Part shown: positions 1 through 64,000 of the stretch, piece after piece | How the letters are laid out: each line of letters begins with the position of its first letter | Numbering within the stretch: position 1 is the first letter of the stretch | IMG/VR virus record: IMGVR_UViG_3300028833_002727 | Origin: a virus | Lineage: Duplodnaviria > Heunggongvirae > Uroviricota > Caudoviricetes | Length of the DNA: 64,000 nt | Strand: one strand, 5' to 3' | Translations under genes and position numbers: made by a program | Notes under the pieces: generated by a model | What the model was told of the DNA's origin: nothing | Databases searched by the model: none | What the model saw: the letters and a program-made list of their open reading frames with translations, nothing else

Positions 1-339
1 AGGGAATTAGTAATACCTGCGGCATTAAATAGATGGGAAAGTGACAATTATAATAGTTTATATGAATTATTGCAGCATATGTACAGTAATTTAGGTTACT
101 ATTGGGCTTATGGAATAGATACTGGGTGTGCTTATTGTGCAGAGCGTTTTAAAGGCGGTACGTCAACAATTAGTTTAATTGCCATGACTCCGATTGAGAA
201 TGTTGATATGTCTGAAACCTGTGCATTGTGTGGTGTTGGTGAACACGAAGTATGTTTACATGATGACACGAAAATAATGTTAATTGGTTTAAAGATAGAT
301 GGTAAAGAGATAAATATTGGGCACAGGGTATACAAATAA
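1..339 (+). CDS. Hypothetical protein, 5'-truncated
   Basis: Frame of ORF 70..339 is open from base 1 (RELVIPAALNRW...); followed by a terminator. Confidence 0.6.
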   Translation, partial: RELVIPAALNRWESDNYNSLYELLQHMYSNLGYYWAYGIDTGCAYCAERFKGGTSTISLIAMTPIENVDMSETCALCGVGEHEVCLHDDTKIMLIGLKIDGKEINIGHRVYK

Positions 340-370
340 AAAAGTCACCTGATTGTAGGTGGCTTTTATT
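339..370. terminator. Bidirectional intrinsic terminator
   Basis: aaaaaagtcacct-gattgt-aggtggctttt hairpin between convergent genes. Confidence 0.7.
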
Positions 371-371
371 T

Positions 372-881
372 TTACTGGTTATCCTGTAATCGTTTTAATG
401 CTTTTTTAAGTTGTCCAATATCATCAATGCATCCAACCATTTTATCATTGTTTCGTCTACGGTATGGTGTGCCAAACATTCCTTGCATTGCAGTACTCTT
501 GATGTAACTTTTGATGTATTCAATATCACCTTCAGAAAAATACGGAACAGTTGATGTATACTTATACATTGTGATTGTAGTTTCACCAGCAGTAAACTCA
601 ATATAATCTTTAGTTTTTGCTGATTTAAACCATTCATACAATGAATTCAAACTGTTATACGCTTCTTCAGGATTATTACCTAGTTTAATTCTTATGTACT
701 CAGTGCTTTCTATATCTTTTACATTTAAAACATACACACTATCATAACATTTGATATTGTAGTACATTCCTTTGATAACGTAGTCTTCTACCCTGCTACT
801 TCCTCCACTTGAAATTGTAATTTGTCCAAAAGACATAATGCTAACAATGCACAGCATAAACGCAGTTAAAAATCTCTTCAT
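372..881 (-). CDS. Secreted hypothetical protein
   Basis: Likely start MKRFLTAFMLCIVSIMSFG (Bacteroidota-type signal peptide). Confidence 0.65.
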   Translation of the reverse strand: MKRFLTAFMLCIVSIMSFGQITISSGGSSRVEDYVIKGMYYNIKCYDSVYVLNVKDIESTEYIRIKLGNNPEEAYNSLNSLYEWFKSAKTKDYIEFTAGETTITMYKYTSTVPYFSEGDIEYIKSYIKSTAMQGMFGTPYRRRNNDKMVGCIDDIGQLKKALKRLQDNQ

Positions 882-906
882 ATTTTTTACTATTTTATTT
901 TTATTG

Positions 907-1791
907 TTATATGATGCCAAGCATTTCGATCAGTGTTGAAATAAGTTGTTCGTCACTATCTTCGAGTTTGGCTGTGTATTTTAGTGGTTCTAACACGTGT
1001 GGTGCAACTGTGCTGTATCTGTATACGACTTTACCGAGGCATTCCATGTTATCCACGAATTTTTGTGCATCCTTGTAGTGTTTCATTTTCCTGGATGGTG
1101 TGAATGCGAATATAACGGTTGCGTTATTATCTTTTGCGTAGTTTTGTAGTTTATCTACGTAGCGATTGAACTCAGCATCCAATGGGATTTCGTCAATAGC
1201 AACAACGTCATATTTGTTGCGTCCTATTTTTGTACTGAACTCGTATTCATCTATACCGTAGGCGTTAAATGAGCCTCCGTCTACTGGTGCGAAGTTTGTA
1301 CAGGTTATTTTTCTTTCGAATGCATTTTTTACTTCTTTGGCGAAATTAGCATTGTAGGTACAGTAAACAACTTTTTTACCAGCCATGTATTCGCGGAACA
1401 GTATTTCGCTGATGATGTCTGTCATACCTGCTTGTCTCATTTTAACGACTGGTATGAATAAATCACCTGCTGTTGTTCTGTTGAAGTAGTATTTAACAAA
1501 TCGTTTCTGAAGTGGTGTTAATTCTACGTCAGATATGTGGCAAGTTAAACGAGATAGCAGTCTCATTTTTGTACCATCCCAGAGTAAATCGTTAAATAAG
1601 TCTTTTCTGGCTTCCCTTTTTAGCACCTCATCTTTTTTCATTGAAGGTGGAAAATCACCGTAGCAATTGTAAAGGGTGTTGTCGTTGTTAGGTGTGGTTT
1701 CGTGGTGGTTACTTTCTGTCTTATATTCTTTTCCGTGTTTAAAACCTAATACATATCCTCTGGCGAATTCGCCTGTTGTATCTTTTGACAT
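907..1791 (-). CDS. Terminase-ATPase-like P-loop protein, no nuclease domain
   Basis: KMRQAGMT (terminase-type Walker A), VVAIDE (Walker B), FAFTPS (motif III-like). Confidence 0.5.
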   Translation of the reverse strand: MSKDTTGEFARGYVLGFKHGKEYKTESNHHETTPNNDNTLYNCYGDFPPSMKKDEVLKREARKDLFNDLLWDGTKMRLLSRLTCHISDVELTPLQKRFVKYYFNRTTAGDLFIPVVKMRQAGMTDIISEILFREYMAGKKVVYCTYNANFAKEVKNAFERKITCTNFAPVDGGSFNAYGIDEYEFSTKIGRNKYDVVAIDEIPLDAEFNRYVDKLQNYAKDNNATVIFAFTPSRKMKHYKDAQKFVDNMECLGKVVYRYSTVAPHVLEPLKYTAKLEDSDEQLISTLIEMLGII

Positions 1792-1976
1792 GTTTATATT
1801 ATAATTTTTCGTTAACCAGCAAGAATGCTGTTATTATTATTAGTGCTGTAAAAAGTGACATAATTTTACCTGATTATTGGGTAAATACTCTTGTTTATCT
1901 AAAATTCTTAAATACCTGAATTATAAGTGATTAAGATGTTAATCTGGTAAAAATCATGTATATAAAAACGTTATTT

Positions 1977-2237
1977 TCATATTTTTCTGCGTTTGGTTTT
2001 TGTGTATATACGTACATATCCATACTCTAAATCATGTACAATTTTGGTTACTTGTACTTCCATGTAACCAGCCTCATCGAATTCGTCCTCGAATTGATCG
2101 GCATTCTCAAAATCCATATCTTCCGAGCCTATTAGTATGTACTCGCCTACACGTGGGCACACAACTTCATCATCGTGTCCTCTGTAATATGTTTTTATAA
2201 GTTCGTCATTCAAATAAATTTCAATGTCAGTAGTCAT
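1977..2237 (-). CDS. Hypothetical protein
   Basis: ORF overlapping upstream gene by 4 nt in a minus-strand run. Confidence 0.65.
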   Translation of the reverse strand: MTTDIEIYLNDELIKTYYRGHDDEVVCPRVGEYILIGSEDMDFENADQFEDEFDEAGYMEVQVTKIVHDLEYGYVRIYTKTKRRKI

Positions 2238-2695
2238 AGATTTTCTGCTTTTGTTAAAAAGTTAAACCATTCTTCTGAAAAATATACGTTGCTTGGTATT
2301 TCTTTGGTAGTTCCAGCAGCGTTAACAAACATGCGCATCATCTGTATGCCTGTGTATCCGTTTAAGGATTTTTTGTATGTGTTTCTGTATGCCACCATGA
2401 ATTTTAAATCAGGATGTAGTACAGCACAAGCATACATCTTTTGGATGTTTCTTGTTATATCTTTTTGAGATATGGAGCAATAGGCAGTTCCTTGAACGCG
2501 TAAGTCTTTTGTTGGTAGTGCGTAGGCATTACCTTGAAGTCCTTCACCTTGTCCGTAGATAGCACCGAATTGTTCCCTGGCTACTTTTGCAGCACCAGCG
2601 CCATGCCTACCTTCGGGATTGCTCCCGAAGACAAAAACTATGTTTTCTCCTGGTGTTATTTCGCCTTGATAGAACTTGAGTGTGCTAGTATCCAT
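2234..2695 (-). CDS. Macro-domain-like phage protein (A1S_2505-like family)
   Basis: VFVFGSNPEGRHGAGAA and YALPTK resemble macro-domain N..HGGGVA and FPTK motifs. Confidence 0.55.
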   Translation of the reverse strand: MDTSTLKFYQGEITPGENIVFVFGSNPEGRHGAGAAKVAREQFGAIYGQGEGLQGNAYALPTKDLRVQGTAYCSISQKDITRNIQKMYACAVLHPDLKFMVAYRNTYKKSLNGYTGIQMMRMFVNAAGTTKEIPSNVYFSEEWFNFLTKAENL

Positions 2696-3183
2696 TCTGC
2701 GTATTCTTTTTTGTATTGTGTTATTTCATTAGTGCTTAATTCGCCATGTTGTTCACGATAACGCATTTCGTTGAAGTAGCGAATCTTTTTCTGATATTCA
2801 TATCTATTGTGTTCGTCTTGTTTCAGTTGTCCTTTGAGTTCTTCCAGGTGTTCCCTAACGATTACCACGCGTTCGTGGTGACTGAGACTAAGCGCGTAGT
2901 TATACTCCATATTTAAATCTTCGATAAGGATTTCCCAGATTTCTTCGTTGAACTCATCTTCACCTAAACCGTCTTCGCCATCAAAACCATTGAAGCGTAG
3001 TCTATCCACAATGTAGTCGAATACTGCATCACAATCCATATCCATAACCCAGTCGTACGGGGTATCGTCGTAAACTAGAGTTTGTCGATGATATTTCTCT
3101 CCAGGCCGTATGATATGTCCACAACAGGTACATTCGTGTGGTTTGCGGGCAACTGGATATTTGTCTTTTAATACTGTAATCAT
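2656..3183 (-). CDS. Hypothetical phage protein with Cys motif
   Basis: ARKPHECTCCG...I.PGEKY motif common in phage proteins. Confidence 0.65.
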   Translation of the reverse strand: MITVLKDKYPVARKPHECTCCGHIIRPGEKYHRQTLVYDDTPYDWVMDMDCDAVFDYIVDRLRFNGFDGEDGLGEDEFNEEIWEILIEDLNMEYNYALSLSHHERVVIVREHLEELKGQLKQDEHNRYEYQKKIRYFNEMRYREQHGELSTNEITQYKKEYAEWILAHSSSIKAK

Positions 3184-3195
3184 TTTTTGTAATGT

Positions 3196-3795
3196 TTAAG
3201 TAGTTTTTTCTATTTTACCGTCTTCATCGAATACGGTACAGTTTTCATAGACAATCTGTTTTGGTGCTTCACGTCCGTAGAGTTTTTTGTAGAACTCTGA
3301 TCCATCCCATTTTGTCCATTCTACGTCTATGATTTTCTTTCCTAGTTCGCTCTGTGCAAATTCCTCGTTGGTGCATAAACCTAATTTTTCGAGTACTGGT
3401 AGCATATAGTTTACAAGGATGTGAATAATCACAGGATTCTTGTCATTGTATGCTTCGTTAATCTCGTAGCAGAAAGTCTCATAAGCCGTTAGCGGTGCTG
3501 CAATTTTGGTGAATCGTGAGCATTCCCAATCTACTACCATTGCCGTGTAGTCACATGACAGCCAAGGTGCAATTTGTCCGTTATCATAATGGTAGTGGTG
3601 TCTTGAATGTTTTCTATGCCAAGCACGTACGCGTGGATAATCTTTCCATAACCACATTAGGAATGGTTTTTCTATGTCATGGAAAATGTAGTATGGTTTC
3701 CATACACCTAATTTAATTGCTGTTACGTTAAACATCCACCAGTGTGCTAACCAGTAGGGAAATGTGCTTTTTTCGGATTCTGGATATAATTTCAT
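3196..3795 (-). CDS. HD-like metal-dependent hydrolase (DUF5662-like)
   Basis: H...FHDIEK, HRKHSRHH, VVDWEC motifs. Confidence 0.55.
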   Translation of the reverse strand: MKLYPESEKSTFPYWLAHWWMFNVTAIKLGVWKPYYIFHDIEKPFLMWLWKDYPRVRAWHRKHSRHHYHYDNGQIAPWLSCDYTAMVVDWECSRFTKIAAPLTAYETFCYEINEAYNDKNPVIIHILVNYMLPVLEKLGLCTNEEFAQSELGKKIIDVEWTKWDGSEFYKKLYGREAPKQIVYENCTVFDEDGKIEKTT

Positions 3796-3981
3796 ATTAT
3801 GTGTTTTTTTATTACGTATTTCAAATAATAATACCGTTGTTCATTTTCAAAGACTCTTCTTCGCTTTCATCATATTTTTCGAATGTCATATAATAACTCC
3901 AGTCAGGATATACCCAATAGTTAATCTTTGTTTTAGTATTTGAACAATAATCTCTCCTATATAATCTTGCTTCCATATATT

Positions 3982-4638
3982 TTACTTTTTGTAGTCTTCA
4001 GGTTTTGGACAAAGTTTAACAAATTCACTGCGTAATGCGTTGAGTTGTGGTTGATACATTGCTTTGTAATCTTTCCATTTGTGTGATGGCACAATGTCTT
4101 TCTCCCACAAATCTTCCCAATAGTTATTAGCCTCTGTGTAATCTACTATTTTGCCGTAGGTTGCTATCTGGATACCAAACTTAAGCAGGCGCAAGCAGTG
4201 GAACAGTGATTTAATTGCGCGGTAGTAATCGTAGTCAGCCTCTACCGTTAGTTTCTTGTGGCATTTAGCCCAAGCATTGTTTACGATACTTGAAATGGTT
4301 TGTCTGAGTTTCCACTTATCAAGTTCGAAGTATTTAAGGTAGTCGTATTTACCTTCGTACTTATCACTTGGTAACCAAAGGCTTTCTAAGGCGATGATGT
4401 GGTGGTTCTTAACCATTTCAATAAAATCACTTTCTCTGATGTACTGTGTATCTTTTTCTACGCCATCTACAAGTGTTTTAGACTCATATATGTGGTTAGT
4501 GTACTCTGAGAAATCAAAGGTATCATCTACGATTGTGACAATATCTATGTCAGAATATACAGTAGGTTTAACCCCATAGACTCGTGAGCCATGGGGAAAA
4601 CTACAAATTGTATGTTCATTTAAATCGTTGATGTTCAT
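3982..4638 (-). CDS. Pol-beta superfamily nucleotidyltransferase with helical C-terminal domain
   Basis: HGSRVYG...SDIDIV motif; KSLFHCLR. Confidence 0.75.
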   Translation of the reverse strand: MNINDLNEHTICSFPHGSRVYGVKPTVYSDIDIVTIVDDTFDFSEYTNHIYESKTLVDGVEKDTQYIRESDFIEMVKNHHIIALESLWLPSDKYEGKYDYLKYFELDKWKLRQTISSIVNNAWAKCHKKLTVEADYDYYRAIKSLFHCLRLLKFGIQIATYGKIVDYTEANNYWEDLWEKDIVPSHKWKDYKAMYQPQLNALRSEFVKLCPKPEDYKK

Positions 4639-5072
4639 ATCTTATTGTTTATGAATAGGTATGTTTTTCTACCTTGTGCTTTGTTATGCTCAATTAGGTT
4701 GATAATGTTTTCCAAGTCATCTGGTAGAACCAAAATACATCCTCTTGATGCTTCTGCGTAGCGTCCTGCGTGTATTCTGATACCTGCTCTTCCTGGTACG
4801 TTGCACACAAGCGGCAGTTTCTCCCTAAACTTAGGCGACATCGTGTTCTGTAGTTCGTATACACCATCTGGAATTAAAAACCAGCGATTTTCAACAGCGT
4901 CGATTGAACGTATAGAATGTTTGCCGAAGCGTATTGAACCTTCTACAGTGATACCGTCTACATTGTGTCTTGTTAAATATATTTCGTTTGGACGTTCTCT
5001 ACTGTCAATTTTAACACCAATGACGAATGCTAAGACGAATGCAAACATTACCCAAAAATCAAATTTATCCAT
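4635..5072 (-). CDS. DUF5675-like protein (L,D-transpeptidase-like fold) with N-terminal TM helix
   Basis: IPDGVY, SPKF, VPGRAGIRIHAG...S.GCILV. Confidence 0.7.
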   Translation of the reverse strand: MDKFDFWVMFAFVLAFVIGVKIDSRERPNEIYLTRHNVDGITVEGSIRFGKHSIRSIDAVENRWFLIPDGVYELQNTMSPKFREKLPLVCNVPGRAGIRIHAGRYAEASRGCILVLPDDLENIINLIEHNKAQGRKTYLFINNKI

Positions 5073-5211
5073 TTTTCGAAAGAAATTTAGAGTATGTCAG
5101 TACGCTTATAATGTGGTTGCGTTCTAAACAATCCTCTGTATGTGTTAATAACCAATTTATATCTTCGTCAATCAGTTTTTTGAAAGCCGAGTGATTTAGT
5201 TTTGTTCCCAT
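5065..5211 (-). CDS. Small hypothetical protein
   Basis: Likely start MGTKLN at 5211, right after the ligase stop. Confidence 0.5.
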   Translation of the reverse strand: MGTKLNHSAFKKLIDEDINWLLTHTEDCLERNHIISVLTYSKFLSKNG

Positions 5212-5212
5212 A

Positions 5213-5869
5213 TTAGAATTCGTTTTTAACCCATGTTTCTCTCCAATGTTTGTCTGTTTGTACGTGATTAGCGCGTACGTACTTTGCAACGTGTTTCGAA
5301 AATTCCTCGATAGGGAATGAATCAACGTCTCTAACGACAAATCCTTCAATGTCCTGCCCCTGTTCAGCCAATTCTTTTTTGATTTCTTCAAAGGCTTTCA
5401 TAATTTTATCTCTATCATAAACGCCTCTATATATTTCTCTAACAGTTTTCAAATGATAAAGACTGCATCTTGTTTTTATAGAATCCCATGAATATATCCA
5501 ATTGTCTTTATCATTTTTTGCTGCGATACAAAATACTTGAAACGAATCTTCGATATTATCAAACTTATACCCAATAGAATGTTTTGCATATAAATTCTCT
5601 CCAATAACACGTTCATCTTCTTCGAGTTTATAGCAAAAATCCCACACTTTTGCTTTCAACCAATTCTGCCACTCATAACCAGTTCCATCAAGAGAACGTG
5701 CATGAATATAACCGTCAGGATAGACAGTCGTGTTTTCACCATCCATCTTGATTGTTACCACAACTTCCATTCCTTTGAATTGGTCGTCATTTGGTAGTGT
5801 CTTATCATCATCTGTTTTAGATTGAGAATAAGGCAAATGATATGTTCTTGGGTATTTAATTCGTTCCAT
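5213..5869 (-). CDS. ATP-dependent RNA ligase family protein
   Basis: KYPRTYHLP, IKMDGEN (motif I), GENLYAKHSI, EGFVVR, KYVR. Confidence 0.85.
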   Translation of the reverse strand: MERIKYPRTYHLPYSQSKTDDDKTLPNDDQFKGMEVVVTIKMDGENTTVYPDGYIHARSLDGTGYEWQNWLKAKVWDFCYKLEEDERVIGENLYAKHSIGYKFDNIEDSFQVFCIAAKNDKDNWIYSWDSIKTRCSLYHLKTVREIYRGVYDRDKIMKAFEEIKKELAEQGQDIEGFVVRDVDSFPIEEFSKHVAKYVRANHVQTDKHWRETWVKNEF

Positions 5870-6018
5870 TATCTTCGATTTTTGTGTTTATAACCTATCA
5901 TTCTTCCAAGTTGGCACATTATACGTCCTGCAATAGCAACGGTGTCAATATTTGGATATTCATCGTTCCAATACTCATCGAGCATTTCTTTGATTTCTTC
6001 TTTCTCAGTTTTATTCAT
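5869..6018 (-). CDS. Small hypothetical protein (49 aa, absent from ORF track)
   Basis: MNKTEKEEIKEMLDEYW...; follows promoter at 6045-6076; TAATG-coupled to the ligase. Confidence 0.6.
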   Translation of the reverse strand: MNKTEKEEIKEMLDEYWNDEYPNIDTVAIAGRIMCQLGRMIGYKHKNRR

Positions 6019-6044
6019 TTGTTACTGTGTTTTATTTTATGCTG

Positions 6045-6076
6045 CAAAGATAATACAATTATTTCAAATAGCCAAA
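6045..6076 (-). promoter_or_regulatory. Bacteroidota sigma-A type early promoter
   Basis: Minus strand TTTG-N20-TATCTTTG. Confidence 0.8.
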
Positions 6077-6083
6077 AAATTAG

Positions 6084-6593
6084 TTATTTTTCTTTCATAT
6101 ATCTGTTCCACAAATCTTTGTTGCTACTTATTTCCGTTATACCTTGTACGGGTGGATTAACTTTTAACAGGTAATCCCTATTGCGTAGTTCCATACATGC
6201 TTCCACGAAGCCAGCCTTGAAATATGCAGCCTGTTCTTCTGTATCGCAATGTACGTTTCCATTGAAATACTCTTCAGCCACTTTCCAGTAGAAATCTTTG
6301 AGTTTTGCTTTCTTTTCTTCTGCGCGCTTAATGCTGCAATCAATTACTTCCTGAGCCTCTTCCTCTGTATCGTAACATTCAGAACAAGCGGAACATGTAC
6401 GATCAGTTAAAAAGTTAGGGTTTCCACACATACCAGCACGTTCTTGTACTGTGATGTATCTAAATGGCATCATGTACATCAAATCAGAAACTATGCTTCC
6501 GACAGTGACAAGTAAAGGACGTGAAGCGTGCAAGTCTGGTAAATACATCCAAACCTGCGCGCCTTCCTTTATTTCAGCAATTGTGTGTTTCAT
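6084..6593 (-). CDS. Hypothetical protein
   Basis: 169 aa ORF in operon. Confidence 0.65.
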   Translation of the reverse strand: MKHTIAEIKEGAQVWMYLPDLHASRPLLVTVGSIVSDLMYMMPFRYITVQERAGMCGNPNFLTDRTCSACSECYDTEEEAQEVIDCSIKRAEEKKAKLKDFYWKVAEEYFNGNVHCDTEEQAAYFKAGFVEACMELRNRDYLLKVNPPVQGITEISSNKDLWNRYMKEK

Positions 6594-6601
6594 GTTACTG
6601 A

Positions 6602-6922
6602 TTAGAATTTCTTTTGTAACTCATTTACAAGTTCAGCAGACTCTTGTGCTTTGTCACGCCAGTATTCGTACTCAGTCTTTGCCTCTGCCTCAAGAGCCTT
6701 AGCCTCTTCGATGTCAGCAAGCAAATCAGACAATGCATTCGCCTTGAACAAGCGCATTTTGTACACTGCCTTTGCACGTGCGATTTTCTCACCGATTTCA
6801 GCATCAAATGTATCCTTCTCGTTACATACTGCGACGCCTTTGAAGAACAGTTCTACGTCCTTGTCCCACAGGTAAAACACCGTAGTCTTACCATACACTT
6901 TTACTTGATTTTTCTTCTCCAT
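6602..6922 (-). CDS. Conserved phage hypothetical protein
   Basis: GVAVCNEKDTFDAEIGEKIARAKA motif plus coiled coil. Confidence 0.7.
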   Translation of the reverse strand: MEKKNQVKVYGKTTVFYLWDKDVELFFKGVAVCNEKDTFDAEIGEKIARAKAVYKMRLFKANALSDLLADIEEAKALEAEAKTEYEYWRDKAQESAELVNELQKKF

Positions 6923-6927
6923 ATTGT

Positions 6928-7224
6928 TTACAGTTTTAAATTGTTAATATCGAACGCATCTAAAAATTTGTTAGCGTGTTCAACGTCATTGATTGGAACA
7001 TCTAGCATCAATTTAGACACATGTTCATTTTTATTTCTTTTATCAATCTTGTAGATTCTGAATTGAATGTCGTTTGTGTCTTCCTTACGAATCCAAAATT
7101 GCAAATCCGTCTCAATGGTTTTGTCTTCATTTTCAAATACGTAAAGGCAACAGATTAACTCACCCATTGGATATACCATGAAACCTTTTTTCTCTAACAG
7201 TTGTGTTGTTAATTGTTTATTCAT
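6928..7224 (-). CDS. Hypothetical protein
   Basis: ORF in operon. Confidence 0.6.
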   Translation of the reverse strand: MNKQLTTQLLEKKGFMVYPMGELICCLYVFENEDKTIETDLQFWIRKEDTNDIQFRIYKIDKRNKNEHVSKLMLDVPINDVEHANKFLDAFDINNLKL

Positions 7225-7228
7225 GTTG

Positions 7229-7576
7229 TTATCTCCATAAATCGGATAGGTGGTTATTTATTAGATAACCCTCTACCTCTTTTTTAAGTATGTCTTTTGT
7301 TTGTTCTAATGTAAGTCCAGAGTCATTCAACGGAAGACTTCTGATCAGTAAAAATCTACTCCAGTTCTCTTTGAAGATTTTGACGAGTTCATCATTCATT
7401 TCTTCTTTTGACATATCAAACAAATTAGCAATACATCCGTAGTTTCCTACAGTTGCTAAGTTTGACATTAGACTGGAGTGATTGTCTAACTTGCCACGCA
7501 AATCGTAGTATGCAGTTAAACGGTTTTCCTCTTTGTCAAAAACGATAACGTAAGATGTATCAATTAGCCTTATCAT
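7229..7576 (-). CDS. Hypothetical protein
   Basis: Likely start MIRLID at 7576, which minimises overlap. Confidence 0.55.
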   Translation of the reverse strand: MIRLIDTSYVIVFDKEENRLTAYYDLRGKLDNHSSLMSNLATVGNYGCIANLFDMSKEEMNDELVKIFKENWSRFLLIRSLPLNDSGLTLEQTKDILKKEVEGYLINNHLSDLWR

Positions 7577-7793
7577 ATTTCTCGCGGTATTCACCGTAGT
7601 TAAATAAAATTTCTTTATACTCGTCTTCGGTGAGCGGGATAATATTTTCCCACTCATCCGTCATGTTCTGAATGCGATTAGCGTTTTTCAGCCAAAACAA
7701 TGCGTTCTTGACGTCAATCATGTTGACGATACCGCTCTTTTGTAAAGCACGGTAACTGTCGAACATTTCTTTTGTGATTTTCACTTCTTTCAT
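7560..7793 (-). CDS. Small phage protein (DUF5049-like)
   Basis: LQKSGIVNM...I..NYGEY motif. Confidence 0.55.
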   Translation of the reverse strand: MKEVKITKEMFDSYRALQKSGIVNMIDVKNALFWLKNANRIQNMTDEWENIIPLTEDEYKEILFNYGEYREKYDKAN

Positions 7794-7821
7794 AGAACAA
7801 TATAAATATACAATTATTTTT

Positions 7822-8439
7822 TTATAGAGTACCGCGTAAATCGGCTAATTCGTCGTTAATACCGTCGCGAAGTCTACCGTCCATTCTGAACACAAACAAA
7901 TCCTCAAGGGTTTTTTCAATGGCGTTCGTATAGAGAGTTGCTTTATCGGATAAAACATCCAACGTAGCCTCATACATAGCACAACGTTCCTCCAGTTTTT
8001 TGCATATTCGATTGTGGTATTCCTCTTCTGTCTCAGGCGCATACTCAATAATGCAGAGAATTCTGCCACACGACGTATCGTAAATACATCTGTAATATTG
8101 GCCTTTCGACAAGTACAATATTCTGTCAATTTGTTTACCGTCAGGCAATTTGATGTGACGGCAAGTATATGTGCGAGTCTCTGGTGCAAGACACCATACG
8201 TTGCTTTTTAGTTTCTTGTGCAACTTAGTCAACAGGGTTTTATCCTTGTTGATTTCGTTGATGTCACCTGGTAATTCTTGATAGTTTTCACTTTTGTAGA
8301 TGACTCTACACGGCGTACTTGATGGGTGTTCACAAGTGATGTCTTTGTTGAGTTCGACTTCATATACACCTATATCATCCGCACAATCATTGCGGAACCC
8401 TTCTCTGTAGATGTAACGTGGTTTTTCAATTTTACTCAT
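7822..8439 (-). CDS. Hypothetical protein
   Basis: First gene after promoter 8483-8514. Confidence 0.65.
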   Translation of the reverse strand: MSKIEKPRYIYREGFRNDCADDIGVYEVELNKDITCEHPSSTPCRVIYKSENYQELPGDINEINKDKTLLTKLHKKLKSNVWCLAPETRTYTCRHIKLPDGKQIDRILYLSKGQYYRCIYDTSCGRILCIIEYAPETEEEYHNRICKKLEERCAMYEATLDVLSDKATLYTNAIEKTLEDLFVFRMDGRLRDGINDELADLRGTL

Positions 8440-8482
8440 ATGCTATTTTATTTATTTTGGATCAGAATATGTATTTCTGCTG

Positions 8483-8514
8483 CAAAAGTAGTAATAATTT
8501 TTCAAATAACCAAA
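8483..8514 (-). promoter_or_regulatory. Bacteroidota sigma-A type early promoter
   Basis: TTTG-N20-TACTTTTG. Confidence 0.8.
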
Positions 8515-8533
8515 TATTTGTATAGGAAAAATG

Positions 8534-8540
8534 TATTTAT
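8534..8540 (+). promoter_or_regulatory. Putative phage late promoter motif TATTTAT
   Basis: Same motif recurs upstream of most structural and tagged genes. Confidence 0.55.
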
Positions 8541-8559
8541 CTATAAAGTAACTGAGTAA

Positions 8560-9606
8560 ATGTCTAAAGTAATTAACGAAAATATATTAAGAAGTATCAT
8601 TCGTAATGCGTTGAATGAAGCAGTTGATGAGTTGAACTTATATCACGGCACAAATGCTGATTTTGATAAGTTCGATTTTGCTTACCTATCTTCTGGCTGG
8701 GGCCAACAAGCATATGGTTATGGCTTTTATTTAACAACCAGTTATGATGCTGCAAAGGATTATGCATATGATGCTAATCATGGACAAGTGATGGAAGTAG
8801 AAGTGCCTGATGGGAAATATCTAACTGATGTTAGTATAAGCAAGGCTGAAGCAAACCGCATAGCGCGTATTTTCTTTAAATACATGACTGAAGAGAATGA
8901 AGATACTCGTGATAGTTATTCTACTGAAGAAGAGAAACGTTGTTTTTGGGATTACGAAGTGGATTATGTACGCCGTTGTAGCACTGGCACCTATGTATAT
9001 GGTACAATTGCTTCACTAATGGGCAGCGACAAAGATACTTCAGAATTTTTACATGACAAATGTGGCTATGTTGGATTAAAGATAAGGGACAGATATAACG
9101 CCGGAAAAAAGACGCCAATTACATATGTTATATTCAACCAAAATGATATTAAGATATTGAGGAAAACCCACGTTAATGAAAAAGTTGACAAATCAAAAGT
9201 TGATGAATTCCATAAAATATTTACATTTGGAAAATACAATGGACAAGAAAAGACTAAAGTTATACGAGAAGACCCTGAATATTGTGTGTGGTTATATAAA
9301 AAAATGAAATATTCACCATTTACTGATAAACAGCTTGGATTACTGGATGTATCATATTATAGAAAATATAAAATATTCCCAATTAAATCTAGAACAACAC
9401 CTAATTATGCACAAATAAAAGGTGTTTTAGTAAAGAATATGACAGCAGAACAATTATCATATGTATATGAGAATGGAACAGATGAATTTAAATGGCTAGT
9501 AAAACAAGAGCACACGAATCGTGGTTGGCATTATCACCCATACAAAAGGTATCCTGTTTTTCAGACGGATGATTTATACGAGAATATAGATAGCAGACTA
9601 CATTGA
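8560..9606 (+). CDS. ADP-ribosyltransferase-like (ART-PolyVal-like) protein with N-terminal tag and FGKY (DUF3820/ExoX-C-like) domain
   Basis: LYHGT...YGYGFYLT...AKDYA...YVIFN; FTFGKYNG; N-term INENILRSIIRNALNE. Confidence 0.7.
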   Translation: MSKVINENILRSIIRNALNEAVDELNLYHGTNADFDKFDFAYLSSGWGQQAYGYGFYLTTSYDAAKDYAYDANHGQVMEVEVPDGKYLTDVSISKAEANRIARIFFKYMTEENEDTRDSYSTEEEKRCFWDYEVDYVRRCSTGTYVYGTIASLMGSDKDTSEFLHDKCGYVGLKIRDRYNAGKKTPITYVIFNQNDIKILRKTHVNEKVDKSKVDEFHKIFTFGKYNGQEKTKVIREDPEYCVWLYKKMKYSPFTDKQLGLLDVSYYRKYKIFPIKSRTTPNYAQIKGVLVKNMTAEQLSYVYENGTDEFKWLVKQEHTNRGWHYHPYKRYPVFQTDDLYENIDSRLH

Positions 9607-9623
9607 TGTTAGGCAGTGGAAAA

Positions 9624-9657
9624 TAAAAAAGAGAACTTGGATGTTCTCTTTTTTTTT
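9624..9657. terminator. Bidirectional intrinsic terminator
   Basis: aaaaaagagaac-ttggat-gttctctttttt. Confidence 0.75.
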
Positions 9658-9916
9658 ATGTGTTTGAATCTATCACAACTTGTGATGGGATAGGTACATA
9701 GATACGTTTATAGAAATCGAGCATGGTTTCATCCGGGGATGCTTTCTCCATATACAAATCTGAATAACCATCAGTTGCAATACAGAAATATCTATCCCAA
9801 TTCCAAATACGTTTAATTTTACTCATAGGAATTAACCTATCACGTACCTGGTTCTTTTCACCATTGTCATAGCGATAGAATGAATTTTCAAAGTATAAAA
9901 AACAATCACTTGTCAT
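9656..9916 (-). CDS. Hypothetical protein
   Basis: ORF in operon. Confidence 0.55.
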   Translation of the reverse strand: MTSDCFLYFENSFYRYDNGEKNQVRDRLIPMSKIKRIWNWDRYFCIATDGYSDLYMEKASPDETMLDFYKRIYVPIPSQVVIDSNT

Positions 9917-10304
9917 TTTTCTTGAAGTATTTAAATGTTACGTTAATAAACAATATTGCAAGCGTACCAATAAACGCGGACATATATAAACCCGTACCAA
10001 CAAGACATCCAATTGCTGCGGAAGCCCATATTGTCGCTGCTGTCGTTAATCCATGAACCTTATCTTCGTGTTTAAATATGATTCCAGCACCAATAAAGCC
10101 GATTCCAGACACTATCTGTGCTATGACGCGGGAATTATCACCTCCAAATATTTCGGGCGACATGAGGCAAAAGAGAGTGGAACCAAGACAAATCAGTGAG
10201 ATTGTCCTGGAACCAACGGCTTTACCGCTATTTTCCCTTTCGATACCAATCATGTATCCGAAAAGAATTGATAATCCTATTTTAAACAGTACGACTAAAT
10301 CCAT
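9906..10304 (-). CDS. MgtC/SapB family membrane protein
   Basis: IGIERE...G.RT, RVIAQIVSGIGFIGAG, GLTTAATIW. Confidence 0.9.
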   Translation of the reverse strand: MDLVVLFKIGLSILFGYMIGIERENSGKAVGSRTISLICLGSTLFCLMSPEIFGGDNSRVIAQIVSGIGFIGAGIIFKHEDKVHGLTTAATIWASAAIGCLVGTGLYMSAFIGTLAILFINVTFKYFKKNDK

Positions 10305-10534
10305 TATTTTTTGTTTTTTCTAAATAGCCAGAAGAAGAATATTCTCCAGGTTATCGCCGGGTAATAATTTGGGAATGGTTGAAATCCACCAATCCACATG
10401 GCAACACCATCTTCGTTGTAGAAGGTTTTGTATCCTGGGAAAAGTCTGTAAAAATATATAGCATCCTTGCCATGCTTTTTTAGTTTGCGTGACAGCCAAA
10501 AAGGTATTATGTTGTCTGTTGAAAGCATAATCAA
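10304..10534 (-). CDS. Hypothetical protein
   Basis: Coupled to both neighbours. Confidence 0.5.
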   Translation of the reverse strand: MIMLSTDNIIPFWLSRKLKKHGKDAIYFYRLFPGYKTFYNEDGVAMWIGGFQPFPNYYPAITWRIFFFWLFRKNKK

Positions 10535-10857
10535 TCACAATATTCACTCATTTTACGTAAGTAGTACAAGTACCACTGTGGGATTTCAGTTAACTCGTAA
10601 TCATACGCCCATGATTCCCATTTCAATTTTTCTCTCCACCACTTGAGACTAAATAGCCAGTCACACTTTTTATCATTAGATGAACTGCTAGTATCATACC
10701 AGCCACCTAGAAATACCCACGCCATTGGTAATGCTACAAACAACAGGAATATGTTCCATAGCACCCAAAATATGATACTAAATATCCAAATTGGAAATGC
10801 TATGATAGCGTAAAGTATAACTAACAGCCTCAAGAATATAAAAGCGATGCGTTTCAT
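10531..10857 (-). CDS. Membrane hypothetical protein
   Basis: Long hydrophobic N-terminus. Confidence 0.6.
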   Translation of the reverse strand: MKRIAFIFLRLLVILYAIIAFPIWIFSIIFWVLWNIFLLFVALPMAWVFLGGWYDTSSSSNDKKCDWLFSLKWWREKLKWESWAYDYELTEIPQWYLYYLRKMSEYCD

Positions 10858-10858
10858 A

Positions 10859-11317
10859 TTATTGCAGTCTACTTTTTACAATCTGCGCAACAAGGCCACC
10901 ATCGGCAGTCGGTAATGCTGCTTTGATTGTTTTAATGATGACACCCATGTTATTTTTAGTTGGCTCAAAGCCATCTTGTCCAATAACGTCATTAAAACAT
11001 TTCAAAATGTCTTCCTCAGTTGCTGCCTGTGGCAAGAACTCCTGAATAACGTTCAACTGTGCTTTCTCGTGCTCAGCCAACTCGGTACGTCCTGCTTTCT
11101 CGAACTCAGCGATTGATTCTTGACGCTGTTTTACCATCTTGTTAAGGATTTGGATTTCCGCAGCCTCATCAAGCGTCTTACCAACGTTAGCCTTAGAAGT
11201 TCTCCACTCCATGAAAGCGGTTTTCATGCTTCGAAGTGTCTCTGTGCGCACTGTATCGTGTGCTTTCATCGCTGACATGATGAACATGTCAATTTTGTCG
11301 TTAACTAAATTGTTCAT
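10859..11317 (-). CDS. GatB/YqeY domain protein
   Basis: AMKAHD...LR, KMVKQRQESI.EF.KAGR.EL, FLP, MG...ADG. Confidence 0.9.
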   Translation of the reverse strand: MNNLVNDKIDMFIMSAMKAHDTVRTETLRSMKTAFMEWRTSKANVGKTLDEAAEIQILNKMVKQRQESIAEFEKAGRTELAEHEKAQLNVIQEFLPQAATEEDILKCFNDVIGQDGFEPTKNNMGVIIKTIKAALPTADGGLVAQIVKSRLQ

Positions 11318-11702
11318 TTGTGTTTGTGTTGTTTTTTAACATTTCTATGTAATTTTTAAGTGTTTCGGTATCGAAGCACCTAATCTTTGTCTTTTTACTC
11401 AAAATCCACGCGCGAGGAATACGTAATTGTGTAAATACGCGTGCTTTTCCATCAATGTTTGGGTTATTCATGTCAACCAAACAACCCTCGAATTGAACAC
11501 CATCATCGTATGCTTTTACGCCACCTTTCACGTAGTAGCAAAGTGTGGTATCTTGATACTCGCGAGTATTAGTCACTACCAAGAAAGTATCGTATGGAAG
11601 TGTCCACGCGAAGCGTCTCACTAAGTCTGCCATATATGCGAATGTTAGTGCTACACCCGCAACAATAAGCACACCACCTAAAAATATCCAGAGTACTATC
11701 AT
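11301..11702 (-). CDS. Membrane-anchored hypothetical protein
   Basis: N-terminal TM helix. Confidence 0.6.
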   Translation of the reverse strand: MIVLWIFLGGVLIVAGVALTFAYMADLVRRFAWTLPYDTFLVVTNTREYQDTTLCYYVKGGVKAYDDGVQFEGCLVDMNNPNIDGKARVFTQLRIPRAWILSKKTKIRCFDTETLKNYIEMLKNNTNTNEQFS

Positions 11703-12133
11703 TATCTACTACCTTTCTTTTTTTTACGTTCGTTTGTTATACTTGTTTCACCCATTTCCCTAACAACGCGTTCAGCGTCTTCAACGTATCTAACGTCCAC
11801 TAAATCGTTTAATACGAGTTCGTGTGGTATTTTGATGGTTTTTATTGTTGGGGCATTTTCGTTTATCACAGGATAATTTGGGTTAATGTCACTACCATAC
11901 ACCAATATATCTGTATCACCAACGAGAGGATTAGTGTCGTTGACATAATAACCGCGAATGTATGATGAACTATCCTTTTTTTCACGAATAAGTAGAATAC
12001 ATTTCTTTGGTAATAACAAGGTGAATGTTCTCAGTTTTTCCTTGTTCAGATGCATCTTGTTAATTGCGTGTGCAAGGATGTATATCATGTACAAGCCAAT
12101 CAATATGGCTATGACTCTTAAAGCGATTGCCAT
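11702..12133 (-). CDS. Membrane-anchored hypothetical protein
   Basis: N-terminal TM helix; similar layout to downstream gene. Confidence 0.6.
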   Translation of the reverse strand: MAIALRVIAILIGLYMIYILAHAINKMHLNKEKLRTFTLLLPKKCILLIREKKDSSSYIRGYYVNDTNPLVGDTDILVYGSDINPNYPVINENAPTIKTIKIPHELVLNDLVDVRYVEDAERVVREMGETSITNERKKKKGSR

Positions 12134-12540
12134 TATTTTTCTTCTTCTTTTGGTTTTTTATTATTCAGTTTTTCGAGAATGTATGCAACAAACTCGTCTT
12201 GGATTTTCACCGCTTCGTCCTCGGTTAGTTTAAACCCACCTACTCCGGTGAGTTTACCCCAACCACGAACACGAATGACTGGTTTGTCAGAACCTTCAGC
12301 GAAGATATGACAACCTTTGCTAACAAATTTGTCAGGCTTACCCCATTGTTCCGAGTCATTGTACGGACGTGTACCATTGATAATCTCAAGGAGTTCTTGA
12401 TACAATGTCGGCACGAGGTTCGGAATTAACACATCGTAAGCCATAGACATTCCTTCACCTGCACACCATGCCTTAAACGGGAGAATATCGTCGTTGATGC
12501 GTAATGGGAACGGATAATAATCTTTAAATGTTTTGTCCAT
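12133..12540 (-). CDS. Conserved phage hypothetical protein
   Basis: IRVRGWGKLTGVGG..L..EA..IQD motif. Confidence 0.7.
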   Translation of the reverse strand: MDKTFKDYYPFPLRINDDILPFKAWCAGEGMSMAYDVLIPNLVPTLYQELLEIINGTRPYNDSEQWGKPDKFVSKGCHIFAEGSDKPVIRVRGWGKLTGVGGFKLTEDEAVKIQDEFVAYILEKLNNKKPKEEEK

Positions 12541-12556
12541 GTTGTGCTAGTTTTTG

Positions 12557-13408
12557 TTAGTTATTTCCGTCAATATTGACGATAGGCATCATATCCTTGC
12601 CACTTTGTACCTTGGGAAGATGTCCATCCCACTTCTCAATCCAGTCTTCCATGACAATCATGCGACTCAAAGAAGCGGAAATCGTACGGTTGTAGTATGC
12701 CTCTGCATCTGCCTTTACGCGCATGGCCTTTGCATCACCCTCAGCCTTTGCTACAGCAATCTCAGCCTCAGCCTTTGCTTTCTCAACCTCGTTCTTAGCT
12801 TTGAGTGCGCTTTGAACTGCGGCGTTCTTTGCGTTAATAGTCTCGACAAGACTCTTAGGCGGCTCAATCTGAGAGGTAAACTGCTCTACGTAGAAACCTT
12901 CTGCGATAAGTGTAGAATCAAGCATGTCCTTTACAGCGTCCTCGAAATCTGCTCTGTGTGCGATAAGTTCATCTGCGGTGTATCGGTTAGCATTGATACG
13001 ATACGCGTCATAGATTGCTACACGCATGTAATTCTCTTCAATGTACTCCAACGGTTTACGGTACTTCGCGAATACATCTACTGCGCGTTCACGTATCAAT
13101 CGGTAGTTAAGGTTCGGGTCCATTTCGAACTTAGAACCGTCTTTGGTTTGTACGATAAACGGCTTGTAGTTAGCGGAGCGTACACGTGTCTCGTAGGTAA
13201 ATACGTCAGTTGTAATCGGGCAGTAGAAGACGTAACCAGTTACTGTGGTTGCATCAAGCGTACCCTGCTCGGTGAGCGACAACTTGTTGAACTTGATACC
13301 TACCTCTGAGGAATCAACTCGCGTGCAACGAACCATCGTACACGAAACGAAAATCAAAATTACGGCTAAAACGCCGAGTTTCACTAAAAATTTTTGCCAA
13401 TTTTCCAT
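12557..13408 (-). CDS. SPFH/band 7/prohibitin domain protein
   Basis: TM anchor, VDSSEVGIK, TKDG, AEAEIAVAKAEGDA coiled coil, IEKWDGHLP. Confidence 0.9.
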   Translation of the reverse strand: MENWQKFLVKLGVLAVILIFVSCTMVRCTRVDSSEVGIKFNKLSLTEQGTLDATTVTGYVFYCPITTDVFTYETRVRSANYKPFIVQTKDGSKFEMDPNLNYRLIRERAVDVFAKYRKPLEYIEENYMRVAIYDAYRINANRYTADELIAHRADFEDAVKDMLDSTLIAEGFYVEQFTSQIEPPKSLVETINAKNAAVQSALKAKNEVEKAKAEAEIAVAKAEGDAKAMRVKADAEAYYNRTISASLSRMIVMEDWIEKWDGHLPKVQSGKDMMPIVNIDGNN

Positions 13409-13453
13409 TGTTTTGTTTGTTTTAAATTGTTAATATTGTTTTGTTTTTGTTAA

Positions 13454-13753
13454 TTATTCGTATCGGTTGTTACATGGGCAATCCGGATTGTGCGTTACGG
13501 CAATTCCGGTTCTATCTGTGAATATGATATATTCATGCCCATCATATTCAATTTTGTTAATAACACCACGTATTTTACTTTTATGGTATTGATATTGAAA
13601 GTCACCTTCATATGTACCAATAACGTTTTCGGTGTTGTTATCTTCAAATCGTGATTCCGTTGTTTCACAGCTGCAACTAGTGAGACACGTACTAACACAA
13701 AAGAAAATCATTGCAACCAAAAACATTTTCATTACGAGTCTAAATTTCTCCAT
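13454..13753 (-). CDS. Putative lipoprotein
   Basis: LTSC lipobox-like; DGHEYIIF...HNPDCPC. Confidence 0.65.
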   Translation of the reverse strand: MEKFRLVMKMFLVAMIFFCVSTCLTSCSCETTESRFEDNNTENVIGTYEGDFQYQYHKSKIRGVINKIEYDGHEYIIFTDRTGIAVTHNPDCPCNNRYE

Positions 13754-13900
13754 ATCATGTGTATTTTTCTAAGTTAGTTTGTTTTGTTTCTTTTTTTACT
13801 TCCTTTTTCTCTGACCGAATTATATCGTCATACGATGGTATGTCATCATCTTCGCGACCAACAAATACGAATGATGCCAACATCATTAATATGAAACTCA

Positions 13901-14173
13901 TTATTGTTCAAGTTTTACTCGTACATTAAATTTCTCGTTAACATTTACGACAATGGTGTCGTTTTTAGTGGGCTGTGTTTTATCAACACTAACCAGGAAG
14001 TTAATCATTTTTTCCTGGGTTTCAACACGTTTTTCCAATTCCTCCACCTTGTCAAGTGCAGTAGTATTGAGGGCGCGTGTGAATACAAGTAAAAGGATTA
14101 TCATGAGAATGATAACAACTTCAATCATCGGCCACATGAATTTTCTCAAATCTTCTTTTAATTGTGCATCCAT
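13901..14173 (-). CDS. Membrane protein with coiled coil
   Basis: Start MDAQLK fits the promoter at 14225-14256; TM helix. Confidence 0.6.
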   Translation of the reverse strand: MDAQLKEDLRKFMWPMIEVVIILMIILLLVFTRALNTTALDKVEELEKRVETQEKMINFLVSVDKTQPTKNDTIVVNVNEKFNVRVKLEQ

Positions 14174-14224
14174 TTTTCTGATCTTTTTAATTGTTAATAA
14201 TGTTATTTGTTTCAAAATCTGGTG

Positions 14225-14256
14225 CAAAGATACAACAAAAATTTCAATTAACCAAA
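14225..14256 (-). promoter_or_regulatory. Bacteroidota sigma-A type early promoter
   Basis: TTTG-N20-TATCTTTG. Confidence 0.8.
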
Positions 14257-14260
14257 TATA

Positions 14261-14890
14261 TTATAGAAAAAAGCACAAAAAAAAATGTTTGCAATGTCTT
14301 CGTTTCTTAATTTCGTGGTAACTTAGATATGCAAACATTAGTAATAAAAGTGGTACTATTGCGTCACCTATTTGAGTTGGTGGATATTGATAACCTTGAA
14401 TTGAACCTGATGGTATTGTATGTCCATAAAGTAAAGTCCAATGCCACCCTAATAAGTTATCCCATTCAGACACATTACCTTCATCATCCTCCCGATACCA
14501 TCTGTCTTTACTTTCATTGTAATAATATGTATATCCATCTTCCCAGAATGATTCACCCCTACCTATCCACGTTCCTTGTTCAGGGCCTGAAGTGCTTGAA
14601 CCAGTTTCATTTCCATTATCGTCATACCCTTTTACTTTTCTTACTCCTGGCCTTCCACTTCCTCCATTGTTCGCATTCCCATTAAAATATGGGTTATATG
14701 TACCAGAATATGTTGATGTATTTAAATTCTGGTATGCTGATGGTGTGAATTGCCCATTAGAATAATTAGTAGTATAACCAATCTTTGTTTGAGGTTGGTA
14801 TGTAGACATATTACTTTGATACATATGTGCATGTACTAAAGTAGTGTATAATAGTAATAATATGATATATATTGCTCGTTTCATAATCAA
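14261..14890 (-). CDS. Exported protein with C-terminal sorting-signal-like tail
   Basis: N-terminal signal peptide; C-term PTQIGDAIVPLLLLMFAY...KKRR. Confidence 0.6.
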   Translation of the reverse strand: MIMKRAIYIILLLLYTTLVHAHMYQSNMSTYQPQTKIGYTTNYSNGQFTPSAYQNLNTSTYSGTYNPYFNGNANNGGSGRPGVRKVKGYDDNGNETGSSTSGPEQGTWIGRGESFWEDGYTYYYNESKDRWYREDDEGNVSEWDNLLGWHWTLLYGHTIPSGSIQGYQYPPTQIGDAIVPLLLLMFAYLSYHEIKKRRHCKHFFLCFFL

Positions 14891-15007
14891 AAATATGTTT
14901 TATAACATAAATATACAAAAAATTTAAAAAATTTAAAAAGATGTATATTTAGTCTATAATGATAATAGAAAAAGTATTTATTGGTGAAAAAATATAGGTT
15001 AAAAAAT

Positions 15008-15304
15008 ATGAAAAAAATTCTAAGTATGATAATGCTATGCGTCATTAGCATTATGTGTTTTGGTGAAAATTATTATTGGGAAAAAGTAAAATTAACATCA
15101 TCTGAATATCATAAAGATGGTGAATACATTATTTGTTATGAAACACCAGGAAATAAAATAAAAGTTTTCCAAAATTTTATGACACAAGCGATAACAATAA
15201 ACAAAACTAACGACTCAAATGAGAAAAAAAGAAAGAGTAGAAGATTAACCTCTACTCTTTTTCTTTTGTCCGTATTCTTCTATTACTTGAAGAATATGAT
15301 TTGA
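15008..15304 (+). CDS. Secreted hypothetical protein (possibly truncated)
   Basis: MKKILSMIMLCVISIMCFG signal peptide; TATTTAT at 14975; reads through a terminator hairpin. Confidence 0.4.
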   Translation: MKKILSMIMLCVISIMCFGENYYWEKVKLTSSEYHKDGEYIICYETPGNKIKVFQNFMTQAITINKTNDSNEKKRKSRRLTSTLFLLSVFFYYLKNMI

Positions 15305-15475
15305 ACCCATGAGTTGAAACGTTAACTCATCAGCAAGTTCTACTGCTGTTCTGGCTATTTGAGCGCCGCTATCATATTTGTAGTAGTCAGACACTCTCAG
15401 GTTAGCACATATTTTTGCAGCAGTTTCGTTGCGAAAAGCAAACCAGTCAAACGGCTTCTTATTCATATTTATCAA
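15245..15475 (-). CDS. Hypothetical phage protein
   Basis: DW..FR.E.A...IA..AVELADEL motif. Confidence 0.6.
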   Translation of the reverse strand: MINMNKKPFDWFAFRNETAAKICANLRVSDYYKYDSGAQIARTAVELADELTFQLMGSNHILQVIEEYGQKKKSRG

Positions 15476-16346
15476 TTGGAGCGAAATAGAAGTTATACAC
15501 TACACGCTCGGTAACGCGTCCATCCTCGTCACGCTTCCACATACGAACAGGAATTTCATATCTGGAATTCTCAAGGTAGTTCTGCAAATCTTCATCACTC
15601 TCAATCTCGAAGCCGTTAATCTTTTCACGTTCGATTAAGTGATGGATATGTTCTTTTGTGAACTCAAGACACTTCTCTACGTTGTCACAAACAACGACAG
15701 GGAAAATACCGTTTGTGGTAATATCGTAGTCCGGGGTGCAGATACCTAACTTCTGAAGCAAGTTTTTTTTCTTCATTTTAGTTTCGCTCTTGATTACCTG
15801 CACGATGTACGGCGTTACCGTCTGTACACCATCTTTATCTACGGTGTATTCAACATGTGATGCCATTTTGAGAATGGTATGCTCATGTCCGAATGCCCAA
15901 TCGTAATTTTTAACATCGCACAAGCGAATCCAGCGAATATCGGAAGTTTCACCCTCTTCGTTCGCAGCGTTAGACAACGGATACTCGTCTATTGTACCTG
16001 CGAGTTTTACCCAGAAACGGAGGTTGATATTCTTGTCACCATCCTCACTGAAACTTACTGAGTCAAAGGTAAACTGCTCAGGTTTCAGTTTTACGCCAGT
16101 TTCCTCGTAGGTTTCGCGCGCTACACCCTCGTTACCGTTCTTGTCAGCAAAGTCGATGTAACCACACGGTACGTTCCACTTACCAACGTTTGTCGGAGCG
16201 CCAGGCCCGCGTTGATTTGCGAGTACACAAAGGTAACCCTCTTTGTCTGCACAGAATACGTAACCTACAGTTGTGCAGGAACGACTTCTCCAATAAGTTT
16301 GTCCATCTTCCACGAACGGGAAGTTATACATTTTTCTTTCACCCAT
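15459..16346 (-). CDS. Nudix hydrolase (ADP-ribose pyrophosphatase-like) with C-terminal extension
   Basis: WNVPCGY...GVARETYEETGV Nudix box; WAFGH. Confidence 0.85.
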   Translation of the reverse strand: MGERKMYNFPFVEDGQTYWRSRSCTTVGYVFCADKEGYLCVLANQRGPGAPTNVGKWNVPCGYIDFADKNGNEGVARETYEETGVKLKPEQFTFDSVSFSEDGDKNINLRFWVKLAGTIDEYPLSNAANEEGETSDIRWIRLCDVKNYDWAFGHEHTILKMASHVEYTVDKDGVQTVTPYIVQVIKSETKMKKKNLLQKLGICTPDYDITTNGIFPVVVCDNVEKCLEFTKEHIHHLIEREKINGFEIESDEDLQNYLENSRYEIPVRMWKRDEDGRVTERVVYNFYFAPIDKYE

Positions 16347-16361
16347 ATTGTTTTATCTTTG

Positions 16362-16568
16362 TTATTTTTGGAACACGTTTTTTCGCATCATATCTAACCA
16401 GTTCTCATCCCATCCTAACACATCAGGGTAGAGGAACATTGCTTCACTTGCGTATTTGTTTTCTGCCATGTATTCAGCGATGCGTTGATTGTAGATGTCC
16501 CAAGTCTCTTGGAATGTTTTGGTTCGAATATTTCTGTTGTATTCGTTAATTATTTCAAGTGCGTCCAT
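16362..16568 (-). CDS. Hypothetical protein
   Basis: ORF between pncB and Nudix. Confidence 0.55.
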   Translation of the reverse strand: MDALEIINEYNRNIRTKTFQETWDIYNQRIAEYMAENKYASEAMFLYPDVLGWDENWLDMMRKNVFQK

Positions 16569-16716
16569 TTTTATTCAATTTAACTAAACGAAGCAAGCCA
16601 TTGGAACTCATCCTTTACTTACATATTATGCGTCTGAAAAAGTTTATTACATATAAAGGAGAAACTTATACCAACCTTGCCAATTATTTCATATCCAATG
16701 GCTTACCGTTTAGTCG

Positions 16717-17973
16717 TTAATGTTTTTTGAAAATGTTTGCCACTCTTGCGAAGAAGCCAACATGTTCAGTTTCAGCAACTGGTTCAGACTCGGTGGTGCT
16801 CTTTACATCGAGCTTCAAGCCAAGTTCGATGCTAGCAGCCTGGATTTCCTTGCTGTCCCCCATTACCTTACCCTCGTCGTCAGAAATCTTGATGCAGTGT
16901 ACCCAATCCTGCTTTGCGTTCATACGACACTTCATCAGTTTCATAACGATGTTCATAGGAGTAGCGCCTACGTCGTTGGTGAGGTTTGTACCGATACCTG
17001 CGCAGCACTTGCCAATTTTCCCCCGGCAAGCGTCATTGATTTCCTTGAATTTCGGGAAGTCAAGCGCATTGGAGAAGATGATAGTCTTCAGCATCGGGTC
17101 TACACCCAGTTCACGATAGCGTTCTACCGCCTTGTTCAGGAACTCAATCTCGTCCCCAGAGTCTTGACGGATTCCGTCAAACAGTTTTGCCTGTTTCAGT
17201 GAGAAGTTACGGAAGAATGCGTTGCTGGTGTAGGTGTCCGTGAGGGCAGTACCGAGCGCACCGTCAAATACCTTAACCCAAGACTCGTAAGCCTCGTAGT
17301 TGGCATGACGATAGCCGAAGTTTGCACCATGGAACATAATCCACTCGTGAGCAACAGTGCCGATTGGCTTCATGTCGTACTTCATTGCAAGGTGTACGTT
17401 GGACGTTCCTACGCAATACTTAGAGTTCGCTTTGAGATAGCCAACCACTTTGTCTTGAACATCGTAACTGAAACGACGGCGAGTTCCGAATTCTGAATAC
17501 AACAGATGCTCATCGTTGGAAAGTTTTACTTTCGGTTCGAGTCTACCGAAGATGTCCTCATCGGTAATAGTGTGATTACTGTTGTTAAGTTCTGAAACGG
17601 TTGCGAGAATAGGTACCTCATAGAGGGTAACCTTGTAGAGTTTGTCACATACGGTGATGTGAAGATGTGCTTGCTCGTCGAGCCATACCTTGATTTTCTC
17701 AGGCTCGTAGCGGAAGCCTTTAAGCCACTCCCAGTAACAAGCAGGAATGTACGGCATAGCCTTGATAGCCCATGCAAGTTCCTCGTCTGTGAGTGCCAGT
17801 TGCGACATTTTATTGAATTCCTCTTTAAGTTGTTCTACAAAGATGTCGTCAAACTTCATAGAATGATTTCGGTTGTTGAACTCGAATTCTCCCTCTGCAT
17901 CTGGGAACAGTTTCATATAACCGTAACCCATAGAGAATTTATACAAGTCGTTGTCGAGAATACTTTTAATCAT
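16717..17973 (-). CDS. pncB: Nicotinate phosphoribosyltransferase
   Basis: ILDNDLYKFSM, EFGTRRRFS, GTSNV, GTVAHEW, ALTDTY, GIRQDSG, GIGTNLTND, KISDD.GK. Confidence 0.93.
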   Translation of the reverse strand: MIKSILDNDLYKFSMGYGYMKLFPDAEGEFEFNNRNHSMKFDDIFVEQLKEEFNKMSQLALTDEELAWAIKAMPYIPACYWEWLKGFRYEPEKIKVWLDEQAHLHITVCDKLYKVTLYEVPILATVSELNNSNHTITDEDIFGRLEPKVKLSNDEHLLYSEFGTRRRFSYDVQDKVVGYLKANSKYCVGTSNVHLAMKYDMKPIGTVAHEWIMFHGANFGYRHANYEAYESWVKVFDGALGTALTDTYTSNAFFRNFSLKQAKLFDGIRQDSGDEIEFLNKAVERYRELGVDPMLKTIIFSNALDFPKFKEINDACRGKIGKCCAGIGTNLTNDVGATPMNIVMKLMKCRMNAKQDWVHCIKISDDEGKVMGDSKEIQAASIELGLKLDVKSTTESEPVAETEHVGFFARVANIFKKH

Positions 17974-17999
17974 ATCTTTTTCTTTTTAATTGGTTAGAC

Positions 18000-18263
18000 T
18001 TAACGCGATTCAACAAAATACACTGTGGTTTCCATTATACCCCACGACGAACTTTCCTGAAACGTTTTCGTTACAGGAACATAGTCATCAGTCATAGGAC
18101 GAGTGAGATAAAACAAATCGTCCTGTTTCCATGTTGCTTCCATCAACTCTTGTCCAGCAGGAAGATTGACAGTCATTGTACCGCCATATTCGCGGGTTAA
18201 TTGTTGTTCAGTACATCCGCAGAAGCAGATGAATAATACTGCAAGTAAAAAAAGTTTTTTCAT
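18000..18263 (-). CDS. Putative lipoprotein
   Basis: Signal peptide with GC; TR.YGG...LP.G..L...TWK..DL.YLTRPM phage family motif. Confidence 0.7.
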   Translation of the reverse strand: MKKLFLLAVLFICFCGCTEQQLTREYGGTMTVNLPAGQELMEATWKQDDLFYLTRPMTDDYVPVTKTFQESSSWGIMETTVYFVESR

Positions 18264-18280
18264 TTTATTCCTTATTTATT

Positions 18281-18526
18281 TTATTGTTTATCTGTTGTAG
18301 TGTTACCCAGCGGGCAAAAATCACCTGGTATATCAATTCCAGTACGTTTCGAAGTTGTCCGTGCACATTCAGTCCAATGTAAATCTTCGTGAACGATTTT
18401 TTTGAGTTTAGTGCAGTAAACCGCATAATCATCTTCCTCGAAGTCTGGATTCCAATACGGCCCGTTTACTTGACTAAAAGGGCATAAACTGCAATATAAT
18501 GGACGTATGCTAATTTCTGCTGACAT
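18281..18526 (-). CDS. Cys-rich hypothetical protein
   Basis: CxxCP...C...CPL. Confidence 0.6.
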   Translation of the reverse strand: MSAEISIRPLYCSLCPFSQVNGPYWNPDFEEDDYAVYCTKLKKIVHEDLHWTECARTTSKRTGIDIPGDFCPLGNTTTDKQ

Positions 18527-18530
18527 TTTT

Positions 18531-18824
18531 TTATATCCTATTTAGTTTGATACGAATTGTTTTGTATTTCTTTCTGATCTTTTCTCTTTCGTCAGAAGTT
18601 AATTCTTTTTTTGAGTTTCCTATGTGCCATTTCCCACACACTGGACATTGATAAGATACCATTTTGTGAACTTGTTTGTCTTGGATGTTCATTTCGTAAC
18701 ATCGTAGGACTGCATCGTCTTCAGTGTTGTATTTTATCTTTGGCTGTCCATTTAGTAAAAAATGCGACTTTGGAACTCTGACAAGTTTGTCATCTACCAC
18801 AAGCATATTTGTTTCGTTTTTCAA
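18531..18824 (-). CDS. Small Zn-ribbon phage protein
   Basis: K..Y.T...A...YQCPVCGKWHIG; start may be 18806. Confidence 0.65.
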   Translation of the reverse strand: MKNETNMLVVDDKLVRVPKSHFLLNGQPKIKYNTEDDAVLRCYEMNIQDKQVHKMVSYQCPVCGKWHIGNSKKELTSDEREKIRKKYKTIRIKLNRI

Positions 18825-18832
18825 ATCTGCTG

Positions 18833-18864
18833 CAAAGGTAATACAAATTTTTCAATTAACCAAA
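18833..18864 (-). promoter_or_regulatory. Bacteroidota sigma-A type early promoter
   Basis: TTTG-N20-TACCTTTG. Confidence 0.8.
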
Positions 18865-19838
18865 TAATTTTCAACAAAATCGTAAAATTCTTGCTTTATT
18901 TTTTCTGTTTCGGCATTATAAATCTCTTGATAAACGTCATATTGCTCATCATCGAAATTTTTCCACAGCACTCCAGTTTTCTCTTCCGCAAGACGTTTAC
19001 ACTCATTAAATAAACTTCTATCATGTCCTTTGAGCCAGTGTTCAATATTTCGTCCATGGAAGTAACCATTATATGCGTCATCTTCCTCATGCCCATAACA
19101 GAAAAATTCAAGACTATCGTTTTTCTCTTGCTGTATTTTCAACCACTGATCTGGAACATTCCAAGCCGTTTCACAATCGCCATACACCACAATTTTGTCA
19201 TGCTCCAACTCCTTAACACGCCAATCTTTTGGATAAGCATTCCATTTTGTTCCTCTATATTTTATTCCCCAGTCATACCATCCAACAACACCGTACTTCT
19301 CTCTTTGTTCTTTCACAGCACGACGGTACAACTCAACATACATCTCTCTTGCTTTTAAAAGGGAGAAATAAAGTTGTTTTCGATCAGAGTCTTGTGAAAG
19401 TTCCTCAACGTACTTTGCGGAATATTTACCAATCCATGTGCCTTTATCGCGAAGAAGCTTGGTAAATTTCTTTATCGTTTGTTTGTTTGCTTTTTTATAT
19501 GGACATTCCATATTTTCTATTTTGCAAACATATTGTACATAATCCAACACCACTTCGTTTGGAATAAACATACCGTCTTCAAAATCAATACGGTGTACAA
19601 ACCAACCATGTGTATTGTCAGAAAGCGGATTTGTGGTATCAAACAAATGGAAAGTTTTGGGCATTGGATTGAATGAATCCAGTGAAATGTTTTCGTTTGC
19701 TTTTAGTTTTTTCTCAATTTCTGGTGCTTTGGCGTTGGCTGAAATCTTCAAATCTTTTTTGAATGACTTGTTGAGCCATTTAATAACTTGTTGTCTGTTG
19801 CCACCAATAGCAATTGTGTTGTAACTGTAGTTAGGCAT
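18852..19838 (-). CDS. DUF1281/YubB ferredoxin-like domain protein
   Basis: MPNY..N, GWYDW....GTKWN, ETAWNVP. Confidence 0.75.
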   Translation of the reverse strand: MPNYSYNTIAIGGNRQQVIKWLNKSFKKDLKISANAKAPEIEKKLKANENISLDSFNPMPKTFHLFDTTNPLSDNTHGWFVHRIDFEDGMFIPNEVVLDYVQYVCKIENMECPYKKANKQTIKKFTKLLRDKGTWIGKYSAKYVEELSQDSDRKQLYFSLLKAREMYVELYRRAVKEQREKYGVVGWYDWGIKYRGTKWNAYPKDWRVKELEHDKIVVYGDCETAWNVPDQWLKIQQEKNDSLEFFCYGHEEDDAYNGYFHGRNIEHWLKGHDRSLFNECKRLAEEKTGVLWKNFDDEQYDVYQEIYNAETEKIKQEFYDFVENYLVN

Positions 19839-19879
19839 TGTTAAATTGTTTTTGTGATTAAACTTATGGTTTTTCGCTG

Positions 19880-19911
19880 CAAAGATACTACAAAAATTTC
19901 AAATAACCAAA
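19880..19911 (-). promoter_or_regulatory. Bacteroidota sigma-A type early promoter
   Basis: TTTG-N20-TATCTTTG. Confidence 0.8.
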
Positions 19912-19931
19912 TTTTGCAATAAAAAAACCGC

Positions 19932-20216
19932 TCATTTCTGGGCGGTTATCTTTTTTGCTTTTTTCTCTGCTATCATTTTTTTAGCAAGTTCTTTGTTCTG
20001 TTCTTTTTTCTTTGCAACTTCTTCAGGGTGCTCATCATTCCATTTGTCTTGTTCTTCAATGAATGAAACATATCCTATTTTCCAATTGAAATAGTGTGGG
20101 CACATTAAAAACCAGTGATTATCTTTTCCTTCTGCGATACATTTACCTTTCATTTTACATTTTCCATTACACATTTCCTCTTGGAATTGTGGTATATCTT
20201 TTTCGTCGTATTTCAT
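19932..20216 (-). CDS. Hypothetical protein
   Basis: ATGA overlap with upstream gene; Cys motif. Confidence 0.6.
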   Translation of the reverse strand: MKYDEKDIPQFQEEMCNGKCKMKGKCIAEGKDNHWFLMCPHYFNWKIGYVSFIEEQDKWNDEHPEEVAKKKEQNKELAKKMIAEKKAKKITAQK

Positions 20217-22327
20217 AGTAAATCTTCTTCTTTTAAACCTAAATTATTTAAAAACCACTGTTTAATCCACCACATGTAGTCATATTCCTGGAAATATTTA
20301 AGTAAAAGATATTCTTTAAGTTCCATATCATTACCAGTTAAAATCTCTTTAATTCTGTCATAGTCAAAATATTTTATTTTTTCTATTTTGAAGTTAAATT
20401 CAGATATTGGAATATTTTCTTCAGTAATAACAGAATCTGAGTTAACAAATCTAAATCTACCAGTTTCGGTAAACTCACTCACAGGCACTTCGATAGAAAT
20501 TTTACATTCGTTTCCCCAAGCGTCTGGGTGAACGGTAAAGAATAACATATTGCCATGTCCTTCAGAATGATGCTGGTGTATGTCTAATTCTCCGGTAGCA
20601 AGAATATCCCCAAGGCTCATCATTCTTGTGTTATGATAGAGTTTAATGAAACCATTTTGTTGATTTTTCTCTATCTCCTCTAACTCCCACTCTTGGTTGT
20701 AGTGTTCTGTTAGATACCCGCTATTTGATATTTGTGTTAATGTTCTTGCACCACCTTCGATGAATATACTAGACATATCTCCACGTTGGTGTGTTACATC
20801 TAAAGCCTTGTTAATCAATACTAAACATTGTTCTGGGCTTGTATAATTGTCATCGTATTCGGTTAATACTTCGTATAGTGGACGTAAGCCAAAATCACTC
20901 CAAGCGTCACTACCATCAGGCATTTGCATCCAATCATATAAACCAACCATGTCTAATAACCTGAATATGTCCATTTTAACAAGTATTTTGCCATCTTTAT
21001 CAAGTTCGGCTTTATCACCATTTAACCCAAATGATACTTTGCATTCTTGTTCACCGCTATTATGGTAATTGTATATATCAATAATACCTTGCAAATCTTT
21101 GTCGCGGGTTTTAATCATGTATTCGTTATCGTAGTAGTCCAATTCTGGTTGAGATAGGAACATCGCTGTTTGTCCTTTATTTGGACCCATTTGATGAACT
21201 GCTTCTTCAGATAGATTATTCTTCTGCATGAACTCGTCTATGTATTCTTTTTCATTTGGGCTTAATACATATCTACCGTTCAATAAATCATTGATTAGGT
21301 ATTGTGGTGTAACATGTAATGTACATTCATAATCCCAATCCATGACTTCCATGTTTAGTTTATTTTTGATATATTCATTGATGTAACTATTGTCCAACGC
21401 GTCGTAACTCATCCATTGTGAGTGTCCTGCTAATTCAGTATTACAATCAAGTTTAATAGTGTTACGCATGATAATACCAATCCACTGATATACATATTTC
21501 TCTGGGAAACCGTCTAGATTACCTTGTTTGGTAAATACTTGTAACGCGCGTTGATATATTGATGGGTTAATTAGAGGTGCCCAGGTTTGTGTTTCTCTTC
21601 CCTGGTTCATATCTTCAACGAAATCGTTTAGAATAGACTCACAACTAATCTCTTCAGAATAATCTTCAAGTGTTGCTTCATTTAGAAGTCCGTTTTCATT
21701 AAGTTTCTCTTTTTTAATCTCAGCATATTCAAAGAAAGGCTTTCTTTGTTGATAACCATCATAGAGCCATTTTTGGAATACCGTATGAGGAACTTCAGTG
21801 ATTTTCCAGAAGCCATTCCAACCTTCGTTGTAATTAGCCATGTATGCCTCTTTTGCCTCTTGCTCATTTCTGAAACCTAACATGATTTTAGTTTCATCGA
21901 ACTTACCGTCAATCTTCTGGTCGATAGCGAAGATAGAATATGTATCGAAATTATCTCCAAGGAATACATCAACAGCATCACCATCATAACCAAGTGTATG
22001 AGTGAAATAGCCGTAATCATTCTTCATTCTAACTTGCCACTTGTTACCTTTTCTGTCTTTACCACTACGGATAGTGCCACGTGGGTTTTCTATTGCAATG
22101 TCGTAACCAAGGATACGCACTCTACCCATTTTGTAGTTGCCCGCACTCTTTTGTCCTTCTGTTGGATTTTTATCGGTTTCCTCACGTGCTTGTTGTATCT
22201 TTTGTTGAAGTTCTGAAACTTGATTTTCTGTGAAGAAAATACGTTTTTGCTTATTTTCGTTTGATACAAGTTGCTCTTTTATTGCTTCTATTTGTTTTTC
22301 TGTTAAGAATATTTGTTTTTTTGCCAT
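20213..22327 (-). CDS. Multi-domain protein: tag + InPase (polyvalent-protein inorganic pyrophosphatase-like) + unknown + C-terminal ART-like domain
   Basis: PTEGQKSAGNYKMG..IENPRG..R.G.D..G..W...M..DYGYF....G.DGD.VDVF; C-term KLYHNT...ILATG; N-term IFLTEKQ and IFFTENQ. Confidence 0.75.
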   Translation of the reverse strand: MAKKQIFLTEKQIEAIKEQLVSNENKQKRIFFTENQVSELQQKIQQAREETDKNPTEGQKSAGNYKMGRVRILGYDIAIENPRGTIRSGKDRKGNKWQVRMKNDYGYFTHTLGYDGDAVDVFLGDNFDTYSIFAIDQKIDGKFDETKIMLGFRNEQEAKEAYMANYNEGWNGFWKITEVPHTVFQKWLYDGYQQRKPFFEYAEIKKEKLNENGLLNEATLEDYSEEISCESILNDFVEDMNQGRETQTWAPLINPSIYQRALQVFTKQGNLDGFPEKYVYQWIGIIMRNTIKLDCNTELAGHSQWMSYDALDNSYINEYIKNKLNMEVMDWDYECTLHVTPQYLINDLLNGRYVLSPNEKEYIDEFMQKNNLSEEAVHQMGPNKGQTAMFLSQPELDYYDNEYMIKTRDKDLQGIIDIYNYHNSGEQECKVSFGLNGDKAELDKDGKILVKMDIFRLLDMVGLYDWMQMPDGSDAWSDFGLRPLYEVLTEYDDNYTSPEQCLVLINKALDVTHQRGDMSSIFIEGGARTLTQISNSGYLTEHYNQEWELEEIEKNQQNGFIKLYHNTRMMSLGDILATGELDIHQHHSEGHGNMLFFTVHPDAWGNECKISIEVPVSEFTETGRFRFVNSDSVITEENIPISEFNFKIEKIKYFDYDRIKEILTGNDMELKEYLLLKYFQEYDYMWWIKQWFLNNLGLKEEDLL

Positions 22328-22335
22328 AATTAAGG

Positions 22336-22355
22336 TATTTATCTATGAATAAATA
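22336..22355. promoter_or_regulatory. Opposed pair of late motifs (TATTTAT on each strand)
   Basis: tatttat-ctatga-ataaata in the 56-bp gap between divergent tagged genes. Confidence 0.55.
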
Positions 22356-22383
22356 TAGATAATTATTTGAAAGTGTCAACAAT

Positions 22384-23520
22384 ATGAAAGTTATTTTAAC
22401 TGAAAAACAATATAAAGAATATTTGCGTTTCCTACAGGATGAGCACAACCATAATCTCATCATGGAGGAATTCAAGGCTGAACTATCTCAAAAAGATATG
22501 CCAGCAGAATTCCAACAAATGAACGATTATATGTATGGTGATATACCACAGGGTAGATTGGATGCAATTCAAGATCGTTATACTAAAAACGGTTTTACAT
22601 ATAACAATAGTGCTAAACATCCTGAATTAGGACAACACAACGCAGAAGTTAAACCTAATGTTAGCGGTAGTGTATTCCCATTTGGTAATATCAAATTATC
22701 ACATGAAGTACTAATCGTTAACATGACTAGTGCATTACATTGCCCATCTGCAAAATTCTGTCCTATCGGAAAGAATGCGTGCTACGCTTTTAATGATGAG
22801 AGACGTAGAGAGTCATACTGGCAACGTAATGCAAGAAATGAAATCATGTTTGATATGGCAAGGGAAAATCCTGCTAAATGGAAATATATATTCTGGTTTA
22901 TTAGAAATTACATTGACAAAGCGCGTAACGCTGGCGTGATTGTTAGATATGTACGTCTAAACGAGGCTGGCGACTTTAAAACGGCAGATGACGTTCGCCG
23001 TTTTGATGAATTTGCTGCTGAATTGAAGAGAGATTACGGTATTGAGACACACGCATACACAGCAAATAAAGACTTGATTGATGCGATTTCACAAGTAAAA
23101 AACATCAATATAAATGCTTCAATTCCAGATATTCAGGGTGAAAAGGTTTTACGTCACTTCTATGGCGTAGAAGAGGAAATCCTTGCTCAATTACCAGATA
23201 CTCCGCTTAGGGATATTGCAACGCCTGAGTTACAGGAAGGCGGCAAATGGGGATTATATTACAAATGCCCATGTGATATTGCTGCTGGTGCAAGATGCTT
23301 TAATTGTCAAGTATGCTGGTTAGCAAAACCAGGTATCGCACCTAACGGTGAACAAGTACCACAATTTAATGTATTATGTAAAATACACGGTGCAGGTAAA
23401 AAACACTACAATCAAGCAAACGCTGATAAAAAAAGAGGTATGTCACCAGCACAACAAAAACTAAATATTAAGAAAATGGTTAAACAAGCGCGTCGCGCAG
23501 AAAATGAAGTAAATCAATAG
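22384..23520 (+). CDS. Phage Gp88-like Fe-S/Cys-cluster protein with N-terminal tag
   Basis: GNIKL, CPSAKFC...CYA, VRLNEAGDF, AYT, CPC...CFNCQVCW; N-term KVILTEKQ. Confidence 0.6.
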   Translation: MKVILTEKQYKEYLRFLQDEHNHNLIMEEFKAELSQKDMPAEFQQMNDYMYGDIPQGRLDAIQDRYTKNGFTYNNSAKHPELGQHNAEVKPNVSGSVFPFGNIKLSHEVLIVNMTSALHCPSAKFCPIGKNACYAFNDERRRESYWQRNARNEIMFDMARENPAKWKYIFWFIRNYIDKARNAGVIVRYVRLNEAGDFKTADDVRRFDEFAAELKRDYGIETHAYTANKDLIDAISQVKNININASIPDIQGEKVLRHFYGVEEEILAQLPDTPLRDIATPELQEGGKWGLYYKCPCDIAAGARCFNCQVCWLAKPGIAPNGEQVPQFNVLCKIHGAGKKHYNQANADKKRGMSPAQQKLNIKKMVKQARRAENEVNQ

Positions 23521-23531
23521 GAGATGAAAAT

Positions 23532-24053
23532 ATGAAAATAAAAAAAGATGTTTTAACGAGAATGATACGAGAAAGTATCACTAAGTGTTTGAATGAAACA
23601 ACGTTCAGTGATTTGGATGATATGGATAATTATAGCTGGCAATATTCAAGGGGTGAACGATTTGATATTTATGTTGATGGACATTTAGAATATCACGATA
23701 TTCCAGAAGAATCTGTTGATAGAATATGTGATATGCTTGAACGCGCTCCATATGAACAAAATATTGAAGTAAAAAGGATTGGTGAGTTATCTGAAGAACG
23801 TGATATTGATGCTGACACGTATTATGGCGGTGGTTTGCCAGAACCAGCACAACACGCTATGACTTATACACCAGAAAAAGAGGTTGCTGAAATATGCGAA
23901 CAAATGCGTCCATACGTAGACAAACTAGCGGACGTATTCAATAGTTATAGTCCAACAGTTCAAGGTGTTGATGATAAAGTATTTACATTACTTAACGGGT
24001 TCGATGAACTACCAAAGTTAGCAAAATTCTTTTCAACTACTGAAATAGACTAA
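23532..24053 (+). CDS. Tagged hypothetical protein
   Basis: N-term LTRMIRESITKCLNE. Confidence 0.7.
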   Translation: MKIKKDVLTRMIRESITKCLNETTFSDLDDMDNYSWQYSRGERFDIYVDGHLEYHDIPEESVDRICDMLERAPYEQNIEVKRIGELSEERDIDADTYYGGGLPEPAQHAMTYTPEKEVAEICEQMRPYVDKLADVFNSYSPTVQGVDDKVFTLLNGFDELPKLAKFFSTTEID

Positions 24054-24083
24054 TAAAAAAGGCTTAGACAATCTCTAAACTTT

Positions 24084-24230
24084 TTTCTTCGTTTACACTT
24101 ACATTGACGTACTCCCACCACTGAATGCCGTGGGATTCTTCGACTATCATAGTAACTGCGATGTAGCATATGCTACGTTCGTCTTACTGTTACTCCTGTC
24201 GTGGGAAACGCCCTTCCCACATGCTATATT
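24084..24230 (-). ncRNA. Predicted TnpB omegaRNA (reRNA) with 3' guide; boundaries approximate
   Basis: Overlaps tnpB 3' end and RE hairpin; the guide would be the flank TGTAAGTGTAAACGAAG... Confidence 0.5.
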
Positions 24231-25289
24231 CAATATATTCACTGCCGCGTTAACATCACGGTTATGAGTAGCGCCGCATTGCGGGCATACCCATTCACGT
24301 ACACCTAGGTTTTTAACCCCACTATTCTTATATCCACAACAATGACAAACCTGACTACTCGCGGCAAACCTGTCGATTTTAACTACCGTCGTATCGTACT
24401 TGCTAGCAATATAATCTAGTTTGTTAACGAACTCACTATATCCCAAATCGCTAACTTTACGCCCCCACAACTTCTGCATTGCTTTCAGATTTAAATCCTC
24501 AACCGCAATTAATGAGTAATGTTTGCATAACTCATGGGCTAGTTTCCAATGGAAATCCGCACGCTGATCTGCAATATGTTCATGGAGTTTGGCGAGTTGC
24601 TTTACTGCTTTTTTCCTACTGTTACTACCTTTAACCTTATGCGCAACATTGCGGTTTAGTTTACGTAGTTGTTTTAACGCGTGTTTATGAGTTTCTGGGC
24701 TGTCAATAGTCACACCATCACTTGTTGTAATCAGATGTTTTAATCCAAAATCCATACCGATGCTTGCATTACCAAGTCTTTCGTAGGTTTTGGGTTTAAC
24801 ATCTGTAGTAACTACGAGCCACAAATACCCAATATTATCGCGTTTAATATGTATATTCCTAACCACACCGTACTCACGCGTGAGTTTAAACCTATAGGTA
24901 TATCCGAGTTTATTCACGGTTAATTTGTTACCGTCAAGCCTATAACCAACACCACCTTTAAAAATAAACGAACCGGATTTGTTTGTTTTGTGGAAGTTAG
25001 GACGTCCACGTCCTTTCTTTTTAAAAAATTCCTTATAGGTAGCATCCACGCGTTGGCATATTTCTTGCAGGGATTGTGAACCCATCATCCTCAAGTATGG
25101 GTTATGTTTTGCGAGTTTCGCAATATGATGTTGCATTTTTGTGCATGATGGGTTTATACCGAAAAGTTTATAGTATCTACGATACAGAGCGACTACGTGG
25201 TTCCACACATAGATGGAGGTTGTCACCAGTTGTGACAACTCCTTTGTGTGTTTTGACGCGTATAATCTGTATTTGTAGTTAAGAATCAT
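24104..25289 (-). mobile_element. IS200/IS605-family element, solo tnpB (IS1341-like); left end not defined
   Basis: Right-end hairpin AGAATCCCACGGCATTCAGTGGTGGGAGTACGTCAA ending at 24104; no tnpA. Confidence 0.75.
24147..25289 (-). CDS. tnpB: RNA-guided endonuclease TnpB
   Basis: YKYRLY N-term; RuvC GMDFG, VEDL, NRDVNAA; Zn finger CHCCG/CPQCG. Confidence 0.93.
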   Translation of the reverse strand: MILNYKYRLYASKHTKELSQLVTTSIYVWNHVVALYRRYYKLFGINPSCTKMQHHIAKLAKHNPYLRMMGSQSLQEICQRVDATYKEFFKKKGRGRPNFHKTNKSGSFIFKGGVGYRLDGNKLTVNKLGYTYRFKLTREYGVVRNIHIKRDNIGYLWLVVTTDVKPKTYERLGNASIGMDFGLKHLITTSDGVTIDSPETHKHALKQLRKLNRNVAHKVKGSNSRKKAVKQLAKLHEHIADQRADFHWKLAHELCKHYSLIAVEDLNLKAMQKLWGRKVSDLGYSEFVNKLDYIASKYDTTVVKIDRFAASSQVCHCCGYKNSGVKNLGVREWVCPQCGATHNRDVNAAVNILNIACGKGVSHDRSNSKTNVAYATSQLL

Positions 25290-25496
25290 AGTTTAAAACA
25301 AAAAACGGAAAGTGGACGAAGGCTAAAGTGGAACACACCAATCGAACACAATCCGTATATATTTACATATTGTTTACCGTTACGAGTTCCACTTCGTTTC
25401 GGTGGTTATTTTCTAATAATAAATACCTGCAAGTTTCAAAAAACGCTGATATTTTTACTAAAAAATAAAAAAAGTTATTTATTTACCGTGTGTAAT

Positions 25497-28079
25497 TCAT
25501 CCCACGGTTAAAACACATTGGTTTTCTTGCACGTTAATCGTAAATTGTTTTCCTAATGGATAATCCTCTTCGATTAACATATCTGTAAGTTTATTTTCTA
25601 TTTTATCTCGTATCGCTCTGTGTATCGGGCGTGCGCCATATTCTTTTTCATCTGATATTGCATTGAATAATACATCTACAACATCATCAGTATATTTCAA
25701 TTCATAGTGAATACCCTCAACACGCTTTTGTAAGTATCCTAATTCAATCTTAATAATATCCTTCAAGTTATCATCCGTAAGTGGGTTGAAGAAGATAATA
25801 TCATCAAGACGGTTTAAGAATTCTGGTGGGAACTTATTCTTTAATTCCTTTTTCAATACATCTTCTTTTGTTTGTGTATCATCACTACTAAAACCAATGT
25901 TCTTTGTGTTTGCTGCCTTCTTAGCGCCGACATTTGATGTCATAATGATAATCGTATTACGGAAGTCGACTTTATAGCCTGTATTGTCAGTTAAGAAACC
26001 TTCATCAAGGATTTGCAAGAATAGGTTATAAACCTTGTCGTGCGCCTTCTCAAGTTCATCAATCAACAATACACAGTATTTTTTATTCTTGATTGCTTCT
26101 GTTAATAAACCGCCTTCAGTATAACCGACATAGCCAGCACTTGCACCAATAAGTTTATTTACTGACGTTTCATCTGCATATTCTGACATATCGAAACGTA
26201 CAAGGTATTTCTCATCACCAAATATTTCTTTTGCTAATGTCTTAGCAATCAACGTTTTACCACAACCTGTTGGACCAATAGCCATGATGCTTAGTCGGCA
26301 TCTACTACTATCACTTAAACCTATTTTATTACGTTTAATTGCGCGTGAGATAACGTTAATTGCTTCATCTTGTCCAACAACAACATGTTTTAATGTATCA
26401 GAAACATGTTTCAATTCTTCTTTCTCACTACTTGATATTTTACCAATAGGTATATGTGTATGTTCGGAAACAACGTGGTACAAGTCATCCATTGTTATCG
26501 TTTGTGCTCCACGTTTGTTGATGTTGGCTTGTAACTTGGCAAGTTTATCTCTAAATTCGTTAATCTTATTGGTAACGTCATTCGCATCATCCATTTTGTC
26601 TTTCTTGATATATCCATCTTTTACAACTTCTAAATCATGAATCTGTTTCAGTACATCTTTTGCCACAATATTGTCAAGGCAATTTAGTTTTTTATATGAA
26701 CCGAGTTCATCAATAACGTCAAATGCTGATGCGGGTAATTGTTTTTCCGTTATATAGCGGTTACACAAATTAACTGCCGTGTAGATAATTTCTTCAGTAT
26801 ATTTCACGTTATGATATTTCTCGTAACTTTTCTTTGCCTGACAAAGGATGTTGATACATTCATCAACTGACGGCCTATCAATGATAATTTCTTGGAATTT
26901 GTTGGCAATGTCGGGGTTATTATCAACTATTGCTTTGTATTTTTTTGTTGAAGCCGTTGCAATAATTTGTGTGTTACCTTCTCTGAGAAGTTCATTTAAA
27001 ACACCTCCAGCGTCATAATCTGAACTGGTACTTTTACTGCCAAACATCGTATCAATGTCGTCAATAAACAAAATAGCGTTTGGATTAGATTTTAATTGCT
27101 TAACCAAATCAACCATTCTTCCTTCGAGTTGTCCACGTAAACTTGTACCAGCCAAGATTTCTCCTGGGTTTAGTTTTAATATTTCTTTGTTACGGAATTG
27201 CAATGGCGCTGTACCATCGTGTAATGCTTTTGCTAATCCAAGTACACATTGGGTTTTACCTACACCGCTTTCACCTACAAGAATTGCATTATTACATTTC
27301 TTCCTGGCTAACACGTTGTAAATAGTGTTCAACTCTTTTTCTCTACCAATCAATTCATCAATCTTACCTTTTTCACATTCCGCATTTAGGTTGGTACAGA
27401 ACTCAATATTTTTACTATTTTTCTTGGTATTGTTATTTGCCACTTGTTTAATGTTATTTAGTTCCTCTGGTAAATTCTGTAATATCTCTACTAGTTTTTC
27501 TGGTGCGTTGCCGAAAATATGGATAGTACCGTTTTGAGTATCAATTTCCTTATATATTTCCCCATCACTATCATCAATTTTTACCACATCGTTTGATATA
27601 ACATCGTGTACTTGTTTTGATAAATCAAGCATTGTGTTATAGTTAACACCAACATTTCTGAATAGTTTTTTCAATTTACTTTGTGTATCACCAGTACGTA
27701 AAATTGCTAACAAAACGTGATCAGAAGTAATATAATTTGAATTGGTAATATCCTTTATTTCAAGTGCAATATTGAATATCATCAACATGTTTCTATCGAA
27801 ATCAACTTTCCCGCCTATTATACCATCACTCTTTGTTAGTATGTTACCTATTTCATCGTGTATATACGCTATGTCTGATGAGTTAAGGAACGAGTTAAGT
27901 GCCTTGTATAACATACACTCGTTGTTATCCAAAGCAGCATATACGAATACTTCAGGTGTGATTTCGCTAATACTAAAGACAGGTGCAATCTCATCGGTTA
28001 TGTAACTAATCAAGGTAGTCAACTCCTTAGAAAAGAAATTCCACGGATTCAATGTTTGTTTTTTTATCGGTTGTGCCAT
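25497..28079 (-). CDS. ClpC/ClpA-like Hsp100 AAA+ ATPase
   Basis: Clp N-domain, GESGVGKT, short M-domain, GPTGCGKT, RFDMSEY, GYVGY, IGF loop, GARP. Confidence 0.9.
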   Translation of the reverse strand: MAQPIKKQTLNPWNFFSKELTTLISYITDEIAPVFSISEITPEVFVYAALDNNECMLYKALNSFLNSSDIAYIHDEIGNILTKSDGIIGGKVDFDRNMLMIFNIALEIKDITNSNYITSDHVLLAILRTGDTQSKLKKLFRNVGVNYNTMLDLSKQVHDVISNDVVKIDDSDGEIYKEIDTQNGTIHIFGNAPEKLVEILQNLPEELNNIKQVANNNTKKNSKNIEFCTNLNAECEKGKIDELIGREKELNTIYNVLARKKCNNAILVGESGVGKTQCVLGLAKALHDGTAPLQFRNKEILKLNPGEILAGTSLRGQLEGRMVDLVKQLKSNPNAILFIDDIDTMFGSKSTSSDYDAGGVLNELLREGNTQIIATASTKKYKAIVDNNPDIANKFQEIIIDRPSVDECINILCQAKKSYEKYHNVKYTEEIIYTAVNLCNRYITEKQLPASAFDVIDELGSYKKLNCLDNIVAKDVLKQIHDLEVVKDGYIKKDKMDDANDVTNKINEFRDKLAKLQANINKRGAQTITMDDLYHVVSEHTHIPIGKISSSEKEELKHVSDTLKHVVVGQDEAINVISRAIKRNKIGLSDSSRCRLSIMAIGPTGCGKTLIAKTLAKEIFGDEKYLVRFDMSEYADETSVNKLIGASAGYVGYTEGGLLTEAIKNKKYCVLLIDELEKAHDKVYNLFLQILDEGFLTDNTGYKVDFRNTIIIMTSNVGAKKAANTKNIGFSSDDTQTKEDVLKKELKNKFPPEFLNRLDDIIFFNPLTDDNLKDIIKIELGYLQKRVEGIHYELKYTDDVVDVLFNAISDEKEYGARPIHRAIRDKIENKLTDMLIEEDYPLGKQFTINVQENQCVLTVG

Positions 28080-28143
28080 TATTTTTACTAATTTCTATTG
28101 ATTTCTTAATAAATATATCTATTTTTTTTAAAAAGGCAAGTAT

Positions 28144-28507
28144 TATGATTATATGTAGAGATTATGACGAAGAAAAACAATTGGATAGAGTTTGGTATGA
28201 TTCATCCAATGTATTTTACTCCGAGTGTGAAGACGGAGATAGCGCAGGAAAGGTTTTGCGCGTAGTATTTAAGAATGGTGCAACATATCAATATAGCGAC
28301 GTTGATGTGAACGACTATGTTATGTTTATTGCTGGCGGTACAGACGGTTCAAACGGTAAGGCTTTGAACGAGTTTGTTAAGAAGAAACATTGCCCATATG
28401 AACGTATCGCTGATAGTGACAAGGAAGCACTAATTAACGAAATGAATGAGATTAAACAGAGACGTAAACAAGCGGCTGATGAAACTACCGAAGAAAATAA
28501 TGAATAA
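28144..28507 (+). CDS. KTSC domain protein
   Basis: DSSNV...LRVVFKNGATYQYSDV...S.GK.LN..VK. Confidence 0.8.
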
Positions 28508-28516
28508 AACACAAAT

Positions 28517-28543
28517 AAACGAGGGAAAATACCTCGTTTTTTG
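28517..28543 (+). terminator. Intrinsic terminator
   Basis: aaacgagg-gaaaata-cctcgtttttt. Confidence 0.7.
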
Positions 28544-28602
28544 TTTTTAGATAGTATTTATATGTGAATAATAACTATAGTTATAAAAAAATAAATTCGA
28601 TT

Positions 28603-28737
28603 ATGGAAAACATTAACGATCAAATGCAAGAGTTCTTAGTAGAACAACCATTTGGACACAGTGAACAAGAACCTAAAGATTGCACAAAAGAAGCTATTGA
28701 TTTAGGTGCAGTACCAAATGAAGTAGTTATTGTTTAA
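28603..28737 (+). CDS. Small acidic protein (44 aa, absent from ORF track)
   Basis: MENINDQMQEFLVEQ...; own TATTTAT at 28555 and a downstream hairpin. Confidence 0.5.
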   Translation: MENINDQMQEFLVEQPFGHSEQEPKDCTKEAIDLGAVPNEVVIV

Positions 28738-28761
28738 TGATAACTAAAAAAAAAGAAGCCA

Positions 28762-29781
28762 CTATTCGTTAGTGGCTTCATTGTTTTCATTATCTTCTTT
28801 ATCTCTTAATTTGTTTAACAATTCCAAATCTTCGGATACATCTAATTCTTCTTTGGCTTTTATTGCAGCCATAGCGTCGAAATCAATCATAGCACCTTCT
28901 CGTGCTTCTTTATTTTCGTATTTTCTTGCCATTTCCTCATTATATACTTCATCAATTTCGTCTTTACCGTTGGTTAATATATCACAGTAGAAACGTAGTA
29001 CATAACTACCATCAAATTTAATAATGTTATCAAACTTGGCATCACCATATTCGAACAGTATCATATCGTCCGCACCATAACAACCAGACGTTTTAAACCA
29101 AATCTTATCAAATTGAACTAAATCAGAACGAACATCACCCTGGTAAATTCTATCAAGTTCGGCTTGTAATAGTTTTGTGATGTTATTGAACTGCTGTCTG
29201 TACTGTGGTACATAGAAATCTACAATGGCGTGTTTGTCGTCAACATTTTTCACAACAACTTTTGTTGTGTAACGTTCAATACGGAAACGTGGGTAATAAT
29301 CACGTTCAACATGTACCGTATATTCGGCGTTAATACCATCTGATGTGTTGTATGATTTTTGTAATTCTTCATCAATAATCACTTCACCACCAACAATATG
29401 AATACCAGTTTGTCCCAAACCTTGAATAACTTGTTTATTTTCTTGCACCAACTTGATTGGGTAGCCGTCTGAGTCTTCAACATTTCCAGTGTAGCCGAAC
29501 ATGTTGTTTCTTTTTTTGGCGTGTCCACCGCCATTATATTCGTATTCATGTGATTTACGTTCAACAAAATACATTTGGTGACGTAATTCCTTTACTTCCT
29601 GGGTAACTTCGCCCTTCAACAAATCTTTATACACACTTTGTTGTTCTTGTTGTTGCTCAATACCACCAATTGGTACTGAGTCATCCCCAGTACCACTTTT
29701 AATCACCTTGTCACCGGAAATCATACCTTGAATTAGGTAGTGAAATCCAATTCTAATCTTATCCCAAAAACTTAATTTCAT
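28762..29781 (-). CDS. Hypothetical protein
   Basis: 339 aa ORF. Confidence 0.75.
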   Translation of the reverse strand: MKLSFWDKIRIGFHYLIQGMISGDKVIKSGTGDDSVPIGGIEQQQEQQSVYKDLLKGEVTQEVKELRHQMYFVERKSHEYEYNGGGHAKKRNNMFGYTGNVEDSDGYPIKLVQENKQVIQGLGQTGIHIVGGEVIIDEELQKSYNTSDGINAEYTVHVERDYYPRFRIERYTTKVVVKNVDDKHAIVDFYVPQYRQQFNNITKLLQAELDRIYQGDVRSDLVQFDKIWFKTSGCYGADDMILFEYGDAKFDNIIKFDGSYVLRFYCDILTNGKDEIDEVYNEEMARKYENKEAREGAMIDFDAMAAIKAKEELDVSEDLELLNKLRDKEDNENNEATNE

Positions 29782-30011
29782 TCCTCGTTAATTAGCCTTT
29801 TCTCGAACTCATCCATTATTTTTGCTTCGACATTTGTACATTTCATTTGTTTGTGTAATGGTTCTTCAAACAAATTTTTTTCGTTTGTGTTTCTGTAACA
29901 CTCATTCATTTGTGCTGTGTTAGCATAATAGTCTTTTAATGCTTTGTTTGCGTTGTAATATGCTACTAAATCATTCATACTAAGTTTCTCAATGTCTTTT
30001 GCTTCAATCAT
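29778..30011 (-). CDS. Hypothetical protein
   Basis: ATGA-coupled ORF. Confidence 0.6.
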   Translation of the reverse strand: MIEAKDIEKLSMNDLVAYYNANKALKDYYANTAQMNECYRNTNEKNLFEEPLHKQMKCTNVEAKIMDEFEKRLINEE

Positions 30012-30118
30012 AATTTCTTTTGCTTTTATTGTAATATAGTTATTTTTCCCTAAAAATAAATAGATGTTAACAAATTTTTTAGGTATAAGAGTACTATTAA
30101 AATAAAAAAGTGACTTGG

Positions 30119-31213
30119 TTAAGCCACTTTTATGTATTTTTCTACGGTATCTGCTTTCTGTTTTACGTATTCGTCATCTACCGTAACAGTTGTTATTTCG
30201 TCCTTTTCTCTGTTTTCCGCAGCATCAAACATAATATCCGATAGAATAAGTTCGACTATTGTTCTCAACGCTCGTGCGCCAGTTTTCAATTTAAAGGCGA
30301 TACGGGCGATTTCTTTTAATGCGCTATCTGTTATAACCAAGTTAGTTTTATCGAGTTTAAGCAACTCTTGATATTGACGTATAATTGAGTTTTTAGGCTC
30401 AGTCAATATGTTAACCAAATCATCCTCAGTTAATTTCGTTACATGTGAGATAACAGGGAAACGCCCAATAATTTCAGGAATAAAACCGTATTTCTTCAAA
30501 TCTTCTGCTGTTACATAATTCACTAAATCTTCATCCGCAATACGTTCCTTATCAGCAGAAGCGAAACCAATTTGCGCATTACCCATACGCGATTTTACAA
30601 TGTTCTCAATGCCGCTAAATGCGCCAATAGCAATGAATAGAATATTCTTGGTGTCAATATAATCCATACCCATTTCCGGGTGTTTACGTCTCTGATCCAT
30701 TTGTATTCCTACTCTGTCACCTTCAACAATTTTTAGTAATGCTTGTTGTACACTTTCTCCAGATACATCACGCGTAATTGACATACCAGCATCTTTCTTT
30801 GCTATCTTGTCGAACTCGTCAAAAACAATGATACCCATTTCTGCACGTTGAATATCACCACCTGCTTGCCCTACTAAACCATTTAAACAAGTTTCAACAT
30901 CTTCACCGACGTATCCAGCACTTGTACACGCAGTAATATCTTTTATATATAATGGTACATCAAGTAAACGCGCAATAGTACGCACCAAAAGTGTTTTACC
31001 TGAACCAGTGTTACCCAAAAGGATTACATTTGATTTATCAAACTCAACTTCTTTGTTGACAGTAAATAGGTTATTGTAAATTTTCTTATAGTGATTGTAT
31101 ACGGCAAGCGCAAGTGTACGTTTTGCGTGTTCCTGCCCTATTACATACTTGTCTAATTCTTCTACGATTTCTCGCGGCGTCATTAAATTAAACTCTTCCT
31201 CTTTTTTACTCAT
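30119..31213 (-). CDS. clpX: ATP-dependent Clp protease ATPase ClpX (no N-terminal Zn domain)
   Basis: LDKYVIGQ, KSNVILLG.TGSGKT, AGYVGEDVE, DEFDKI, ITRDVSGE.VQQALLK, RKHP, IGF, GAR.LR. Confidence 0.92.
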   Translation of the reverse strand: MSKKEEEFNLMTPREIVEELDKYVIGQEHAKRTLALAVYNHYKKIYNNLFTVNKEVEFDKSNVILLGNTGSGKTLLVRTIARLLDVPLYIKDITACTSAGYVGEDVETCLNGLVGQAGGDIQRAEMGIIVFDEFDKIAKKDAGMSITRDVSGESVQQALLKIVEGDRVGIQMDQRRKHPEMGMDYIDTKNILFIAIGAFSGIENIVKSRMGNAQIGFASADKERIADEDLVNYVTAEDLKKYGFIPEIIGRFPVISHVTKLTEDDLVNILTEPKNSIIRQYQELLKLDKTNLVITDSALKEIARIAFKLKTGARALRTIVELILSDIMFDAAENREKDEITTVTVDDEYVKQKADTVEKYIKVA

Positions 31214-32994
31214 AATAAACTCCTAAAATTTAACTTTTTTGTATTACTTTGTTTTGTTGTGTTGTTACCAATTACAGTGCTTGTTTTCTTAATGTTTGAA
31301 AGTTGCTTAACTGGTTCTATAATTGGCTTATTATTAAAGTTATCTTCTGTTATTTCTAATTCTCTATTGTAGTTGAGTTTGACACGTAAATCGTCTAACT
31401 CTTTTTTTAGTTTTTTAATATCAAAATATCCGCCAGTTCTATACGTGTAAGGATCCTCTTTCATAAAATTCAGCGTTTTCTTGGCACGAGTATAGGCTAC
31501 ATACATTAAATTGCGTTCAGTTTTCACTTCCCAATCCTTACTTGCATATTTGCTCGGCATTAGCGATGGTTGTAGAATATAAACATTGTCAGCCTCTAAT
31601 CCTTTTGCTTTGTGAATGGTTGATAATTCAACAGCATCTTCCGCTTCACCATTAAAAATTATGTTTATCTTATCTACCAACTCTTGGGTTGATATTAAAC
31701 CTTCAGATAATACCTTTAATGCCTCAATGTTATCGTATATACCAAGAATAGTTGAATGACATAAAGCGTCTTCTTCATCTAATCTTTGTGTAGACATTAT
31801 AGTATCTATCTGTTTAAACAAATATACGTATAAATTTGGAAATAATCCATCATAAGTGACACAGTTTCTATCAATAAGTTTACTTTTTGTGCCAGCGATT
31901 AGTTCCAAATACTCTTTTCGTATATCTTTAAAACCTCGTATGTATGCTTTTTTGTTTATGCGCAGGTATTTCAAAAATTGTTCGATTAGCGGCGCAGTGT
32001 TCCTACACAATACCATATCACCAGCAATAGGCTCATTTGGTGAAACATCGTAGCGTATTTCACCTTCAATTGCATCATCTTTTGCAACGATGTTGTCCGA
32101 GAATTGTTTTGCTAATTCAACGATTTTTTTAGGACAACGATATGAAATTGGCAAGGTATATTGTTTGGTATGTGGGTATTTTAGGAAATTGTCAATTGCG
32201 TCCATTGTACTTCCACACCATATGTTGATTTGTTGGTGCTCGTCCATTACAGCCGCGAAACGCGTGCCGCGTTTGAAACACTTGTCAACTAACTTTTCTT
32301 CAACAATAGACGTATCTTGTGCTTCGTCAATGAATATCCAGTTAAACAAGTATCGCTTGGTTGTTAGATTTAACACGTTTGGTAGCCACAACATATCAGT
32401 GTAGTCAATGAAATTAAGATTTTCTTTTCCCCATAACAATGCTTTGCGACATACTTCAACCTCATCCAATATAGGAATGATTCCGTACAATTCAGCAACT
32501 CGTTCAATTTCCTTAATTGACATCGCCAAATAGTAACGCGAATACTCAATTAACTTAACAATGTTATTGATATATAAGGATTTATTTCTACCAATTTCAG
32601 AATACCTATCTGTTAAATGTTGAAGGTTTTCCTTAACATAATTTTTGTATTTATACTCAACAACTATATCTTTTCCTTTGTTTTCAATGACATTATTTTC
32701 AACTAACATACAATATCCAAGAGAGTGAAACGTTAATACTGTTGCACCATCGTGAGTAACTGTATGTCTGATCTTATTAACAATGTCCTTGTTAAATGCT
32801 ATGAATAGTATTTTTTTTGCATCGGGAATAAAGCGAATGGCGTTTACTATAGTTGTCGTTTTCGCGGAACCTGAAGCGGCATTGATAATTAGATTACCAA
32901 CACCAGATGATATTGTCTGGAAAATTTTGTCTTGATACTCGGACGCATCAAATTCCTCTCCGTTTATTCGTATTTTGTAATGTTCATTTTGCAT
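31210..32994 (-). CDS. UvrD/Rep-like SF1 helicase
   Basis: ASGSAKTT, TFHSLG, IDEAQD, SYRCP, STIHKAKGLE, YVAYTRAK. Confidence 0.88.
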   Translation of the reverse strand: MQNEHYKIRINGEEFDASEYQDKIFQTISSGVGNLIINAASGSAKTTTIVNAIRFIPDAKKILFIAFNKDIVNKIRHTVTHDGATVLTFHSLGYCMLVENNVIENKGKDIVVEYKYKNYVKENLQHLTDRYSEIGRNKSLYINNIVKLIEYSRYYLAMSIKEIERVAELYGIIPILDEVEVCRKALLWGKENLNFIDYTDMLWLPNVLNLTTKRYLFNWIFIDEAQDTSIVEEKLVDKCFKRGTRFAAVMDEHQQINIWCGSTMDAIDNFLKYPHTKQYTLPISYRCPKKIVELAKQFSDNIVAKDDAIEGEIRYDVSPNEPIAGDMVLCRNTAPLIEQFLKYLRINKKAYIRGFKDIRKEYLELIAGTKSKLIDRNCVTYDGLFPNLYVYLFKQIDTIMSTQRLDEEDALCHSTILGIYDNIEALKVLSEGLISTQELVDKINIIFNGEAEDAVELSTIHKAKGLEADNVYILQPSLMPSKYASKDWEVKTERNLMYVAYTRAKKTLNFMKEDPYTYRTGGYFDIKKLKKELDDLRVKLNYNRELEITEDNFNNKPIIEPVKQLSNIKKTSTVIGNNTTKQSNTKKLNFRSLL

Positions 32995-33097
32995 AACGTT
33001 TTAAATATACGTTTTTTTTTTGAATACACATCATTTTCAGCCTGTGCCATGTATTTATTGTATAATGAAATAATTAAGTAAAAAATATTATTAAAAC

Positions 33098-33445
33098 ATG
33101 AATCAATTTGTTGAAAATATACTGATTGGTGTACGTCAGTGGGTAAATGAAAAAATTGCTGACGTGAACGAAGCCATAAATGACAAACAAGACATGTTAA
33201 CTGCTGGTGAAAATATCGAAATTACTAGTGGCGGTACAATTAGTGCAACTGATACAACTTATGAGGCATCAGATTTCGACATTAAAGATTTAGCCGATTC
33301 TACTGGCTTACGTGAAGAGTGGAGCAGCAAACAAGACGCTTCTGATAACAATCTTAATACTACAGATAAAACATTGGTTGGTGCAATCAATGAATTACTT
33401 GCTAGAATAGAAGCATTGGAAACACAACTTAATAATCAAGCATGA
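33098..33445 (+). CDS. Short fibre/stalk protein
   Basis: KQD.LTAG.NIEIT motif; TDKTLVGAINEL coiled stalk; TATTTAT at 33052. Confidence 0.65.
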   Translation: MNQFVENILIGVRQWVNEKIADVNEAINDKQDMLTAGENIEITSGGTISATDTTYEASDFDIKDLADSTGLREEWSSKQDASDNNLNTTDKTLVGAINELLARIEALETQLNNQA

Positions 33446-33473
33446 TAAATAACTAAACAAATTAAATTAAATT

Positions 33474-34166
33474 ATGGAACAATTTATTCAAAACATGTTG
33501 ATTGGTATTCGCCAGTGGGTAAATGAAAAAATTGCTGGCGTTAATGAAGCCATAGACAACAAACAAGACATTTTAACCGCAGGTGATAACATTGAAATCA
33601 CTAGCGGTGGTACTATTAGTGTAACTGGGATTATTAACGATTCTGTAGCAGGTAATAACTCTACGTATTCATCAAATAAAATTGATAATCTAATTAGCAT
33701 GATTGCTCAATTAAGTATCGAGGTTGTTGATGAATTACCTGCGAGTGGTAATACACACACCATCTATTTGGTTCCGGCACAAGAAAGTGGTGAAACAAAT
33801 TCAAGAGATGAGTATCTTTGGATTGTCGACGCTAGCACAGGAGTAGGTACTTGGGAACTAATTGGTACAACAAAAATTGATTTATCTAATTACTATACTG
33901 TAACTGAAGTTAATATGTTATTAGATGACAAACAAGACACTTTAACCGCTGGAGATAACATCGAAATCACTAGCGGGGGTACTAGCGGAATTACTATCAG
34001 TGCAACTGGAACTACAAGTGCTACTGAGCAGGCATTAGAAGATATGTCTTTTGTTATTTCAAGCCATATCAATGAATTAAACACTAAAGTTGATAGTAAA
34101 CAAGATGAAGTAAATGTAACTGTTGAAGAGGTGTTGGACGTATTAAATAGTTCTGACGATGAATAA
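33474..34166 (+). CDS. Fibre protein, paralog of upstream gene
   Basis: Near-identical N-term; two KQD.LTAGDNIEIT repeats; VVDELP..G....IYLV...EY.W...WELIG. Confidence 0.7.
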   Translation: MEQFIQNMLIGIRQWVNEKIAGVNEAIDNKQDILTAGDNIEITSGGTISVTGIINDSVAGNNSTYSSNKIDNLISMIAQLSIEVVDELPASGNTHTIYLVPAQESGETNSRDEYLWIVDASTGVGTWELIGTTKIDLSNYYTVTEVNMLLDDKQDTLTAGDNIEITSGGTSGITISATGTTSATEQALEDMSFVISSHINELNTKVDSKQDEVNVTVEEVLDVLNSSDDE

Positions 34167-34197
34167 ATAACGCCAAGAAATAAAACACAAATAAACA

Positions 34198-35820
34198 ATG
34201 AAAGAATATATTAAAAAATTTGAATCTGCTACAAGTGCGGATAATTATTCAATTGTAGACATACCGTTTACTACTTCAATTGCACCAAGTTCTGATTATC
34301 CTTCGATAAACTATATTCAGAATTTGGTATGTAATCAAACAGGTAAAAAATTGGTTAATAATGATGGTATTGTTTCAATTTATAATGACGAGCCAGTTAT
34401 TCATAATGATGAAATTTGGTACACCAGTTCAGATGGAAATATTGTAACACCTAATGATTCATCCGTATTACCAGAAATTGATGCTAATACATATAGTGAT
34501 GGTAAAGGTGTAATTAAATTTAAAACAGATGTTACAAGAATTGGACGGAATGCTTTCGAAGATTGCAGCGGTTTGACTTCTGTGACGATTCCCAATAGCG
34601 TCACCAGCATTGGAGATGCAGCTTTCTCTGGTTGTAGCAGTTTAACTTCGGTTACTATTCCTAATAGCGTCACAAACATTGGGCCTGAGGCTTTCGCTGA
34701 TTGTAGAAGTTTAACTTCTGTGACGATTGGCAATAGCGTCACAAGCATCGGATGGGGTGCTTTCCAAAATTGCAGCGGTTTGACTTCTGTGACGATTCCC
34801 AATAGCTTCACCAGCATTGTAGATGCAGCTTTCTCTGGTTGTAGCAGTTTAACTTCGGTTACTATTCCCAATAGCGTCACCAGCATTGGAAGTCATGCTT
34901 TCGAGGGTTGCAGCGGTTTAACATCTGTTAAAATTCCTAACAGTGTCACCAGCATTGAAGATTGGGCTTTCGAGGGTTGTAGCAGTTTAACTTCTGTAAC
35001 GATTCCTAACAGTGTCACCAGCATCGGACATTGGGCTTTCGAATATTGCAGCAGTTTGACCTCTGTAACGATTGGCAATAGCGTCACAAGCATTGGAAGT
35101 GAGGCTTTCCGTAATTGCAAAGGTCTGACGAGCATCACCATTCCCAACAGCGTCACAAGCATTGGAGGAGGTGCTTTCGAGGGTTGCAGCGGTTTAACAT
35201 CTGTGACATGTGAAGCGACAACTCCACCAACATTAACTGGATATAATACATTTTATGAAACGAATAACTGTCCAATCTATGTACCATTCCGATCTGTTAT
35301 CGCATATAAATATGCTCAATATTGGTGGGAATATGCATCCAGAATTGTAGGCCAAGCTGGTATAGCACGAGTTACAATTGAGCGTGTAATCGGTACTTCG
35401 GAAACTATAACATTGTCTGATGGTGAAACCTATGCTGAACAAGGTTATAGTGGATACTATAGTCAAAGCTATTATGATTCTAGTATGGCAGAAACACCTG
35501 AACAGTTCTCAGTTAATGACAATTATCCTGTAGATGGTGAAACTATCTATGATTATTGTGATGATATTTATGAACCAACAGACGTAGAAGTTACAATTGA
35601 GCATGAAGATGGGACTTCAGAAACTATAACATTGTCTGATGGTGAAACCTATGCTGACCAAGGTTATAGTGGATACTATAGTCAAGATACATATGATTCT
35701 AATGTAGAAACTGCTGAAGATTACTTAGTTAATGACGATTATCCATATGACGGTCAGATTATCTATGATTATTGTAGTGATGATGCAGATCCAGAACCTG
35801 AAGATCCAGATGAACTTTAA
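34198..35820 (+). CDS. BspA/TpLRR-type leucine-rich-repeat adhesin with two acidic C-terminal repeats
   Basis: 10 x 23-aa C..LTSVTIPNSVTSIG..AF repeats; N-cap EIWYTSSDG; C-cap TPP...IYVP. Confidence 0.9.
   Translation: MKEYIKKFESATSADNYSIVDIPFTTSIAPSSDYPSINYIQNLVCNQTGKKLVNNDGIVSIYNDEPVIHNDEIWYTSSDGNIVTPNDSSVLPEIDANTYSDGKGVIKFKTDVTRIGRNAFEDCSGLTSVTIPNSVTSIGDAAFSGCSSLTSVTIPNSVTNIGPEAFADCRSLTSVTIGNSVTSIGWGAFQNCSGLTSVTIPNSFTSIVDAAFSGCSSLTSVTIPNSVTSIGSHAFEGCSGLTSVKIPNSVTSIEDWAFEGCSSLTSVTIPNSVTSIGHWAFEYCSSLTSVTIGNSVTSIGSEAFRNCKGLTSITIPNSVTSIGGGAFEGCSGLTSVTCEATTPPTLTGYNTFYETNNCPIYVPFRSVIAYKYAQYWWEYASRIVGQAGIARVTIERVIGTSETITLSDGETYAEQGYSGYYSQSYYDSSMAETPEQFSVNDNYPVDGETIYDYCDDIYEPTDVEVTIEHEDGTSETITLSDGETYADQGYSGYYSQDTYDSNVETAEDYLVNDDYPYDGQIIYDYCSDDADPEPEDPDEL
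34531..35210 (+). repeat. Tandem 69-bp LRR-coding repeats (about 10 units)
   Basis: Direct repeats visible in DNA; 34564-34661 vs 34771-34868 differ at 2 nt. Confidence 0.9.
35370..35785 (+). repeat. Two ~219-bp direct repeats coding acidic Tyr-rich domains
   Basis: VTIE..GTSETITLSDGETYA.QGYSGYYSQ...IYDYC twice. Confidence 0.85.
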
Positions 35821-36177
35821 AAAACTTGGGAAGAGATTATAAATGATGAATCTTATGTGTTTGATGCAGGAACAATAGCAGTTGGACAAACTAAACCTGT
35901 TACTATTAATGGTAATGTTGCTAAATTCAGTTTTATACCAGAAAACAATGGTAATTATAGAATTTATTCAACTGGAGATGAAGACACTGTTGGCGCGATT
36001 TTTAATTCAAATGGTAATATGATTACATCCAATGATGATGGTTCAGGACATAATTTTATGATAAATACTGATTTAACTGGTGGCGAAACTTATTACATTC
36101 ATACAACACTTTATGGTTATGAAAATAGTGGCAATTTTAATTTAGTAGTTGAGGAAATGTATGATGATGAACCATAA
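35821..36177 (+). CDS. PPC-like beta-sandwich domain, in frame with the LRR gene after a TAA
   Basis: FSFIP...G.YRIYSTGD.DT.G.....G.....NDDG...NF.I...L..GETYYI; open frame starts right after TAA 35818-35820. Confidence 0.6.
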   Translation, partial: KTWEEIINDESYVFDAGTIAVGQTKPVTINGNVAKFSFIPENNGNYRIYSTGDEDTVGAIFNSNGNMITSNDDGSGHNFMINTDLTGGETYYIHTTLYGYENSGNFNLVVEEMYDDEP

Positions 36178-36271
36178 TATAGATGAACCAACAACATAAA
36201 TGATTTATGAAAACCCGCATTTTTACAGTAATAAATTATTTTTCCAAAATTCGTTTCCGCAAACGAATTAT

Positions 36272-36305
36272 AAAAAAATTCGCCTCGAAAAGCGAATTTT
36301 TTTTT
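36272..36305. terminator. Bidirectional intrinsic terminator
   Basis: aaaaaaattcgc-ctcgaaaa-gcgaatttttttt. Confidence 0.75.
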
Positions 36306-36322
36306 ATCCTTAGAAACACAAG

Positions 36323-36802
36323 TTATATCTCTTGTTCTCTATTTAGTTCATTTTTAATTTGAGCAAACTTATTATATTGAAATTCTGAATATTTCTTTGC
36401 AATTTTTTCTGCAAATTTCTTATGCCCATCGTCTTTCAAAATATGCCCAGGATCACCATGTTGCGTAATTGCAAACAACAGTTTCAACAAGTATTTCTGT
36501 TCTTTGTTATCACACATGAACGTAACGTAATATTCTTTACTGTATTTCTCGTTACTAGTTGCGCCTTCAAATTTACTTATTGCTAAGGATGAGATGTATA
36601 TGTCTTCCTCATCCCACCCTGTTTCATTTTCTTTATCAAAGTCCAAACGAAAAAGTACACCTTTCCTGGGTGTAGTAAAATACTTCAATATCTGGTAGAT
36701 AGTTGTTTTCTCAATATCTCCGTAGGAAGTGTATTTTATAGTCATTCTACTCTGCATATTCAAATTACTTAAATAATTTATCAAAAATAAAGCGATTATC
36801 AT
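36323..36802 (-). CDS. Hypothetical protein
   Basis: ORF; start uncertain. Confidence 0.55.
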   Translation of the reverse strand: MIIALFLINYLSNLNMQSRMTIKYTSYGDIEKTTIYQILKYFTTPRKGVLFRLDFDKENETGWDEEDIYISSLAISKFEGATSNEKYSKEYYVTFMCDNKEQKYLLKLLFAITQHGDPGHILKDDGHKKFAEKIAKKYSEFQYNKFAQIKNELNREQEI

Positions 36803-37358
36803 TTTTTGGTATAAGATTTAAAAATTCTTCTGGTAACACATCCGTGTACACAACCCATGGAAATGAACTTTTGTCTATTGTTTCAAAATTAGTTCTATTC
36901 CAACGATTGAAGAATTTCATATATGTATCGTGACACTCACTGCGAAGTTTATCATAAAACAGAATGTTGCCATTATTATATAAAACCCATGGAGCTGATT
37001 CAACATTGAGATATTCAAAAGGTATAGTTTTATGCGCCCAAGCATTTGGAGCGTCCATATATATGTCAAACAATTTCTTATTTTCTGGTGTATAATCGAG
37101 TGAAACAATAAATAAATTGTGTTCTTTATAAAATGGTTCATTTACCCAAAACCATATACAACTACCAACTTCACCATTATCAAAACACTCTAAGCCATTA
37201 CGATACACCATTCGACATAAATCAATAGCATTACCGCCTTGAGGTAGCCGTTTACCAGTAATTACGTGAATCAATTTTATATTGTTCAAATATTTTTCAA
37301 TACTTTCTCGTATCATTTTTGATAAACGCGATTTATTTATTTTAATTGCATTGCTCAT
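36765..37358 (-). CDS. Tagged protein with possible ART-like fold
   Basis: N-term INKSRLSKMIRESI; KLIHV...NGL...G..IWF...IP.EYL. Confidence 0.55.
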   Translation of the reverse strand: MSNAIKINKSRLSKMIRESIEKYLNNIKLIHVITGKRLPQGGNAIDLCRMVYRNGLECFDNGEVGSCIWFWVNEPFYKEHNLFIVSLDYTPENKKLFDIYMDAPNAWAHKTIPFEYLNVESAPWVLYNNGNILFYDKLRSECHDTYMKFFNRWNRTNFETIDKSSFPWVVYTDVLPEEFLNLIPKNDNRFIFDKLFK

Positions 37359-38195
37359 TTAGTATGTGTTTTTACTTAATAATCCTTCGTTGGATATTTT
37401 TTTATTATACCAGTCTATCATGGTTTGTTTAATCAAAGCATTTCTTTTTACTTTATCACCGTAAATGCCTTTAAATTTATCTTGTAGTAGATAGAAAAGT
37501 TGTTTTGCTGTCATGTTCCTTGCTACCTCACCATCGGCACCTTTCATACCAACGATATGTACATTTTTCGGATAACCATCATCACCAATTATCGGCATAC
37601 TTGCACGAACAAAATTATCATCAAGATATTTTTTAATTAGGAGAACCTTATTTGGGTTTACAAAGTTACTGTTTTCATCCAATTTATCTTTGATGTAATT
37701 GATTTGTTCCTCCGTGAAGAATGCTTTCTTTGTTTCTGGTTGTTCAGATTCTTGTATCGCTTTCACTTGTTGTTCTGTGAAGAACACTTTTTTGCTAAAT
37801 AATGACTCATACAGCCTATCATCATTCTCATCGTCAAACTGTATTTGTGTTTGTGTATCTGGTTGTTTTTTAGTAATTTTGTAACCAGGAACTTTTTTTA
37901 CTTTATCTGTATCTCGCATACTAATTTCAATATCTTTACGTAGCATATCGTTTTTCCATTTGTGAAAACCAGCAATAATACTTAAATCGTTTAACCCGTC
38001 TAAATCTCTATATTGATATAATGGTACACCATATTGGTTCTTGTCAATAGGTTTAATACCGTTATTGGCAAGAATAGCATAGATAACATTCATTTTTGGT
38101 TTATTAAGTGTACCAACGTTGTTAATGCCGAGCACACGAATGAACTTTCTAATATATGGTTTAACGTATGTTGCTTTACTATACATAATTTTCAA
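37359..38195 (-). CDS. Hypothetical protein with two internal tags
   Basis: KVFFTEQQ and KAFFTEEQ; TATTTAT at 38207-38213 on minus strand. Confidence 0.7.
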   Translation of the reverse strand: MKIMYSKATYVKPYIRKFIRVLGINNVGTLNKPKMNVIYAILANNGIKPIDKNQYGVPLYQYRDLDGLNDLSIIAGFHKWKNDMLRKDIEISMRDTDKVKKVPGYKITKKQPDTQTQIQFDDENDDRLYESLFSKKVFFTEQQVKAIQESEQPETKKAFFTEEQINYIKDKLDENSNFVNPNKVLLIKKYLDDNFVRASMPIIGDDGYPKNVHIVGMKGADGEVARNMTAKQLFYLLQDKFKGIYGDKVKRNALIKQTMIDWYNKKISNEGLLSKNTY

Positions 38196-38283
38196 ATTAT
38201 TTTACTATAAATACTTTCTTTTGTATCATTTGTCAGTATTTATTACTAAAATAATGTTTTTATTCCAAAAGAAAATAGATAAG

Positions 38284-38667
38284 ATGAAACAGTTAAAAGA
38301 ACAAACAATTAGTTTTTTAAGTAATATAGAGGGCTATCATCAAACATTAAAGGAGTTACATTGGAGTGCTACGCATCACGCGTTACACATTTTAACAGAT
38401 GATATGGATGAAGAAGTATTAAAAGTCGAAGACTCAATTGCTGAATGTGTTATGGGTATTCTTGACACAAAATTTGGTATAAGAGACTTAAAAACAATGT
38501 TGCCAGAAGCAAAAACACTTGATGGCTTATTAAAAGAAATGAAAAAGGATTTAATAGAGTTTAAGGATTTTGTCGGCGATGACGCGGAATGCGCTGGATT
38601 ACAGAATATCTTGGACGACTATATGCAAAATATAAATAAATGGAATTATTTAAGAACATTAGTGTAA
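38284..38667 (+). CDS. Ferritin/Dps-like protein (DUF5856-like)
   Basis: KELHWS...A.H...D...D.IAE..MG; LQNILDD....NK..YL.TL. Confidence 0.75.
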   Translation: MKQLKEQTISFLSNIEGYHQTLKELHWSATHHALHILTDDMDEEVLKVEDSIAECVMGILDTKFGIRDLKTMLPEAKTLDGLLKEMKKDLIEFKDFVGDDAECAGLQNILDDYMQNINKWNYLRTLV

Positions 38668-38668
38668 C

Positions 38669-39448
38669 ATGAAAAAGCAAACAATCAAACTAAATGAATC
38701 TCGATTGAGACAAATGATACGAGAAATGCTATTGAAAGAGACATCATACAGGGATTTGGCAAAAATATATGGTTATGATCCTGATGATTACGGTGCAGAT
38801 AAATCTATTTTATCAATGGATGATGATTATTATTATAATGGCGAAATACCTTTTGAAGATGACATAGAAAAAGAGATTAATAACATTACTTATGATAAGT
38901 TTGTTGATATGGTGGATAAAATGCGCGGTTCTAATAAATGGGACACTTTAGAGGCGTTAATTCATTCAAATCCAATATTCAAAAAATGGTATGAAAAAAT
39001 GACTAAAGACGCCGAAAAAGATGTTTCATGGCGTGCTTTTGAAAGAAATAAAAAAGAACAACTACATGACTTCAAAAGAGATGTTGATTATTTTGCACGA
39101 CATGATGCTAATTTGAATGTTCACAATTATCCATACTATGATGATCAGCCTCACATTGATTGGGCTGGACATGAAAATCCAAAGATAACCGAATCTAAAT
39201 TGAGAAAGATTATTAAAGAAAGCATTAAAAAGACATTAAAAGAAAGTGTAATTAAATCCAGGGAATTTTTAGATGCTAGCAAAAATGTATGCTATGGTGA
39301 AGACGAGATGAGTTTTTTTGCTGCAAATTATTTAAGGAAAGAATTCAGACGTTTTCCTAATATTGCCCAAGCAAAAGCGTGTGCTCAAGAAATGCTTCAA
39401 CGAGAAAAACAACGAAGGGCAGAAGAAATGTCTGGGATAAGATATTAA
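38669..39448 (+). CDS. Tagged hypothetical protein
   Basis: IKLNESRLRQMIREMLLKE and KITESKLRKIIKESIKKTLKE. Confidence 0.75.
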   Translation: MKKQTIKLNESRLRQMIREMLLKETSYRDLAKIYGYDPDDYGADKSILSMDDDYYYNGEIPFEDDIEKEINNITYDKFVDMVDKMRGSNKWDTLEALIHSNPIFKKWYEKMTKDAEKDVSWRAFERNKKEQLHDFKRDVDYFARHDANLNVHNYPYYDDQPHIDWAGHENPKITESKLRKIIKESIKKTLKESVIKSREFLDASKNVCYGEDEMSFFAANYLRKEFRRFPNIAQAKACAQEMLQREKQRRAEEMSGIRY

Positions 39449-39475
39449 AGAGAGGTTAAAAACTTCTCTTTTTTC
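39447..39475 (+). terminator. Intrinsic terminator
   Basis: aaagagagg-ttaaaaa-cttctctttttt. Confidence 0.65.
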
Positions 39476-39586
39476 TTTTTAATTCTATATTTATTGTAAA
39501 TAGGTTAAACAAATGAAAAAACTAAATTTATTACCAGATATTAAAAAGAAAGAACAAATTGAATTATATAAACAAGGAGAAGCCCG

Positions 39587-40978
39587 ATGATACATTGGAA
39601 TGATTTTACACCAGGTGATTTTGATGGCGAGATAGAAGATAACAGCCAACAACTCATACAGCATTTATTGCCACCAGAGCAAAAACATAAAATAACAGAG
39701 CCATATAGACGTGCAAGAGGGGAAATACAAGGTAAAAAACTAGGAAATATGACACAAGCAGAGTGGAACAATATGAAATACGGATATATTGATGAAAATA
39801 GATTGATTAACGAGGCTGGTATTACGGAATTAGTAAATCTACCAAAAAAATATTTTGAATGTGTATCGAAATATTACAATAATGGTGAGTTAACAACAAG
39901 CAATGATAATTTTATACCAAGTACATGTCAACATTTAAACGAAATACTAAAATATGTATCAATAACAGGTGAAGACGTTAGTGATTTAACTTTGAGGGAG
40001 TTGTTTAAAAAATACGGTAAACTTATTGAAAGATATAAAACCGATAAACATGTGTTGAAAGAAAATATTGGGCATAATTTTGACGCTGCTGCTCGTACAC
40101 ACTACTCAATTAGCGGAGAAAAACTAGACAAATATTGTCATGTTATCGATGAAGTAATTGATGAGATGAGTAATAGTTTTAATACCAGCAAAGTATTAAC
40201 AAAGGAGTCATTAGATGAATTATGTAGTGATGTTGAAGTTAAGGATGTGATGACTTCATTTGACGTACAGAAACATTTGAATGAAAAATTCTGGGATGAG
40301 AATAATCATCTTAACTCTCGCGTTAGATTAAGACTGTTAGATATTGCTGATAAATTCTATGAAACGCTTGAAACTTCGTGGGTTGAGCCAATTGACGTTA
40401 TTTTTACTGGTAGCCTTTGCAATTACAATTGGAGTAAATATTCTGATGTAGATTTACATATTGTTGTGAATTTTGATGATGTTGATAAACGAACCAATTT
40501 CGTTAAAGACTATTTTGATACAAAGAAAAAAATTTGGAATAGCGAGCACGAGGAATTAACAATATATGGTTTCCCAGTTGAATTATATGTTCAAGACGTT
40601 AATGAAGAACACACAGCATCTGGTGTTTATTCATTATTCAAAAATGAATGGATTGTTGAGCCAAACCCAGATAATTTCAGCGCAGAAGATTTAGATAGAA
40701 AAACTATTGCAAGCAAAGTTATGAAATGCGCTGATAAAATTGATGAATTAGAAGCTGCGGCAGAGAATGAAACGGATCAGCACAAAGTAGAAATTATTGG
40801 CTTACAAGCAAAGAAATTGTTCACTAAAATTAAGAGTATCAGAAAGAACGCTTTGAAAAATGGTGGTGAATATGCACCAGGTAATATTTTCTTCAAAGCA
40901 TTAAAAAGGTGTGGTTATTTAAAAAAACTAATACAACTAAAGGCTAAAACATTTGATTCGTCGCACTCAATAAAATAA
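39587..40978 (+). CDS. Pol-beta superfamily nucleotidyltransferase (C-terminal half)
   Basis: DVIFTGSLCNYNWSKYSDVDLH, VELYVQD, GVYSL...WI..P. Confidence 0.85.
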   Translation: MIHWNDFTPGDFDGEIEDNSQQLIQHLLPPEQKHKITEPYRRARGEIQGKKLGNMTQAEWNNMKYGYIDENRLINEAGITELVNLPKKYFECVSKYYNNGELTTSNDNFIPSTCQHLNEILKYVSITGEDVSDLTLRELFKKYGKLIERYKTDKHVLKENIGHNFDAAARTHYSISGEKLDKYCHVIDEVIDEMSNSFNTSKVLTKESLDELCSDVEVKDVMTSFDVQKHLNEKFWDENNHLNSRVRLRLLDIADKFYETLETSWVEPIDVIFTGSLCNYNWSKYSDVDLHIVVNFDDVDKRTNFVKDYFDTKKKIWNSEHEELTIYGFPVELYVQDVNEEHTASGVYSLFKNEWIVEPNPDNFSAEDLDRKTIASKVMKCADKIDELEAAAENETDQHKVEIIGLQAKKLFTKIKSIRKNALKNGGEYAPGNIFFKALKRCGYLKKLIQLKAKTFDSSHSIK

Positions 40979-41062
40979 AATAAAATAACGAATAATTAAG
41001 TAAAAAAATTTATAAATCATACACTTTTTGAATTATATGGAGTATTTATAGAAAAATAATGT

Positions 41063-42703
41063 TTGAAAAAACAATCTTATAATATGGCAAATAGTAAAAT
41101 AGACAATCAAATGGAGAGAATGCAATTCCTCATGGAATACAAAACAACTCCAAAAGTTGACACTAAGGCTGGTATTGAATACACAATTAACACTGCTGAT
41201 GGTAAAACATATGGTATCATTCGTGAGAACAACATGTACTATATTAAAACAACAACTCCTGATAAAGCAAACATCAAGGAGTCTTACGAGTATATAGGTG
41301 GATATAACTATCGTAATGAGCATGGTTACAAGTCATTCAACGAGGCTACAAAACACCTTGAATTGGAACTTATGTGCATCAATGAGGCTATGGGTAAGCA
41401 CGAGGATGTTTCTGTTGTTTTGAATCCTAACAAAGGTAAAGAGGATATGAAAACGTTAACAGAGGCTGCTCGTACAGAGTTGGATAGAATGCACCAAATC
41501 TTTGAAAACTCATTCAAGAGTTCAGGTAAAGTAGGTTACAAAAACCCATTCAAAGACGCGGAAAGTAAGGGCACTGCAAGTGCTGAAAATACGGAGAAAA
41601 ACAACGCTCCTTTCGAAGATAAAGCAGAAGCGACTTTAGATAAAGATCCTAAATTTAACGGTACTGTTGATGGTGCTACACCAGACAACAAAAAAGTTGC
41701 TGATGGTACTGTAGATAGTGATTTACAATCTGATAAAATGAAAAGTGCCAATAGTGGTTCAGAAAAAGATTTCAAGGATACACACGACGATTTAGAGGGT
41801 GAAGGTGTTGCTGATAAAAAACCAAGTGGCGCTAAAGCCGTTAAAATGAACGAAGGTATTTTGGAAGAACCAATTGATGAACCTCATGAACCTTTGGCTG
41901 GTTTTGATGATGAGCCTGTTGGTGAACCAATTGATGAACCAACATTTACACCTGAAGATTTTGAAACTGGCGAAGAAACCACAGAAGAAACCCCAGAAGG
42001 CTTCATTAACGATTTCGATTTCGGAGAGGAAAGTAATATGTTAGAATCATTGTTAGAGGAATTTGCTGATGATTTAAACGTTGGTGATAGTGAACCCGCT
42101 CCAATTGCTGAAGAAGTTGAAAACGGTGGTGAAGATATTCTTAAAGGTGAAGGCGAAGGTGAAAAAGGTGGTAACAGTGTACATGGTGAGGAAACTATGG
42201 ATAAAATTGATGAGAACGCTGAAAACACTGAACCTGAAGGTGCTGGTGAAAAAGAAAGTAAAATCGTAGGCCCTGATGATGTAATGGATAGTGAAAAAGG
42301 CGCTGGTTCATTAGATGCTCAAAGTTGGAATAAATTACAAGAATCAATTGATAGAATTACTGACAGCATCTATGCTAGATTAAGCGAAGGTAAGAAAGTA
42401 AAGAGTGAAGAGAAAAGATTAGAGGAAAGATTACAAAAAGTTCTTGATAGAATTGTTGCTGAAGAAGTTCAGAAATTGGACGCATGGGGTAAACACCCAC
42501 GTTACCAAAAACCTGCTTTCGAAACTCCTGATAATAAAGAGGTAAGCGTAAATGGTTCTGAAGACTGGAACGACGACTCAACAAAGGGTTCAGAAGCATA
42601 TGGTAAGAAAGTTGGTAGTAGCGCTCCTTTTGATAAAACAGTTGACATGTTAACTGACGCGGTTGTAAACTACATCAAGGAGAATTACTTAAAAAAAAAG
42701 TAA
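41063..42703 (+). CDS. Acidic prohead core/scaffold-like protein
   Basis: Many [LIM]xE sites, acidic low complexity, head-module location; ends on A_AAA_AAG TAA; start may be 41084. Confidence 0.7.
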   Translation: MKKQSYNMANSKIDNQMERMQFLMEYKTTPKVDTKAGIEYTINTADGKTYGIIRENNMYYIKTTTPDKANIKESYEYIGGYNYRNEHGYKSFNEATKHLELELMCINEAMGKHEDVSVVLNPNKGKEDMKTLTEAARTELDRMHQIFENSFKSSGKVGYKNPFKDAESKGTASAENTEKNNAPFEDKAEATLDKDPKFNGTVDGATPDNKKVADGTVDSDLQSDKMKSANSGSEKDFKDTHDDLEGEGVADKKPSGAKAVKMNEGILEEPIDEPHEPLAGFDDEPVGEPIDEPTFTPEDFETGEETTEETPEGFINDFDFGEESNMLESLLEEFADDLNVGDSEPAPIAEEVENGGEDILKGEGEGEKGGNSVHGEETMDKIDENAENTEPEGAGEKESKIVGPDDVMDSEKGAGSLDAQSWNKLQESIDRITDSIYARLSEGKKVKSEEKRLEERLQKVLDRIVAEEVQKLDAWGKHPRYQKPAFETPDNKEVSVNGSEDWNDDSTKGSEAYGKKVGSSAPFDKTVDMLTDAVVNYIKENYLKKK

Positions 42704-43305
42704 ATGAGGGTAGAACCTTATTGAAAGTTGGAAATGGACAGCCACAAGGTGGCGGAATGGATGCAATGTCACGACCACCTATGGATGCCGCTCCAATGCC
42801 ACAAGACGATATGATGGGCGGTGGAGCACCAATGGATAACAGTATGCCACCTGTTGGAGGCTCAGATGCTGGTGGTGCAATGCCACCAATGGACAATGGA
42901 CAAAGCGAGTTTGATACGAACTTTGACGCTGGCGTAGAGGCTGACGAGGATACTGATCCAGAAAAATACATCCAACAATTAACTGGTAAATTATCAACCA
43001 CATTAAACTCATTCAATAGTGAAAATGGTGATAATAGTGGATTAAACAAGTATGTTGCAAAAATGATTATTAAAGCGGCAACTAAGAATATGGATGATGC
43101 ATCTAAAAAAGAGATAATCAAAGCAATCAATACTTCTGAAAACCCAGAACCAACAGAAGAACCTGAAGGTGAACCAATGAATGATATGGGTAACGATGCT
43201 CCAGATATGCAGGGACAAGATATGCAAGGTATGGAGACACCAATGCAAGAAAGAGTAATTTCTAAAAAACAACTAGCAGAAATGGCTAAACGCCGTAAAA
43301 AATAG
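42700..43305 (+). CDS. -1 frame extension of the preceding gene (or separate TTG-start ORF 42721..43305)
   Basis: -1 frame is open across the stop: KKK-VNEGRTLLKVG...; FDAGVEADEDTDP.KYIQQLTGKL. Confidence 0.6.
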   Translation, partial: VNEGRTLLKVGNGQPQGGGMDAMSRPPMDAAPMPQDDMMGGGAPMDNSMPPVGGSDAGGAMPPMDNGQSEFDTNFDAGVEADEDTDPEKYIQQLTGKLSTTLNSFNSENGDNSGLNKYVAKMIIKAATKNMDDASKKEIIKAINTSENPEPTEEPEGEPMNDMGNDAPDMQGQDMQGMETPMQERVISKKQLAEMAKRRKK

Positions 43306-43324
43306 TTAGTTGTTTGCATATAGG

Positions 43325-43362
43325 AAAAAAATGGCGATAGTTGCGAAACTATTGCCATTTTT
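43325..43362 (+). terminator. Intrinsic terminator
   Basis: aaaaatggcgatagtt-gcga-aactattgccattttt. Confidence 0.75.
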
Positions 43363-43401
43363 CATTTATAAACAATATTTATTATAAAAACATATAGTAT
43401 T

Positions 43402-43737
43402 ATGAGTAGAAAAGTACATTTAACAGAATCTCAAGTAGAAGAGATTGTAAATAAATTGAATGAGGATAACATTGAAGAGGGTAATGAACTCAATGTAAAT
43501 TATCAAAAACCGCCAACTGGCGTTGCAAACGTTCAAGATATGACAAATCAAATGACTGCTGCTAAAAAAGCCGCTCCTGGCGCTAAAGTAAATATGGTTG
43601 TTTCAGGCGAGGATTTGAATGTGATGGAAAGTTGTTACACTAAAAAACAAATTAAAGAGGCAAAATTGCGCTATTTGACTGAACATTCAACTTCATACAG
43701 TAAAAAAGATTTCAAGAACAGATTTATTAAGAAGTAA
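43402..43737 (+). CDS. Small tagged head-associated protein
   Basis: KVHLTESQVEEIVNKLNE; TATTTAT at 43376. Confidence 0.7.
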   Translation: MSRKVHLTESQVEEIVNKLNEDNIEEGNELNVNYQKPPTGVANVQDMTNQMTAAKKAAPGAKVNMVVSGEDLNVMESCYTKKQIKEAKLRYLTEHSTSYSKKDFKNRFIKK

Positions 43738-44912
43738 TGCGAAACATTATCATAAATAAAGAACAAGAACGCATACTTCTAGAAGCAAACCAACAGGATT
43801 ACGTATTATCTAAGGTTTCAAATAAAATCAAAAATGATATTGCAACAGATAATACGCCGCTTTCTTGTTTACCAATACCCCATAATGTGAATAAAAAGGT
43901 TATTGCCACTATTCTCACTAACGCTTATTTTAATGCACGTGATAATTTCAGCGATGACATTGAATCATTCCCTATAGATAAAGTTATTAACAAGTTAGAC
44001 AAGTTGGTTGCTATTTGTCAAAAGAAAGAAGAGAAGATACATAACGAACTGGAAAAGTTATGTGTCGATATTGCTACGTCTTATTTTAACTCAGATGAGT
44101 TAGCTGATTTAACTGTTGAATGTCGATTAGTCATGGACTTGTCACAAGATGATTTTCATATCGAGCCAACTAATGGTGTTGATGATGAGATTTCTAATCT
44201 TGATGAATATGATAAAAACGATATTGCAATTACTAATAGAAAAATCGCTAATACTATTGTTATGGGAGGCGCGCTATCCTTGTATGATAAATTACAAGAA
44301 ACGTTTATTTCTGAACTATTCAAATTAGACGAAGACTTACCACATTTGTATAGTAAGATATTAAAAATAAATGAATACCTTACATATGTTAGTGATGAAA
44401 CGATTACAGATAGAGATAACAAACAAAGTGGTTGTGTTAAAATAACGCTTGGTGGTGAAGAAGGCGATGAGATTGTTGCTGTTGGTACAATATTCCCATT
44501 CTTACTAATTGAGACTTTCCGTGGTTATTTAGAATTGATGTCTGATAATATGCTACCAAATAACGATTTTGAATTAGATAACATTACCGATAAGGCGGAT
44601 ATTCTAATGGATGAACCATGGTATATGATGTTAGGTAGAACAATATGGGATAAGATTGTTAGAAATGAAGATGATGATTTGACAATCATTAGTGAATTAT
44701 TTAAAATGGATGATAAATCATTCAATAAACTATTAACAAATATAATTGTTGGTACACATGACGCTGAGTCAATGATAGATAAGTTACATCGAATGGCAAG
44801 ATATAATTATGATTATGCTGATTTCGAAAAGGATTTAGCAAGAAGAAGAGAAGAAAATAATTTAATGATTGATGGTGGTGGTTTTATAGATAACGAAGAA
44901 TATAATAAATAA
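43737..44912 (+). CDS. Tagged hypothetical protein
   Basis: IIINKEQERILLE; TAATG-coupled. Confidence 0.75.
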   Translation: MRNIIINKEQERILLEANQQDYVLSKVSNKIKNDIATDNTPLSCLPIPHNVNKKVIATILTNAYFNARDNFSDDIESFPIDKVINKLDKLVAICQKKEEKIHNELEKLCVDIATSYFNSDELADLTVECRLVMDLSQDDFHIEPTNGVDDEISNLDEYDKNDIAITNRKIANTIVMGGALSLYDKLQETFISELFKLDEDLPHLYSKILKINEYLTYVSDETITDRDNKQSGCVKITLGGEEGDEIVAVGTIFPFLLIETFRGYLELMSDNMLPNNDFELDNITDKADILMDEPWYMMLGRTIWDKIVRNEDDDLTIISELFKMDDKSFNKLLTNIIVGTHDAESMIDKLHRMARYNYDYADFEKDLARRREENNLMIDGGGFIDNEEYNK

Positions 44913-44923
44913 TTGACAGTTAT

Positions 44924-47900
44924 ATGGAAAAATTAAATAATATTACAATATCTGAAATCATAGCGCACTCACCAAACCGAGGCGTTTTTAAATTTAAAGA
45001 TCGTGAAACTGACTTATATTGGGGCAATCAACTTATGTTACCAGTAAATCAAACAAAAACGGCGTTATGTGCAATAGCTAAAAATGAAAATCGGTATATC
45101 CGTGAATGGATAGAACATTACAAGAATCTTGGAATAAAACACATATATCTTTATGACAACAATGAACTCGACGGTGAGCACTTTGAAGATGTAATTGGTG
45201 ACTATATCGATTCTGATTTTATAACTGTAATTGATGTGCGAGGTGTTCAAAAAGGTTTAGTATATGATAAAAATGGACTTAATTTACAGCCAAGATGTTA
45301 TAAAGAATGTTACGAAAAATACGGATATTCATATGACTATATGTGTTTTTTTGATATTGACGAGTTTCTAGAATTAAAAAATGGAATAACACTATCAGAT
45401 TATCTTACAAGTGAAAAAATAAAAGCATATGATACTATCCTTGTACCATGGGAAATTTATGACGATAACGGACAAATATTTTATGAAAACAGGCCTGTTC
45501 AAGAGAGGTTTACCACTGTTTCTACTATTAACAAATCACACCCGGTTAAATCAATATTGAAGACGTGTAAAAAATTATATAGTAACATAAGTGTAGATAA
45601 ATCACATTTTATGCTCACTAACGGACTGTCTGTTTGTTGGTCAGATGGAACGCTAGGCCCTGATTTTACAAAACATACATGGTATAGTATGCCAGAAGAA
45701 AATTTTAAAAAGTCAGTTATTAAACTAAAACACTATAGAACGAAAAGTTTTGAAGAATTTTATATTCGCCACTATAACGAATATTGGGGAACCAAGTGCG
45801 GTAATTTTAATAGTACTTCACAGAAATATTTTTGTGTTGATGATATAATTGAAAATTATTACCATGACAACGAAAGAAACAAAGAAAAAGATACTAACAT
45901 AAATAGTTTTTTACAAACAAAAAAAGGAAACGAAACTAATGATGTAACGTTTATAATACCCAATCGAGGGGGAGAACATGTTAATTATGTAATTAAAAAT
46001 TTTACCAACACATTTAAAAAATATTTTAACAAAATTAATTTCATTGTAATCAATCAAGTAGATGAAACAAGTTTTAAACGTGGACAATTATTTAATATTG
46101 CTTTTAGATATGTCAATACAAAATGGTTAGGCTTGATTGATAACGATATAGTAAATTTAAATAGTTTTAACCCTATAAAAAAATATGAGGAAAATGGATG
46201 CCCAATTGCTTGTTTCGATCATATTTCACAAGTTCATTTAGAAAACAATAAGACTATTGTTGACAGCACTAGAAAAAGTATTACTGGTTTTGGTGCTTTT
46301 AATTTTATGAAAAAGGAGGATTTTGGACACATTAATGGTTTCAGTAATTTAACCTTTGGCTGGGGAGCAGAAGACAACATATTTGCAGAAAAACTTCAGA
46401 TGGTAAGAATATCAAACACAATCGGGCATATCAGTCACCAACCAAGATATAACATAAATCCTATACTTTTATGCCTTAACAGAGATGTGAGACAAAAATA
46501 TAGAGACAAAAAAATGAACTATAAACTTGATGGAATGGTACAAACTACTTATGATATTGCAAAAATTAATCAAACAAATAATGTACTGTTTCTCGATGTT
46601 ACAAATATAGGCGTTCCAGATAATTTTAAATATAAAGAAATATTTTTAGAATTGAAAAAATATGAGGACTGTACAAATACAGCCATTCCAGGAATTAGTA
46701 TTTGTGTAACGGCATACAAAGCTGAAAAATACATAAAAGAAACACTTGATTCCATATATAGGCAAACATGGTTTAAAAATCATGATAACTGGGAAATAAT
46801 TATAGGTGTTGACGATTGTAAAGATACGTTGCAATATCTTCAGTTAATAAGACATGATTATGATGAACATTTACGCATATTTATGATGAGTTCTAACAAG
46901 GGTACATACGTAACAACAAATACAATTATGTGCTTAGCCAAATATGATGCTTTATTTAGATTCGATTCTGATGATATTATGTTGCCACAGTGTATAGAAA
47001 CTGTAATGAACAATCTAACAGATGTTGATTTTTTGCGTTTTAATATGGAAAATTTTACTGATTTTAAATCTGATATTAATCATAAACAAGTACAAATAAC
47101 ATTTGGGGTGCATGTAATTAAAAAAAATATATTCTTAAAATACGGTGGTTACAAACCTTGGCCTTGTTCAGCTGACACAGAAATAATTGAACGTTTGAAA
47201 AATGTAGCGAATTTTAAAATATTAACTGATGTTTTATTAAAAAGGCGCATACATAACGATAGCCTAACTCATAAGCCTGGCCCTAACCAACTGTATGGTG
47301 GAATAGGTTCAGAACGACAGAAATATTTGAATTACTGTTATAATATGAATGTGACGTCTGAAAAAGACGCAACCATTATATGTGTTACAAATACATTTAC
47401 GGAAATAGACAAAAACTATGAAATTAATGATTTTTGTACAAACAGTTATTCTAATTTGATTGTGACATTAACATCATGGAAAAAACGCATCATGAATATA
47501 CCAACTGTTTTGAGTACTGTATTAAATCAAACAAAGTCTATTAACAAAATAGTACTAAATTTATCAGTAGAAGAATTCCCAAATAAAGACAATGATTTGC
47601 CTGAAAATGTTTTAAAATTTATAAAAACACATAATATTATAGAAATCAACTGGATTAATGGAAAAAACACAAAACAATGGAAGAAAATTATACCAACCAT
47701 GCAGAAATATCCAAACGATTGGATAATATGTATTGATGATGATAAACTATATCCGAAAGAATTCATTGAAACACTTTGGAGTACTCATCTATTATATCCT
47801 AATAATCCAATTACATTGAATAAAACATATAAAATACATGGATGTTTGCAACATTCAGGTGTGGGTACTTTAGAATGCGCTAAATTTTATAACAATTTCG

Positions 47901-48277
47901 AAAATGTAGACATTGAATATATACAAAATAATACGGAGTCAAGTGATACGGTTTTTACATACCTGTTAAACCGAAATGGATATGAATTAAAACCTATATC
48001 TAGCCAATTGTTATTAACTTCTTATAATGAAATTGATCCATTGTCTGAAAAATTACACACTTGCAATGCGATAACACACAACACAACATGGGACTTGTTA
48101 TCACATAGATATGGGCAAATAAATACACAAGAATATTTATCAAATAAAAGGGTTAATGTGTGCCATTCCACAATAGCACAGCCTGAATTATCAAAAAAAC
48201 GTGTAAATATAGATTTGTATAATCAACATACCATGAACATCAAAAATAAACTAAAAAGAAAAACATTAAATATTTAA
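44924..48277 (+). CDS. Four-domain glycosyltransferase (GT92/GT2-like, GT7-like, GT2, GT-A)
   Basis: CAIAKNE..YI.EW...FFDIDEF; F.RGQLFN...IDND...GFSN..FGWGAED; ICVTAY...RFDSDD; VTLTSW..RI...CIDDD. Confidence 0.85.
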   Translation: MEKLNNITISEIIAHSPNRGVFKFKDRETDLYWGNQLMLPVNQTKTALCAIAKNENRYIREWIEHYKNLGIKHIYLYDNNELDGEHFEDVIGDYIDSDFITVIDVRGVQKGLVYDKNGLNLQPRCYKECYEKYGYSYDYMCFFDIDEFLELKNGITLSDYLTSEKIKAYDTILVPWEIYDDNGQIFYENRPVQERFTTVSTINKSHPVKSILKTCKKLYSNISVDKSHFMLTNGLSVCWSDGTLGPDFTKHTWYSMPEENFKKSVIKLKHYRTKSFEEFYIRHYNEYWGTKCGNFNSTSQKYFCVDDIIENYYHDNERNKEKDTNINSFLQTKKGNETNDVTFIIPNRGGEHVNYVIKNFTNTFKKYFNKINFIVINQVDETSFKRGQLFNIAFRYVNTKWLGLIDNDIVNLNSFNPIKKYEENGCPIACFDHISQVHLENNKTIVDSTRKSITGFGAFNFMKKEDFGHINGFSNLTFGWGAEDNIFAEKLQMVRISNTIGHISHQPRYNINPILLCLNRDVRQKYRDKKMNYKLDGMVQTTYDIAKINQTNNVLFLDVTNIGVPDNFKYKEIFLELKKYEDCTNTAIPGISICVTAYKAEKYIKETLDSIYRQTWFKNHDNWEIIIGVDDCKDTLQYLQLIRHDYDEHLRIFMMSSNKGTYVTTNTIMCLAKYDALFRFDSDDIMLPQCIETVMNNLTDVDFLRFNMENFTDFKSDINHKQVQITFGVHVIKKNIFLKYGGYKPWPCSADTEIIERLKNVANFKILTDVLLKRRIHNDSLTHKPGPNQLYGGIGSERQKYLNYCYNMNVTSEKDATIICVTNTFTEIDKNYEINDFCTNSYSNLIVTLTSWKKRIMNIPTVLSTVLNQTKSINKIVLNLSVEEFPNKDNDLPENVLKFIKTHNIIEINWINGKNTKQWKKIIPTMQKYPNDWIICIDDDKLYPKEFIETLWSTHLLYPNNPITLNKTYKIHGCLQHSGVGTLECAKFYNNFENVDIEYIQNNTESSDTVFTYLLNRNGYELKPISSQLLLTSYNEIDPLSEKLHTCNAITHNTTWDLLSHRYGQINTQEYLSNKRVNVCHSTIAQPELSKKRVNIDLYNQHTMNIKNKLKRKTLNI

Positions 48278-48286
48278 CCATTAGTT

Positions 48287-48781
48287 ATGACACCGTGTAC
48301 TGGAAATAAAGATGCGATGGTAAGAGCTGGAGCTAGACTTGGAAAAAATGTTTCAATTATTGGTGATGTACATTATTCTAGCGAGCCATATCTTATCAAA
48401 ATTGGAGATAATACAACAATATCATTTGAATGTGCATTTATAACACATGACGCAGCAACTCGCGTTATTCGTAATTTACCAGATGGAAATAAAGAAACGG
48501 TTATTTATGGAACGATAGAAGTTGGTAAAAATTGTTTCATTGGATGTAGGACAACAGTATTACCAAATGTAAAAATCGGTGATAATACTATCATTGGTGC
48601 ATGTAGTTTGGTATGCTCAGACATACCTTCTGGCGTTGTAGCGGCTGGAAATCCATGTAAAGTAATATGTACATTGGATGAGTACAGGGAAAAACATAAA
48701 GACGATTTTTTATATATGGTTTCATTACCACCAGATAAGAAGAAAACATATTTAATGAAACATTTTAAGATAAATGGATAA
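48287..48781 (+). CDS. Hexapeptide-repeat sugar O-acyltransferase
   Basis: IKIGDN, FITHD, IEVGKNCFIG, VKIGDNTIIGA, AAGNPCKVI. Confidence 0.9.
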   Translation: MTPCTGNKDAMVRAGARLGKNVSIIGDVHYSSEPYLIKIGDNTTISFECAFITHDAATRVIRNLPDGNKETVIYGTIEVGKNCFIGCRTTVLPNVKIGDNTIIGACSLVCSDIPSGVVAAGNPCKVICTLDEYREKHKDDFLYMVSLPPDKKKTYLMKHFKING

Positions 48782-51530
48782 GAACAATTTTAACATACTA
48801 ATAGTACATTATAATACACCAAAGTTAACCGAGTGTTTAGTTAAAAGTATCAACAAATTTGTTGGTACCGATTGTACTATATACATATTTGATAATAGCG
48901 ACAAAAAACCATTCACATATAAACAAAGTAATTTAACGATTTTGGATAATACACATGGCGAAATAATCAATTTCGACAAATGGTTAGAAAAATATCCACA
49001 GCGTTTTCAGACAAAGGCTAAAATGAACAACTTTGGTAGTGCAAAACACGCATATACAATTGAAAAATGTTTTGATTTAATCCCGGGTAATTTTGTTTTA
49101 ATGGATTCTGATATTCTATTGAAACAAGACATATCAAAATTTGTTAATGACAACTATGTTTCTTGTGGTGAAATATTCAAAACAACAGTAGTAAAATCAC
49201 GTGTTTTACCATTCATTTGTTATATCAATGTTGAATTATGTAAAAAATACGGTATACACTTTTTCGACGAAAAAAGAATGAATGGTTTATATACTGGTAA
49301 ATATCCTGAGTCGTATGATACAGGTGCATCTTTCCTTGAAGATATAACAAATACAAAAGCACCATTTTTAAATATTAAATTAGATTCTTATATCGAACAT
49401 TTTAAGGCCGGAAGTTGGCTTAGTGAATCTAATGCATTACATAAAGCAAAAAGAACAGAGGAAGAATGGCTTGAGACAAACAAAAAATACTATTTCAATT
49501 CTGACATTGTTGTATCTCTTACAACGCATGGCGAACGTGTTAAATATATTCAACCAACACTAGAATCATTATTGAAACAGACAATTAAACCATACAAAAT
49601 TATAGTTGCATTGTCAGATGCTGATTATGCAAAAATTCCAAGTAATATCATTTCGTTTATGAACGAACATAAAATTGAAACAATTACTTGTGAAAAAGAT
49701 TTAGGCCCACATACAAAATACTATTTTGCAATGCAAAAATATAGGAACAATCCTATTGTAACTGTTGATGACGATATTGCGTATGATAATAATCTATTGG
49801 AATTATTATTAAAAGGTTACAATAAATTTCCAAACTGTGTAAGTGCAAATAGGGTTCACAAAATTAGATACAACACAGATGGCACGCCAATTGATTATAT
49901 GAAGTGGCAAATTCAATACAAAGATGAATATATGAAACCTTCATTTGATTTATTTGCTACTGGTGTTGGTGGTGTGTTATATCCGCCAAACATATTGGAT
50001 ATTGATGGCGTGCTCATAAAAGATATTGATAAAAGTTTCTTTGCTGATGATGTTTATTTGAAGTGGAGAGAAAACGAGTTGGGTGTACAAGTTGTTTATA
50101 CTGGTAATGGTAAATCATTAAACGGTAAAGAAGTTTCAAACGCAACCGTTAAATCGACTGGTTTAGCATTGGTGAACAATTTGAAAAACCGTAATGATGC
50201 TTATATTGAACAACTTGGTTTACGCAAGACAATTGTAAAAAATAAACGCGTTATCTATACATGTATTACCGGTAACTATGAAGCATTAGTACCTCTTACA
50301 AATCGTCAAAGTGATTTTGATTATGTATGTTTTACTGACAACAGTGGATTAACATCAGATTTCTGGGAGTTGCGCCCAGTTCCACAAGAACTATTAAAAT
50401 TGTCATGTGTTAAACAGCAAAGAATGATAAAAATTTGCCCGCATAGATATTTACCAGATTATGATGAATCAATATGGATTGATGGAGCAGTAGATGTGCT
50501 TTCTGATCCAAATAAATTCATTGAAAAATTCTGTTCTGATAGTAATAAATCAGTGTTTATTCGTAAGCACCCAAATAGAAACTGTATCTATACAGAGGGG
50601 CTGACATGTATAAAACTGAGAAAAGATAAAGCGGCAATTGTAAATCCACAGTTAGATAAATACAGAAAAGAGAATTTCCCTAGAAATTTTGGTTTGGCGG
50701 AAACTAATATTATATATAGGAAACACAAAAACCCATATTGTGTTAAACTAATGGATTTATGGGCTATTGAACTGTTGAATGGTTCACATAGGGATCAGTT
50801 ATCATTCAATTATGCATTATGGAAAGTCGGAAGTGATGGATTTAAATACTTATATATGCGTTTGACACATAACCCATATTTCAAATGGTATACATCGCAT
50901 AACAGAGGAAGGGTTGCCGCCGCTTCATCTAAAAAAAAAAAATTACAACAGTCGACAGTACCAAAATGCAACACTTCATTTGGGGTTAAAAAGGACGAAA
51001 ATAAGAAAACCGTCCAGGTAAAAAAACACGTTCCAGAACAGAAAAAAGTAAAAGTTTCAGCACAAAGACATACGATTGGGCCTAAAGAAATATCACAAAC
51101 TGTTGATAAACCGAAAAAAATCGAAATTAAAACTAAACCTGTTGTAAAAAAACAAGTGCAACATGAAAAGGCTATTGTATCAAAACCAGTTGTGCGTGCT
51201 AATCCAATTGTATTCAAAAAACCAACAGAATTGGTAATGAGTGGTTTGGGTAGTAAATATGTTCCATTAACAAAACCTATTGAAGCACCTAAACCAGTTG
51301 AGAAACCTAAGTCAGTTGCAATAAAAACAACACAGCCGCAAAACAAAAAGAACAAACCAGTTAATGTTATAGTGCCAAAGAATGAGAATGTGAATGAGAT
51401 TAAAAAAACACAGGTTATTTTAAAACAAGGTACGCGCGTGTTGTCAAGAAGAGTTGATAATATTTCTGGAAAGAAAATGGAAAGAGTTAATAAACGAAAT
51501 AGTAGCAGTAGAAGTGGTTTTTTCAGATAA
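48774..51530 (+). CDS. Three-domain glycosyltransferase (GT-A, GT-A, DUF616/TOD1-MUCI70-like) with Lys/Pro/Val-rich tail
   Basis: IVHYNTP...LMDSD; VSLTTHGER...TVDDD...TGVGGVLYPP; VIYTCITG.Y...WIDG...RDQLSFNY. Confidence 0.85.
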   Translation: MDKNNFNILIVHYNTPKLTECLVKSINKFVGTDCTIYIFDNSDKKPFTYKQSNLTILDNTHGEIINFDKWLEKYPQRFQTKAKMNNFGSAKHAYTIEKCFDLIPGNFVLMDSDILLKQDISKFVNDNYVSCGEIFKTTVVKSRVLPFICYINVELCKKYGIHFFDEKRMNGLYTGKYPESYDTGASFLEDITNTKAPFLNIKLDSYIEHFKAGSWLSESNALHKAKRTEEEWLETNKKYYFNSDIVVSLTTHGERVKYIQPTLESLLKQTIKPYKIIVALSDADYAKIPSNIISFMNEHKIETITCEKDLGPHTKYYFAMQKYRNNPIVTVDDDIAYDNNLLELLLKGYNKFPNCVSANRVHKIRYNTDGTPIDYMKWQIQYKDEYMKPSFDLFATGVGGVLYPPNILDIDGVLIKDIDKSFFADDVYLKWRENELGVQVVYTGNGKSLNGKEVSNATVKSTGLALVNNLKNRNDAYIEQLGLRKTIVKNKRVIYTCITGNYEALVPLTNRQSDFDYVCFTDNSGLTSDFWELRPVPQELLKLSCVKQQRMIKICPHRYLPDYDESIWIDGAVDVLSDPNKFIEKFCSDSNKSVFIRKHPNRNCIYTEGLTCIKLRKDKAAIVNPQLDKYRKENFPRNFGLAETNIIYRKHKNPYCVKLMDLWAIELLNGSHRDQLSFNYALWKVGSDGFKYLYMRLTHNPYFKWYTSHNRGRVAAASSKKKKLQQSTVPKCNTSFGVKKDENKKTVQVKKHVPEQKKVKVSAQRHTIGPKEISQTVDKPKKIEIKTKPVVKKQVQHEKAIVSKPVVRANPIVFKKPTELVMSGLGSKYVPLTKPIEAPKPVEKPKSVAIKTTQPQNKKNKPVNVIVPKNENVNEIKKTQVILKQGTRVLSRRVDNISGKKMERVNKRNSSSRSGFFR

Positions 51531-51564
51531 ACAAGTATTTATTATAAAGAATATTACGTGAGAT

Positions 51565-52287
51565 ATGGATAGTAAAAAACAAATAGTAGAAATAAAAAAA
51601 GGGAACGTCGGTTCTGGCTTATTATTAGAAAATGACGGATATATGTCATTGGATATGCCAGAAAACAAAATGCTGAAAGAATCAGTTGAGGCATTCCAGG
51701 GTGGTATGGCACATGAGTTGCCACGTCCTTTTGTTGTTTCTGCCGTATTCCAAAAATACGGTATTCAAAACGCTAACGGACGTATATATCCAGAAAAGAT
51801 ATTGAAAAGAGAAGTTGAGAAATATCAACAGGCAATTAAAGAAAGACGCGCTTTCGGTTGTTTAAATCACCCGGATTCAAGTGATTTGGATTTGGAAAGA
51901 ATATGTCTTTTAATTACTGAACTTCATTGGGTAGGGCATACATTGGTTGGTAAAATGGAAATTCCTATTACTGAAGGTTTCCGCAGAGATGGTATTTGTT
52001 CTAATCTTGCGGATACTTTAGCACAATGGTTAATTAGTGGCTTGCGTGTTGGTGTATCAAGTAGAGCATTAGGCGGCGTACAGCAAATCGGCGGTACATT
52101 GGTTGTTGATGATACCCTTGAACTAATTTGTTGGGATGCTGTTGGACAACCATCAACTCCAGGTGCATACATTGATACAAACGACGATGCTTTAACACCA
52201 TTCATTGAATCAAAAGAAGCACCTGATGGTAAACAGGTTATTAAAGAGGACAAATTTAGTAAATTCGATGGGTGGTTAAACGATTAA
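51565..52287 (+). CDS. Prohead core protease (T4 gp21-like)
   Basis: QNANGRIYP, LNHP, GVSSRALG, WDAVGQPSTPGA; TATTTAT at 51536. Confidence 0.9.
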   Translation: MDSKKQIVEIKKGNVGSGLLLENDGYMSLDMPENKMLKESVEAFQGGMAHELPRPFVVSAVFQKYGIQNANGRIYPEKILKREVEKYQQAIKERRAFGCLNHPDSSDLDLERICLLITELHWVGHTLVGKMEIPITEGFRRDGICSNLADTLAQWLISGLRVGVSSRALGGVQQIGGTLVVDDTLELICWDAVGQPSTPGAYIDTNDDALTPFIESKEAPDGKQVIKEDKFSKFDGWLND

Positions 52288-52294
52288 ATACTAT

Positions 52295-52324
52295 AAAAGA
52301 GTCGCAGGAATGTGGCTCTTTTTT
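52295..52324 (+). terminator. Intrinsic terminator
   Basis: aaaagagtcgca-ggaa-tgtggctcttttt. Confidence 0.7.
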
Positions 52325-52343
52325 GTTTTAATGTAGTATTTAT

Positions 52344-52880
52344 ATGTATATGGATAATAAAAAATTAAAAAATATAATAAAAGAAAGTATCCTAGCAGAA
52401 CTTGGTGAGGATGGTAGCAAGTTTAAAGCAACTATTGAATGGGTACAAGATAGGTATAATAAAGCTAATCAAGAACTATTCAATGGGCGACTTGGCGCTT
52501 GTAATTTCAAGATTGCTGATTTAGGTGTTAGAACAAATGGAAGATTTACACTAGATACACCATCAAACTATCTTTATTACGATCCAAAAGCAAACAATCA
52601 TTTATACGTTGTCCCATATATTGGTGCTAGTAGAATTTACATCAATAAAGAGAATTTTGTTAAATATTGTAATCCAACCATTTTGCTGAATTCAAATCGT
52701 TCTGCTACTGAAGAATCAAGATATACAACATTGGTTCACGAAATGTGTCATTATTATACTTACATGTTCGGGTTTGTTCCAAAGCAAGCACATGGTAGAG
52801 AATTTAGAGATATTGCATCAATCATAGCATATAGAAGTAATGGCGCAATAACAGTGCAACGGCTTGCAAGCGCAGAATAA
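52344..52880 (+). CDS. SprT-like zinc metalloprotease with N-terminal tag
   Basis: N.ELF.G.L, TLVHEMCH, HGREF; LKNIIKESILAE. Confidence 0.8.
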   Translation: MYMDNKKLKNIIKESILAELGEDGSKFKATIEWVQDRYNKANQELFNGRLGACNFKIADLGVRTNGRFTLDTPSNYLYYDPKANNHLYVVPYIGASRIYINKENFVKYCNPTILLNSNRSATEESRYTTLVHEMCHYYTYMFGFVPKQAHGREFRDIASIIAYRSNGAITVQRLASAE

Positions 52881-53237
52881 ATGGCGGGTTATGAACTTGA
52901 TGCTGATGTTAAAGCAAAGGAAGCCAGGTTAGATGCTAAGAAAAAAATGAGAAGAGAAATGCAGTCAGTAGCAACAAACTATTACATTTCTCTATCTCCA
53001 AATAATACTATAAGGTTATTCAAAGTTGACAATGCTAAATTGTTATCTGAAATAGTTGAAGGTGAAACCGATAGAGGATGTGAAATGTTTCATATAACAG
53101 ATGGTGTTATATCCCATGAATTATATATAAATGGATATAAAGCCGTCAGTCGTAAATATAGATTTTGGACAATACCGTTTAACAATAAACTCATACAGAA
53201 AGCATTAAACTCATCATCAACTGAGGCTATAAATTAG
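52881..53237 (+). CDS. Hypothetical protein, possibly the C-terminal part of the SprT protein
   Basis: Same frame, directly abutting (GAA TAA ATG). Confidence 0.55.
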   Translation: MAGYELDADVKAKEARLDAKKKMRREMQSVATNYYISLSPNNTIRLFKVDNAKLLSEIVEGETDRGCEMFHITDGVISHELYINGYKAVSRKYRFWTIPFNNKLIQKALNSSSTEAIN

Positions 53238-53254
53238 TAAAAGAAATTAAAACA

Positions 53255-55036
53255 ATGAACAAAGGTTTTGAAATAAATGGTACTATGGATTTAGGACACA
53301 TGAGTCCATTAGAACAACAAGAAAATGTTATGGAAAAGAAGATAAATGAACAAACGTTAAGACAAATAGTTCGTGAAAGTTTAAAAGAACTATCTAACCA
53401 AACAATTGGTAGTTATATGCGTGCAACAAAAAACCAAAGAAGGGATAGACAATATGATGCAGGCAAATGGCACGCGATAAAAACTGTTAACGACAAATAT
53501 AGTTTTTGTGTCACATTGGATCTTGGCGAGGAAGTATTATTCACCTTGGGTATGGACAATGAGGAATTCTTCATTCTTGTTGATGTAGATGAACATATGG
53601 AAAATAAAGAACCATATACTTTGAAGTTAATGCCTAACAATCCAAGACGTATGTTAGATGGTACTCCAATAACTGAAACAACGGTTGGGTATGTTATTGA
53701 TAACCTACGCGCAGGTGAAAGGATGAAACTTAAAGGCTTATGCCAATCCGCTATAGAATTGAATCAAGCATTAAGAGGTAAACAAGCACAAATTGCTGAA
53801 TCTGTTAAAGAGAAAGCGGTAAGTAAATCACAACAACGTTTTTTCGGCATGGTTGATGCATATAAAAAAGGTGAGTTGGATAATCCTTCAAAATCTGTTA
53901 AAGATGCAGCTGATGGTATGTCAATGAAACAGGTAAAAGATTTTGCGAAAACAAAACACAAAGGTTTACCAAACCATGTAGATGAATCTGTCCTTCGTAG
54001 TATAATTAGAGAAACATTAGAACAAACATGGGCTGACAGAGAACCAAAAGATAAAATGGATAACATACGTCTTCAACGTTACCAGGGGTTAGTTGAAATC
54101 GTTGAATACTATCTAAATCAATGCGAAGCTGGAAATGGTGTTGAATTGTCTGATAAACAACGTGAGCAACTTGAAGATGCTTGTAATAAACTATGTGTGT
54201 TTGGTGAAATTGGTGAAAAGTGGGCAAATCTTGGCAGAAGTATTTTGAGTGGAGATGAAGATGTTGCAGAAGAGAAACCATTTACTGATGAAAATGTTTA
54301 CACAATGGATGACTGGAGGCGTGATGGTTCACTCAAAGTACAGATAGGGCAGTTAATAGCACCTGAAGTATATTGGCAATTAAGAGATAGTGTACCGCCA
54401 ATGTCAGACGGAGGTTGTTTCCAACCTGGTGAAGCATACGACCATGACTGGAGAACTGGAAAAGCACTTTATCAAACATTCACGCGCGAGGGCGATAATT
54501 ATTATAGATACAAAGGATTACAGCCAGCAAGTAGGTGGGGATTAGAAGAAAGTGAATTAAAAAAAACAATAAGAGAAACAGTACAAATGCATTTAGTAAA
54601 CGTACTTGGTAAATATACACAAGGAAAAACATCAAGCAAAGAGGCAAACAAGGCTATCATGGATTTAGCAAATAGTTCAAATAAAAAAAAAGTGAATGAA
54701 GATGTTGATGCTCGTACTGCCGCATATTTCGACAAAATTAGAAATGGAGAATATGAGACTTTAGAGTTTGAAGGAAAAATATTTAGTGTCCCTCCACAGT
54801 TAAAACAAATAGCACAGAAAACTGCCGACAAATTTGGGGTTAGGGTATCAACATATGTAGGAGAAGACGAAAGAAAACTTTATTATGGCTTATTAGTTGA
54901 TGTTCCAGAAAATTGTGTTTTTCCAACATTATCCAATAACATTAGGTTATTTTTATTAGATTATGATATACATTATATAGGTTGGTACAAGAGAGGCATC
55001 TTTTTTTACCAGCAAATAATGAAAAAACCATACTAA
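53255..55036 (+). CDS. Multi-tag internal head polyprotein containing a DUF3008-like module
   Basis: Three E..LR.I[IV]RE.L-type tags; KAVSKSQQRFFGMV...VKDFAKTKHKGLP. Confidence 0.7.
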   Translation: MNKGFEINGTMDLGHMSPLEQQENVMEKKINEQTLRQIVRESLKELSNQTIGSYMRATKNQRRDRQYDAGKWHAIKTVNDKYSFCVTLDLGEEVLFTLGMDNEEFFILVDVDEHMENKEPYTLKLMPNNPRRMLDGTPITETTVGYVIDNLRAGERMKLKGLCQSAIELNQALRGKQAQIAESVKEKAVSKSQQRFFGMVDAYKKGELDNPSKSVKDAADGMSMKQVKDFAKTKHKGLPNHVDESVLRSIIRETLEQTWADREPKDKMDNIRLQRYQGLVEIVEYYLNQCEAGNGVELSDKQREQLEDACNKLCVFGEIGEKWANLGRSILSGDEDVAEEKPFTDENVYTMDDWRRDGSLKVQIGQLIAPEVYWQLRDSVPPMSDGGCFQPGEAYDHDWRTGKALYQTFTREGDNYYRYKGLQPASRWGLEESELKKTIRETVQMHLVNVLGKYTQGKTSSKEANKAIMDLANSSNKKKVNEDVDARTAAYFDKIRNGEYETLEFEGKIFSVPPQLKQIAQKTADKFGVRVSTYVGEDERKLYYGLLVDVPENCVFPTLSNNIRLFLLDYDIHYIGWYKRGIFFYQQIMKKPY

Positions 55037-55220
55037 AAACATTAAATAATAAAAAAAAAACACTTTTTTTTGCAAAAATATGCATTTTTTTTACATTGAT
55101 GTGTATTTTTCAAAATTGCATTGTATTTATAGGTAAAGAATTTCACAAATGTTGTAATTGATATTTATTATAACAATAAACAACGGTAAATAATAATCGA
55201 AAAAAGATTAGAACAATAAT

Positions 55221-56753
55221 ATGAGTAAGAAAAACAATACGGCACAAAAATCTGCTCTTGAAATTGAACAACTTTCAAAGGCTTTGAGAGAAGGTACTGA
55301 AAAAACTTTACGTAATCTTCTCAAAGAAGCAATTGAAGACATCGTTGACAACGATGAGGAATCACAAGATGCAGAACCTATCGAAGATGATAGTTATGAG
55401 GTACAAGATGTCGAAACTGACGAAACTCCAAGTGATGCACCTGAAGAAGGTGAACCAGAGACATCTGGCGAAGGCGAGGAAGCATCTTCAGATGACGAAG
55501 GTGGAGCCGACGAATGGGGTGATTACGACGAGTTCAAGGTAGGAGATAATGAATATGATTTCACTGGCGTGGATGGAGATTTAGCTCTCAAGATTTATCA
55601 AGCACTATCAGATGACGACCAAATCAGTGTTAAGAAAGATGATGAAGGTAACATCAAGGTTAGTGATGGTGAAACTGGCGCAGGAGTAGTGATCGAACTA
55701 ACACCTGAAGATGGTGGTGCAGAGAATGGCGAAGAAGGTATTTCTGATAAACTTCCTGGTGACGAAGGTGCAGAAGGTGATGCTGATGGCGACATTGACA
55801 TTCAACTTGAACCAGACGCAGAAGGTGGTGCAGATGATGAAATCGAAATCGACTTAGGTGACGGTTTAGATGATGAACCATCTGATGATGAACTTAACGA
55901 AGATTTAGGTTACACTGACAGTTATCAGAAAGATGTTATGCCAGGTTTAAAAATGAACGAACCAGCAGATAAAAAAGCAACTTACAGTATGGATGATGGT
56001 GCTCCAGAAGGTAACAAAAAACCTTGGGCTGGTAAGCACACTGAAAAAGACTACAAAGAGACACATACTGATTTAGCAGAAGGTTGTGAAGGTGGTGCTT
56101 GCGAAAAAGAACTTGAGGAAGGTGCTATGAGCACATCAAGTCAATCAGTAGCAAAAGAAACACACACTCCAACATCTGAACCACGTGCTAACAACGCACG
56201 TCAAGTTGCAAAATTAGTTCACAATGGTGGTAAACAGTTAGACGAGGCAAAAGCATTAAAAATCCTTGAAGCAGCAAAGGCCATTCAAGCAGAAAATAAA
56301 CAAATTAAAGCCTTAGCAGGTAAGTTAAGAAAAAGTCTTATGGAGGCTGCAACTCTTAACATGAACTATGGTAAAATTGTTACTTTGTTAGTTAACGAAA
56401 GTACTACAAAGGCTGAGAAACAATCAATCATTGAACGTTTCAATAAAGTTACCACAGTTAAAGAAGGTGCAATTCTATTTGAATCAATCAAACGTGAATT
56501 GAACGAAAGTCACAAGAGTGATGCTGCAAACGTTCTAAACGAACAAATTTCAGCAGAGTCTTCAAGACAAATCAACGAAACTACATTCTATCAAACAAGT
56601 GCTAACAACAAGAGTATTTCTTTAATGGAAAGAATGGATAACCTAGGTAGAAACTACTCAAAAGGTGGCTACAAACCAATTAACGAAAATACTAGTAAAG
56701 GGCTTGACTTAATGAATAGAATTAGTGGACTCCAAACAAAAAGACAAGTATAA
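55221..56753 (+). CDS. Prohead core scaffold protein (T4 gp22-like position)
   Basis: Acidic plus coiled coil, many LNE/INE sites, directly upstream of MCP; TATTTAT at 55124 and 55162. Confidence 0.7.
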   Translation: MSKKNNTAQKSALEIEQLSKALREGTEKTLRNLLKEAIEDIVDNDEESQDAEPIEDDSYEVQDVETDETPSDAPEEGEPETSGEGEEASSDDEGGADEWGDYDEFKVGDNEYDFTGVDGDLALKIYQALSDDDQISVKKDDEGNIKVSDGETGAGVVIELTPEDGGAENGEEGISDKLPGDEGAEGDADGDIDIQLEPDAEGGADDEIEIDLGDGLDDEPSDDELNEDLGYTDSYQKDVMPGLKMNEPADKKATYSMDDGAPEGNKKPWAGKHTEKDYKETHTDLAEGCEGGACEKELEEGAMSTSSQSVAKETHTPTSEPRANNARQVAKLVHNGGKQLDEAKALKILEAAKAIQAENKQIKALAGKLRKSLMEAATLNMNYGKIVTLLVNESTTKAEKQSIIERFNKVTTVKEGAILFESIKRELNESHKSDAANVLNEQISAESSRQINETTFYQTSANNKSISLMERMDNLGRNYSKGGYKPINENTSKGLDLMNRISGLQTKRQV

Positions 56754-56791
56754 AAAAGAATAATCATTAAATTAAAAAACAATAAACAATT

Positions 56792-58672
56792 ATGCAATCA
56801 CAATTCTTATTAGAAAATCATTTAGGTGAAGCAGCGCTTCAACAACAAAAACAAGCTCGCGAACTTATTAGAGAACGTTGGAGTAACCTTGGTTTTACTA
56901 GAGGTTTAGAGGGTTATATGGAAGATAACATGGCAACTCTTTTCGAAAACGAGGCTCAAATGATGCTTTCAGAATCAACTGACGCACAAAACAGTGGTTC
57001 ATTCGAAACAGTTGTATTCCCATTAGTACGTCGTGTATTCTCACGTCTATTGGCTAACGACATCGTATCTGTTCAAGCAATGAACATGCCTATTGGTAAA
57101 TTGTTCTTCATCCTTCCTGTTACTAGCGAAAGACAATGGGATTTCGACGACATCGCACAAGCACTTTCTGCTTTGATGAGCGGACAAACTGTAGCAGGTA
57201 AACACGTTGGTTTGATGGGTTACCAAAGAACTAACCGTAACGAATGGGACGAAAACGGTGAAGGTACAAAACAAAACCGTTATTACTTACCAGACGAAGT
57301 AGTTAAACCTACTAGCAATGTTGAACCAAAAGTAACAGAGTACTTCAAGAAATCTCTTTACGATATGTTCTATAACGATGGTTTGTTCGACCAATCAAAA
57401 GGCCAAATCCATCTAAGAGCAGGTGAATTAGAGGAAATCGACAGAATCGAATTCGACGGTTCAGAAGTTGCACACGTAAGTGGCGCTCCACGTGCATTAG
57501 CATTCGATGGTACTGTTCGTAGTATCAAAGTTAAATTATCAGGTTTCAGCCCAGTAAACGCTGGTAGACTTATCGGTCCTGACGGTAACGAAATGGACAC
57601 TGAGGCTTTCTTGGCATCATTGAAAATTGTTACTAAAACTGAAATCGCAGCAGCTACAGGCGAAACAACAACAACTTCATTCAAGGAGTTAGAACCAGTT
57701 CACTTCCGCGTTGTAACACAACAATATGGCCGTGCAATGGTTCAATACGATAGCATCTGCAATGCTAAAGGCGAAATCTTACTTGAAATCGACTTAACAA
57801 AACCAACTGTACAAATGGGTAAAACTATTGACGGTTACATTGGTGTTGACGCAGACGCAATCGGTGATGTAAACGAAACATTCTTAGCAGTTTGGGCAGA
57901 ATACGACAGCCTTGAACTTGAAACTGAAATCGGTGAAGTTTCATTCAAACTTACAGACGTAACAGTTTCTGTTGAGGAAAGAAAACTTCGTGCAACCTGG
58001 TCACCAGAATTAGCACAAGACGTTGCTGCATTCCACAACATCGACGCTGAAGCAGAGTTAACTGCTATCCTTTCAGAGCAAATCGCTGCTGAAATCGACC
58101 GTGAAATCCTCCGTGACTTGCGTAAAGCATCTCCATGGACAATCAAATGGGATTACAATGGCTGGCGCCGTCAAGCAGGTTTCTCAACAAACTACACTCA
58201 GAAAGACTGGAACCAAACTCTTATGACTAAGATTAACCAACTTTCTGCTCAAATCCATAAAGCAACTTTACGTGGTGGTGCAAACTTCATCGTAGTTTCT
58301 ACTGAAATTTCAGCCGTTCTTAACGACTTAGAGTACTTCCATGTAACAGACGCTAACGCTGAAGCAGTTCAATATTCAATGGGTATTGAAAAAGTTGGTG
58401 CTCTTCAAGGACGTTATGAGGTATTCGTAGATCCATACAGTCCAGCACAATCATTGATTATGGGTCACAAGGGTGATAGTTTGTTAGACACTGGTTACAT
58501 CTACGCTCCATATGTACCAATGCAATTAACTCCAACTATCTATAATCCATTCAACTTCGCACCAGTAAAGGGTATCATCACTCGTTACGCTAAGAAGATG
58601 GTTAACAACAGATATTATGGTTCATTGGTAGTTAATGGACTTCAAACTTGGGACATCAACGAACTCCGTTAA
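56792..58672 (+). CDS. Major capsid protein (T4 gp23-like)
   Basis: PLVRRVF, VSVQAM..P.G, RKLRATWSPELAQD..AFH.IDAEAELT.ILS..I..EIDREI, YAPYVP, P.KG..TRY. Confidence 0.95.
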   Translation: MQSQFLLENHLGEAALQQQKQARELIRERWSNLGFTRGLEGYMEDNMATLFENEAQMMLSESTDAQNSGSFETVVFPLVRRVFSRLLANDIVSVQAMNMPIGKLFFILPVTSERQWDFDDIAQALSALMSGQTVAGKHVGLMGYQRTNRNEWDENGEGTKQNRYYLPDEVVKPTSNVEPKVTEYFKKSLYDMFYNDGLFDQSKGQIHLRAGELEEIDRIEFDGSEVAHVSGAPRALAFDGTVRSIKVKLSGFSPVNAGRLIGPDGNEMDTEAFLASLKIVTKTEIAAATGETTTTSFKELEPVHFRVVTQQYGRAMVQYDSICNAKGEILLEIDLTKPTVQMGKTIDGYIGVDADAIGDVNETFLAVWAEYDSLELETEIGEVSFKLTDVTVSVEERKLRATWSPELAQDVAAFHNIDAEAELTAILSEQIAAEIDREILRDLRKASPWTIKWDYNGWRRQAGFSTNYTQKDWNQTLMTKINQLSAQIHKATLRGGANFIVVSTEISAVLNDLEYFHVTDANAEAVQYSMGIEKVGALQGRYEVFVDPYSPAQSLIMGHKGDSLLDTGYIYAPYVPMQLTPTIYNPFNFAPVKGIITRYAKKMVNNRYYGSLVVNGLQTWDINELR

Positions 58673-58703
58673 TCTTCGGATTAGAAGTTTGTTAAATAAA
58701 ATG

Positions 58704-58737
58704 ATAAAGCATCGAGGTATCGGTGCTTTATTTTTTT
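58704..58737 (+). terminator. Intrinsic terminator after MCP
   Basis: ataaagcatcga-ggta-tcggtgctttatttttt. Confidence 0.75.
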
Positions 58738-58800
58738 GTATATGGGCAACAAAAAAACGCTATTCGGAAATAGCGTTTTAATTTTATGTGAATGTGTTTA

Positions 58801-58995
58801 TTATGAGAATATAACAGGGAATTTATCACCAAATACCCATTGTACTGGTGTAACTGGTCCACCACCCCCGCCTTCACTATCTGACTTCAAGGCTAAAGAT
58901 GCGGTATTTTGTTTTTTCTTCGTATTAGGATATTGTATTCCAGTATAAATTGTATAAATACCCGGACTATTATGTCTTCCTCTAATTTTTCCCAT
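58801..58995 (-). CDS. Small protein with tail-sheath-like N-terminal motif
   Basis: HNSPGIYT; C-term FGDKFPVIF; followed by hairpin 58753-58780. Confidence 0.5.
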   Translation of the reverse strand: MGKIRGRHNSPGIYTIYTGIQYPNTKKKQNTASLALKSDSEGGGGGPVTPVQWVFGDKFPVIFS

Positions 58996-58996
58996 T

Positions 58997-59134
58997 TTAA
59001 TATCTTTCTAATACTCGTCTTATTGTTTTTTTAGCACCAGGTGATTTGTGTACCACATGTGTTACAGGTTTTTGATTTCTTCTTGGTTGTGAACCAGAAC
59101 TTGTTTTAACACCTTTATTACATGAACATCCCAT
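58997..59134 (-). CDS. Small basic MGCxC protein (45 aa, absent from ORF track)
   Basis: MGCSCNKGVKTSSGSQPRRNQKP...; TATTTAT at 59175-59181 on minus strand. Confidence 0.6.
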   Translation of the reverse strand: MGCSCNKGVKTSSGSQPRRNQKPVTHVVHKSPGAKKTIRRVLERY

Positions 59135-59203
59135 AATTTTTTCAGGTTATTTAGTCTATATTATTTCTCTTATAATAAATACTTGCTACATTGCAAAAAT
59201 CAA

Positions 59204-61123
59204 TTAAAAATATCTAGGTTTTTTTGTTGATGCACCGCAGAATAGCCACATATTTGGGTTATTTTTCTTTTCAACTGTTTTATTAGTAAACATAACATCC
59301 TGAACACGTAGTTTATTTTCAACTGGAGCGTCTTCACGTTTCTCACGATTTTGTGTTTGTATAATACGACTATTAGCTCTAACCATTGCGTTAAGCATCG
59401 CCATATCACGGTTCTTTTGTTCGATTTGTTTACTAACAGAGTGTTGCATTACGAACAATCCCATCGCTAAACATGTAATGGTATCATCGTGACAACCTTC
59501 CTTGTGATCCATACCACGTGAACCTTGCACGAATACCCAAGTATCTAATTCGTTACATACACGTGAAGAACGTATCTTGAATTGATTAGTTCTAACAAGA
59601 TTAGCAAATTCACTTAACATGTTGTAACGAAGTGATGTTGTGTGATAACCTGGTAATCCCTGATCCGTTACCTTTGTTGGGGTAGCATCATTTTGGTTTG
59701 TATATTTTTTCAACATTGGGTCGTCATAGTATAGGTTTTTATAACCAAGACGTTGTAGAATCATCAATGTTGCTGCACCATAACCACCAATATCTTCAAC
59801 AACAATGAATGCGTTGTTATATTGTACACCATATGAATATGCTAATTCACCAACTATATCACCAGTAAGTTTACCATTATATTCAAGTACTTGTTCAACA
59901 CATGGCATACCATTGTCATCAATACCATCTAAGTCGATTATTTCAAGTGCTGTAGCATCATCACTAGAACCTCTTGAGTTATCTATAGACATTAGGTATC
60001 TGTGCCCTTCATAAGGCGGTTTCCATACCCATGTATCTTCAACACCAGGGTCTTTAAGATTTGGATTTGGTTCTCTTACATTTAACTCACGTTGCATTTC
60101 AATGTATTGAGGTTCAATAACAGTTGAATCAGAACCCAAGAATGAAGCATCCAACTCTTGTGCAATCTTTTGTGGGTCGTTGTTGAACTGTTGACACATT
60201 TTTACATACCAAGGTGAACGAGGTGTCCAACCGTCTTTTATTCGTTTCTCCCATTTCTCTTCGTTATATTCGATAGTTCCAGTATCATCAAGTGTCGGTT
60301 CTTTCTCAATATCATAATCACCAGTTGTATCATTCTTTTTGAGCCATTCCAGGTGTTTATTATAACGAGGGTCTTGATACCAGTGCATCTCAACCAATTC
60401 AAAACCATTCCAATCACGAGTTCCTTTTAATTTAGCACGTTTACAGGTTTCGTAGTACAACTGATCTTTACCGTTTGGTGTACTAATGAACAAACAACGT
60501 CCCTTTGTCGCACTAATTGTAGGAAGGGCGGCAGTATAAACGTCTTTTGCATTTTCAATGAAGGCTACCTCATCGAAAACTAGGAAGTGTACAGTCAAAC
60601 CACGAGATGCTTGTATATCTGATGAACGAGCATAAATTTTACAGCCGTTCTTCAAGAACATCTCTTTTTGATTTCGTTTATCGAAAATCACATTATCGTT
60701 TGCTGGTGGTTTTGAAATATCATATCCAGCGTTAATAAACTCTTCTGTGTGTCCCCACATCCATAATGGTATTTGCATTAAGAAGTCGTAAACTTTTAAG
60801 AACATTTGTTGTGCAATTTCCAATGTATTACCAATAATAAGCGTGTTTTTTGGTGAACCATCATCTGCCATTACAGCTTCACAGCATGTATAAGCAGCAG
60901 CAACTGTTGAAATACCGCTCTGACGGCTCTTTGTTGTTACAACTGAGTGTTGTCCATCACCAAGTGCTTTGCATAATAATTGTTGACGAGGGAAAAGCCC
61001 AAAATCAACTTCTTTACCTTGTGTGCCATCGTATGTTTTTAGATAATGCGTAATCATATAGATGCGGCTTTTATCAATATAACATTTGATATATTCTTCA
61101 GAAAGTGTTTGTGCGTCTAACAT
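59204..61123 (-). CDS. Terminase large subunit (T4 gp17-like)
   Basis: LFPRQ, KSRQSGIS, VFDEVAF, ISTPNG, QELDASF, SIDNSRG, HDDTI. Confidence 0.93.
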   Translation of the reverse strand: MLDAQTLSEEYIKCYIDKSRIYMITHYLKTYDGTQGKEVDFGLFPRQQLLCKALGDGQHSVVTTKSRQSGISTVAAAYTCCEAVMADDGSPKNTLIIGNTLEIAQQMFLKVYDFLMQIPLWMWGHTEEFINAGYDISKPPANDNVIFDKRNQKEMFLKNGCKIYARSSDIQASRGLTVHFLVFDEVAFIENAKDVYTAALPTISATKGRCLFISTPNGKDQLYYETCKRAKLKGTRDWNGFELVEMHWYQDPRYNKHLEWLKKNDTTGDYDIEKEPTLDDTGTIEYNEEKWEKRIKDGWTPRSPWYVKMCQQFNNDPQKIAQELDASFLGSDSTVIEPQYIEMQRELNVREPNPNLKDPGVEDTWVWKPPYEGHRYLMSIDNSRGSSDDATALEIIDLDGIDDNGMPCVEQVLEYNGKLTGDIVGELAYSYGVQYNNAFIVVEDIGGYGAATLMILQRLGYKNLYYDDPMLKKYTNQNDATPTKVTDQGLPGYHTTSLRYNMLSEFANLVRTNQFKIRSSRVCNELDTWVFVQGSRGMDHKEGCHDDTITCLAMGLFVMQHSVSKQIEQKNRDMAMLNAMVRANSRIIQTQNREKREDAPVENKLRVQDVMFTNKTVEKKNNPNMWLFCGASTKKPRYF

Positions 61124-61314
61124 AATTTTTTCATTTTTGTAAATTTGTTATTATTCCCTTCATATTTCACTATGAAGTAATAAATACCCCTTTATTATAA
61201 AATATCACAATATAAATGAAAAAAACCATATTTTTCTCTATAAAAGTGTGTATTTTTACATGTTTTTAGGCGTTTCAAGGTATTTATTGTTAAGAATTAG
61301 TATTTATAAACACT

Positions 61315-62343
61315 ATGTTAACAGAGAAATTAAAGAAACATATAACAGATTTAATATATAACTTATTATCTGAAGGTATTCAGGATGCGAGTGATGAAGA
61401 ATTACTTGCAAAAATAACTTCAGGTGAAAAAGTTTTCCACCGCCCAAAAGACGCTTATGGTTCTGACCCGTTGGCTACCATAAAAAGTTTGTTCAGACGT
61501 GGTTTCTCGCGTGAATATACAGGTAGTAACGGTGGGAATATGTATGGTACAGGCGTTTATAACGTTTACAATTTGAGAAGTAGTAATGAAAAAGCGCGTG
61601 GATATGGTAGATACATATTACAATCATACGTAGTAGATGGTTATAAGAACTTCTTAATATTCAATAGCGACATCGCTAAAAAATATTACGGAGAAAACTG
61701 GTGGATTGGTAATCAAATTAAATTGTTAATGCCACCACAAATGGCGAGTAGAGTGTTACGAATGGTTGGGCATAATTTGTATATGAACGATTTCAAATCA
61801 CTCGATAAAAAAACTGCATCTATTGCTTATCAGATTTTCTCAATTGTTGGTGAATCTGGTATGAGGCAAACAAAAATACGTGGCATTATATATGACGGTG
61901 GACATGATGGTTCATGTGCGTTCGTTAGGGATTTTAGTGATGTTTGCCCTTATGCTTATAGTGACGATAACGGTAAAACCTGGAAAAAAGGTATAACAAG
62001 AGAATTGATGCAACATGTGATGGGTAACATTGATACGGAATTTGAATTGAAAAACAGAATTGACTCTGCTGGCAATCGTAAATTCGATGATGTTGCGAAG
62101 AAATCAATTAACGGTTTTGCTATTGTTTACAAACATAACAAAGTTAATTATTATTCTGTTGAGACACGTAGTTTAATATCAAACGTTTGGTTTGATGAGG
62201 GTATGAACTTTGATGAAGATGGATACGCTGAAGTGGTTTACCAAGGCTCTCCATTGTGTGTTCACAATGATGGTGGCGGTGAGTATTCAATCACTGACAT
62301 GGACGGCGCATACTTATGCAAAATAAGTGATTTAGAAATGTAA
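61315..62343 (+). CDS. ART-like domain plus WG-repeat protein with N-terminal tag
   Basis: VFHR...GF...GNMYGTGVY...YGRYIL; C-term GFAIV...WFD...FDEDGYAEV; LKKHITDLIYNLLSE. Confidence 0.65.
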   Translation: MLTEKLKKHITDLIYNLLSEGIQDASDEELLAKITSGEKVFHRPKDAYGSDPLATIKSLFRRGFSREYTGSNGGNMYGTGVYNVYNLRSSNEKARGYGRYILQSYVVDGYKNFLIFNSDIAKKYYGENWWIGNQIKLLMPPQMASRVLRMVGHNLYMNDFKSLDKKTASIAYQIFSIVGESGMRQTKIRGIIYDGGHDGSCAFVRDFSDVCPYAYSDDNGKTWKKGITRELMQHVMGNIDTEFELKNRIDSAGNRKFDDVAKKSINGFAIVYKHNKVNYYSVETRSLISNVWFDEGMNFDEDGYAEVVYQGSPLCVHNDGGGEYSITDMDGAYLCKISDLEM

Positions 62344-62354
62344 GAAATAAATAT

Positions 62355-63869
62355 ATGCAAGAGGCTTTTAGATTTAATAACGCACAAGCAAGAAACGACT
62401 ACTTCCGTAAACAAGCTGGAGGTGATGCTGCATCTGAAAATAAACCAGATGAGTTAGGACGTTTAAAAATATCATACAGTGAAGGTACTGTACCAGTTGT
62501 TGCTGGCGGTAAAGTTACACAATTACCTGTACACAATATCTTTCTTTATAATTTACAACCAAATGATGTACAAGAAATTATACGTGAATTAACAGCACAA
62601 AAGAAAGAAACCAGAACACAAAATGCTTTTGTTCCTAGAAGAAACGTAAGGGATTGTGTACAAATCCGTGTTGGTGAAAACGATATGGAACAATGGTTGC
62701 AAACTGGTATGCATGTAGTTCAAAACATTCTACGCCAATCAGGTGTTTATGATGAACAAGAAATCAATGACATGCCGGGTTACATTTCAAACGTTGCTGT
62801 TAGTAAGGCACAAATGAGACAAGAATATCAAAATGCTGAAAATAAAGCAATTGATGTATGGTTGGCATATTTAAAAGATATTAACAACCCTGAAGTTGTT
62901 TCTAAATTACAGGCTTATCAACGTGTATATCGTTATTTAGATGTTCAATATGGACATGTAAAAAGTGCAAAGAATGTTGCTGCTATTTTAGCAACAGATT
63001 CTAATGCAACATTTATTTTAACAGCCGCAGAATGGAGAGATTTCAACAGATACGTTAAACCGAACGCTAAACGTTTCTATGTATTAGTCCCATTGATTGA
63101 TAACGTTGATAAAAGTAAATTGGATGCGGTAATTGATAAATGTGGATGGGGCGGCACAGCATATTGTGATTTACCATTCCAAGTTCAACAGTTAGTTGAT
63201 ATGAAATGTCAGGAATTAGATATTGCTCCCCCATTTGCACATTACATTGAATTTGATATTTCAGACACTGAAGTTATTCCTGGAAAAGAGGATATATTCA
63301 ATACACAAATTGGTTTAGCAAATAACTTGACTGGAGAATTAAACGACAAAGCCAAAGAAGATTACGCTAAAAAACACGGTAATGAGGATATGCCTGAGGA
63401 TCAGGAAATGATGCAAAGAACGAAACAAGCAGCAGAATTTATTGTAAACTTCTGTCAAAAACAACATATTCCTTTCAAATATAATGAAACTGATAGCCCA
63501 TCTACAATTTTAGTTAATGGCTTAGTGGCTTATTATAAATCAGTTGCTGAAGCAGATGCTAACATTGATAAAGATACAAACAAAGAGATATTTGCAAAGA
63601 ACGCAACATTGTTTACATTGATTATAACTAATTTAGCGTTAGATAAAATTTCAAACTTCGGACATCCGGTTGAATATACAAAACAAGAGGCTGCTGAATT
63701 CCTAAAAAGTGTTACATATGTATTGAATAGATTAGAGCCAGCACTTGCTCTTCAACCACAGGCTGTTGAGGTTAATGAATCCGCAATGCCAAAATCAATA
63801 CGAAGTAAAGATGAAATTTTACAGCAGTTCCGCAAATTCTGTAAACAAATTGGTATAAGAATTATATAA
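62355..63869 (+). CDS. Protein with ArdC-N-like ssDNA-binding domain
   Basis: SAKN...I....NATF......W....R.VK..AK...VLVP...FDISDT. Confidence 0.6.
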   Translation: MQEAFRFNNAQARNDYFRKQAGGDAASENKPDELGRLKISYSEGTVPVVAGGKVTQLPVHNIFLYNLQPNDVQEIIRELTAQKKETRTQNAFVPRRNVRDCVQIRVGENDMEQWLQTGMHVVQNILRQSGVYDEQEINDMPGYISNVAVSKAQMRQEYQNAENKAIDVWLAYLKDINNPEVVSKLQAYQRVYRYLDVQYGHVKSAKNVAAILATDSNATFILTAAEWRDFNRYVKPNAKRFYVLVPLIDNVDKSKLDAVIDKCGWGGTAYCDLPFQVQQLVDMKCQELDIAPPFAHYIEFDISDTEVIPGKEDIFNTQIGLANNLTGELNDKAKEDYAKKHGNEDMPEDQEMMQRTKQAAEFIVNFCQKQHIPFKYNETDSPSTILVNGLVAYYKSVAEADANIDKDTNKEIFAKNATLFTLIITNLALDKISNFGHPVEYTKQEAAEFLKSVTYVLNRLEPALALQPQAVEVNESAMPKSIRSKDEILQQFRKFCKQIGIRII

Positions 63870-63885
63870 AAAACAATATAAAGAT

Positions 63886-64000
63886 ATGGCAGTAACAGAA
63901 GAAGTTGCAACATTATTCAGACGTTTTAAAAGTGAAATGGGTGCCCCAATCCTTGAAGTTGAATTAACCGACGAACAATTATGTGATTTATTAGCGATGG
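63886..64000 (+). CDS. Neck/head-completion protein (gp13-like), 3'-truncated
   Basis: MAVTEEVATLFRRFKSEMGAPILEVELTDEQL resembles the gp13 LGAP.I.V motif. Confidence 0.6.
   Translation, partial: MAVTEEVATLFRRFKSEMGAPILEVELTDEQLCDLLAM

Follow-up and report, generated by a model that had tools for sequence, protein, structure and literature searches.

A single helical tag of about 20 residues opens some 20 unrelated proteins, many of them host-attacking enzymes, in an uncultured giant T4-like phage of gut Bacteroidota. We consider this tag to be, probably, an expanded version of the T4-type capsid-targeting and cleavage signal.

Census and cargo of the tag

Across the whole 119-kb contig, profile searches with iterated HMMs and an alignment (A1) found 26 tag copies, distributed over 19 proteins. 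All copies sit in real gene frames, and reversed or unrelated control sequences gave no match. Sixteen of the copies, on 11 proteins, fall within the window, by which we mean the whole stretch of 64,000 nucleotides analysed here. The tagged genes outside the window are g5312 (three copies), g7579, g73174, g77133, g77651, g82277, g94435 and g108226; g94435 lies near replication genes and g108226 adjoins the sheath gene.

The consensus reads h-x-L-T-E-S-x-L-+-x-I-I-+-E-S-I-x-x-h-L-x-E. The initial annotation, which had proposed such a search of the genome and its relatives, described two separate classes of motif, A and B. A motif is present at every site that it listed, and the recovery of the family by HMM confirms the observation as real, but the regular expressions as written were too strict: class A matched once, at the second tag of w38669, and class B not at all. 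Loosened cores rise far above shuffled sequences (6 matches versus 0.005 expected, and 8 versus 0.15). The division into two classes did not survive: because both forms align in one register and are interchanged on orthologous cargo, they make up one family. ADP-ribosyltransferase orthologues, for example, carry either the A-type or the B-type form. The tag sites in the window, two degenerate N-termini included, are as follows.

8560..8649 (+): A-type tag of w8560, residues 1–24 (HMM E 3e-7)
22163..22324 (-): two tandem B-type tags of w20213, residues 2–55 (HMM E 7e-7, 4e-6)
22384..22467 (+): B-type tag of w22384, residue 1 (HMM E 7.5e-7)
23532..23615 (+): A-type tag of w23532, residue 1 (HMM E 1.3e-6)
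37263..37352 (-): A-type tag of w36765 (197 aa), residue 3 (HMM E 1.3e-8)
37647..37799 (-): two internal B-type tags of w37359, residues 133–183 (HMM E 5.5e-8, 3e-7)
38678..38767 (+): first tag of w38669, A-type, residue 4 (HMM E 1.3e-8)
39173..39262 (+): second tag of w38669, internal, residue 169 (HMM E 2.2e-8)
43402..43491 (+): B-type tag of w43402 (111 aa), residue 1 (HMM E 3.4e-8)
43737..43800 (+): degenerate B-like N-terminus of w43737 (391 aa; HMM not significant)
52344..52427 (+): A-type tag of w52344, residue 1 (HMM E 5.6e-7)
53330..53419 (+): tag 1 of w53255, residues 26–55 (HMM E 1.7e-7)
53966..54055 (+): tag 2 of w53255, residues 238–267 (HMM E 6.6e-8)
54530..54619 (+): tag 3 of w53255, residues 426–455, at a module junction (HMM E 5e-4)
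61315..61380 (+): degenerate A-like N-terminus of w61315 (by eye; HMM not significant)

Two of these sites give no significant match to the profile. The N-terminus of w43737 is itself degenerate, but its orthologue in L005 has a clear B-type tag. The class A motif of w61315 can be discerned by eye, and its orthologues in L005 and L031 are degenerate too.

The tagged proteins carry diverse domains. w8560 is an ART-PolyVal ADP-ribosyltransferase whose domain starts at residue 25 (Pfam ART-PolyVal 1e-9), w22384 contains a GP88 domain (Pfam 4e-9) and w52344 is a SprT-like metalloprotease (Pfam SprT-like 1.6e-10). The 704-residue w20213 is an InPase domain protein (Pfam InPase 3e-47) with PHROG matches annotated as virion structural, minor head and DarB-like, and w23532 (173 aa) shows no known domain. 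This cargo includes types known from polyvalent proteins (ART, InPase, SprT-like) and possibly a GNAT domain, for which the Pfam match is weak and below cut-off.

Beyond this contig, the tag occurs in at least 2,600 unannotated protein clusters, in relatives of 300–480 kb and in two proteins of the cultured Flavobacterium phage immuto; the tag HMM found no match in T4, EJP2 or Mel-JY01. The JGI name of one tagged 108-aa cluster, "pyruvate formate-lyase activating enzyme-like", and a weak radical-SAM match adjoining tagged ORFs in relative G002 could suggest that the tag is a RiPP-like recognition leader for a modifying enzyme, such as a radical-SAM protein. We hold this to be very improbable: a Radical_SAM match is absent both from this contig and from the complete relative G005, which has 7 tags, the Pfam cut-off is reached in only one of five records, and the tag shows no arrangement of Cys, Ser or Thr such as substrates of these enzymes typically have.

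Position, portability and protein-level selection

The tag stands either 0–6 residues after Met or at the junctions of fused modules. In five complete relatives all 20 of the top matches start 0–6 residues after Met, as do the tags of the 484-kb phage LR756508. Internal copies are numerous and located where modules are fused; a simple N-terminal signal alone does not fully explain them. In w53255, tag 1 is preceded by a second leader of 25 residues and opens the stand-alone homologues P0412 and P0334. Tag 2 lies at the module junction past DUF3008, and tag 2 plus the next module constitute the stand-alone protein P0353 (102 aa).

In AF2 models the tag forms a helix of low confidence that precedes or separates confidently modelled domains, so that it is predicted to be helical and hinged. 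In w8560 the modelled helix spans residues 7–23, with a hinge at 18–23 (pLDDT <50). The three tags of w53255 are modelled as helices 32–44 (pLDDT ~45), 244–261 and 432–455, the latter two preceded by stretches with pLDDT <50 (234–245 and 427–430).

At identical tag residues, the same codon is used at a rate of 0.52, against 0.456 expected from codon usage. With synonymous codon choice almost free, what is conserved and under selection in the tag is the protein and not the DNA. The modules that flank it are unrelated (141 BLAST-unrelated families among 240 database matches), and the identities of tag and cargo are decoupled in ADP-ribosyltransferase orthologues (43% versus 93% in one, 90% versus 60% in another), which makes the tag portable. 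It is scarcely credible, then, that the tag carries no signal in the protein and reflects instead a DNA repeat, serving recombination or the start of translation, or the shared ancestry of paralogues. Such an origin would fit the repeated promoter box that tags adjoin, and the promoter-proximal repeats (PeSL) by which T-even phages shuffle genes, yet it already conflicts with the codon test and with the spread of cargo domains over different Pfam families. Moreover, internal copies have no promoters, and LR756508 conserves the tag without the TATTTAT box.

Multiplicity invites a further reading, by which the tag is a polyprotein junction or propeptide cut by the tagged SprT-like metalloprotease or by autoproteolysis instead of by the prohead protease, any targeting being done by something else. 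Among the longer database matches examined, 91 of 120 carry 2–4 tags spaced about 100–140 residues apart, and in the mosaic protein w53255 the tags fall at the junctions. The SprT-like protease is itself tagged and adjoins the S77 protease, tag-SprT-ART fusions are present among the tagged proteins, and autoproteolysis has been proposed for polyvalent proteins such as P1 DdrB, as MPTase-type self-processing (PMC5512222). We nevertheless find this reading quite improbable. Most copies in this genome and its relatives open single-domain proteins at residue 1, where there is nothing to separate. No SprT orthologue is present in the loci of 80 relatives, taken as about 10 kb to each side of the capsid gene, and many of these relatives still have tags; no h-x-E specificity is known for metalloproteases of the SprT-like family.

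Head genes and the predicted cut site

The following genes of the window bear on head assembly.

41063..42703 (+): second acidic, [LIVM]-x-E-rich protein, w41063 ([LIVM]-x-E z=3.2)
51565..52287 (+): prohead protease, T4 gp21 family, Peptidase S77 (Pfam PF03420 6e-20; PHROG; PDB 5JBL)
55221..56753 (+): acidic scaffold-like protein w55221 in the gp22 position (gene order; D+E content)
56792..58672 (+): major capsid protein, T4 gp23 family (tblastn to gp23-type capsid proteins)

The identification of a gp21 homologue at 51565 is confirmed by the Pfam S77 match and by matches to PHROG head maturation protease (4e-32) and PDB 5JBL (6e-12). Where the crystallised T4 chain (5JBL) has Ala, this protein has His (L-N-H-P) and Ser (G-V-S-S-R), which we take to be the catalytic residues. 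The protease is predicted to be catalytically intact, and it appears in the T4 gene order 21-22-23; the order protease, w55221, capsid protein recurs in 46–56 of 80 relatives. w55221 matches T4 gp22 in D+E content (23% versus 22%), and BLAST finds no similarity between the two. A tag-like helix lies at its residues 26–44 (nt 55281–55370; tag HMM 1.2e-5 in this genome). Tag and scaffold N-terminal profiles align in hhalign with P=2.7e-4 and a probability of 42%, and the tag HMM is not significant on the orthologues of w55221; the resemblance of the two helices is only suggestive. w41063 has no Pfam or PHROG match and weak similarity to w55221 (E 0.03), and is a candidate core or scaffold protein. 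The earlier claim that [LIVM]-x-E saturates the scaffolds and the N-terminus of the capsid protein was overstated: the motif is enriched in w41063 and in w55221 (z 2.1), but not in the capsid protein (z 0.3), and the whole proteome is mildly enriched.

In the capsid protein, the maturation site is predicted after L59-S60-E61 (nt 56966–56974), 4 residues ahead of the block that aligns to T4 gp23 from residue 82 onward. The pattern L-[IL]-x-E/[AS]-T (slash, predicted cut) is conserved in 40 aligned N-termini and in the consensus (at least 60%) of 80. T4 gp23 loses a 65-residue propeptide (PMC5694885), and its record shows L-T-E65, then A, at the end of this propeptide. The capsid L-x-E/[AS], at the predicted equivalent of the gp23 cut point, is the same motif that ends the tag. 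Conservation of the tag collapses immediately past h-L-x-E; among 105 matches, a set biased toward the query, 80 continue with A, S, G or T. Since h-x-E triplets are common in Glu-rich amphipathic helices, the cleavage motif alone is weak evidence.

Tagged genes are found between the protease and scaffold genes, and two B-tagged genes directly follow the portal gene and that of an [LIVM]-x-E-rich 307-aa protein, a position corresponding to that of genes 67 and 68 in T4. Of the 15 tags in LR756508, 12 share the strand of the capsid gene and are no more than 32 kb away from it. This arrangement bears on the possibility that the helix is a docking or oligomerisation handle that is not removed and that serves another shared partner than the prohead, such as a chaperone, the tail or baseplate, a membrane or a phage compartment. 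In favour of such a handle, the helix is of a generic, Glu/Lys-rich kind, and its helical hydrophobic moment barely exceeds that of shuffled sequences (0.81 versus 0.69). Some tagged genes also have the sheath gene or replication genes as neighbours, and tags from one genome resemble each other no more closely than tags from different genomes, so that the partner need only be some conserved protein. A handle of this kind is rather unlikely in our view, given that conservation stops at h-L-x-E plus a small residue as at the predicted capsid cut site, that tagged genes lie between protease and scaffold and directly after the portal, that the tags of LR756508 group around the head module, and that the cargo repertoire is that of packaged effectors (PMC5512222).

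Promoter box, proposed route and known systems

Tagged genes and head genes have a promoter box in common.

8534..8540 (+): TATTTAT box, 20–26 nt before the w8560 ATG
22336-22342 (+): equivalent box
22349-22355 (-): equivalent box
38207-38213 (-): equivalent box
41043-41049: equivalent box
43376-43382: equivalent box, preceding w43402
51536-51542: equivalent box
52337-52343: equivalent box
55124-55130: equivalent box
61180-61186 (-): equivalent box
61281-61287: equivalent box

In extended form the box consists of a T-run, about 12 nt, and then [AG]TATTTAT[TA]; in relatives, tagged genes have it at positions -24 to -29 relative to their ATG. The reported association of TATTTAT with most tagged genes or their operons holds: the box precedes 12 of 22 tagged genes versus 23 of 117 others (p=0.002), and 21 of 22 versus 66 of 117 belong to transcription units headed by it (p=2e-4). 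The absence of the tag from early genes is likewise borne out, with none among 33 genes of the minus-strand early array against 22 of 106 elsewhere (p=0.002). A "late-only" interpretation goes too far: because the DNA polymerase gene is headed by the same box, the box marks a non-early class and not a virion-only class, and sharing it is no proof of virion destiny.

On balance we favour the tag as a capsid-targeting propeptide of T4 type, with about double the length and in far more frequent use. The T4-style model of the initial annotation agrees with the genome in every sequence-level prediction examined: an N-terminal, portable tag, conservation that ends at h-L-x-E plus a small residue, the capsid motif, the intact S77 protease, the shared box, the absence from the early array and the cargo domains. 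From these we infer docking, cleavage, packaging and injection. Tagged proteins would be expressed from the phage's own non-early TATTTAT promoter class alongside the head genes, and the N-terminal helix of about 20 residues would dock them onto the prohead core, most likely through the acidic scaffold in the gp22 position or core proteins encoded beside the portal. The capsid shell would then close around them. The gp21-type serine protease would cut after the Glu of the terminal h-L-x-E, and probably also at two earlier h-x-E triplets within the tag, liberating the mature enzyme inside the head; the same cleavage would split fused proteins with a tag at each junction into separate modules. 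At infection, the freed cargo (ADP-ribosyltransferases, the InPase protein, the SprT-like protease, possibly GNAT and many unknowns) would exit with the DNA.

Encapsulin cargo-loading peptides and P22 scaffold-derived tags illustrate that a short portable peptide suffices to bring unrelated enzymes into an HK97-fold shell. In contrast to what we propose for the present tag, their usual place is the C-terminus, they bind directly to shell or scaffold, and no maturation protease takes them off. In P1, loading follows an ordered hierarchy among the Dar proteins; to our knowledge, P1 has no common short leader, and its head lineage differs. The likeness to P1 Dar lies in the proposed head loading of anti-defence enzymes and in the DarB-like PHROG match of w20213. 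These P1 enzymes are loaded into the head during morphogenesis (PMC9024508, PMC12810830).

In T4, gp21 removes the capsid-targeting sequence of IPI, IPII and IPIII and the short propeptides of Alt and gp24 (PMC3012670, PMC9026906, PMC5694885). Both systems have an N-terminal leader on unrelated, fast-evolving proteins that ends in hydrophobic-x-Glu, a gp21-family protease in the order 21-22-23, and ADP-ribosyltransferase cargo; Alt, also an ART, is a precedent for packaging and clipping (PMC9026906, PMC5694885). The tag differs in its length (about 20–22 helix residues versus 7–19), in having no detectable sequence homology with the T4 leader, and in its use on about 20 proteins encoded by one third of a single genome, versus a handful in T4, on thousands of metagenome proteins and at fused-module junctions. 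In phiKZ-like giant phages (phiKZ, SPN3US), a gp21-related protease cuts long propeptides after Glu, and those of ejection or inner-body proteins are inferred to direct proteins into the prohead (PMC5694885). These phages resemble ours in size, in a diverged gp21-type protease and in the identical N-terminus of the paralogues gp53 and gp54 (PMC5694885), but their propeptides mostly exceed 100 residues without a single portable consensus, the sites are [AS]-x-E, and the head lineage is another one.

The cargo itself recalls polyvalent proteins, with ART-PolyVal, InPase, SprT/MPTase-like, possibly GNAT (a weak match) and, on one tagged database match, NUDIX domains. These domain types are predicted to be virion-packaged in other systems, and delivery with the DNA was likewise predicted for polyvalent proteins by Iyer, Burroughs, Anand, de Souza and Aravind in 2017 (PMC5512222). 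A polyvalent protein is a giant polypeptide of 2–15 domains, with MuF or portal-associated domains as its anchor, whereas most of the tagged domains are encoded by genes of their own and bear a short tag each. Small fusions such as w53255 and tag-SprT-ART are intermediate between the two arrangements.

A portable N-terminal tag

The initial annotation had described two classes of a recurring motif, and we could locate the motif at every site listed there. The regular expressions proposed for it match only one site (A) and no site (B) in their strict forms, and the motif is real in a relaxed form: relaxed cores gave six hits where 0.005 were expected (A) and eight where 0.15 were expected (B). 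Iterated HMMs found 15 A-type and 11 B-type copies at E<1e-3, all in real gene frames and several beyond the window. A joint alignment (A1), which recovers 26 copies on 19 proteins, places both classes in one register. Hence, the two forms had been correctly seen, but they are two ends of one family and not separate classes. The family consensus is h-x-L-T-E-S-x-L-+-x-I-I-+-E-S-I-x-x-h-L-x-E (h, hydrophobic; +, K or R). A canonical tag combining both halves occurs in relatives, and orthologues of the ADP-ribosyltransferase (ART) carry an A-type, canonical or B-type tag directly before the same conserved domain start. In two window genes, w61315 and w43737 (named by start position), the motif is visible but degenerate. 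No model in Pfam or PHROG covers the tag, and neither a description of the motif nor its motif strings turned up in the papers searched. The helical hydrophobic moment of the tag barely exceeds that of shuffled sequence.

Most copies in this genome start at residues 1–10, and in five complete relatives all 20 of the 20 top hits begin 0–6 residues past the Met. The location of the tag is therefore extremely N-terminal, with internal copies at fusion junctions. An AlphaFold model of w8560, the ART-PolyVal protein, contains a helix at residues 7–23, with pLDDT below 50 at 18–23, where the tag joins the ART core, and 80–98 in the core itself. In the model of w53255, a mosaic of five modules that are mostly of unknown function, the three tags form helices, each at a low-confidence junction that separates confident modules (pTM 0.36).

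The same codon is used at aligned identical tag residues in 52% of pairs, compared with 45.6% expected from codon usage, and therefore selection acts on the tag peptide. Since codons are diverse, and since the tag is conserved without the promoter box (see below) in the 484-kb uncultured phage LR756508, we reject the idea that the copies are a DNA repeat or recombination cassette. We also reject the idea that the tagged proteins are diverged paralogues, because the cargo has Pfam domains unrelated to one another and its modules fall into 141 unrelated families. Genome-specific tag dialects that co-evolve with a receptor were not seen (mean identity 0.25 within genomes and 0.30 between them), and a radical-SAM maturase was rejected as a partner because its presence is not consistent.

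Cargo, fusions and distribution

Pfam domains on the tagged proteins include ART-PolyVal (twice), InPase, SprT-like, GP88, DUF3008 and a weak GNAT; a NUDIX domain is present on one tagged database hit. The PHROG matches of the InPase protein carry the annotations virion structural, minor head and DarB-like. Packaging and injection have been predicted for polyvalent proteins (PMC5512222), and the domain repertoire found here (ART-PolyVal, InPase, MPTase/SprT, GNAT and NUDIX, with the GNAT match weak and the NUDIX domain taken from a database hit) corresponds to theirs. Polyvalent proteins combine 2–15 conflict-related domains per polypeptide, but most tagged proteins have one recognisable domain.

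The second ART-PolyVal protein, g6656, lies at G000:C1:6656–7558 in whole-contig coordinates. A stretch resembling Y-G-x-G-x-Y in w61315 (window 61315–62343) suggests that this protein may be another ART-like enzyme. Together with g6656, this stretch indicates that the contig may encode at least three tagged ARTs (window 36765–37358 is listed alongside them). The tagged GP88-domain protein (window 22384–23520) has a cysteine cluster, C-x5-C-x6-C, near residue 120 and more cysteine pairs near 295, and may bind metal.

Modules of w53255 exist elsewhere as stand-alone genes that start with the tag (database homologues P0412 and P0334, P0353, P0348), and internal tag copies are thus explained by fusion. 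At some internal tags the former start Met is still present. Among the longer database hits examined, 91 of 120 contain two to four tags spaced by ~100–140 residues. A second shared leader of ~25 residues, M-N-x-x-I-E-I-N-G-x-M-[ND]-L-G-x-x-S-P-L-E, occurs at window 53255–53329 and in 14 database homologues (P0317, P0321, P0322 and others). This leader also ends in h-x-E, precedes either the tag or a DUF3008 module, and is confined to the w53255 family.

A 40-residue tag query retrieved at least 1,808 clusters of 63–202 aa and at least 801 longer clusters, nearly all of them without a name or Pfam domain. Among the tag-flanking modules (240 matches listed) we could distinguish 141 families unrelated by BLAST. 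With the different Pfam domains of the cargo, this diversity establishes that the tag is shared by otherwise unrelated proteins. In ART orthologues, the identity of the tag is decoupled from the identity of the domain.

With the profile, five complete close relatives gave 3–11 copies each; five more distant records gave 0–4, with a match in four of them. Of the 15 copies in LR756508, 12 share a strand with the capsid gene and are no more than 32 kb away from it; each of the nine copies read out is at a start Met or at most five residues from one. Two copies occur in a cultured virus, Flavobacterium phage vB_FspM_immuto (MW353176.1; immuto), each at residue 1 of a different hypothetical protein. 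The two immuto proteins (102836–103315 and 113144–113902; L109) are unrelated and have the common leader M-K-K-S-Q-L-R-x-I-I. By the same profile search, T4, E. coli jumbo phage EJP2 and Microcystis phage Mel-JY01 contain no tag. A tblastn search of the 40-aa tag against 50,697 GenBank phage records gave chance matches only; the copies in immuto and LR756508 were detected later by HMM. The capsid proteins of tag-bearing T4-like giant phages are only ~40% identical.

The head module and its promoter box

The window covers bases 8101–72100 of a single virus record of 118,756 bp, which is ~34% complete (CheckV), with a G+C content of ~35% and a coding density of 94% (standard code). The closest relatives are IMG/VR contigs of 200–410 kb, some with terminal repeats. 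The contig codes for a gp23-type major capsid protein, a T4-type large terminase, portal, sheath, a family-B DNA polymerase and a gp21-type prohead protease. The gp21 homologue reported in the initial annotation is well supported by profile: it matches Pfam S77 (PF03420) at 6e-20, with 72 bits against a cut-off of 27, and PDB 5JBL, the crystallised T4 protease chain, at 6e-12. Its L-N-H-P and G-V-S-S-R motifs place a His and a Ser at two 5JBL positions that are Ala in the crystallised chain. These residues, both present here in a protein scoring above the curated S77 cut-off, are the catalytic ones.

The gene order protease, acidic protein, capsid protein is that of T4 genes 21, 22 and 23, and recurs in 46–56 of 80 relatives. 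The assignment of the acidic protein (w55221) as a gp22-like scaffold is based on synteny and acidic composition, and no homology to T4 gp22 was found. Two tagged genes, w52344 (SprT-like) and w53255, are located between the protease and scaffold genes; in the loci of the 80 relatives, neither is found there. Two B-tagged genes come after the portal gene and a gene for a 307-aa [LIVM]-x-E-rich protein, where T4 has genes 67 and 68. The scaffolds had been described as saturated with [LIVM]-x-E; they are enriched in this triplet, but modestly. The 307-aa protein (G000:C1:76210–77133, outside the window and directly after the portal gene) is helical and contains 18 such triplets (z=4.2); only one other protein of the proteome is more strongly enriched. 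Its gp67/gp68 position makes it a candidate for a prohead core protein.

The TATTTAT heptamer belongs to a longer promoter-like motif that consists of a T-run, ~12 nt and [AG]TATTTAT[TA], usually 20–30 nt before the ATG.

Examples of the extended TATTTAT motif
Window 8534–8540, promoter-like box
Window 43376–43382, promoter-like box
Window 51536–51542, promoter-like box
Relatives L085–L104 (related virus records), promoter-like boxes

The proposed co-occurrence of tag and box holds: 12 of 22 tagged genes and 23 of 117 untagged ones have TATTTAT in the 100 nt before them (p=0.002), and 21 of 22 tagged compared with 66 of 117 untagged genes belong to same-strand units headed by the box (p=2e-4). 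Early genes had been reported to lack the tag, and indeed none of the 33 genes in the minus-strand early array carries it (p=0.002). The motif is conserved in close relatives, where tagged genes have the box at −24 to −29 relative to their ATG, and is absent from LR756508. Protease, scaffold, terminase, portal and sheath genes are also headed by the box. Since the DNA polymerase gene is too, the box marks a non-early class of genes and not a virion-only class.

Comparison with T4 capsid targeting

T4 internal proteins are described as diverse anti-defence proteins, and their capsid targeting sequence, 10–19 residues that are removed by gp21, is enough to package foreign proteins (PMC3012670, PMC9026906, PMC5694885). 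With Asp in place of the Glu at the T4 cleavage site, processing is prevented and targeting is not (PMC9026906). T4 Alt, whose short propeptide is clipped, is also an ART (PMC9026906), and provides a direct precedent for the tagged ART cargo described here. T4 gp23 loses a 65-residue propeptide (PMC5694885), which in the T4 record ends in L-T-E65 followed by A. In the capsid protein of our phage, an L-[IL]-x-E site followed by [AS]-T is kept near residue 60 among aligned relatives, four residues ahead of the block that aligns with gp23 from residue 82. In the tag, information content collapses right past h-L-x-E, and of 105 database hits, a query-biased set, 80 have A, S, G or T at the following position. 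The tag thus ends, by sequence match, in the same putative protease site as the predicted capsid propeptide, in a phage that encodes an S77 protease and, by synteny and acidity, a gp22-like scaffold.

Homology to the T4 leader was not detected; the tag HMM finds no match in T4 at E<=1. The tag is therefore alike the T4 capsid targeting sequence on every sequence criterion tested except homology, and differs in being longer, far more numerous, also internal and non-homologous. Judged by these features, the tag probably works like a T4-type capsid targeting sequence, and packaging, cleavage and injection of the tagged proteins are predicted. In T4 (NC_000866; L119, L120), one pattern, M-x-K-x-x-E-h-h-x-E with A or S next, describes the N-termini of gp22, gp24, IPII and IPIII. 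The likeness of the tag to the gp22 and gp24 N-termini is visual, the gp24 propeptide resembling a compressed form of the tag; with the tag HMM there is no statistical similarity.

The scaffold-position protein w55221 has a tag-like helix at residues 26–44 (tag HMM E 1.2e-5 in this genome; profile–profile P=2.7e-4), and the HMM is not significant on its orthologues. This resemblance of the N-terminal helix to the tag is suggestive only. We tentatively consider it possible, if somewhat short of probable, that one portable helical address label is used across T4-like giant phages to load dozens of interchangeable effectors per head, as unbundled polyvalent proteins, and that the tag derives from or mimics the N-terminal helix of the scaffold. 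Such a label would span the Bacteroidota phages of gut and rumen, LR756508 and the cultured Flavobacterium phage. The head protease would separate fused modules again at each tag, so that tagged genes could fuse and split freely.

If this reading is true, more than 2,600 clusters of hypothetical proteins from gut, rumen and aquatic metagenomes would share travel inside the head, and would become candidates for first-minute effectors that counter host defences. The capsid-targeting principle of T4 would scale to dozens of cargo proteins and would be linked to the polyvalent-protein repertoire. The tag would also be a short sequence to try for loading foreign proteins into Bacteroidota phages. 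As a cultured system with two tagged proteins, immuto puts the idea within bench reach.

Finally, the region just upstream of the prohead protease gene (window 44924–51530) encodes a hexapeptide acyltransferase and two very large multi-domain glycosyltransferases, of 1117 and 918 aa, whose domains include GT2, GT92, GT7 and TOD1/MUCI70. At window position 50853, the window and the genome record differ by a single base (T and G, respectively).

Follow-up and report, generated by a model that had tools for sequence, protein, structure and literature searches.

Shared leader tags on polyvalent-type enzyme genes of an uncultured T4-like jumbo phage and a possible capsid-targeting system

Genes of the locus

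The window analysed here, 64,000 nt in length, belongs to an uncultured T4-like jumbo phage whose 119 kb contig was estimated to be 34% complete. The complete relatives measure 312-412 kb and every relative is uncultured. The features are collected in Table 1, and genes are named by their lower coordinate. All seven ORFs to which a preliminary description had assigned domain types of giant polyvalent proteins (8560, 20213, 36765, 39587, 52344, 61315 and 62355) are present at these coordinates, and most of the domain calls hold.

Table 1. Positions of genes, tags and promoter-like boxes in the window
Feature	Position (nt)	Strand	Basis or remark
3' end of tagged 286-aa gene	1..339 (contig 7579-8439)	+	tag scan
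GTATTTAT box, candidate late promoter element	8533..8540	+	19 nt upstream of 8560
Tagged ART-PolyVal gene, 348 aa	8560..9606	+	Pfam; tag score 20.1
Leader of 8560	8563-8631	+	ends A-L-N-E
Mosaic cargo gene, 704 aa	20213..22327	-	Pfam, tag scan, relatives' ORFs
Tandem tags of 20213	22247-22315; 22175-22243		scores 23.0; 15.1
TATTTAT boxes of divergent pair	22335-22342 (+); 22349-22356 (-)		one per gene
Tagged gene with GP88 (PF17338) domain, 378 aa	22384..23520	+	Pfam, tag scan
Tagged gene, 173 aa	23532..24053	+	tag score 12.0
Tagged gene, possibly ART-like, 197 aa	36765..37358	-	tag score 23.5
Two-tag gene, 259 aa	38669..39448	+	scores 32.3 and 27.2
Tags of 38669	38681-38749 (aa 5); 39176-39244 (aa 170)	+	tag scan
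Pol-beta nucleotidyltransferase gene, 463 aa	39587..40978	+	Pfam on isolated domain
ATATTTAT box upstream of 43402	43375-43382
Tagged small gene, 111 aa	43402..43737	+	tag score 23.1
Weakly tagged gene, 391 aa	43737..44912	+	tag score 9.9
GTATTTAT box upstream of protease gene	51535-51542
T4 gp21-type prohead serine protease (Peptidase_S77)	51565..52287	+	72 bits vs cut-off 27
SprT-like zincin, 178 aa	52344..52880	+	Pfam; directly after protease gene
Head-module gene with DUF3008 domain, 593 aa	53255..55036	+	tags at aa 27 and aa 427
Tags of 53255	53333-53401; 54533-54601	+
Acidic gene, 510 aa	55221..56753	+	just upstream of capsid gene
Major capsid protein, T4 gp23 family	56792..58672	+	Pfam Gp23 240 bits
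GTATTTAT boxes upstream of 61315	61280-61287; 61300-61307
ART-PolyVal-like gene	61315..62343	+	structure search; model pLDDT 87
Untagged head-module gene, 504 aa	62355..63869	+	weak fold match to ArdC

The 8560 product is an ART-PolyVal protein (Pfam 39.4 bits against a cut-off of 31.2) with its ART domain at aa 25-135. In a five-sequence alignment H29, Y56 and E79/E81 of the ART motif were conserved; the acidic residue is Glu, whereas Asp was described for the polyvalent ART (PMC5512222). The C-terminal half contains an ExoX-C-like motif (aa 202-250; NCBIfam ExoX C-terminus, E 3.4e-6). The neighbouring genes lie on the minus strand, opposite to 8560. The 286-aa gene at the window's edge closes an uninterrupted run of three tag-bearing genes that begins upstream of the window; the second gene of this run also encodes an ART-PolyVal protein.

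The 20213 gene contains an InPase domain (aa 58-188), followed by a middle module (aa ~214-534) and an ART-superfamily module (aa ~535-704); these modules correspond to separate ORFs in relatives. The ART likeness of the C-terminus was supported by sub-threshold PARP matches of homologues on the same domain. Single Tpt1 and DUF3990 matches also occurred in this homologue set, and the language-model neighbours of the module were all ART families. The ART-superfamily modules are putative ADP-ribosyltransferases. The GP88 gene is divergent from 20213 across a 56-nt spacer, and the adjoining 23532 gene had no match in Pfam or PHROG searches.

The ART-like call for 36765 is a lead only: DarT/PARP (0.88) and Arr (0.87) were the nearest named language-model clusters, but hhalign against the 61315 family was not significant. 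The protein has a conserved K-L-x-H-V-V motif and E120, and its homologues were tagged in 5/5 cases. The 38669 gene appears to join two tagged modules within a single reading frame. For 39587 the pol-beta NTase assignment was borne out, as the domain alone scored 21.2 bits against a cut-off of 21, and 7/8 homologues matched. This domain (aa ~250-340) is preceded by an extra N-terminal module, and the tag scan found no clear tag. Clear tags are present on the orthologues of the weakly tagged 43737 gene in two relatives (G001 and G005).

In the head module the gene order is protease, tagged genes, gp23-type capsid, terminase and portal. The SprT-like zincin (Pfam 41.2 bits, motif HEMCH) has a degenerate tag (score 7.0) and an orthologue in G003. 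The 55221 product, in which a segment at aa 22 weakly resembles the tag (score 7.6), would be scaffold-like judging by its position relative to the gp21 and gp23 homologues. For 61315 the ART likeness was upheld by structure: the best BFVD match was a 'PolyVal ADP-Ribosyltransferase' (E 2.3e-5), and the PDB matches of aa 28-222 were all ART folds (Z 5-6.2). A beta-rich C-terminal domain follows. The N-terminal tag of 61315 is degenerate, and 16/62 members of its family are tagged. The description of 62355 as ArdC-N-like found weak support from the fold but none from sequence. Residues 159-468 weakly resemble whole ArdC, which was the best PDB match (Z 6.8, 221 residues aligned, rmsd 7.0 A; model mean pLDDT 64). 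There was no Pfam match at E<=1, hhalign against R388 ArdC found nothing, and an HExxH motif is absent.

The shared leader tag and its promoter box

The same short leader stands on about 15 unrelated genes of the source phage. We scored it with a PSSM over four related genomes, counted ORFs with a score of at least 11 as tagged and used 777 internal control windows as background. Scores were bimodal, with 15, 15, 13 and 22 tagged ORFs per genome (65 in all), and 4/777 control windows (~0.5%) reached the tag score. The shared tag is real across the four genomes. Three [LIV]-x-E motifs lie within its roughly 23 aa, which end in L-N-E (consensus x-I-R-L-T-E-S-Q-L-H/R-R-I-I-K/R-E-S-V-x-x-V-L-N-E), and conservation ends at position 23. 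Positions 20-22, which lie outside the PSSM-trained window, read [LI]-N-E in 30/65 tagged ORFs. [LIVM]-x-E was present in 48/65 tagged ORFs versus 20% of controls; [LIV]-x-E is itself short and common, occurring in 20% of random 14-residue windows. The seven ORFs had been described as mostly tagged, which is clear for three of them (8560, 20213 and 36765), while two tags are degenerate (52344, 61315) and two genes are untagged (39587, 62355).

The leader might be unrelated to the capsid and serve as a generic amphipathic helix that mediates oligomerisation or contact with a membrane, or as a conserved 5' mRNA or translation-initiation element. It is indeed a charged amphipathic helix, the AlphaFold model of 61315 has a separate low-confidence N-terminal helix, and some paralogous tags share up to 87% nucleotide identity, dropping to 23% directly after the tag. 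However, conservation is seen at the amino-acid level, mean nucleotide identity among tags is only 47%, and copies also lie internally and near C-termini, distant from any start codon. Moreover, this explanation leaves the three [LIV]-x-E motifs and the abrupt L-N-E end unaccounted for, and we regard it as very unlikely. Internal tags lie at module junctions (38669, 53255, the G001 InPase ORF, the G004 fusion, P0081, P0082, P0084 and P0087), and the tag precedes modules in solo genes and within fusions alike; in the G001 InPase orthologue it comes after the domain, not before.

A capsid gene lies within 10 kb of tagged ORFs in 43/80 related loci. The TATTTAT box was found within 80 nt upstream of 34/65 tagged ORFs versus 164/1322 other ORFs, and also upstream of the portal, protease, sheath and terminase genes. 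It precedes some non-structural genes as well, e.g. DNA polymerase, and the late status of the box is therefore one that we infer.

Tagged proteins could also be mainly structural, forming the core, inner body or DNA-condensing filler of a very large capsid, with decayed or incidental enzyme domains and no effector role. Many of the tagged ORFs encode short products (70-200 aa) that lack any recognisable domain, and 53255 and 55221 sit at the positions of T4 scaffold genes. Against this, the InPase of 20213 matches over the full model with 160 bits, HEMCH is intact, G-S...D-x-D...E is invariant among the NTase homologues, and the ART-motif residues H and Y are kept across five sequences. In addition, for about 40/65 tagged proteins the other three genomes contain no homologue, and such fast cargo turnover suits conflict genes better than structural genes. 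A purely structural role appears quite improbable.

Solo and fused modules

The domains had been described as separate genes offering a modular alternative to polyvalent fusion. They are mostly solo, but 20213 is a fusion of tag, InPase, middle and ART-like modules and 39587 has its extra module. Here, in relatives and in other phages, solo and fused forms make up a continuum and not a clear-cut alternative to fusion. In the related jumbo phage G004, NTase and ART-PolyVal share one ORF of at least 855 aa, P0081 combines InPase, ART-PolyVal and an ART-like module, and other phages (P0082, P0087, P0090, P0092 and P0099) show further combinations. The ART-like module of 20213 recurs alone and in 700-1200-aa proteins beside InPase, ART-PolyVal and NTase. 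In a search of five complete relatives, no ORF had more than a few polyvalent-type domains.

The same families are fused in multi-domain proteins. SprT-like zincins are not among the described polyvalent MPTase clades (PMC5512222). This absence, together with the unproven ArdC-N in 62355 and the two untagged genes among the seven, would suit a view in which ordinary, unrelated accessory genes are linked to polyvalent proteins by Pfam names only. That view is largely refuted because module homologues are physically fused in P0081 and G004 and 61315 has among its structural neighbours proteins 980-1490 aa in length that are named ART-PolyVal or 'large polyvalent protein'; we hold it to be highly improbable.

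Proposed capsid loading and comparison with known systems

Because one leader occurs on unrelated genes, several of which encode enzymes of polyvalent kinds, the tagged enzymes are probably packaged in the capsid and enter the host together with the DNA. We somewhat favour an enlarged T4-style capsid-targeting and cleavage system with fast-changing effector cargo. The leader would act as a capsid-targeting sequence (CTS) bringing proteins into the prohead scaffolding core. The 51565 protease, a candidate for the enzyme removing the tags, would cut after Glu of [LIV]-x-E, and cleavage at tags between modules would separate these modules. Trimmed enzymes would remain in the head, enter the next host with the DNA and act ahead of any phage gene expression. 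The delivered set would comprise ADP-ribosyltransferases, inorganic pyrophosphatase, probably the zincin and possibly the untagged pol-beta NTase. We infer targeting, cleavage, packaging, ejection and host effect (anti-defence or takeover) alike, and the interpretation given in the preliminary description is partly supported.

Alternatively, the leader could be a pro-peptide that keeps potentially toxic enzymes (ARTs, NTase, zincin) inactive or times their processing for late cytoplasmic action in the same infection, with neither packaging nor injection. The protease gene adjoins tagged genes, the tag ends in [LIV]-x-E, and the ART and NTase modules have toxin-like folds with structural matches including NatT, MbcT and ParT. 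Nevertheless, the gp21 family acts inside proheads (PMC5694885), and the tagged genes cluster with head genes and have the promoter box in common with them. The same domain families are elsewhere fused to MuF/portal-type head proteins (PHROG matches; a BFVD protease-MuF fusion; PMC5512222). We consider such a pro-peptide unlikely.

Capsid loading by a CTS is classical T4 biology (PMC3012670, PMC5694885). T4 IPI, IPII, IPIII and Alt likewise have a short shared N-terminal leader on unrelated, fast-evolving proteins (PMC3012670, PMC5694885). In T4, Alt and the internal proteins lose their propeptides to gp21, which cuts after Glu and often at several sites within one propeptide (PMC5694885), and Alt is a packaged and injected ART (PMC5512222). 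Further likenesses are a gp21-family protease in the head module, a leader ending in hydrophobic-x-Glu, ADP-ribosyltransferases as one cargo class and expression with late genes, presumed here from the TATTTAT box. The present leader (~23 aa, three [LIV]-x-E) is likened to the T4 CTS by layout, not by sequence comparison. In contrast to the handful in T4, 13-22 genes per genome are tagged, and the tag also occurs between modules of multi-domain proteins. The ART type is H-Y-[ED] PolyVal/PARP versus R-S-E in Alt, and unlike that of T4 the present system is a prediction from sequence.

The jumbo myoviruses phiKZ, 201phi2-1 and SPN3US also contain many head-internal proteins (PMC5694885, PMC10052503). 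Their ejection proteins have N-terminal propeptides that a gp21-related protease cuts after Glu at (S/A)-x-E, often at several sites. However, their lineage is a different one, their protease is of another family (S80), and their propeptides are long and mostly paralogue-specific, in contrast to a single short tag common to many genes. A virion RNA polymerase, which is part of their cargo, was not seen here. MuF/portal-fused effectors and P1 Dar are head-carried enzymes injected for anti-restriction or host modification (PMC5512222, PMC12810830), and a similar delivery is proposed here. The PHROGs matched by the InPase of 20213 bear the annotations minor head protein, virion structural protein and DarB-like antirestriction. 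Neither a MuF nor a Dar homologue was found attached to the present cargo, and addressing would rely on a small peptide instead of a structural head domain.

The polyvalent proteins of phages and conjugative elements described by Iyer, Burroughs, Anand, de Souza and Aravind in 2017 (PMC5512222) contain the same ART-PolyVal and InPase families, and their pol-beta NTases and zincins are alike at superfamily level. They likewise lie in the context of late or virion genes and were predicted to act early, once the DNA has entered. Solo versions of polyvalent domains among late genes were already noted in that study, and the T4 CTS is published as well. Relatives of the present modules occur in 700-1200-aa proteins with two to three such domains, whereas most modules here are encoded singly, in genes of 110-700 aa that each have a leader of their own. 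Here, delivery would use a CTS-like tag and a prohead protease instead of MuF/portal fusion or MPTase autoprocessing.

Source phage and neighbouring genes

The window spans bases 8101-72100 of a linear viral contig of 118,756 bp (CheckV completeness 34%), and the region encodes a T4-type head module. A capsid-protein search in IMG/VR recovered at least 597 relatives; the complete ones measure 312-412 kb and two of them carry terminal repeats. The complete genomes used for comparison were G001 (356 kb), G003 (349 kb) and G005 (312 kb). Given the head module and the size of the complete relatives, the contig is, judged by its genes, part of the genome of a T4-like jumbo phage. Samples of this clade look like rumen or gut. 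The phage is without a cultured close relative, since megablast with the glycosyltransferase region returned no match in 50,697 phage records and the tblastn hits were confined to a partial match with a glycosyltransferase of Lak phages.

Features of the window and its flanks (window coordinates unless marked as contig)
Feature	Position	Strand	Detail
Three consecutive tag-bearing genes (L001)	contig 5312-8439, ending at window 339		405-aa ORF with tag at residue 69; second ART-PolyVal gene, upstream of the window (Pfam, 31.9 bits); 286-aa tagged gene entering the window
NUDIX gene	15459-16346	-	
Nicotinate phosphoribosyltransferase gene	16717-17973	-	181 bits
Spacer between divergent tagged genes	22328-22383		56 nt; TATTTAT at 22335-22342 (+) and 22349-22356 (-)
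TnpB/IS605 OrfB-type gene	24147-25289	-	OrfB_IS605 and Cas12f1-like TNB domain; directly after two tagged genes
ClpB/ClpA-like double AAA+ protein	25497-28079	-	860 aa
ClpX-like AAA+ protein	30119-31213	-	364 aa
UvrD-type helicase	31210-32994		
Two adjacent ORFs	33098-34166	+	115 and 230 aa, nearly identical N-termini
BspA-type leucine-rich-repeat protein	34198-35820	+	LRR_5, 301 bits; follows the two adjacent ORFs; may be host-binding
Two multi-glycosyltransferase proteins around a hexapeptide acyltransferase	44924-51530	+	1117 and 918 aa; GT2, GT92, GT7, TOD1/MUCI70 domains; directly upstream of the prohead protease
gp21-family prohead protease (Peptidase_S77)	51565-52287	+	72 bits
gp23-family capsid protein	56792-58672	+	240 bits
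Large terminase	59204-61123	-	
gp20-type portal	just past window end		
ORF with putative SprT-like-looking N-terminus	contig 73562-74014	-	150 aa; ~1.5 kb past the window, beside the portal

Domains of the named genes

The preliminary description had listed seven genes with domains of polyvalent-protein type, named here by the window start coordinates of their ORFs, and all seven (7/7) were found in place. The ART-PolyVal assignment of 8560 held in Pfam (PF18760, 39.4 bits against a curated cut-off of 31.2, aa 25-135). The published active site of ART-PolyVal has its His on strand 1, its Tyr on strand 2 and its Asp on strand 5 (PMC5512222). In our five-sequence alignment of 8560, H29 (Y-H-G-T) and Y56 (G-F-Y-L-T) are kept and the conserved acidic residue is a Glu (V-M-E-V-E-V-P-D), not an Asp. 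Behind this domain, aa 202-250 hold a short motif resembling the ExoX C-terminus (PF20600; NCBIfam ExoX, E 3.4e-6), the only addition made by the NCBIfam search; PF20600 is also annotated on P0009 and P0010, distant homologues of the ArdC-like gene 62355.

61315, proposed to be ART-like, has no Pfam match. Its model, built from a 28-sequence alignment (pLDDT 87), has an ART fold nearest to the PolyVal-type ARTs. The top match in BFVD was named 'PolyVal ADP-Ribosyltransferase' (E 2.3e-5), followed by a capsid-protease-MuF fusion and then by several proteins of ~1000-1500 aa whose annotation reads ART-PolyVal or 'large polyvalent protein'. Every match covering aa 28-222 among 48,161 PDB chains was an ART fold (Z 5.0-5.8, 113-141 residues aligned), including cholix toxin, PARP1/4/10, NatT, MbcT, ParT and a cyanophage pre-ejectosome protein. 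By predicted structure the domain has an ART-PolyVal-like fold. The beta-rich C-terminal domain of the same protein (aa 245-332) resembles single beta-propeller blades (TolB, prolyl oligopeptidase, WD40; Z 5-6.6).

For the last 170 residues of 20213, a search of 1.84 billion representatives yielded 32 relatives. This domain can stand alone, in proteins of 167-212 aa, or lie at differing places within larger ones of 677-1182 aa. In two of these larger proteins a PARP Pfam model matches the domain itself at a sub-threshold score, and another homologue matches DUF3990; the Tpt1 match of the homologue P0090 falls elsewhere in the protein. Language-model neighbours likewise point to the ART superfamily, and through these matches the ART-like reading of the C-terminus is upheld. 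For 36765 the same reading stands as a language-model lead toward DarT/PARP, Arr and Tpt1, but gained no backing from profile comparisons, which were not significant; hhalign of its family against that of 61315 gave a probability of 0.2%, although the top alignment does pair two His-bearing strands. Against PDB sequences, neither phmmer nor profile searches with 62355, 61315 or 36765 were informative. In a phage carrying several NAD+-using ART-type modules, the neighbouring NUDIX and nicotinate phosphoribosyltransferase genes look like an NAD+ salvage pair.

The InPase assignment of 20213 was borne out by Pfam (PF18823, 160.4 bits with a cut-off of 26.8, covering profile positions 2-134 of 135); hallmarks of polyvalent InPases are four acidic metal ligands and the lack of a beta-hairpin insert (PMC5512222). 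52344 is a SprT-like zincin as predicted (PF10263, 41.2 bits against 25.6) with the HExxH motif present as H-E-M-C-H, and its zincin-family matches in Pfam at E<=1 were SprT-like, M91, M35 and M76 only. Polyvalent proteins contain 12 MPTase clades which are distinct from the zincin clades defined before, and SprT is absent from the main text of that study (PMC5512222). The zincin call was kept, but membership in the 12 polyvalent clades was not found. N-termini similar to that of the 150-aa ORF beside the portal occur in untagged, Pfam-confirmed SprT-like ORFs of G001, G005 and G003.

In 39587 the NTase domain alone reaches 21.2 bits (PF01909, cut-off 21) and the whole protein falls below it with 19.5. 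Seven of eight homologues from related phages match NTP_transf_2, and G64, S65, D76, D78 and E121 (G-S...D-x-D...E) are invariant in the homologues. With a profile match and the hG[GS]...D-x-D...E pattern, the pol-beta NTase call was retained. The ArdC-N call for 62355 did not hold by any sequence method: the protein has no Pfam match at E<=1, PF08401 (ArdcN) is lacking in five complete relatives, hhalign assigned the 10-member family a probability of 0.5% against R388 ArdC, and the profile found no ArdC among PDB sequences. No HExxH motif is present either. In favour of a possible ArdC fold (N-domain with zincin-like C-domain), aa 159-468 aligned with the R388 ArdC crystal structure (6sna_A) over 221 of 265 residues, while the Z of 6.8, the rmsd of 7.0 A and the model's pLDDT of 64 speak against it. 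This chain ranked second of 48,161 and was alone in the top 50 in spanning aa 159-468, the rank-50 chain aligning aa 352-463 only; Foldseek gave a probability of 0.66 and E 0.15.

The shared leader and its putative late-gene context

A simple regular expression for the tag, the shared leader of ~23 aa presumed to target proteins to the capsid, was too loose (16 internal matches) and was replaced by a PSSM. Built from N-termini, this gave a bimodal score, with values of at least 11 in 15 ORFs of the contig itself, 15 of G001, 13 of G005 and 22 of G003, against 4 of 777 internal control windows. The consensus x-I-R-L-T-E-S-Q-L-H/R-R-I-I-K/R-E-S-V holds two [LIV]-x-E motifs. Past the trained window, positions 20-22 read [LI]-N-E in 30 of 65 tagged ORFs, and some [LIVM]-x-E motif is found there in 48 of 65 as compared with 20% of control windows; conservation ends at position 23. 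Paralogous tags share up to 87% nucleotide identity, falling to 23% over the next 69 nt. For some 40 of the 65 tagged proteins, the other three genomes hold no homologue. As in a T4-type CTS, one short leader is common to otherwise unrelated proteins, and a gp21-family protease gene accompanies a leader that ends in hydrophobic-x-Glu, at which cleavage is predicted. In 43 of 80 related loci, tagged ORFs are found no more than 10 kb away from the capsid gene.

The named genes had been described as mostly tagged. A clear tag was found in three of the seven (8560, 20213 and 36765), but 39587 and 62355 are without one; 52344 and 61315 carry decayed tags, the family of the latter being tagged in 16 of 62 members.

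The 7-mer most enriched upstream of tagged genes was TATTTAT (34/65, against 164/1322 other ORFs). [GA]TATTTAT also lies upstream of protease, portal, sheath and terminase genes, and 8560, which is oriented against its minus-strand neighbours, has a TATTTAT box of its own. By this association we read TATTTAT as a putative late promoter element; since the box also precedes the DNA polymerase gene, this role is not proven. The spacer at 22328-22383 looks like a compact bidirectional promoter because it holds one box per strand.

Solo and fused modules and a model for their loading

The claim that the domains are encoded as separate genes applies to many modules, which occur solo, but not to 20213 or to a multi-module frame in the relative G004. 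The product of 20213 (704 aa) is a mosaic: its InPase part corresponds to a 261-aa ORF of G001, the middle part has counterparts in tagged ORFs of G003 (309 aa) and G005 (226 aa), and the C-terminal module is the ART-superfamily domain described before. In G004 one continuous frame, at least 855 aa long, encodes the NTase orthologue and ART-PolyVal together with an unassigned N-terminal module and a tag inside the frame. Similar fusions were found among homologous database proteins, namely InPase followed by ART-PolyVal and then the ART-like module (P0081, 1011 aa), InPase with the ART-like module (P0082, P0087) and the ART-like module with NTase (P0090, P0092, P0099). Profile matches to ART-PolyVal, InPase and SprT-like in five complete relatives fall in ORFs of 142-1042 aa. 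The relatives' giant ORFs (1.5-3.5 kaa), considered as candidate polyvalent proteins, were set aside because their N-termini look baseplate- or tail-like and the searches with the four families (these three and ArdcN) gave no match in them.

Within the named set, 20213-22327 alone joins at least two disparate effector domains in one polypeptide of late or virion context; each of the other six genes has one recognisable effector domain. [quoted passage not shown]

Tags also occur inside proteins. The 38669 protein has a second copy at residue 170 and the 53255 protein has one at residue 427; in relatives, one such tag follows the InPase domain of G001 and another lies near the C-terminus of a G003 protein. 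In fusions the tag precedes the module: in P0081 the tag is at 526 and InPase at 555, in P0084 the tag is at 408 and the module at 422, and in P0087 tags at 5 and 671 are followed by modules at 23 and 699.

The internal head proteins of T4 all enter the scaffolding core by means of a CTS, and gp21 cuts after Glu, often at several sites, to remove the propeptides of gp23, gp24, Alt and internal proteins (PMC5694885). T4 Alt is a packaged, injected ART (PMC5512222). Since the anatomy of the window, with its leader, protease gene and presumed late context, matches this paradigm as far as genes reveal it, we read the tag as targeting to the prohead core with trimming by the 51565 protease. The tag would direct cargo to the prohead core, the protease would trim it and split modules at internal tags, and the trimmed enzymes would be delivered with the DNA into the next host. 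We regard this sequence of steps, each of them functional and deduced from the arrangement of genes, as rather probable. The same leader could serve as a pro-peptide for enzymes acting in the producing cell, the tagged proteins could be purely structural internal head proteins, or the tag could be unrelated to the capsid; these three alternatives are less well supported.

Under the targeting reading, the candidate injected effectors of the clade could be catalogued from sequence, with 13-22 per genome and most of them unique to one genome. They would include ARTs, a pyrophosphatase and possibly an NTase and a zincin. The ~23-aa peptide would also be a practical handle for packing foreign proteins into phage heads, a use already made of the T4 CTS. 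More tentatively, the 23-residue tag may mark module boundaries in general as a 'load here, cut here' signal. Every effector module would then have its own address-and-cleavage peptide, solo and fused forms would interconvert by gain or loss of stop codons, and the polyvalent proteins of this lineage would be polyproteins cut in the capsid by the prohead protease. This possibility, which we hold to be somewhat doubtful, would explain in concrete terms how polyvalent proteins are loaded and processed.

The preliminary description had proposed that the separate genes are a modular alternative to polyvalent fusion for anti-defence or host takeover. This applies ideas already published, given the earlier literature, which includes the 1-3 copies of SprT-like peptidases in some jumbo phages (PMC7824862). 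A literature search on tags at polyvalent junctions found none, with subscription journals largely outside its coverage. Within the literature covered, the specific tag, its scale of 13-22 genes per genome and its position at fused-module junctions seem to be new. Processing of polyvalent proteins has been left to MPTase autoprocessing or MuF fusion (PMC5512222); the tag at module junctions of fused relatives, should it indeed target proteins to the capsid, would provide a testable rule for how they are loaded and cut apart. It would also join two bodies of work that were kept apart, the CTS of T4 and the computationally defined polyvalent proteins.
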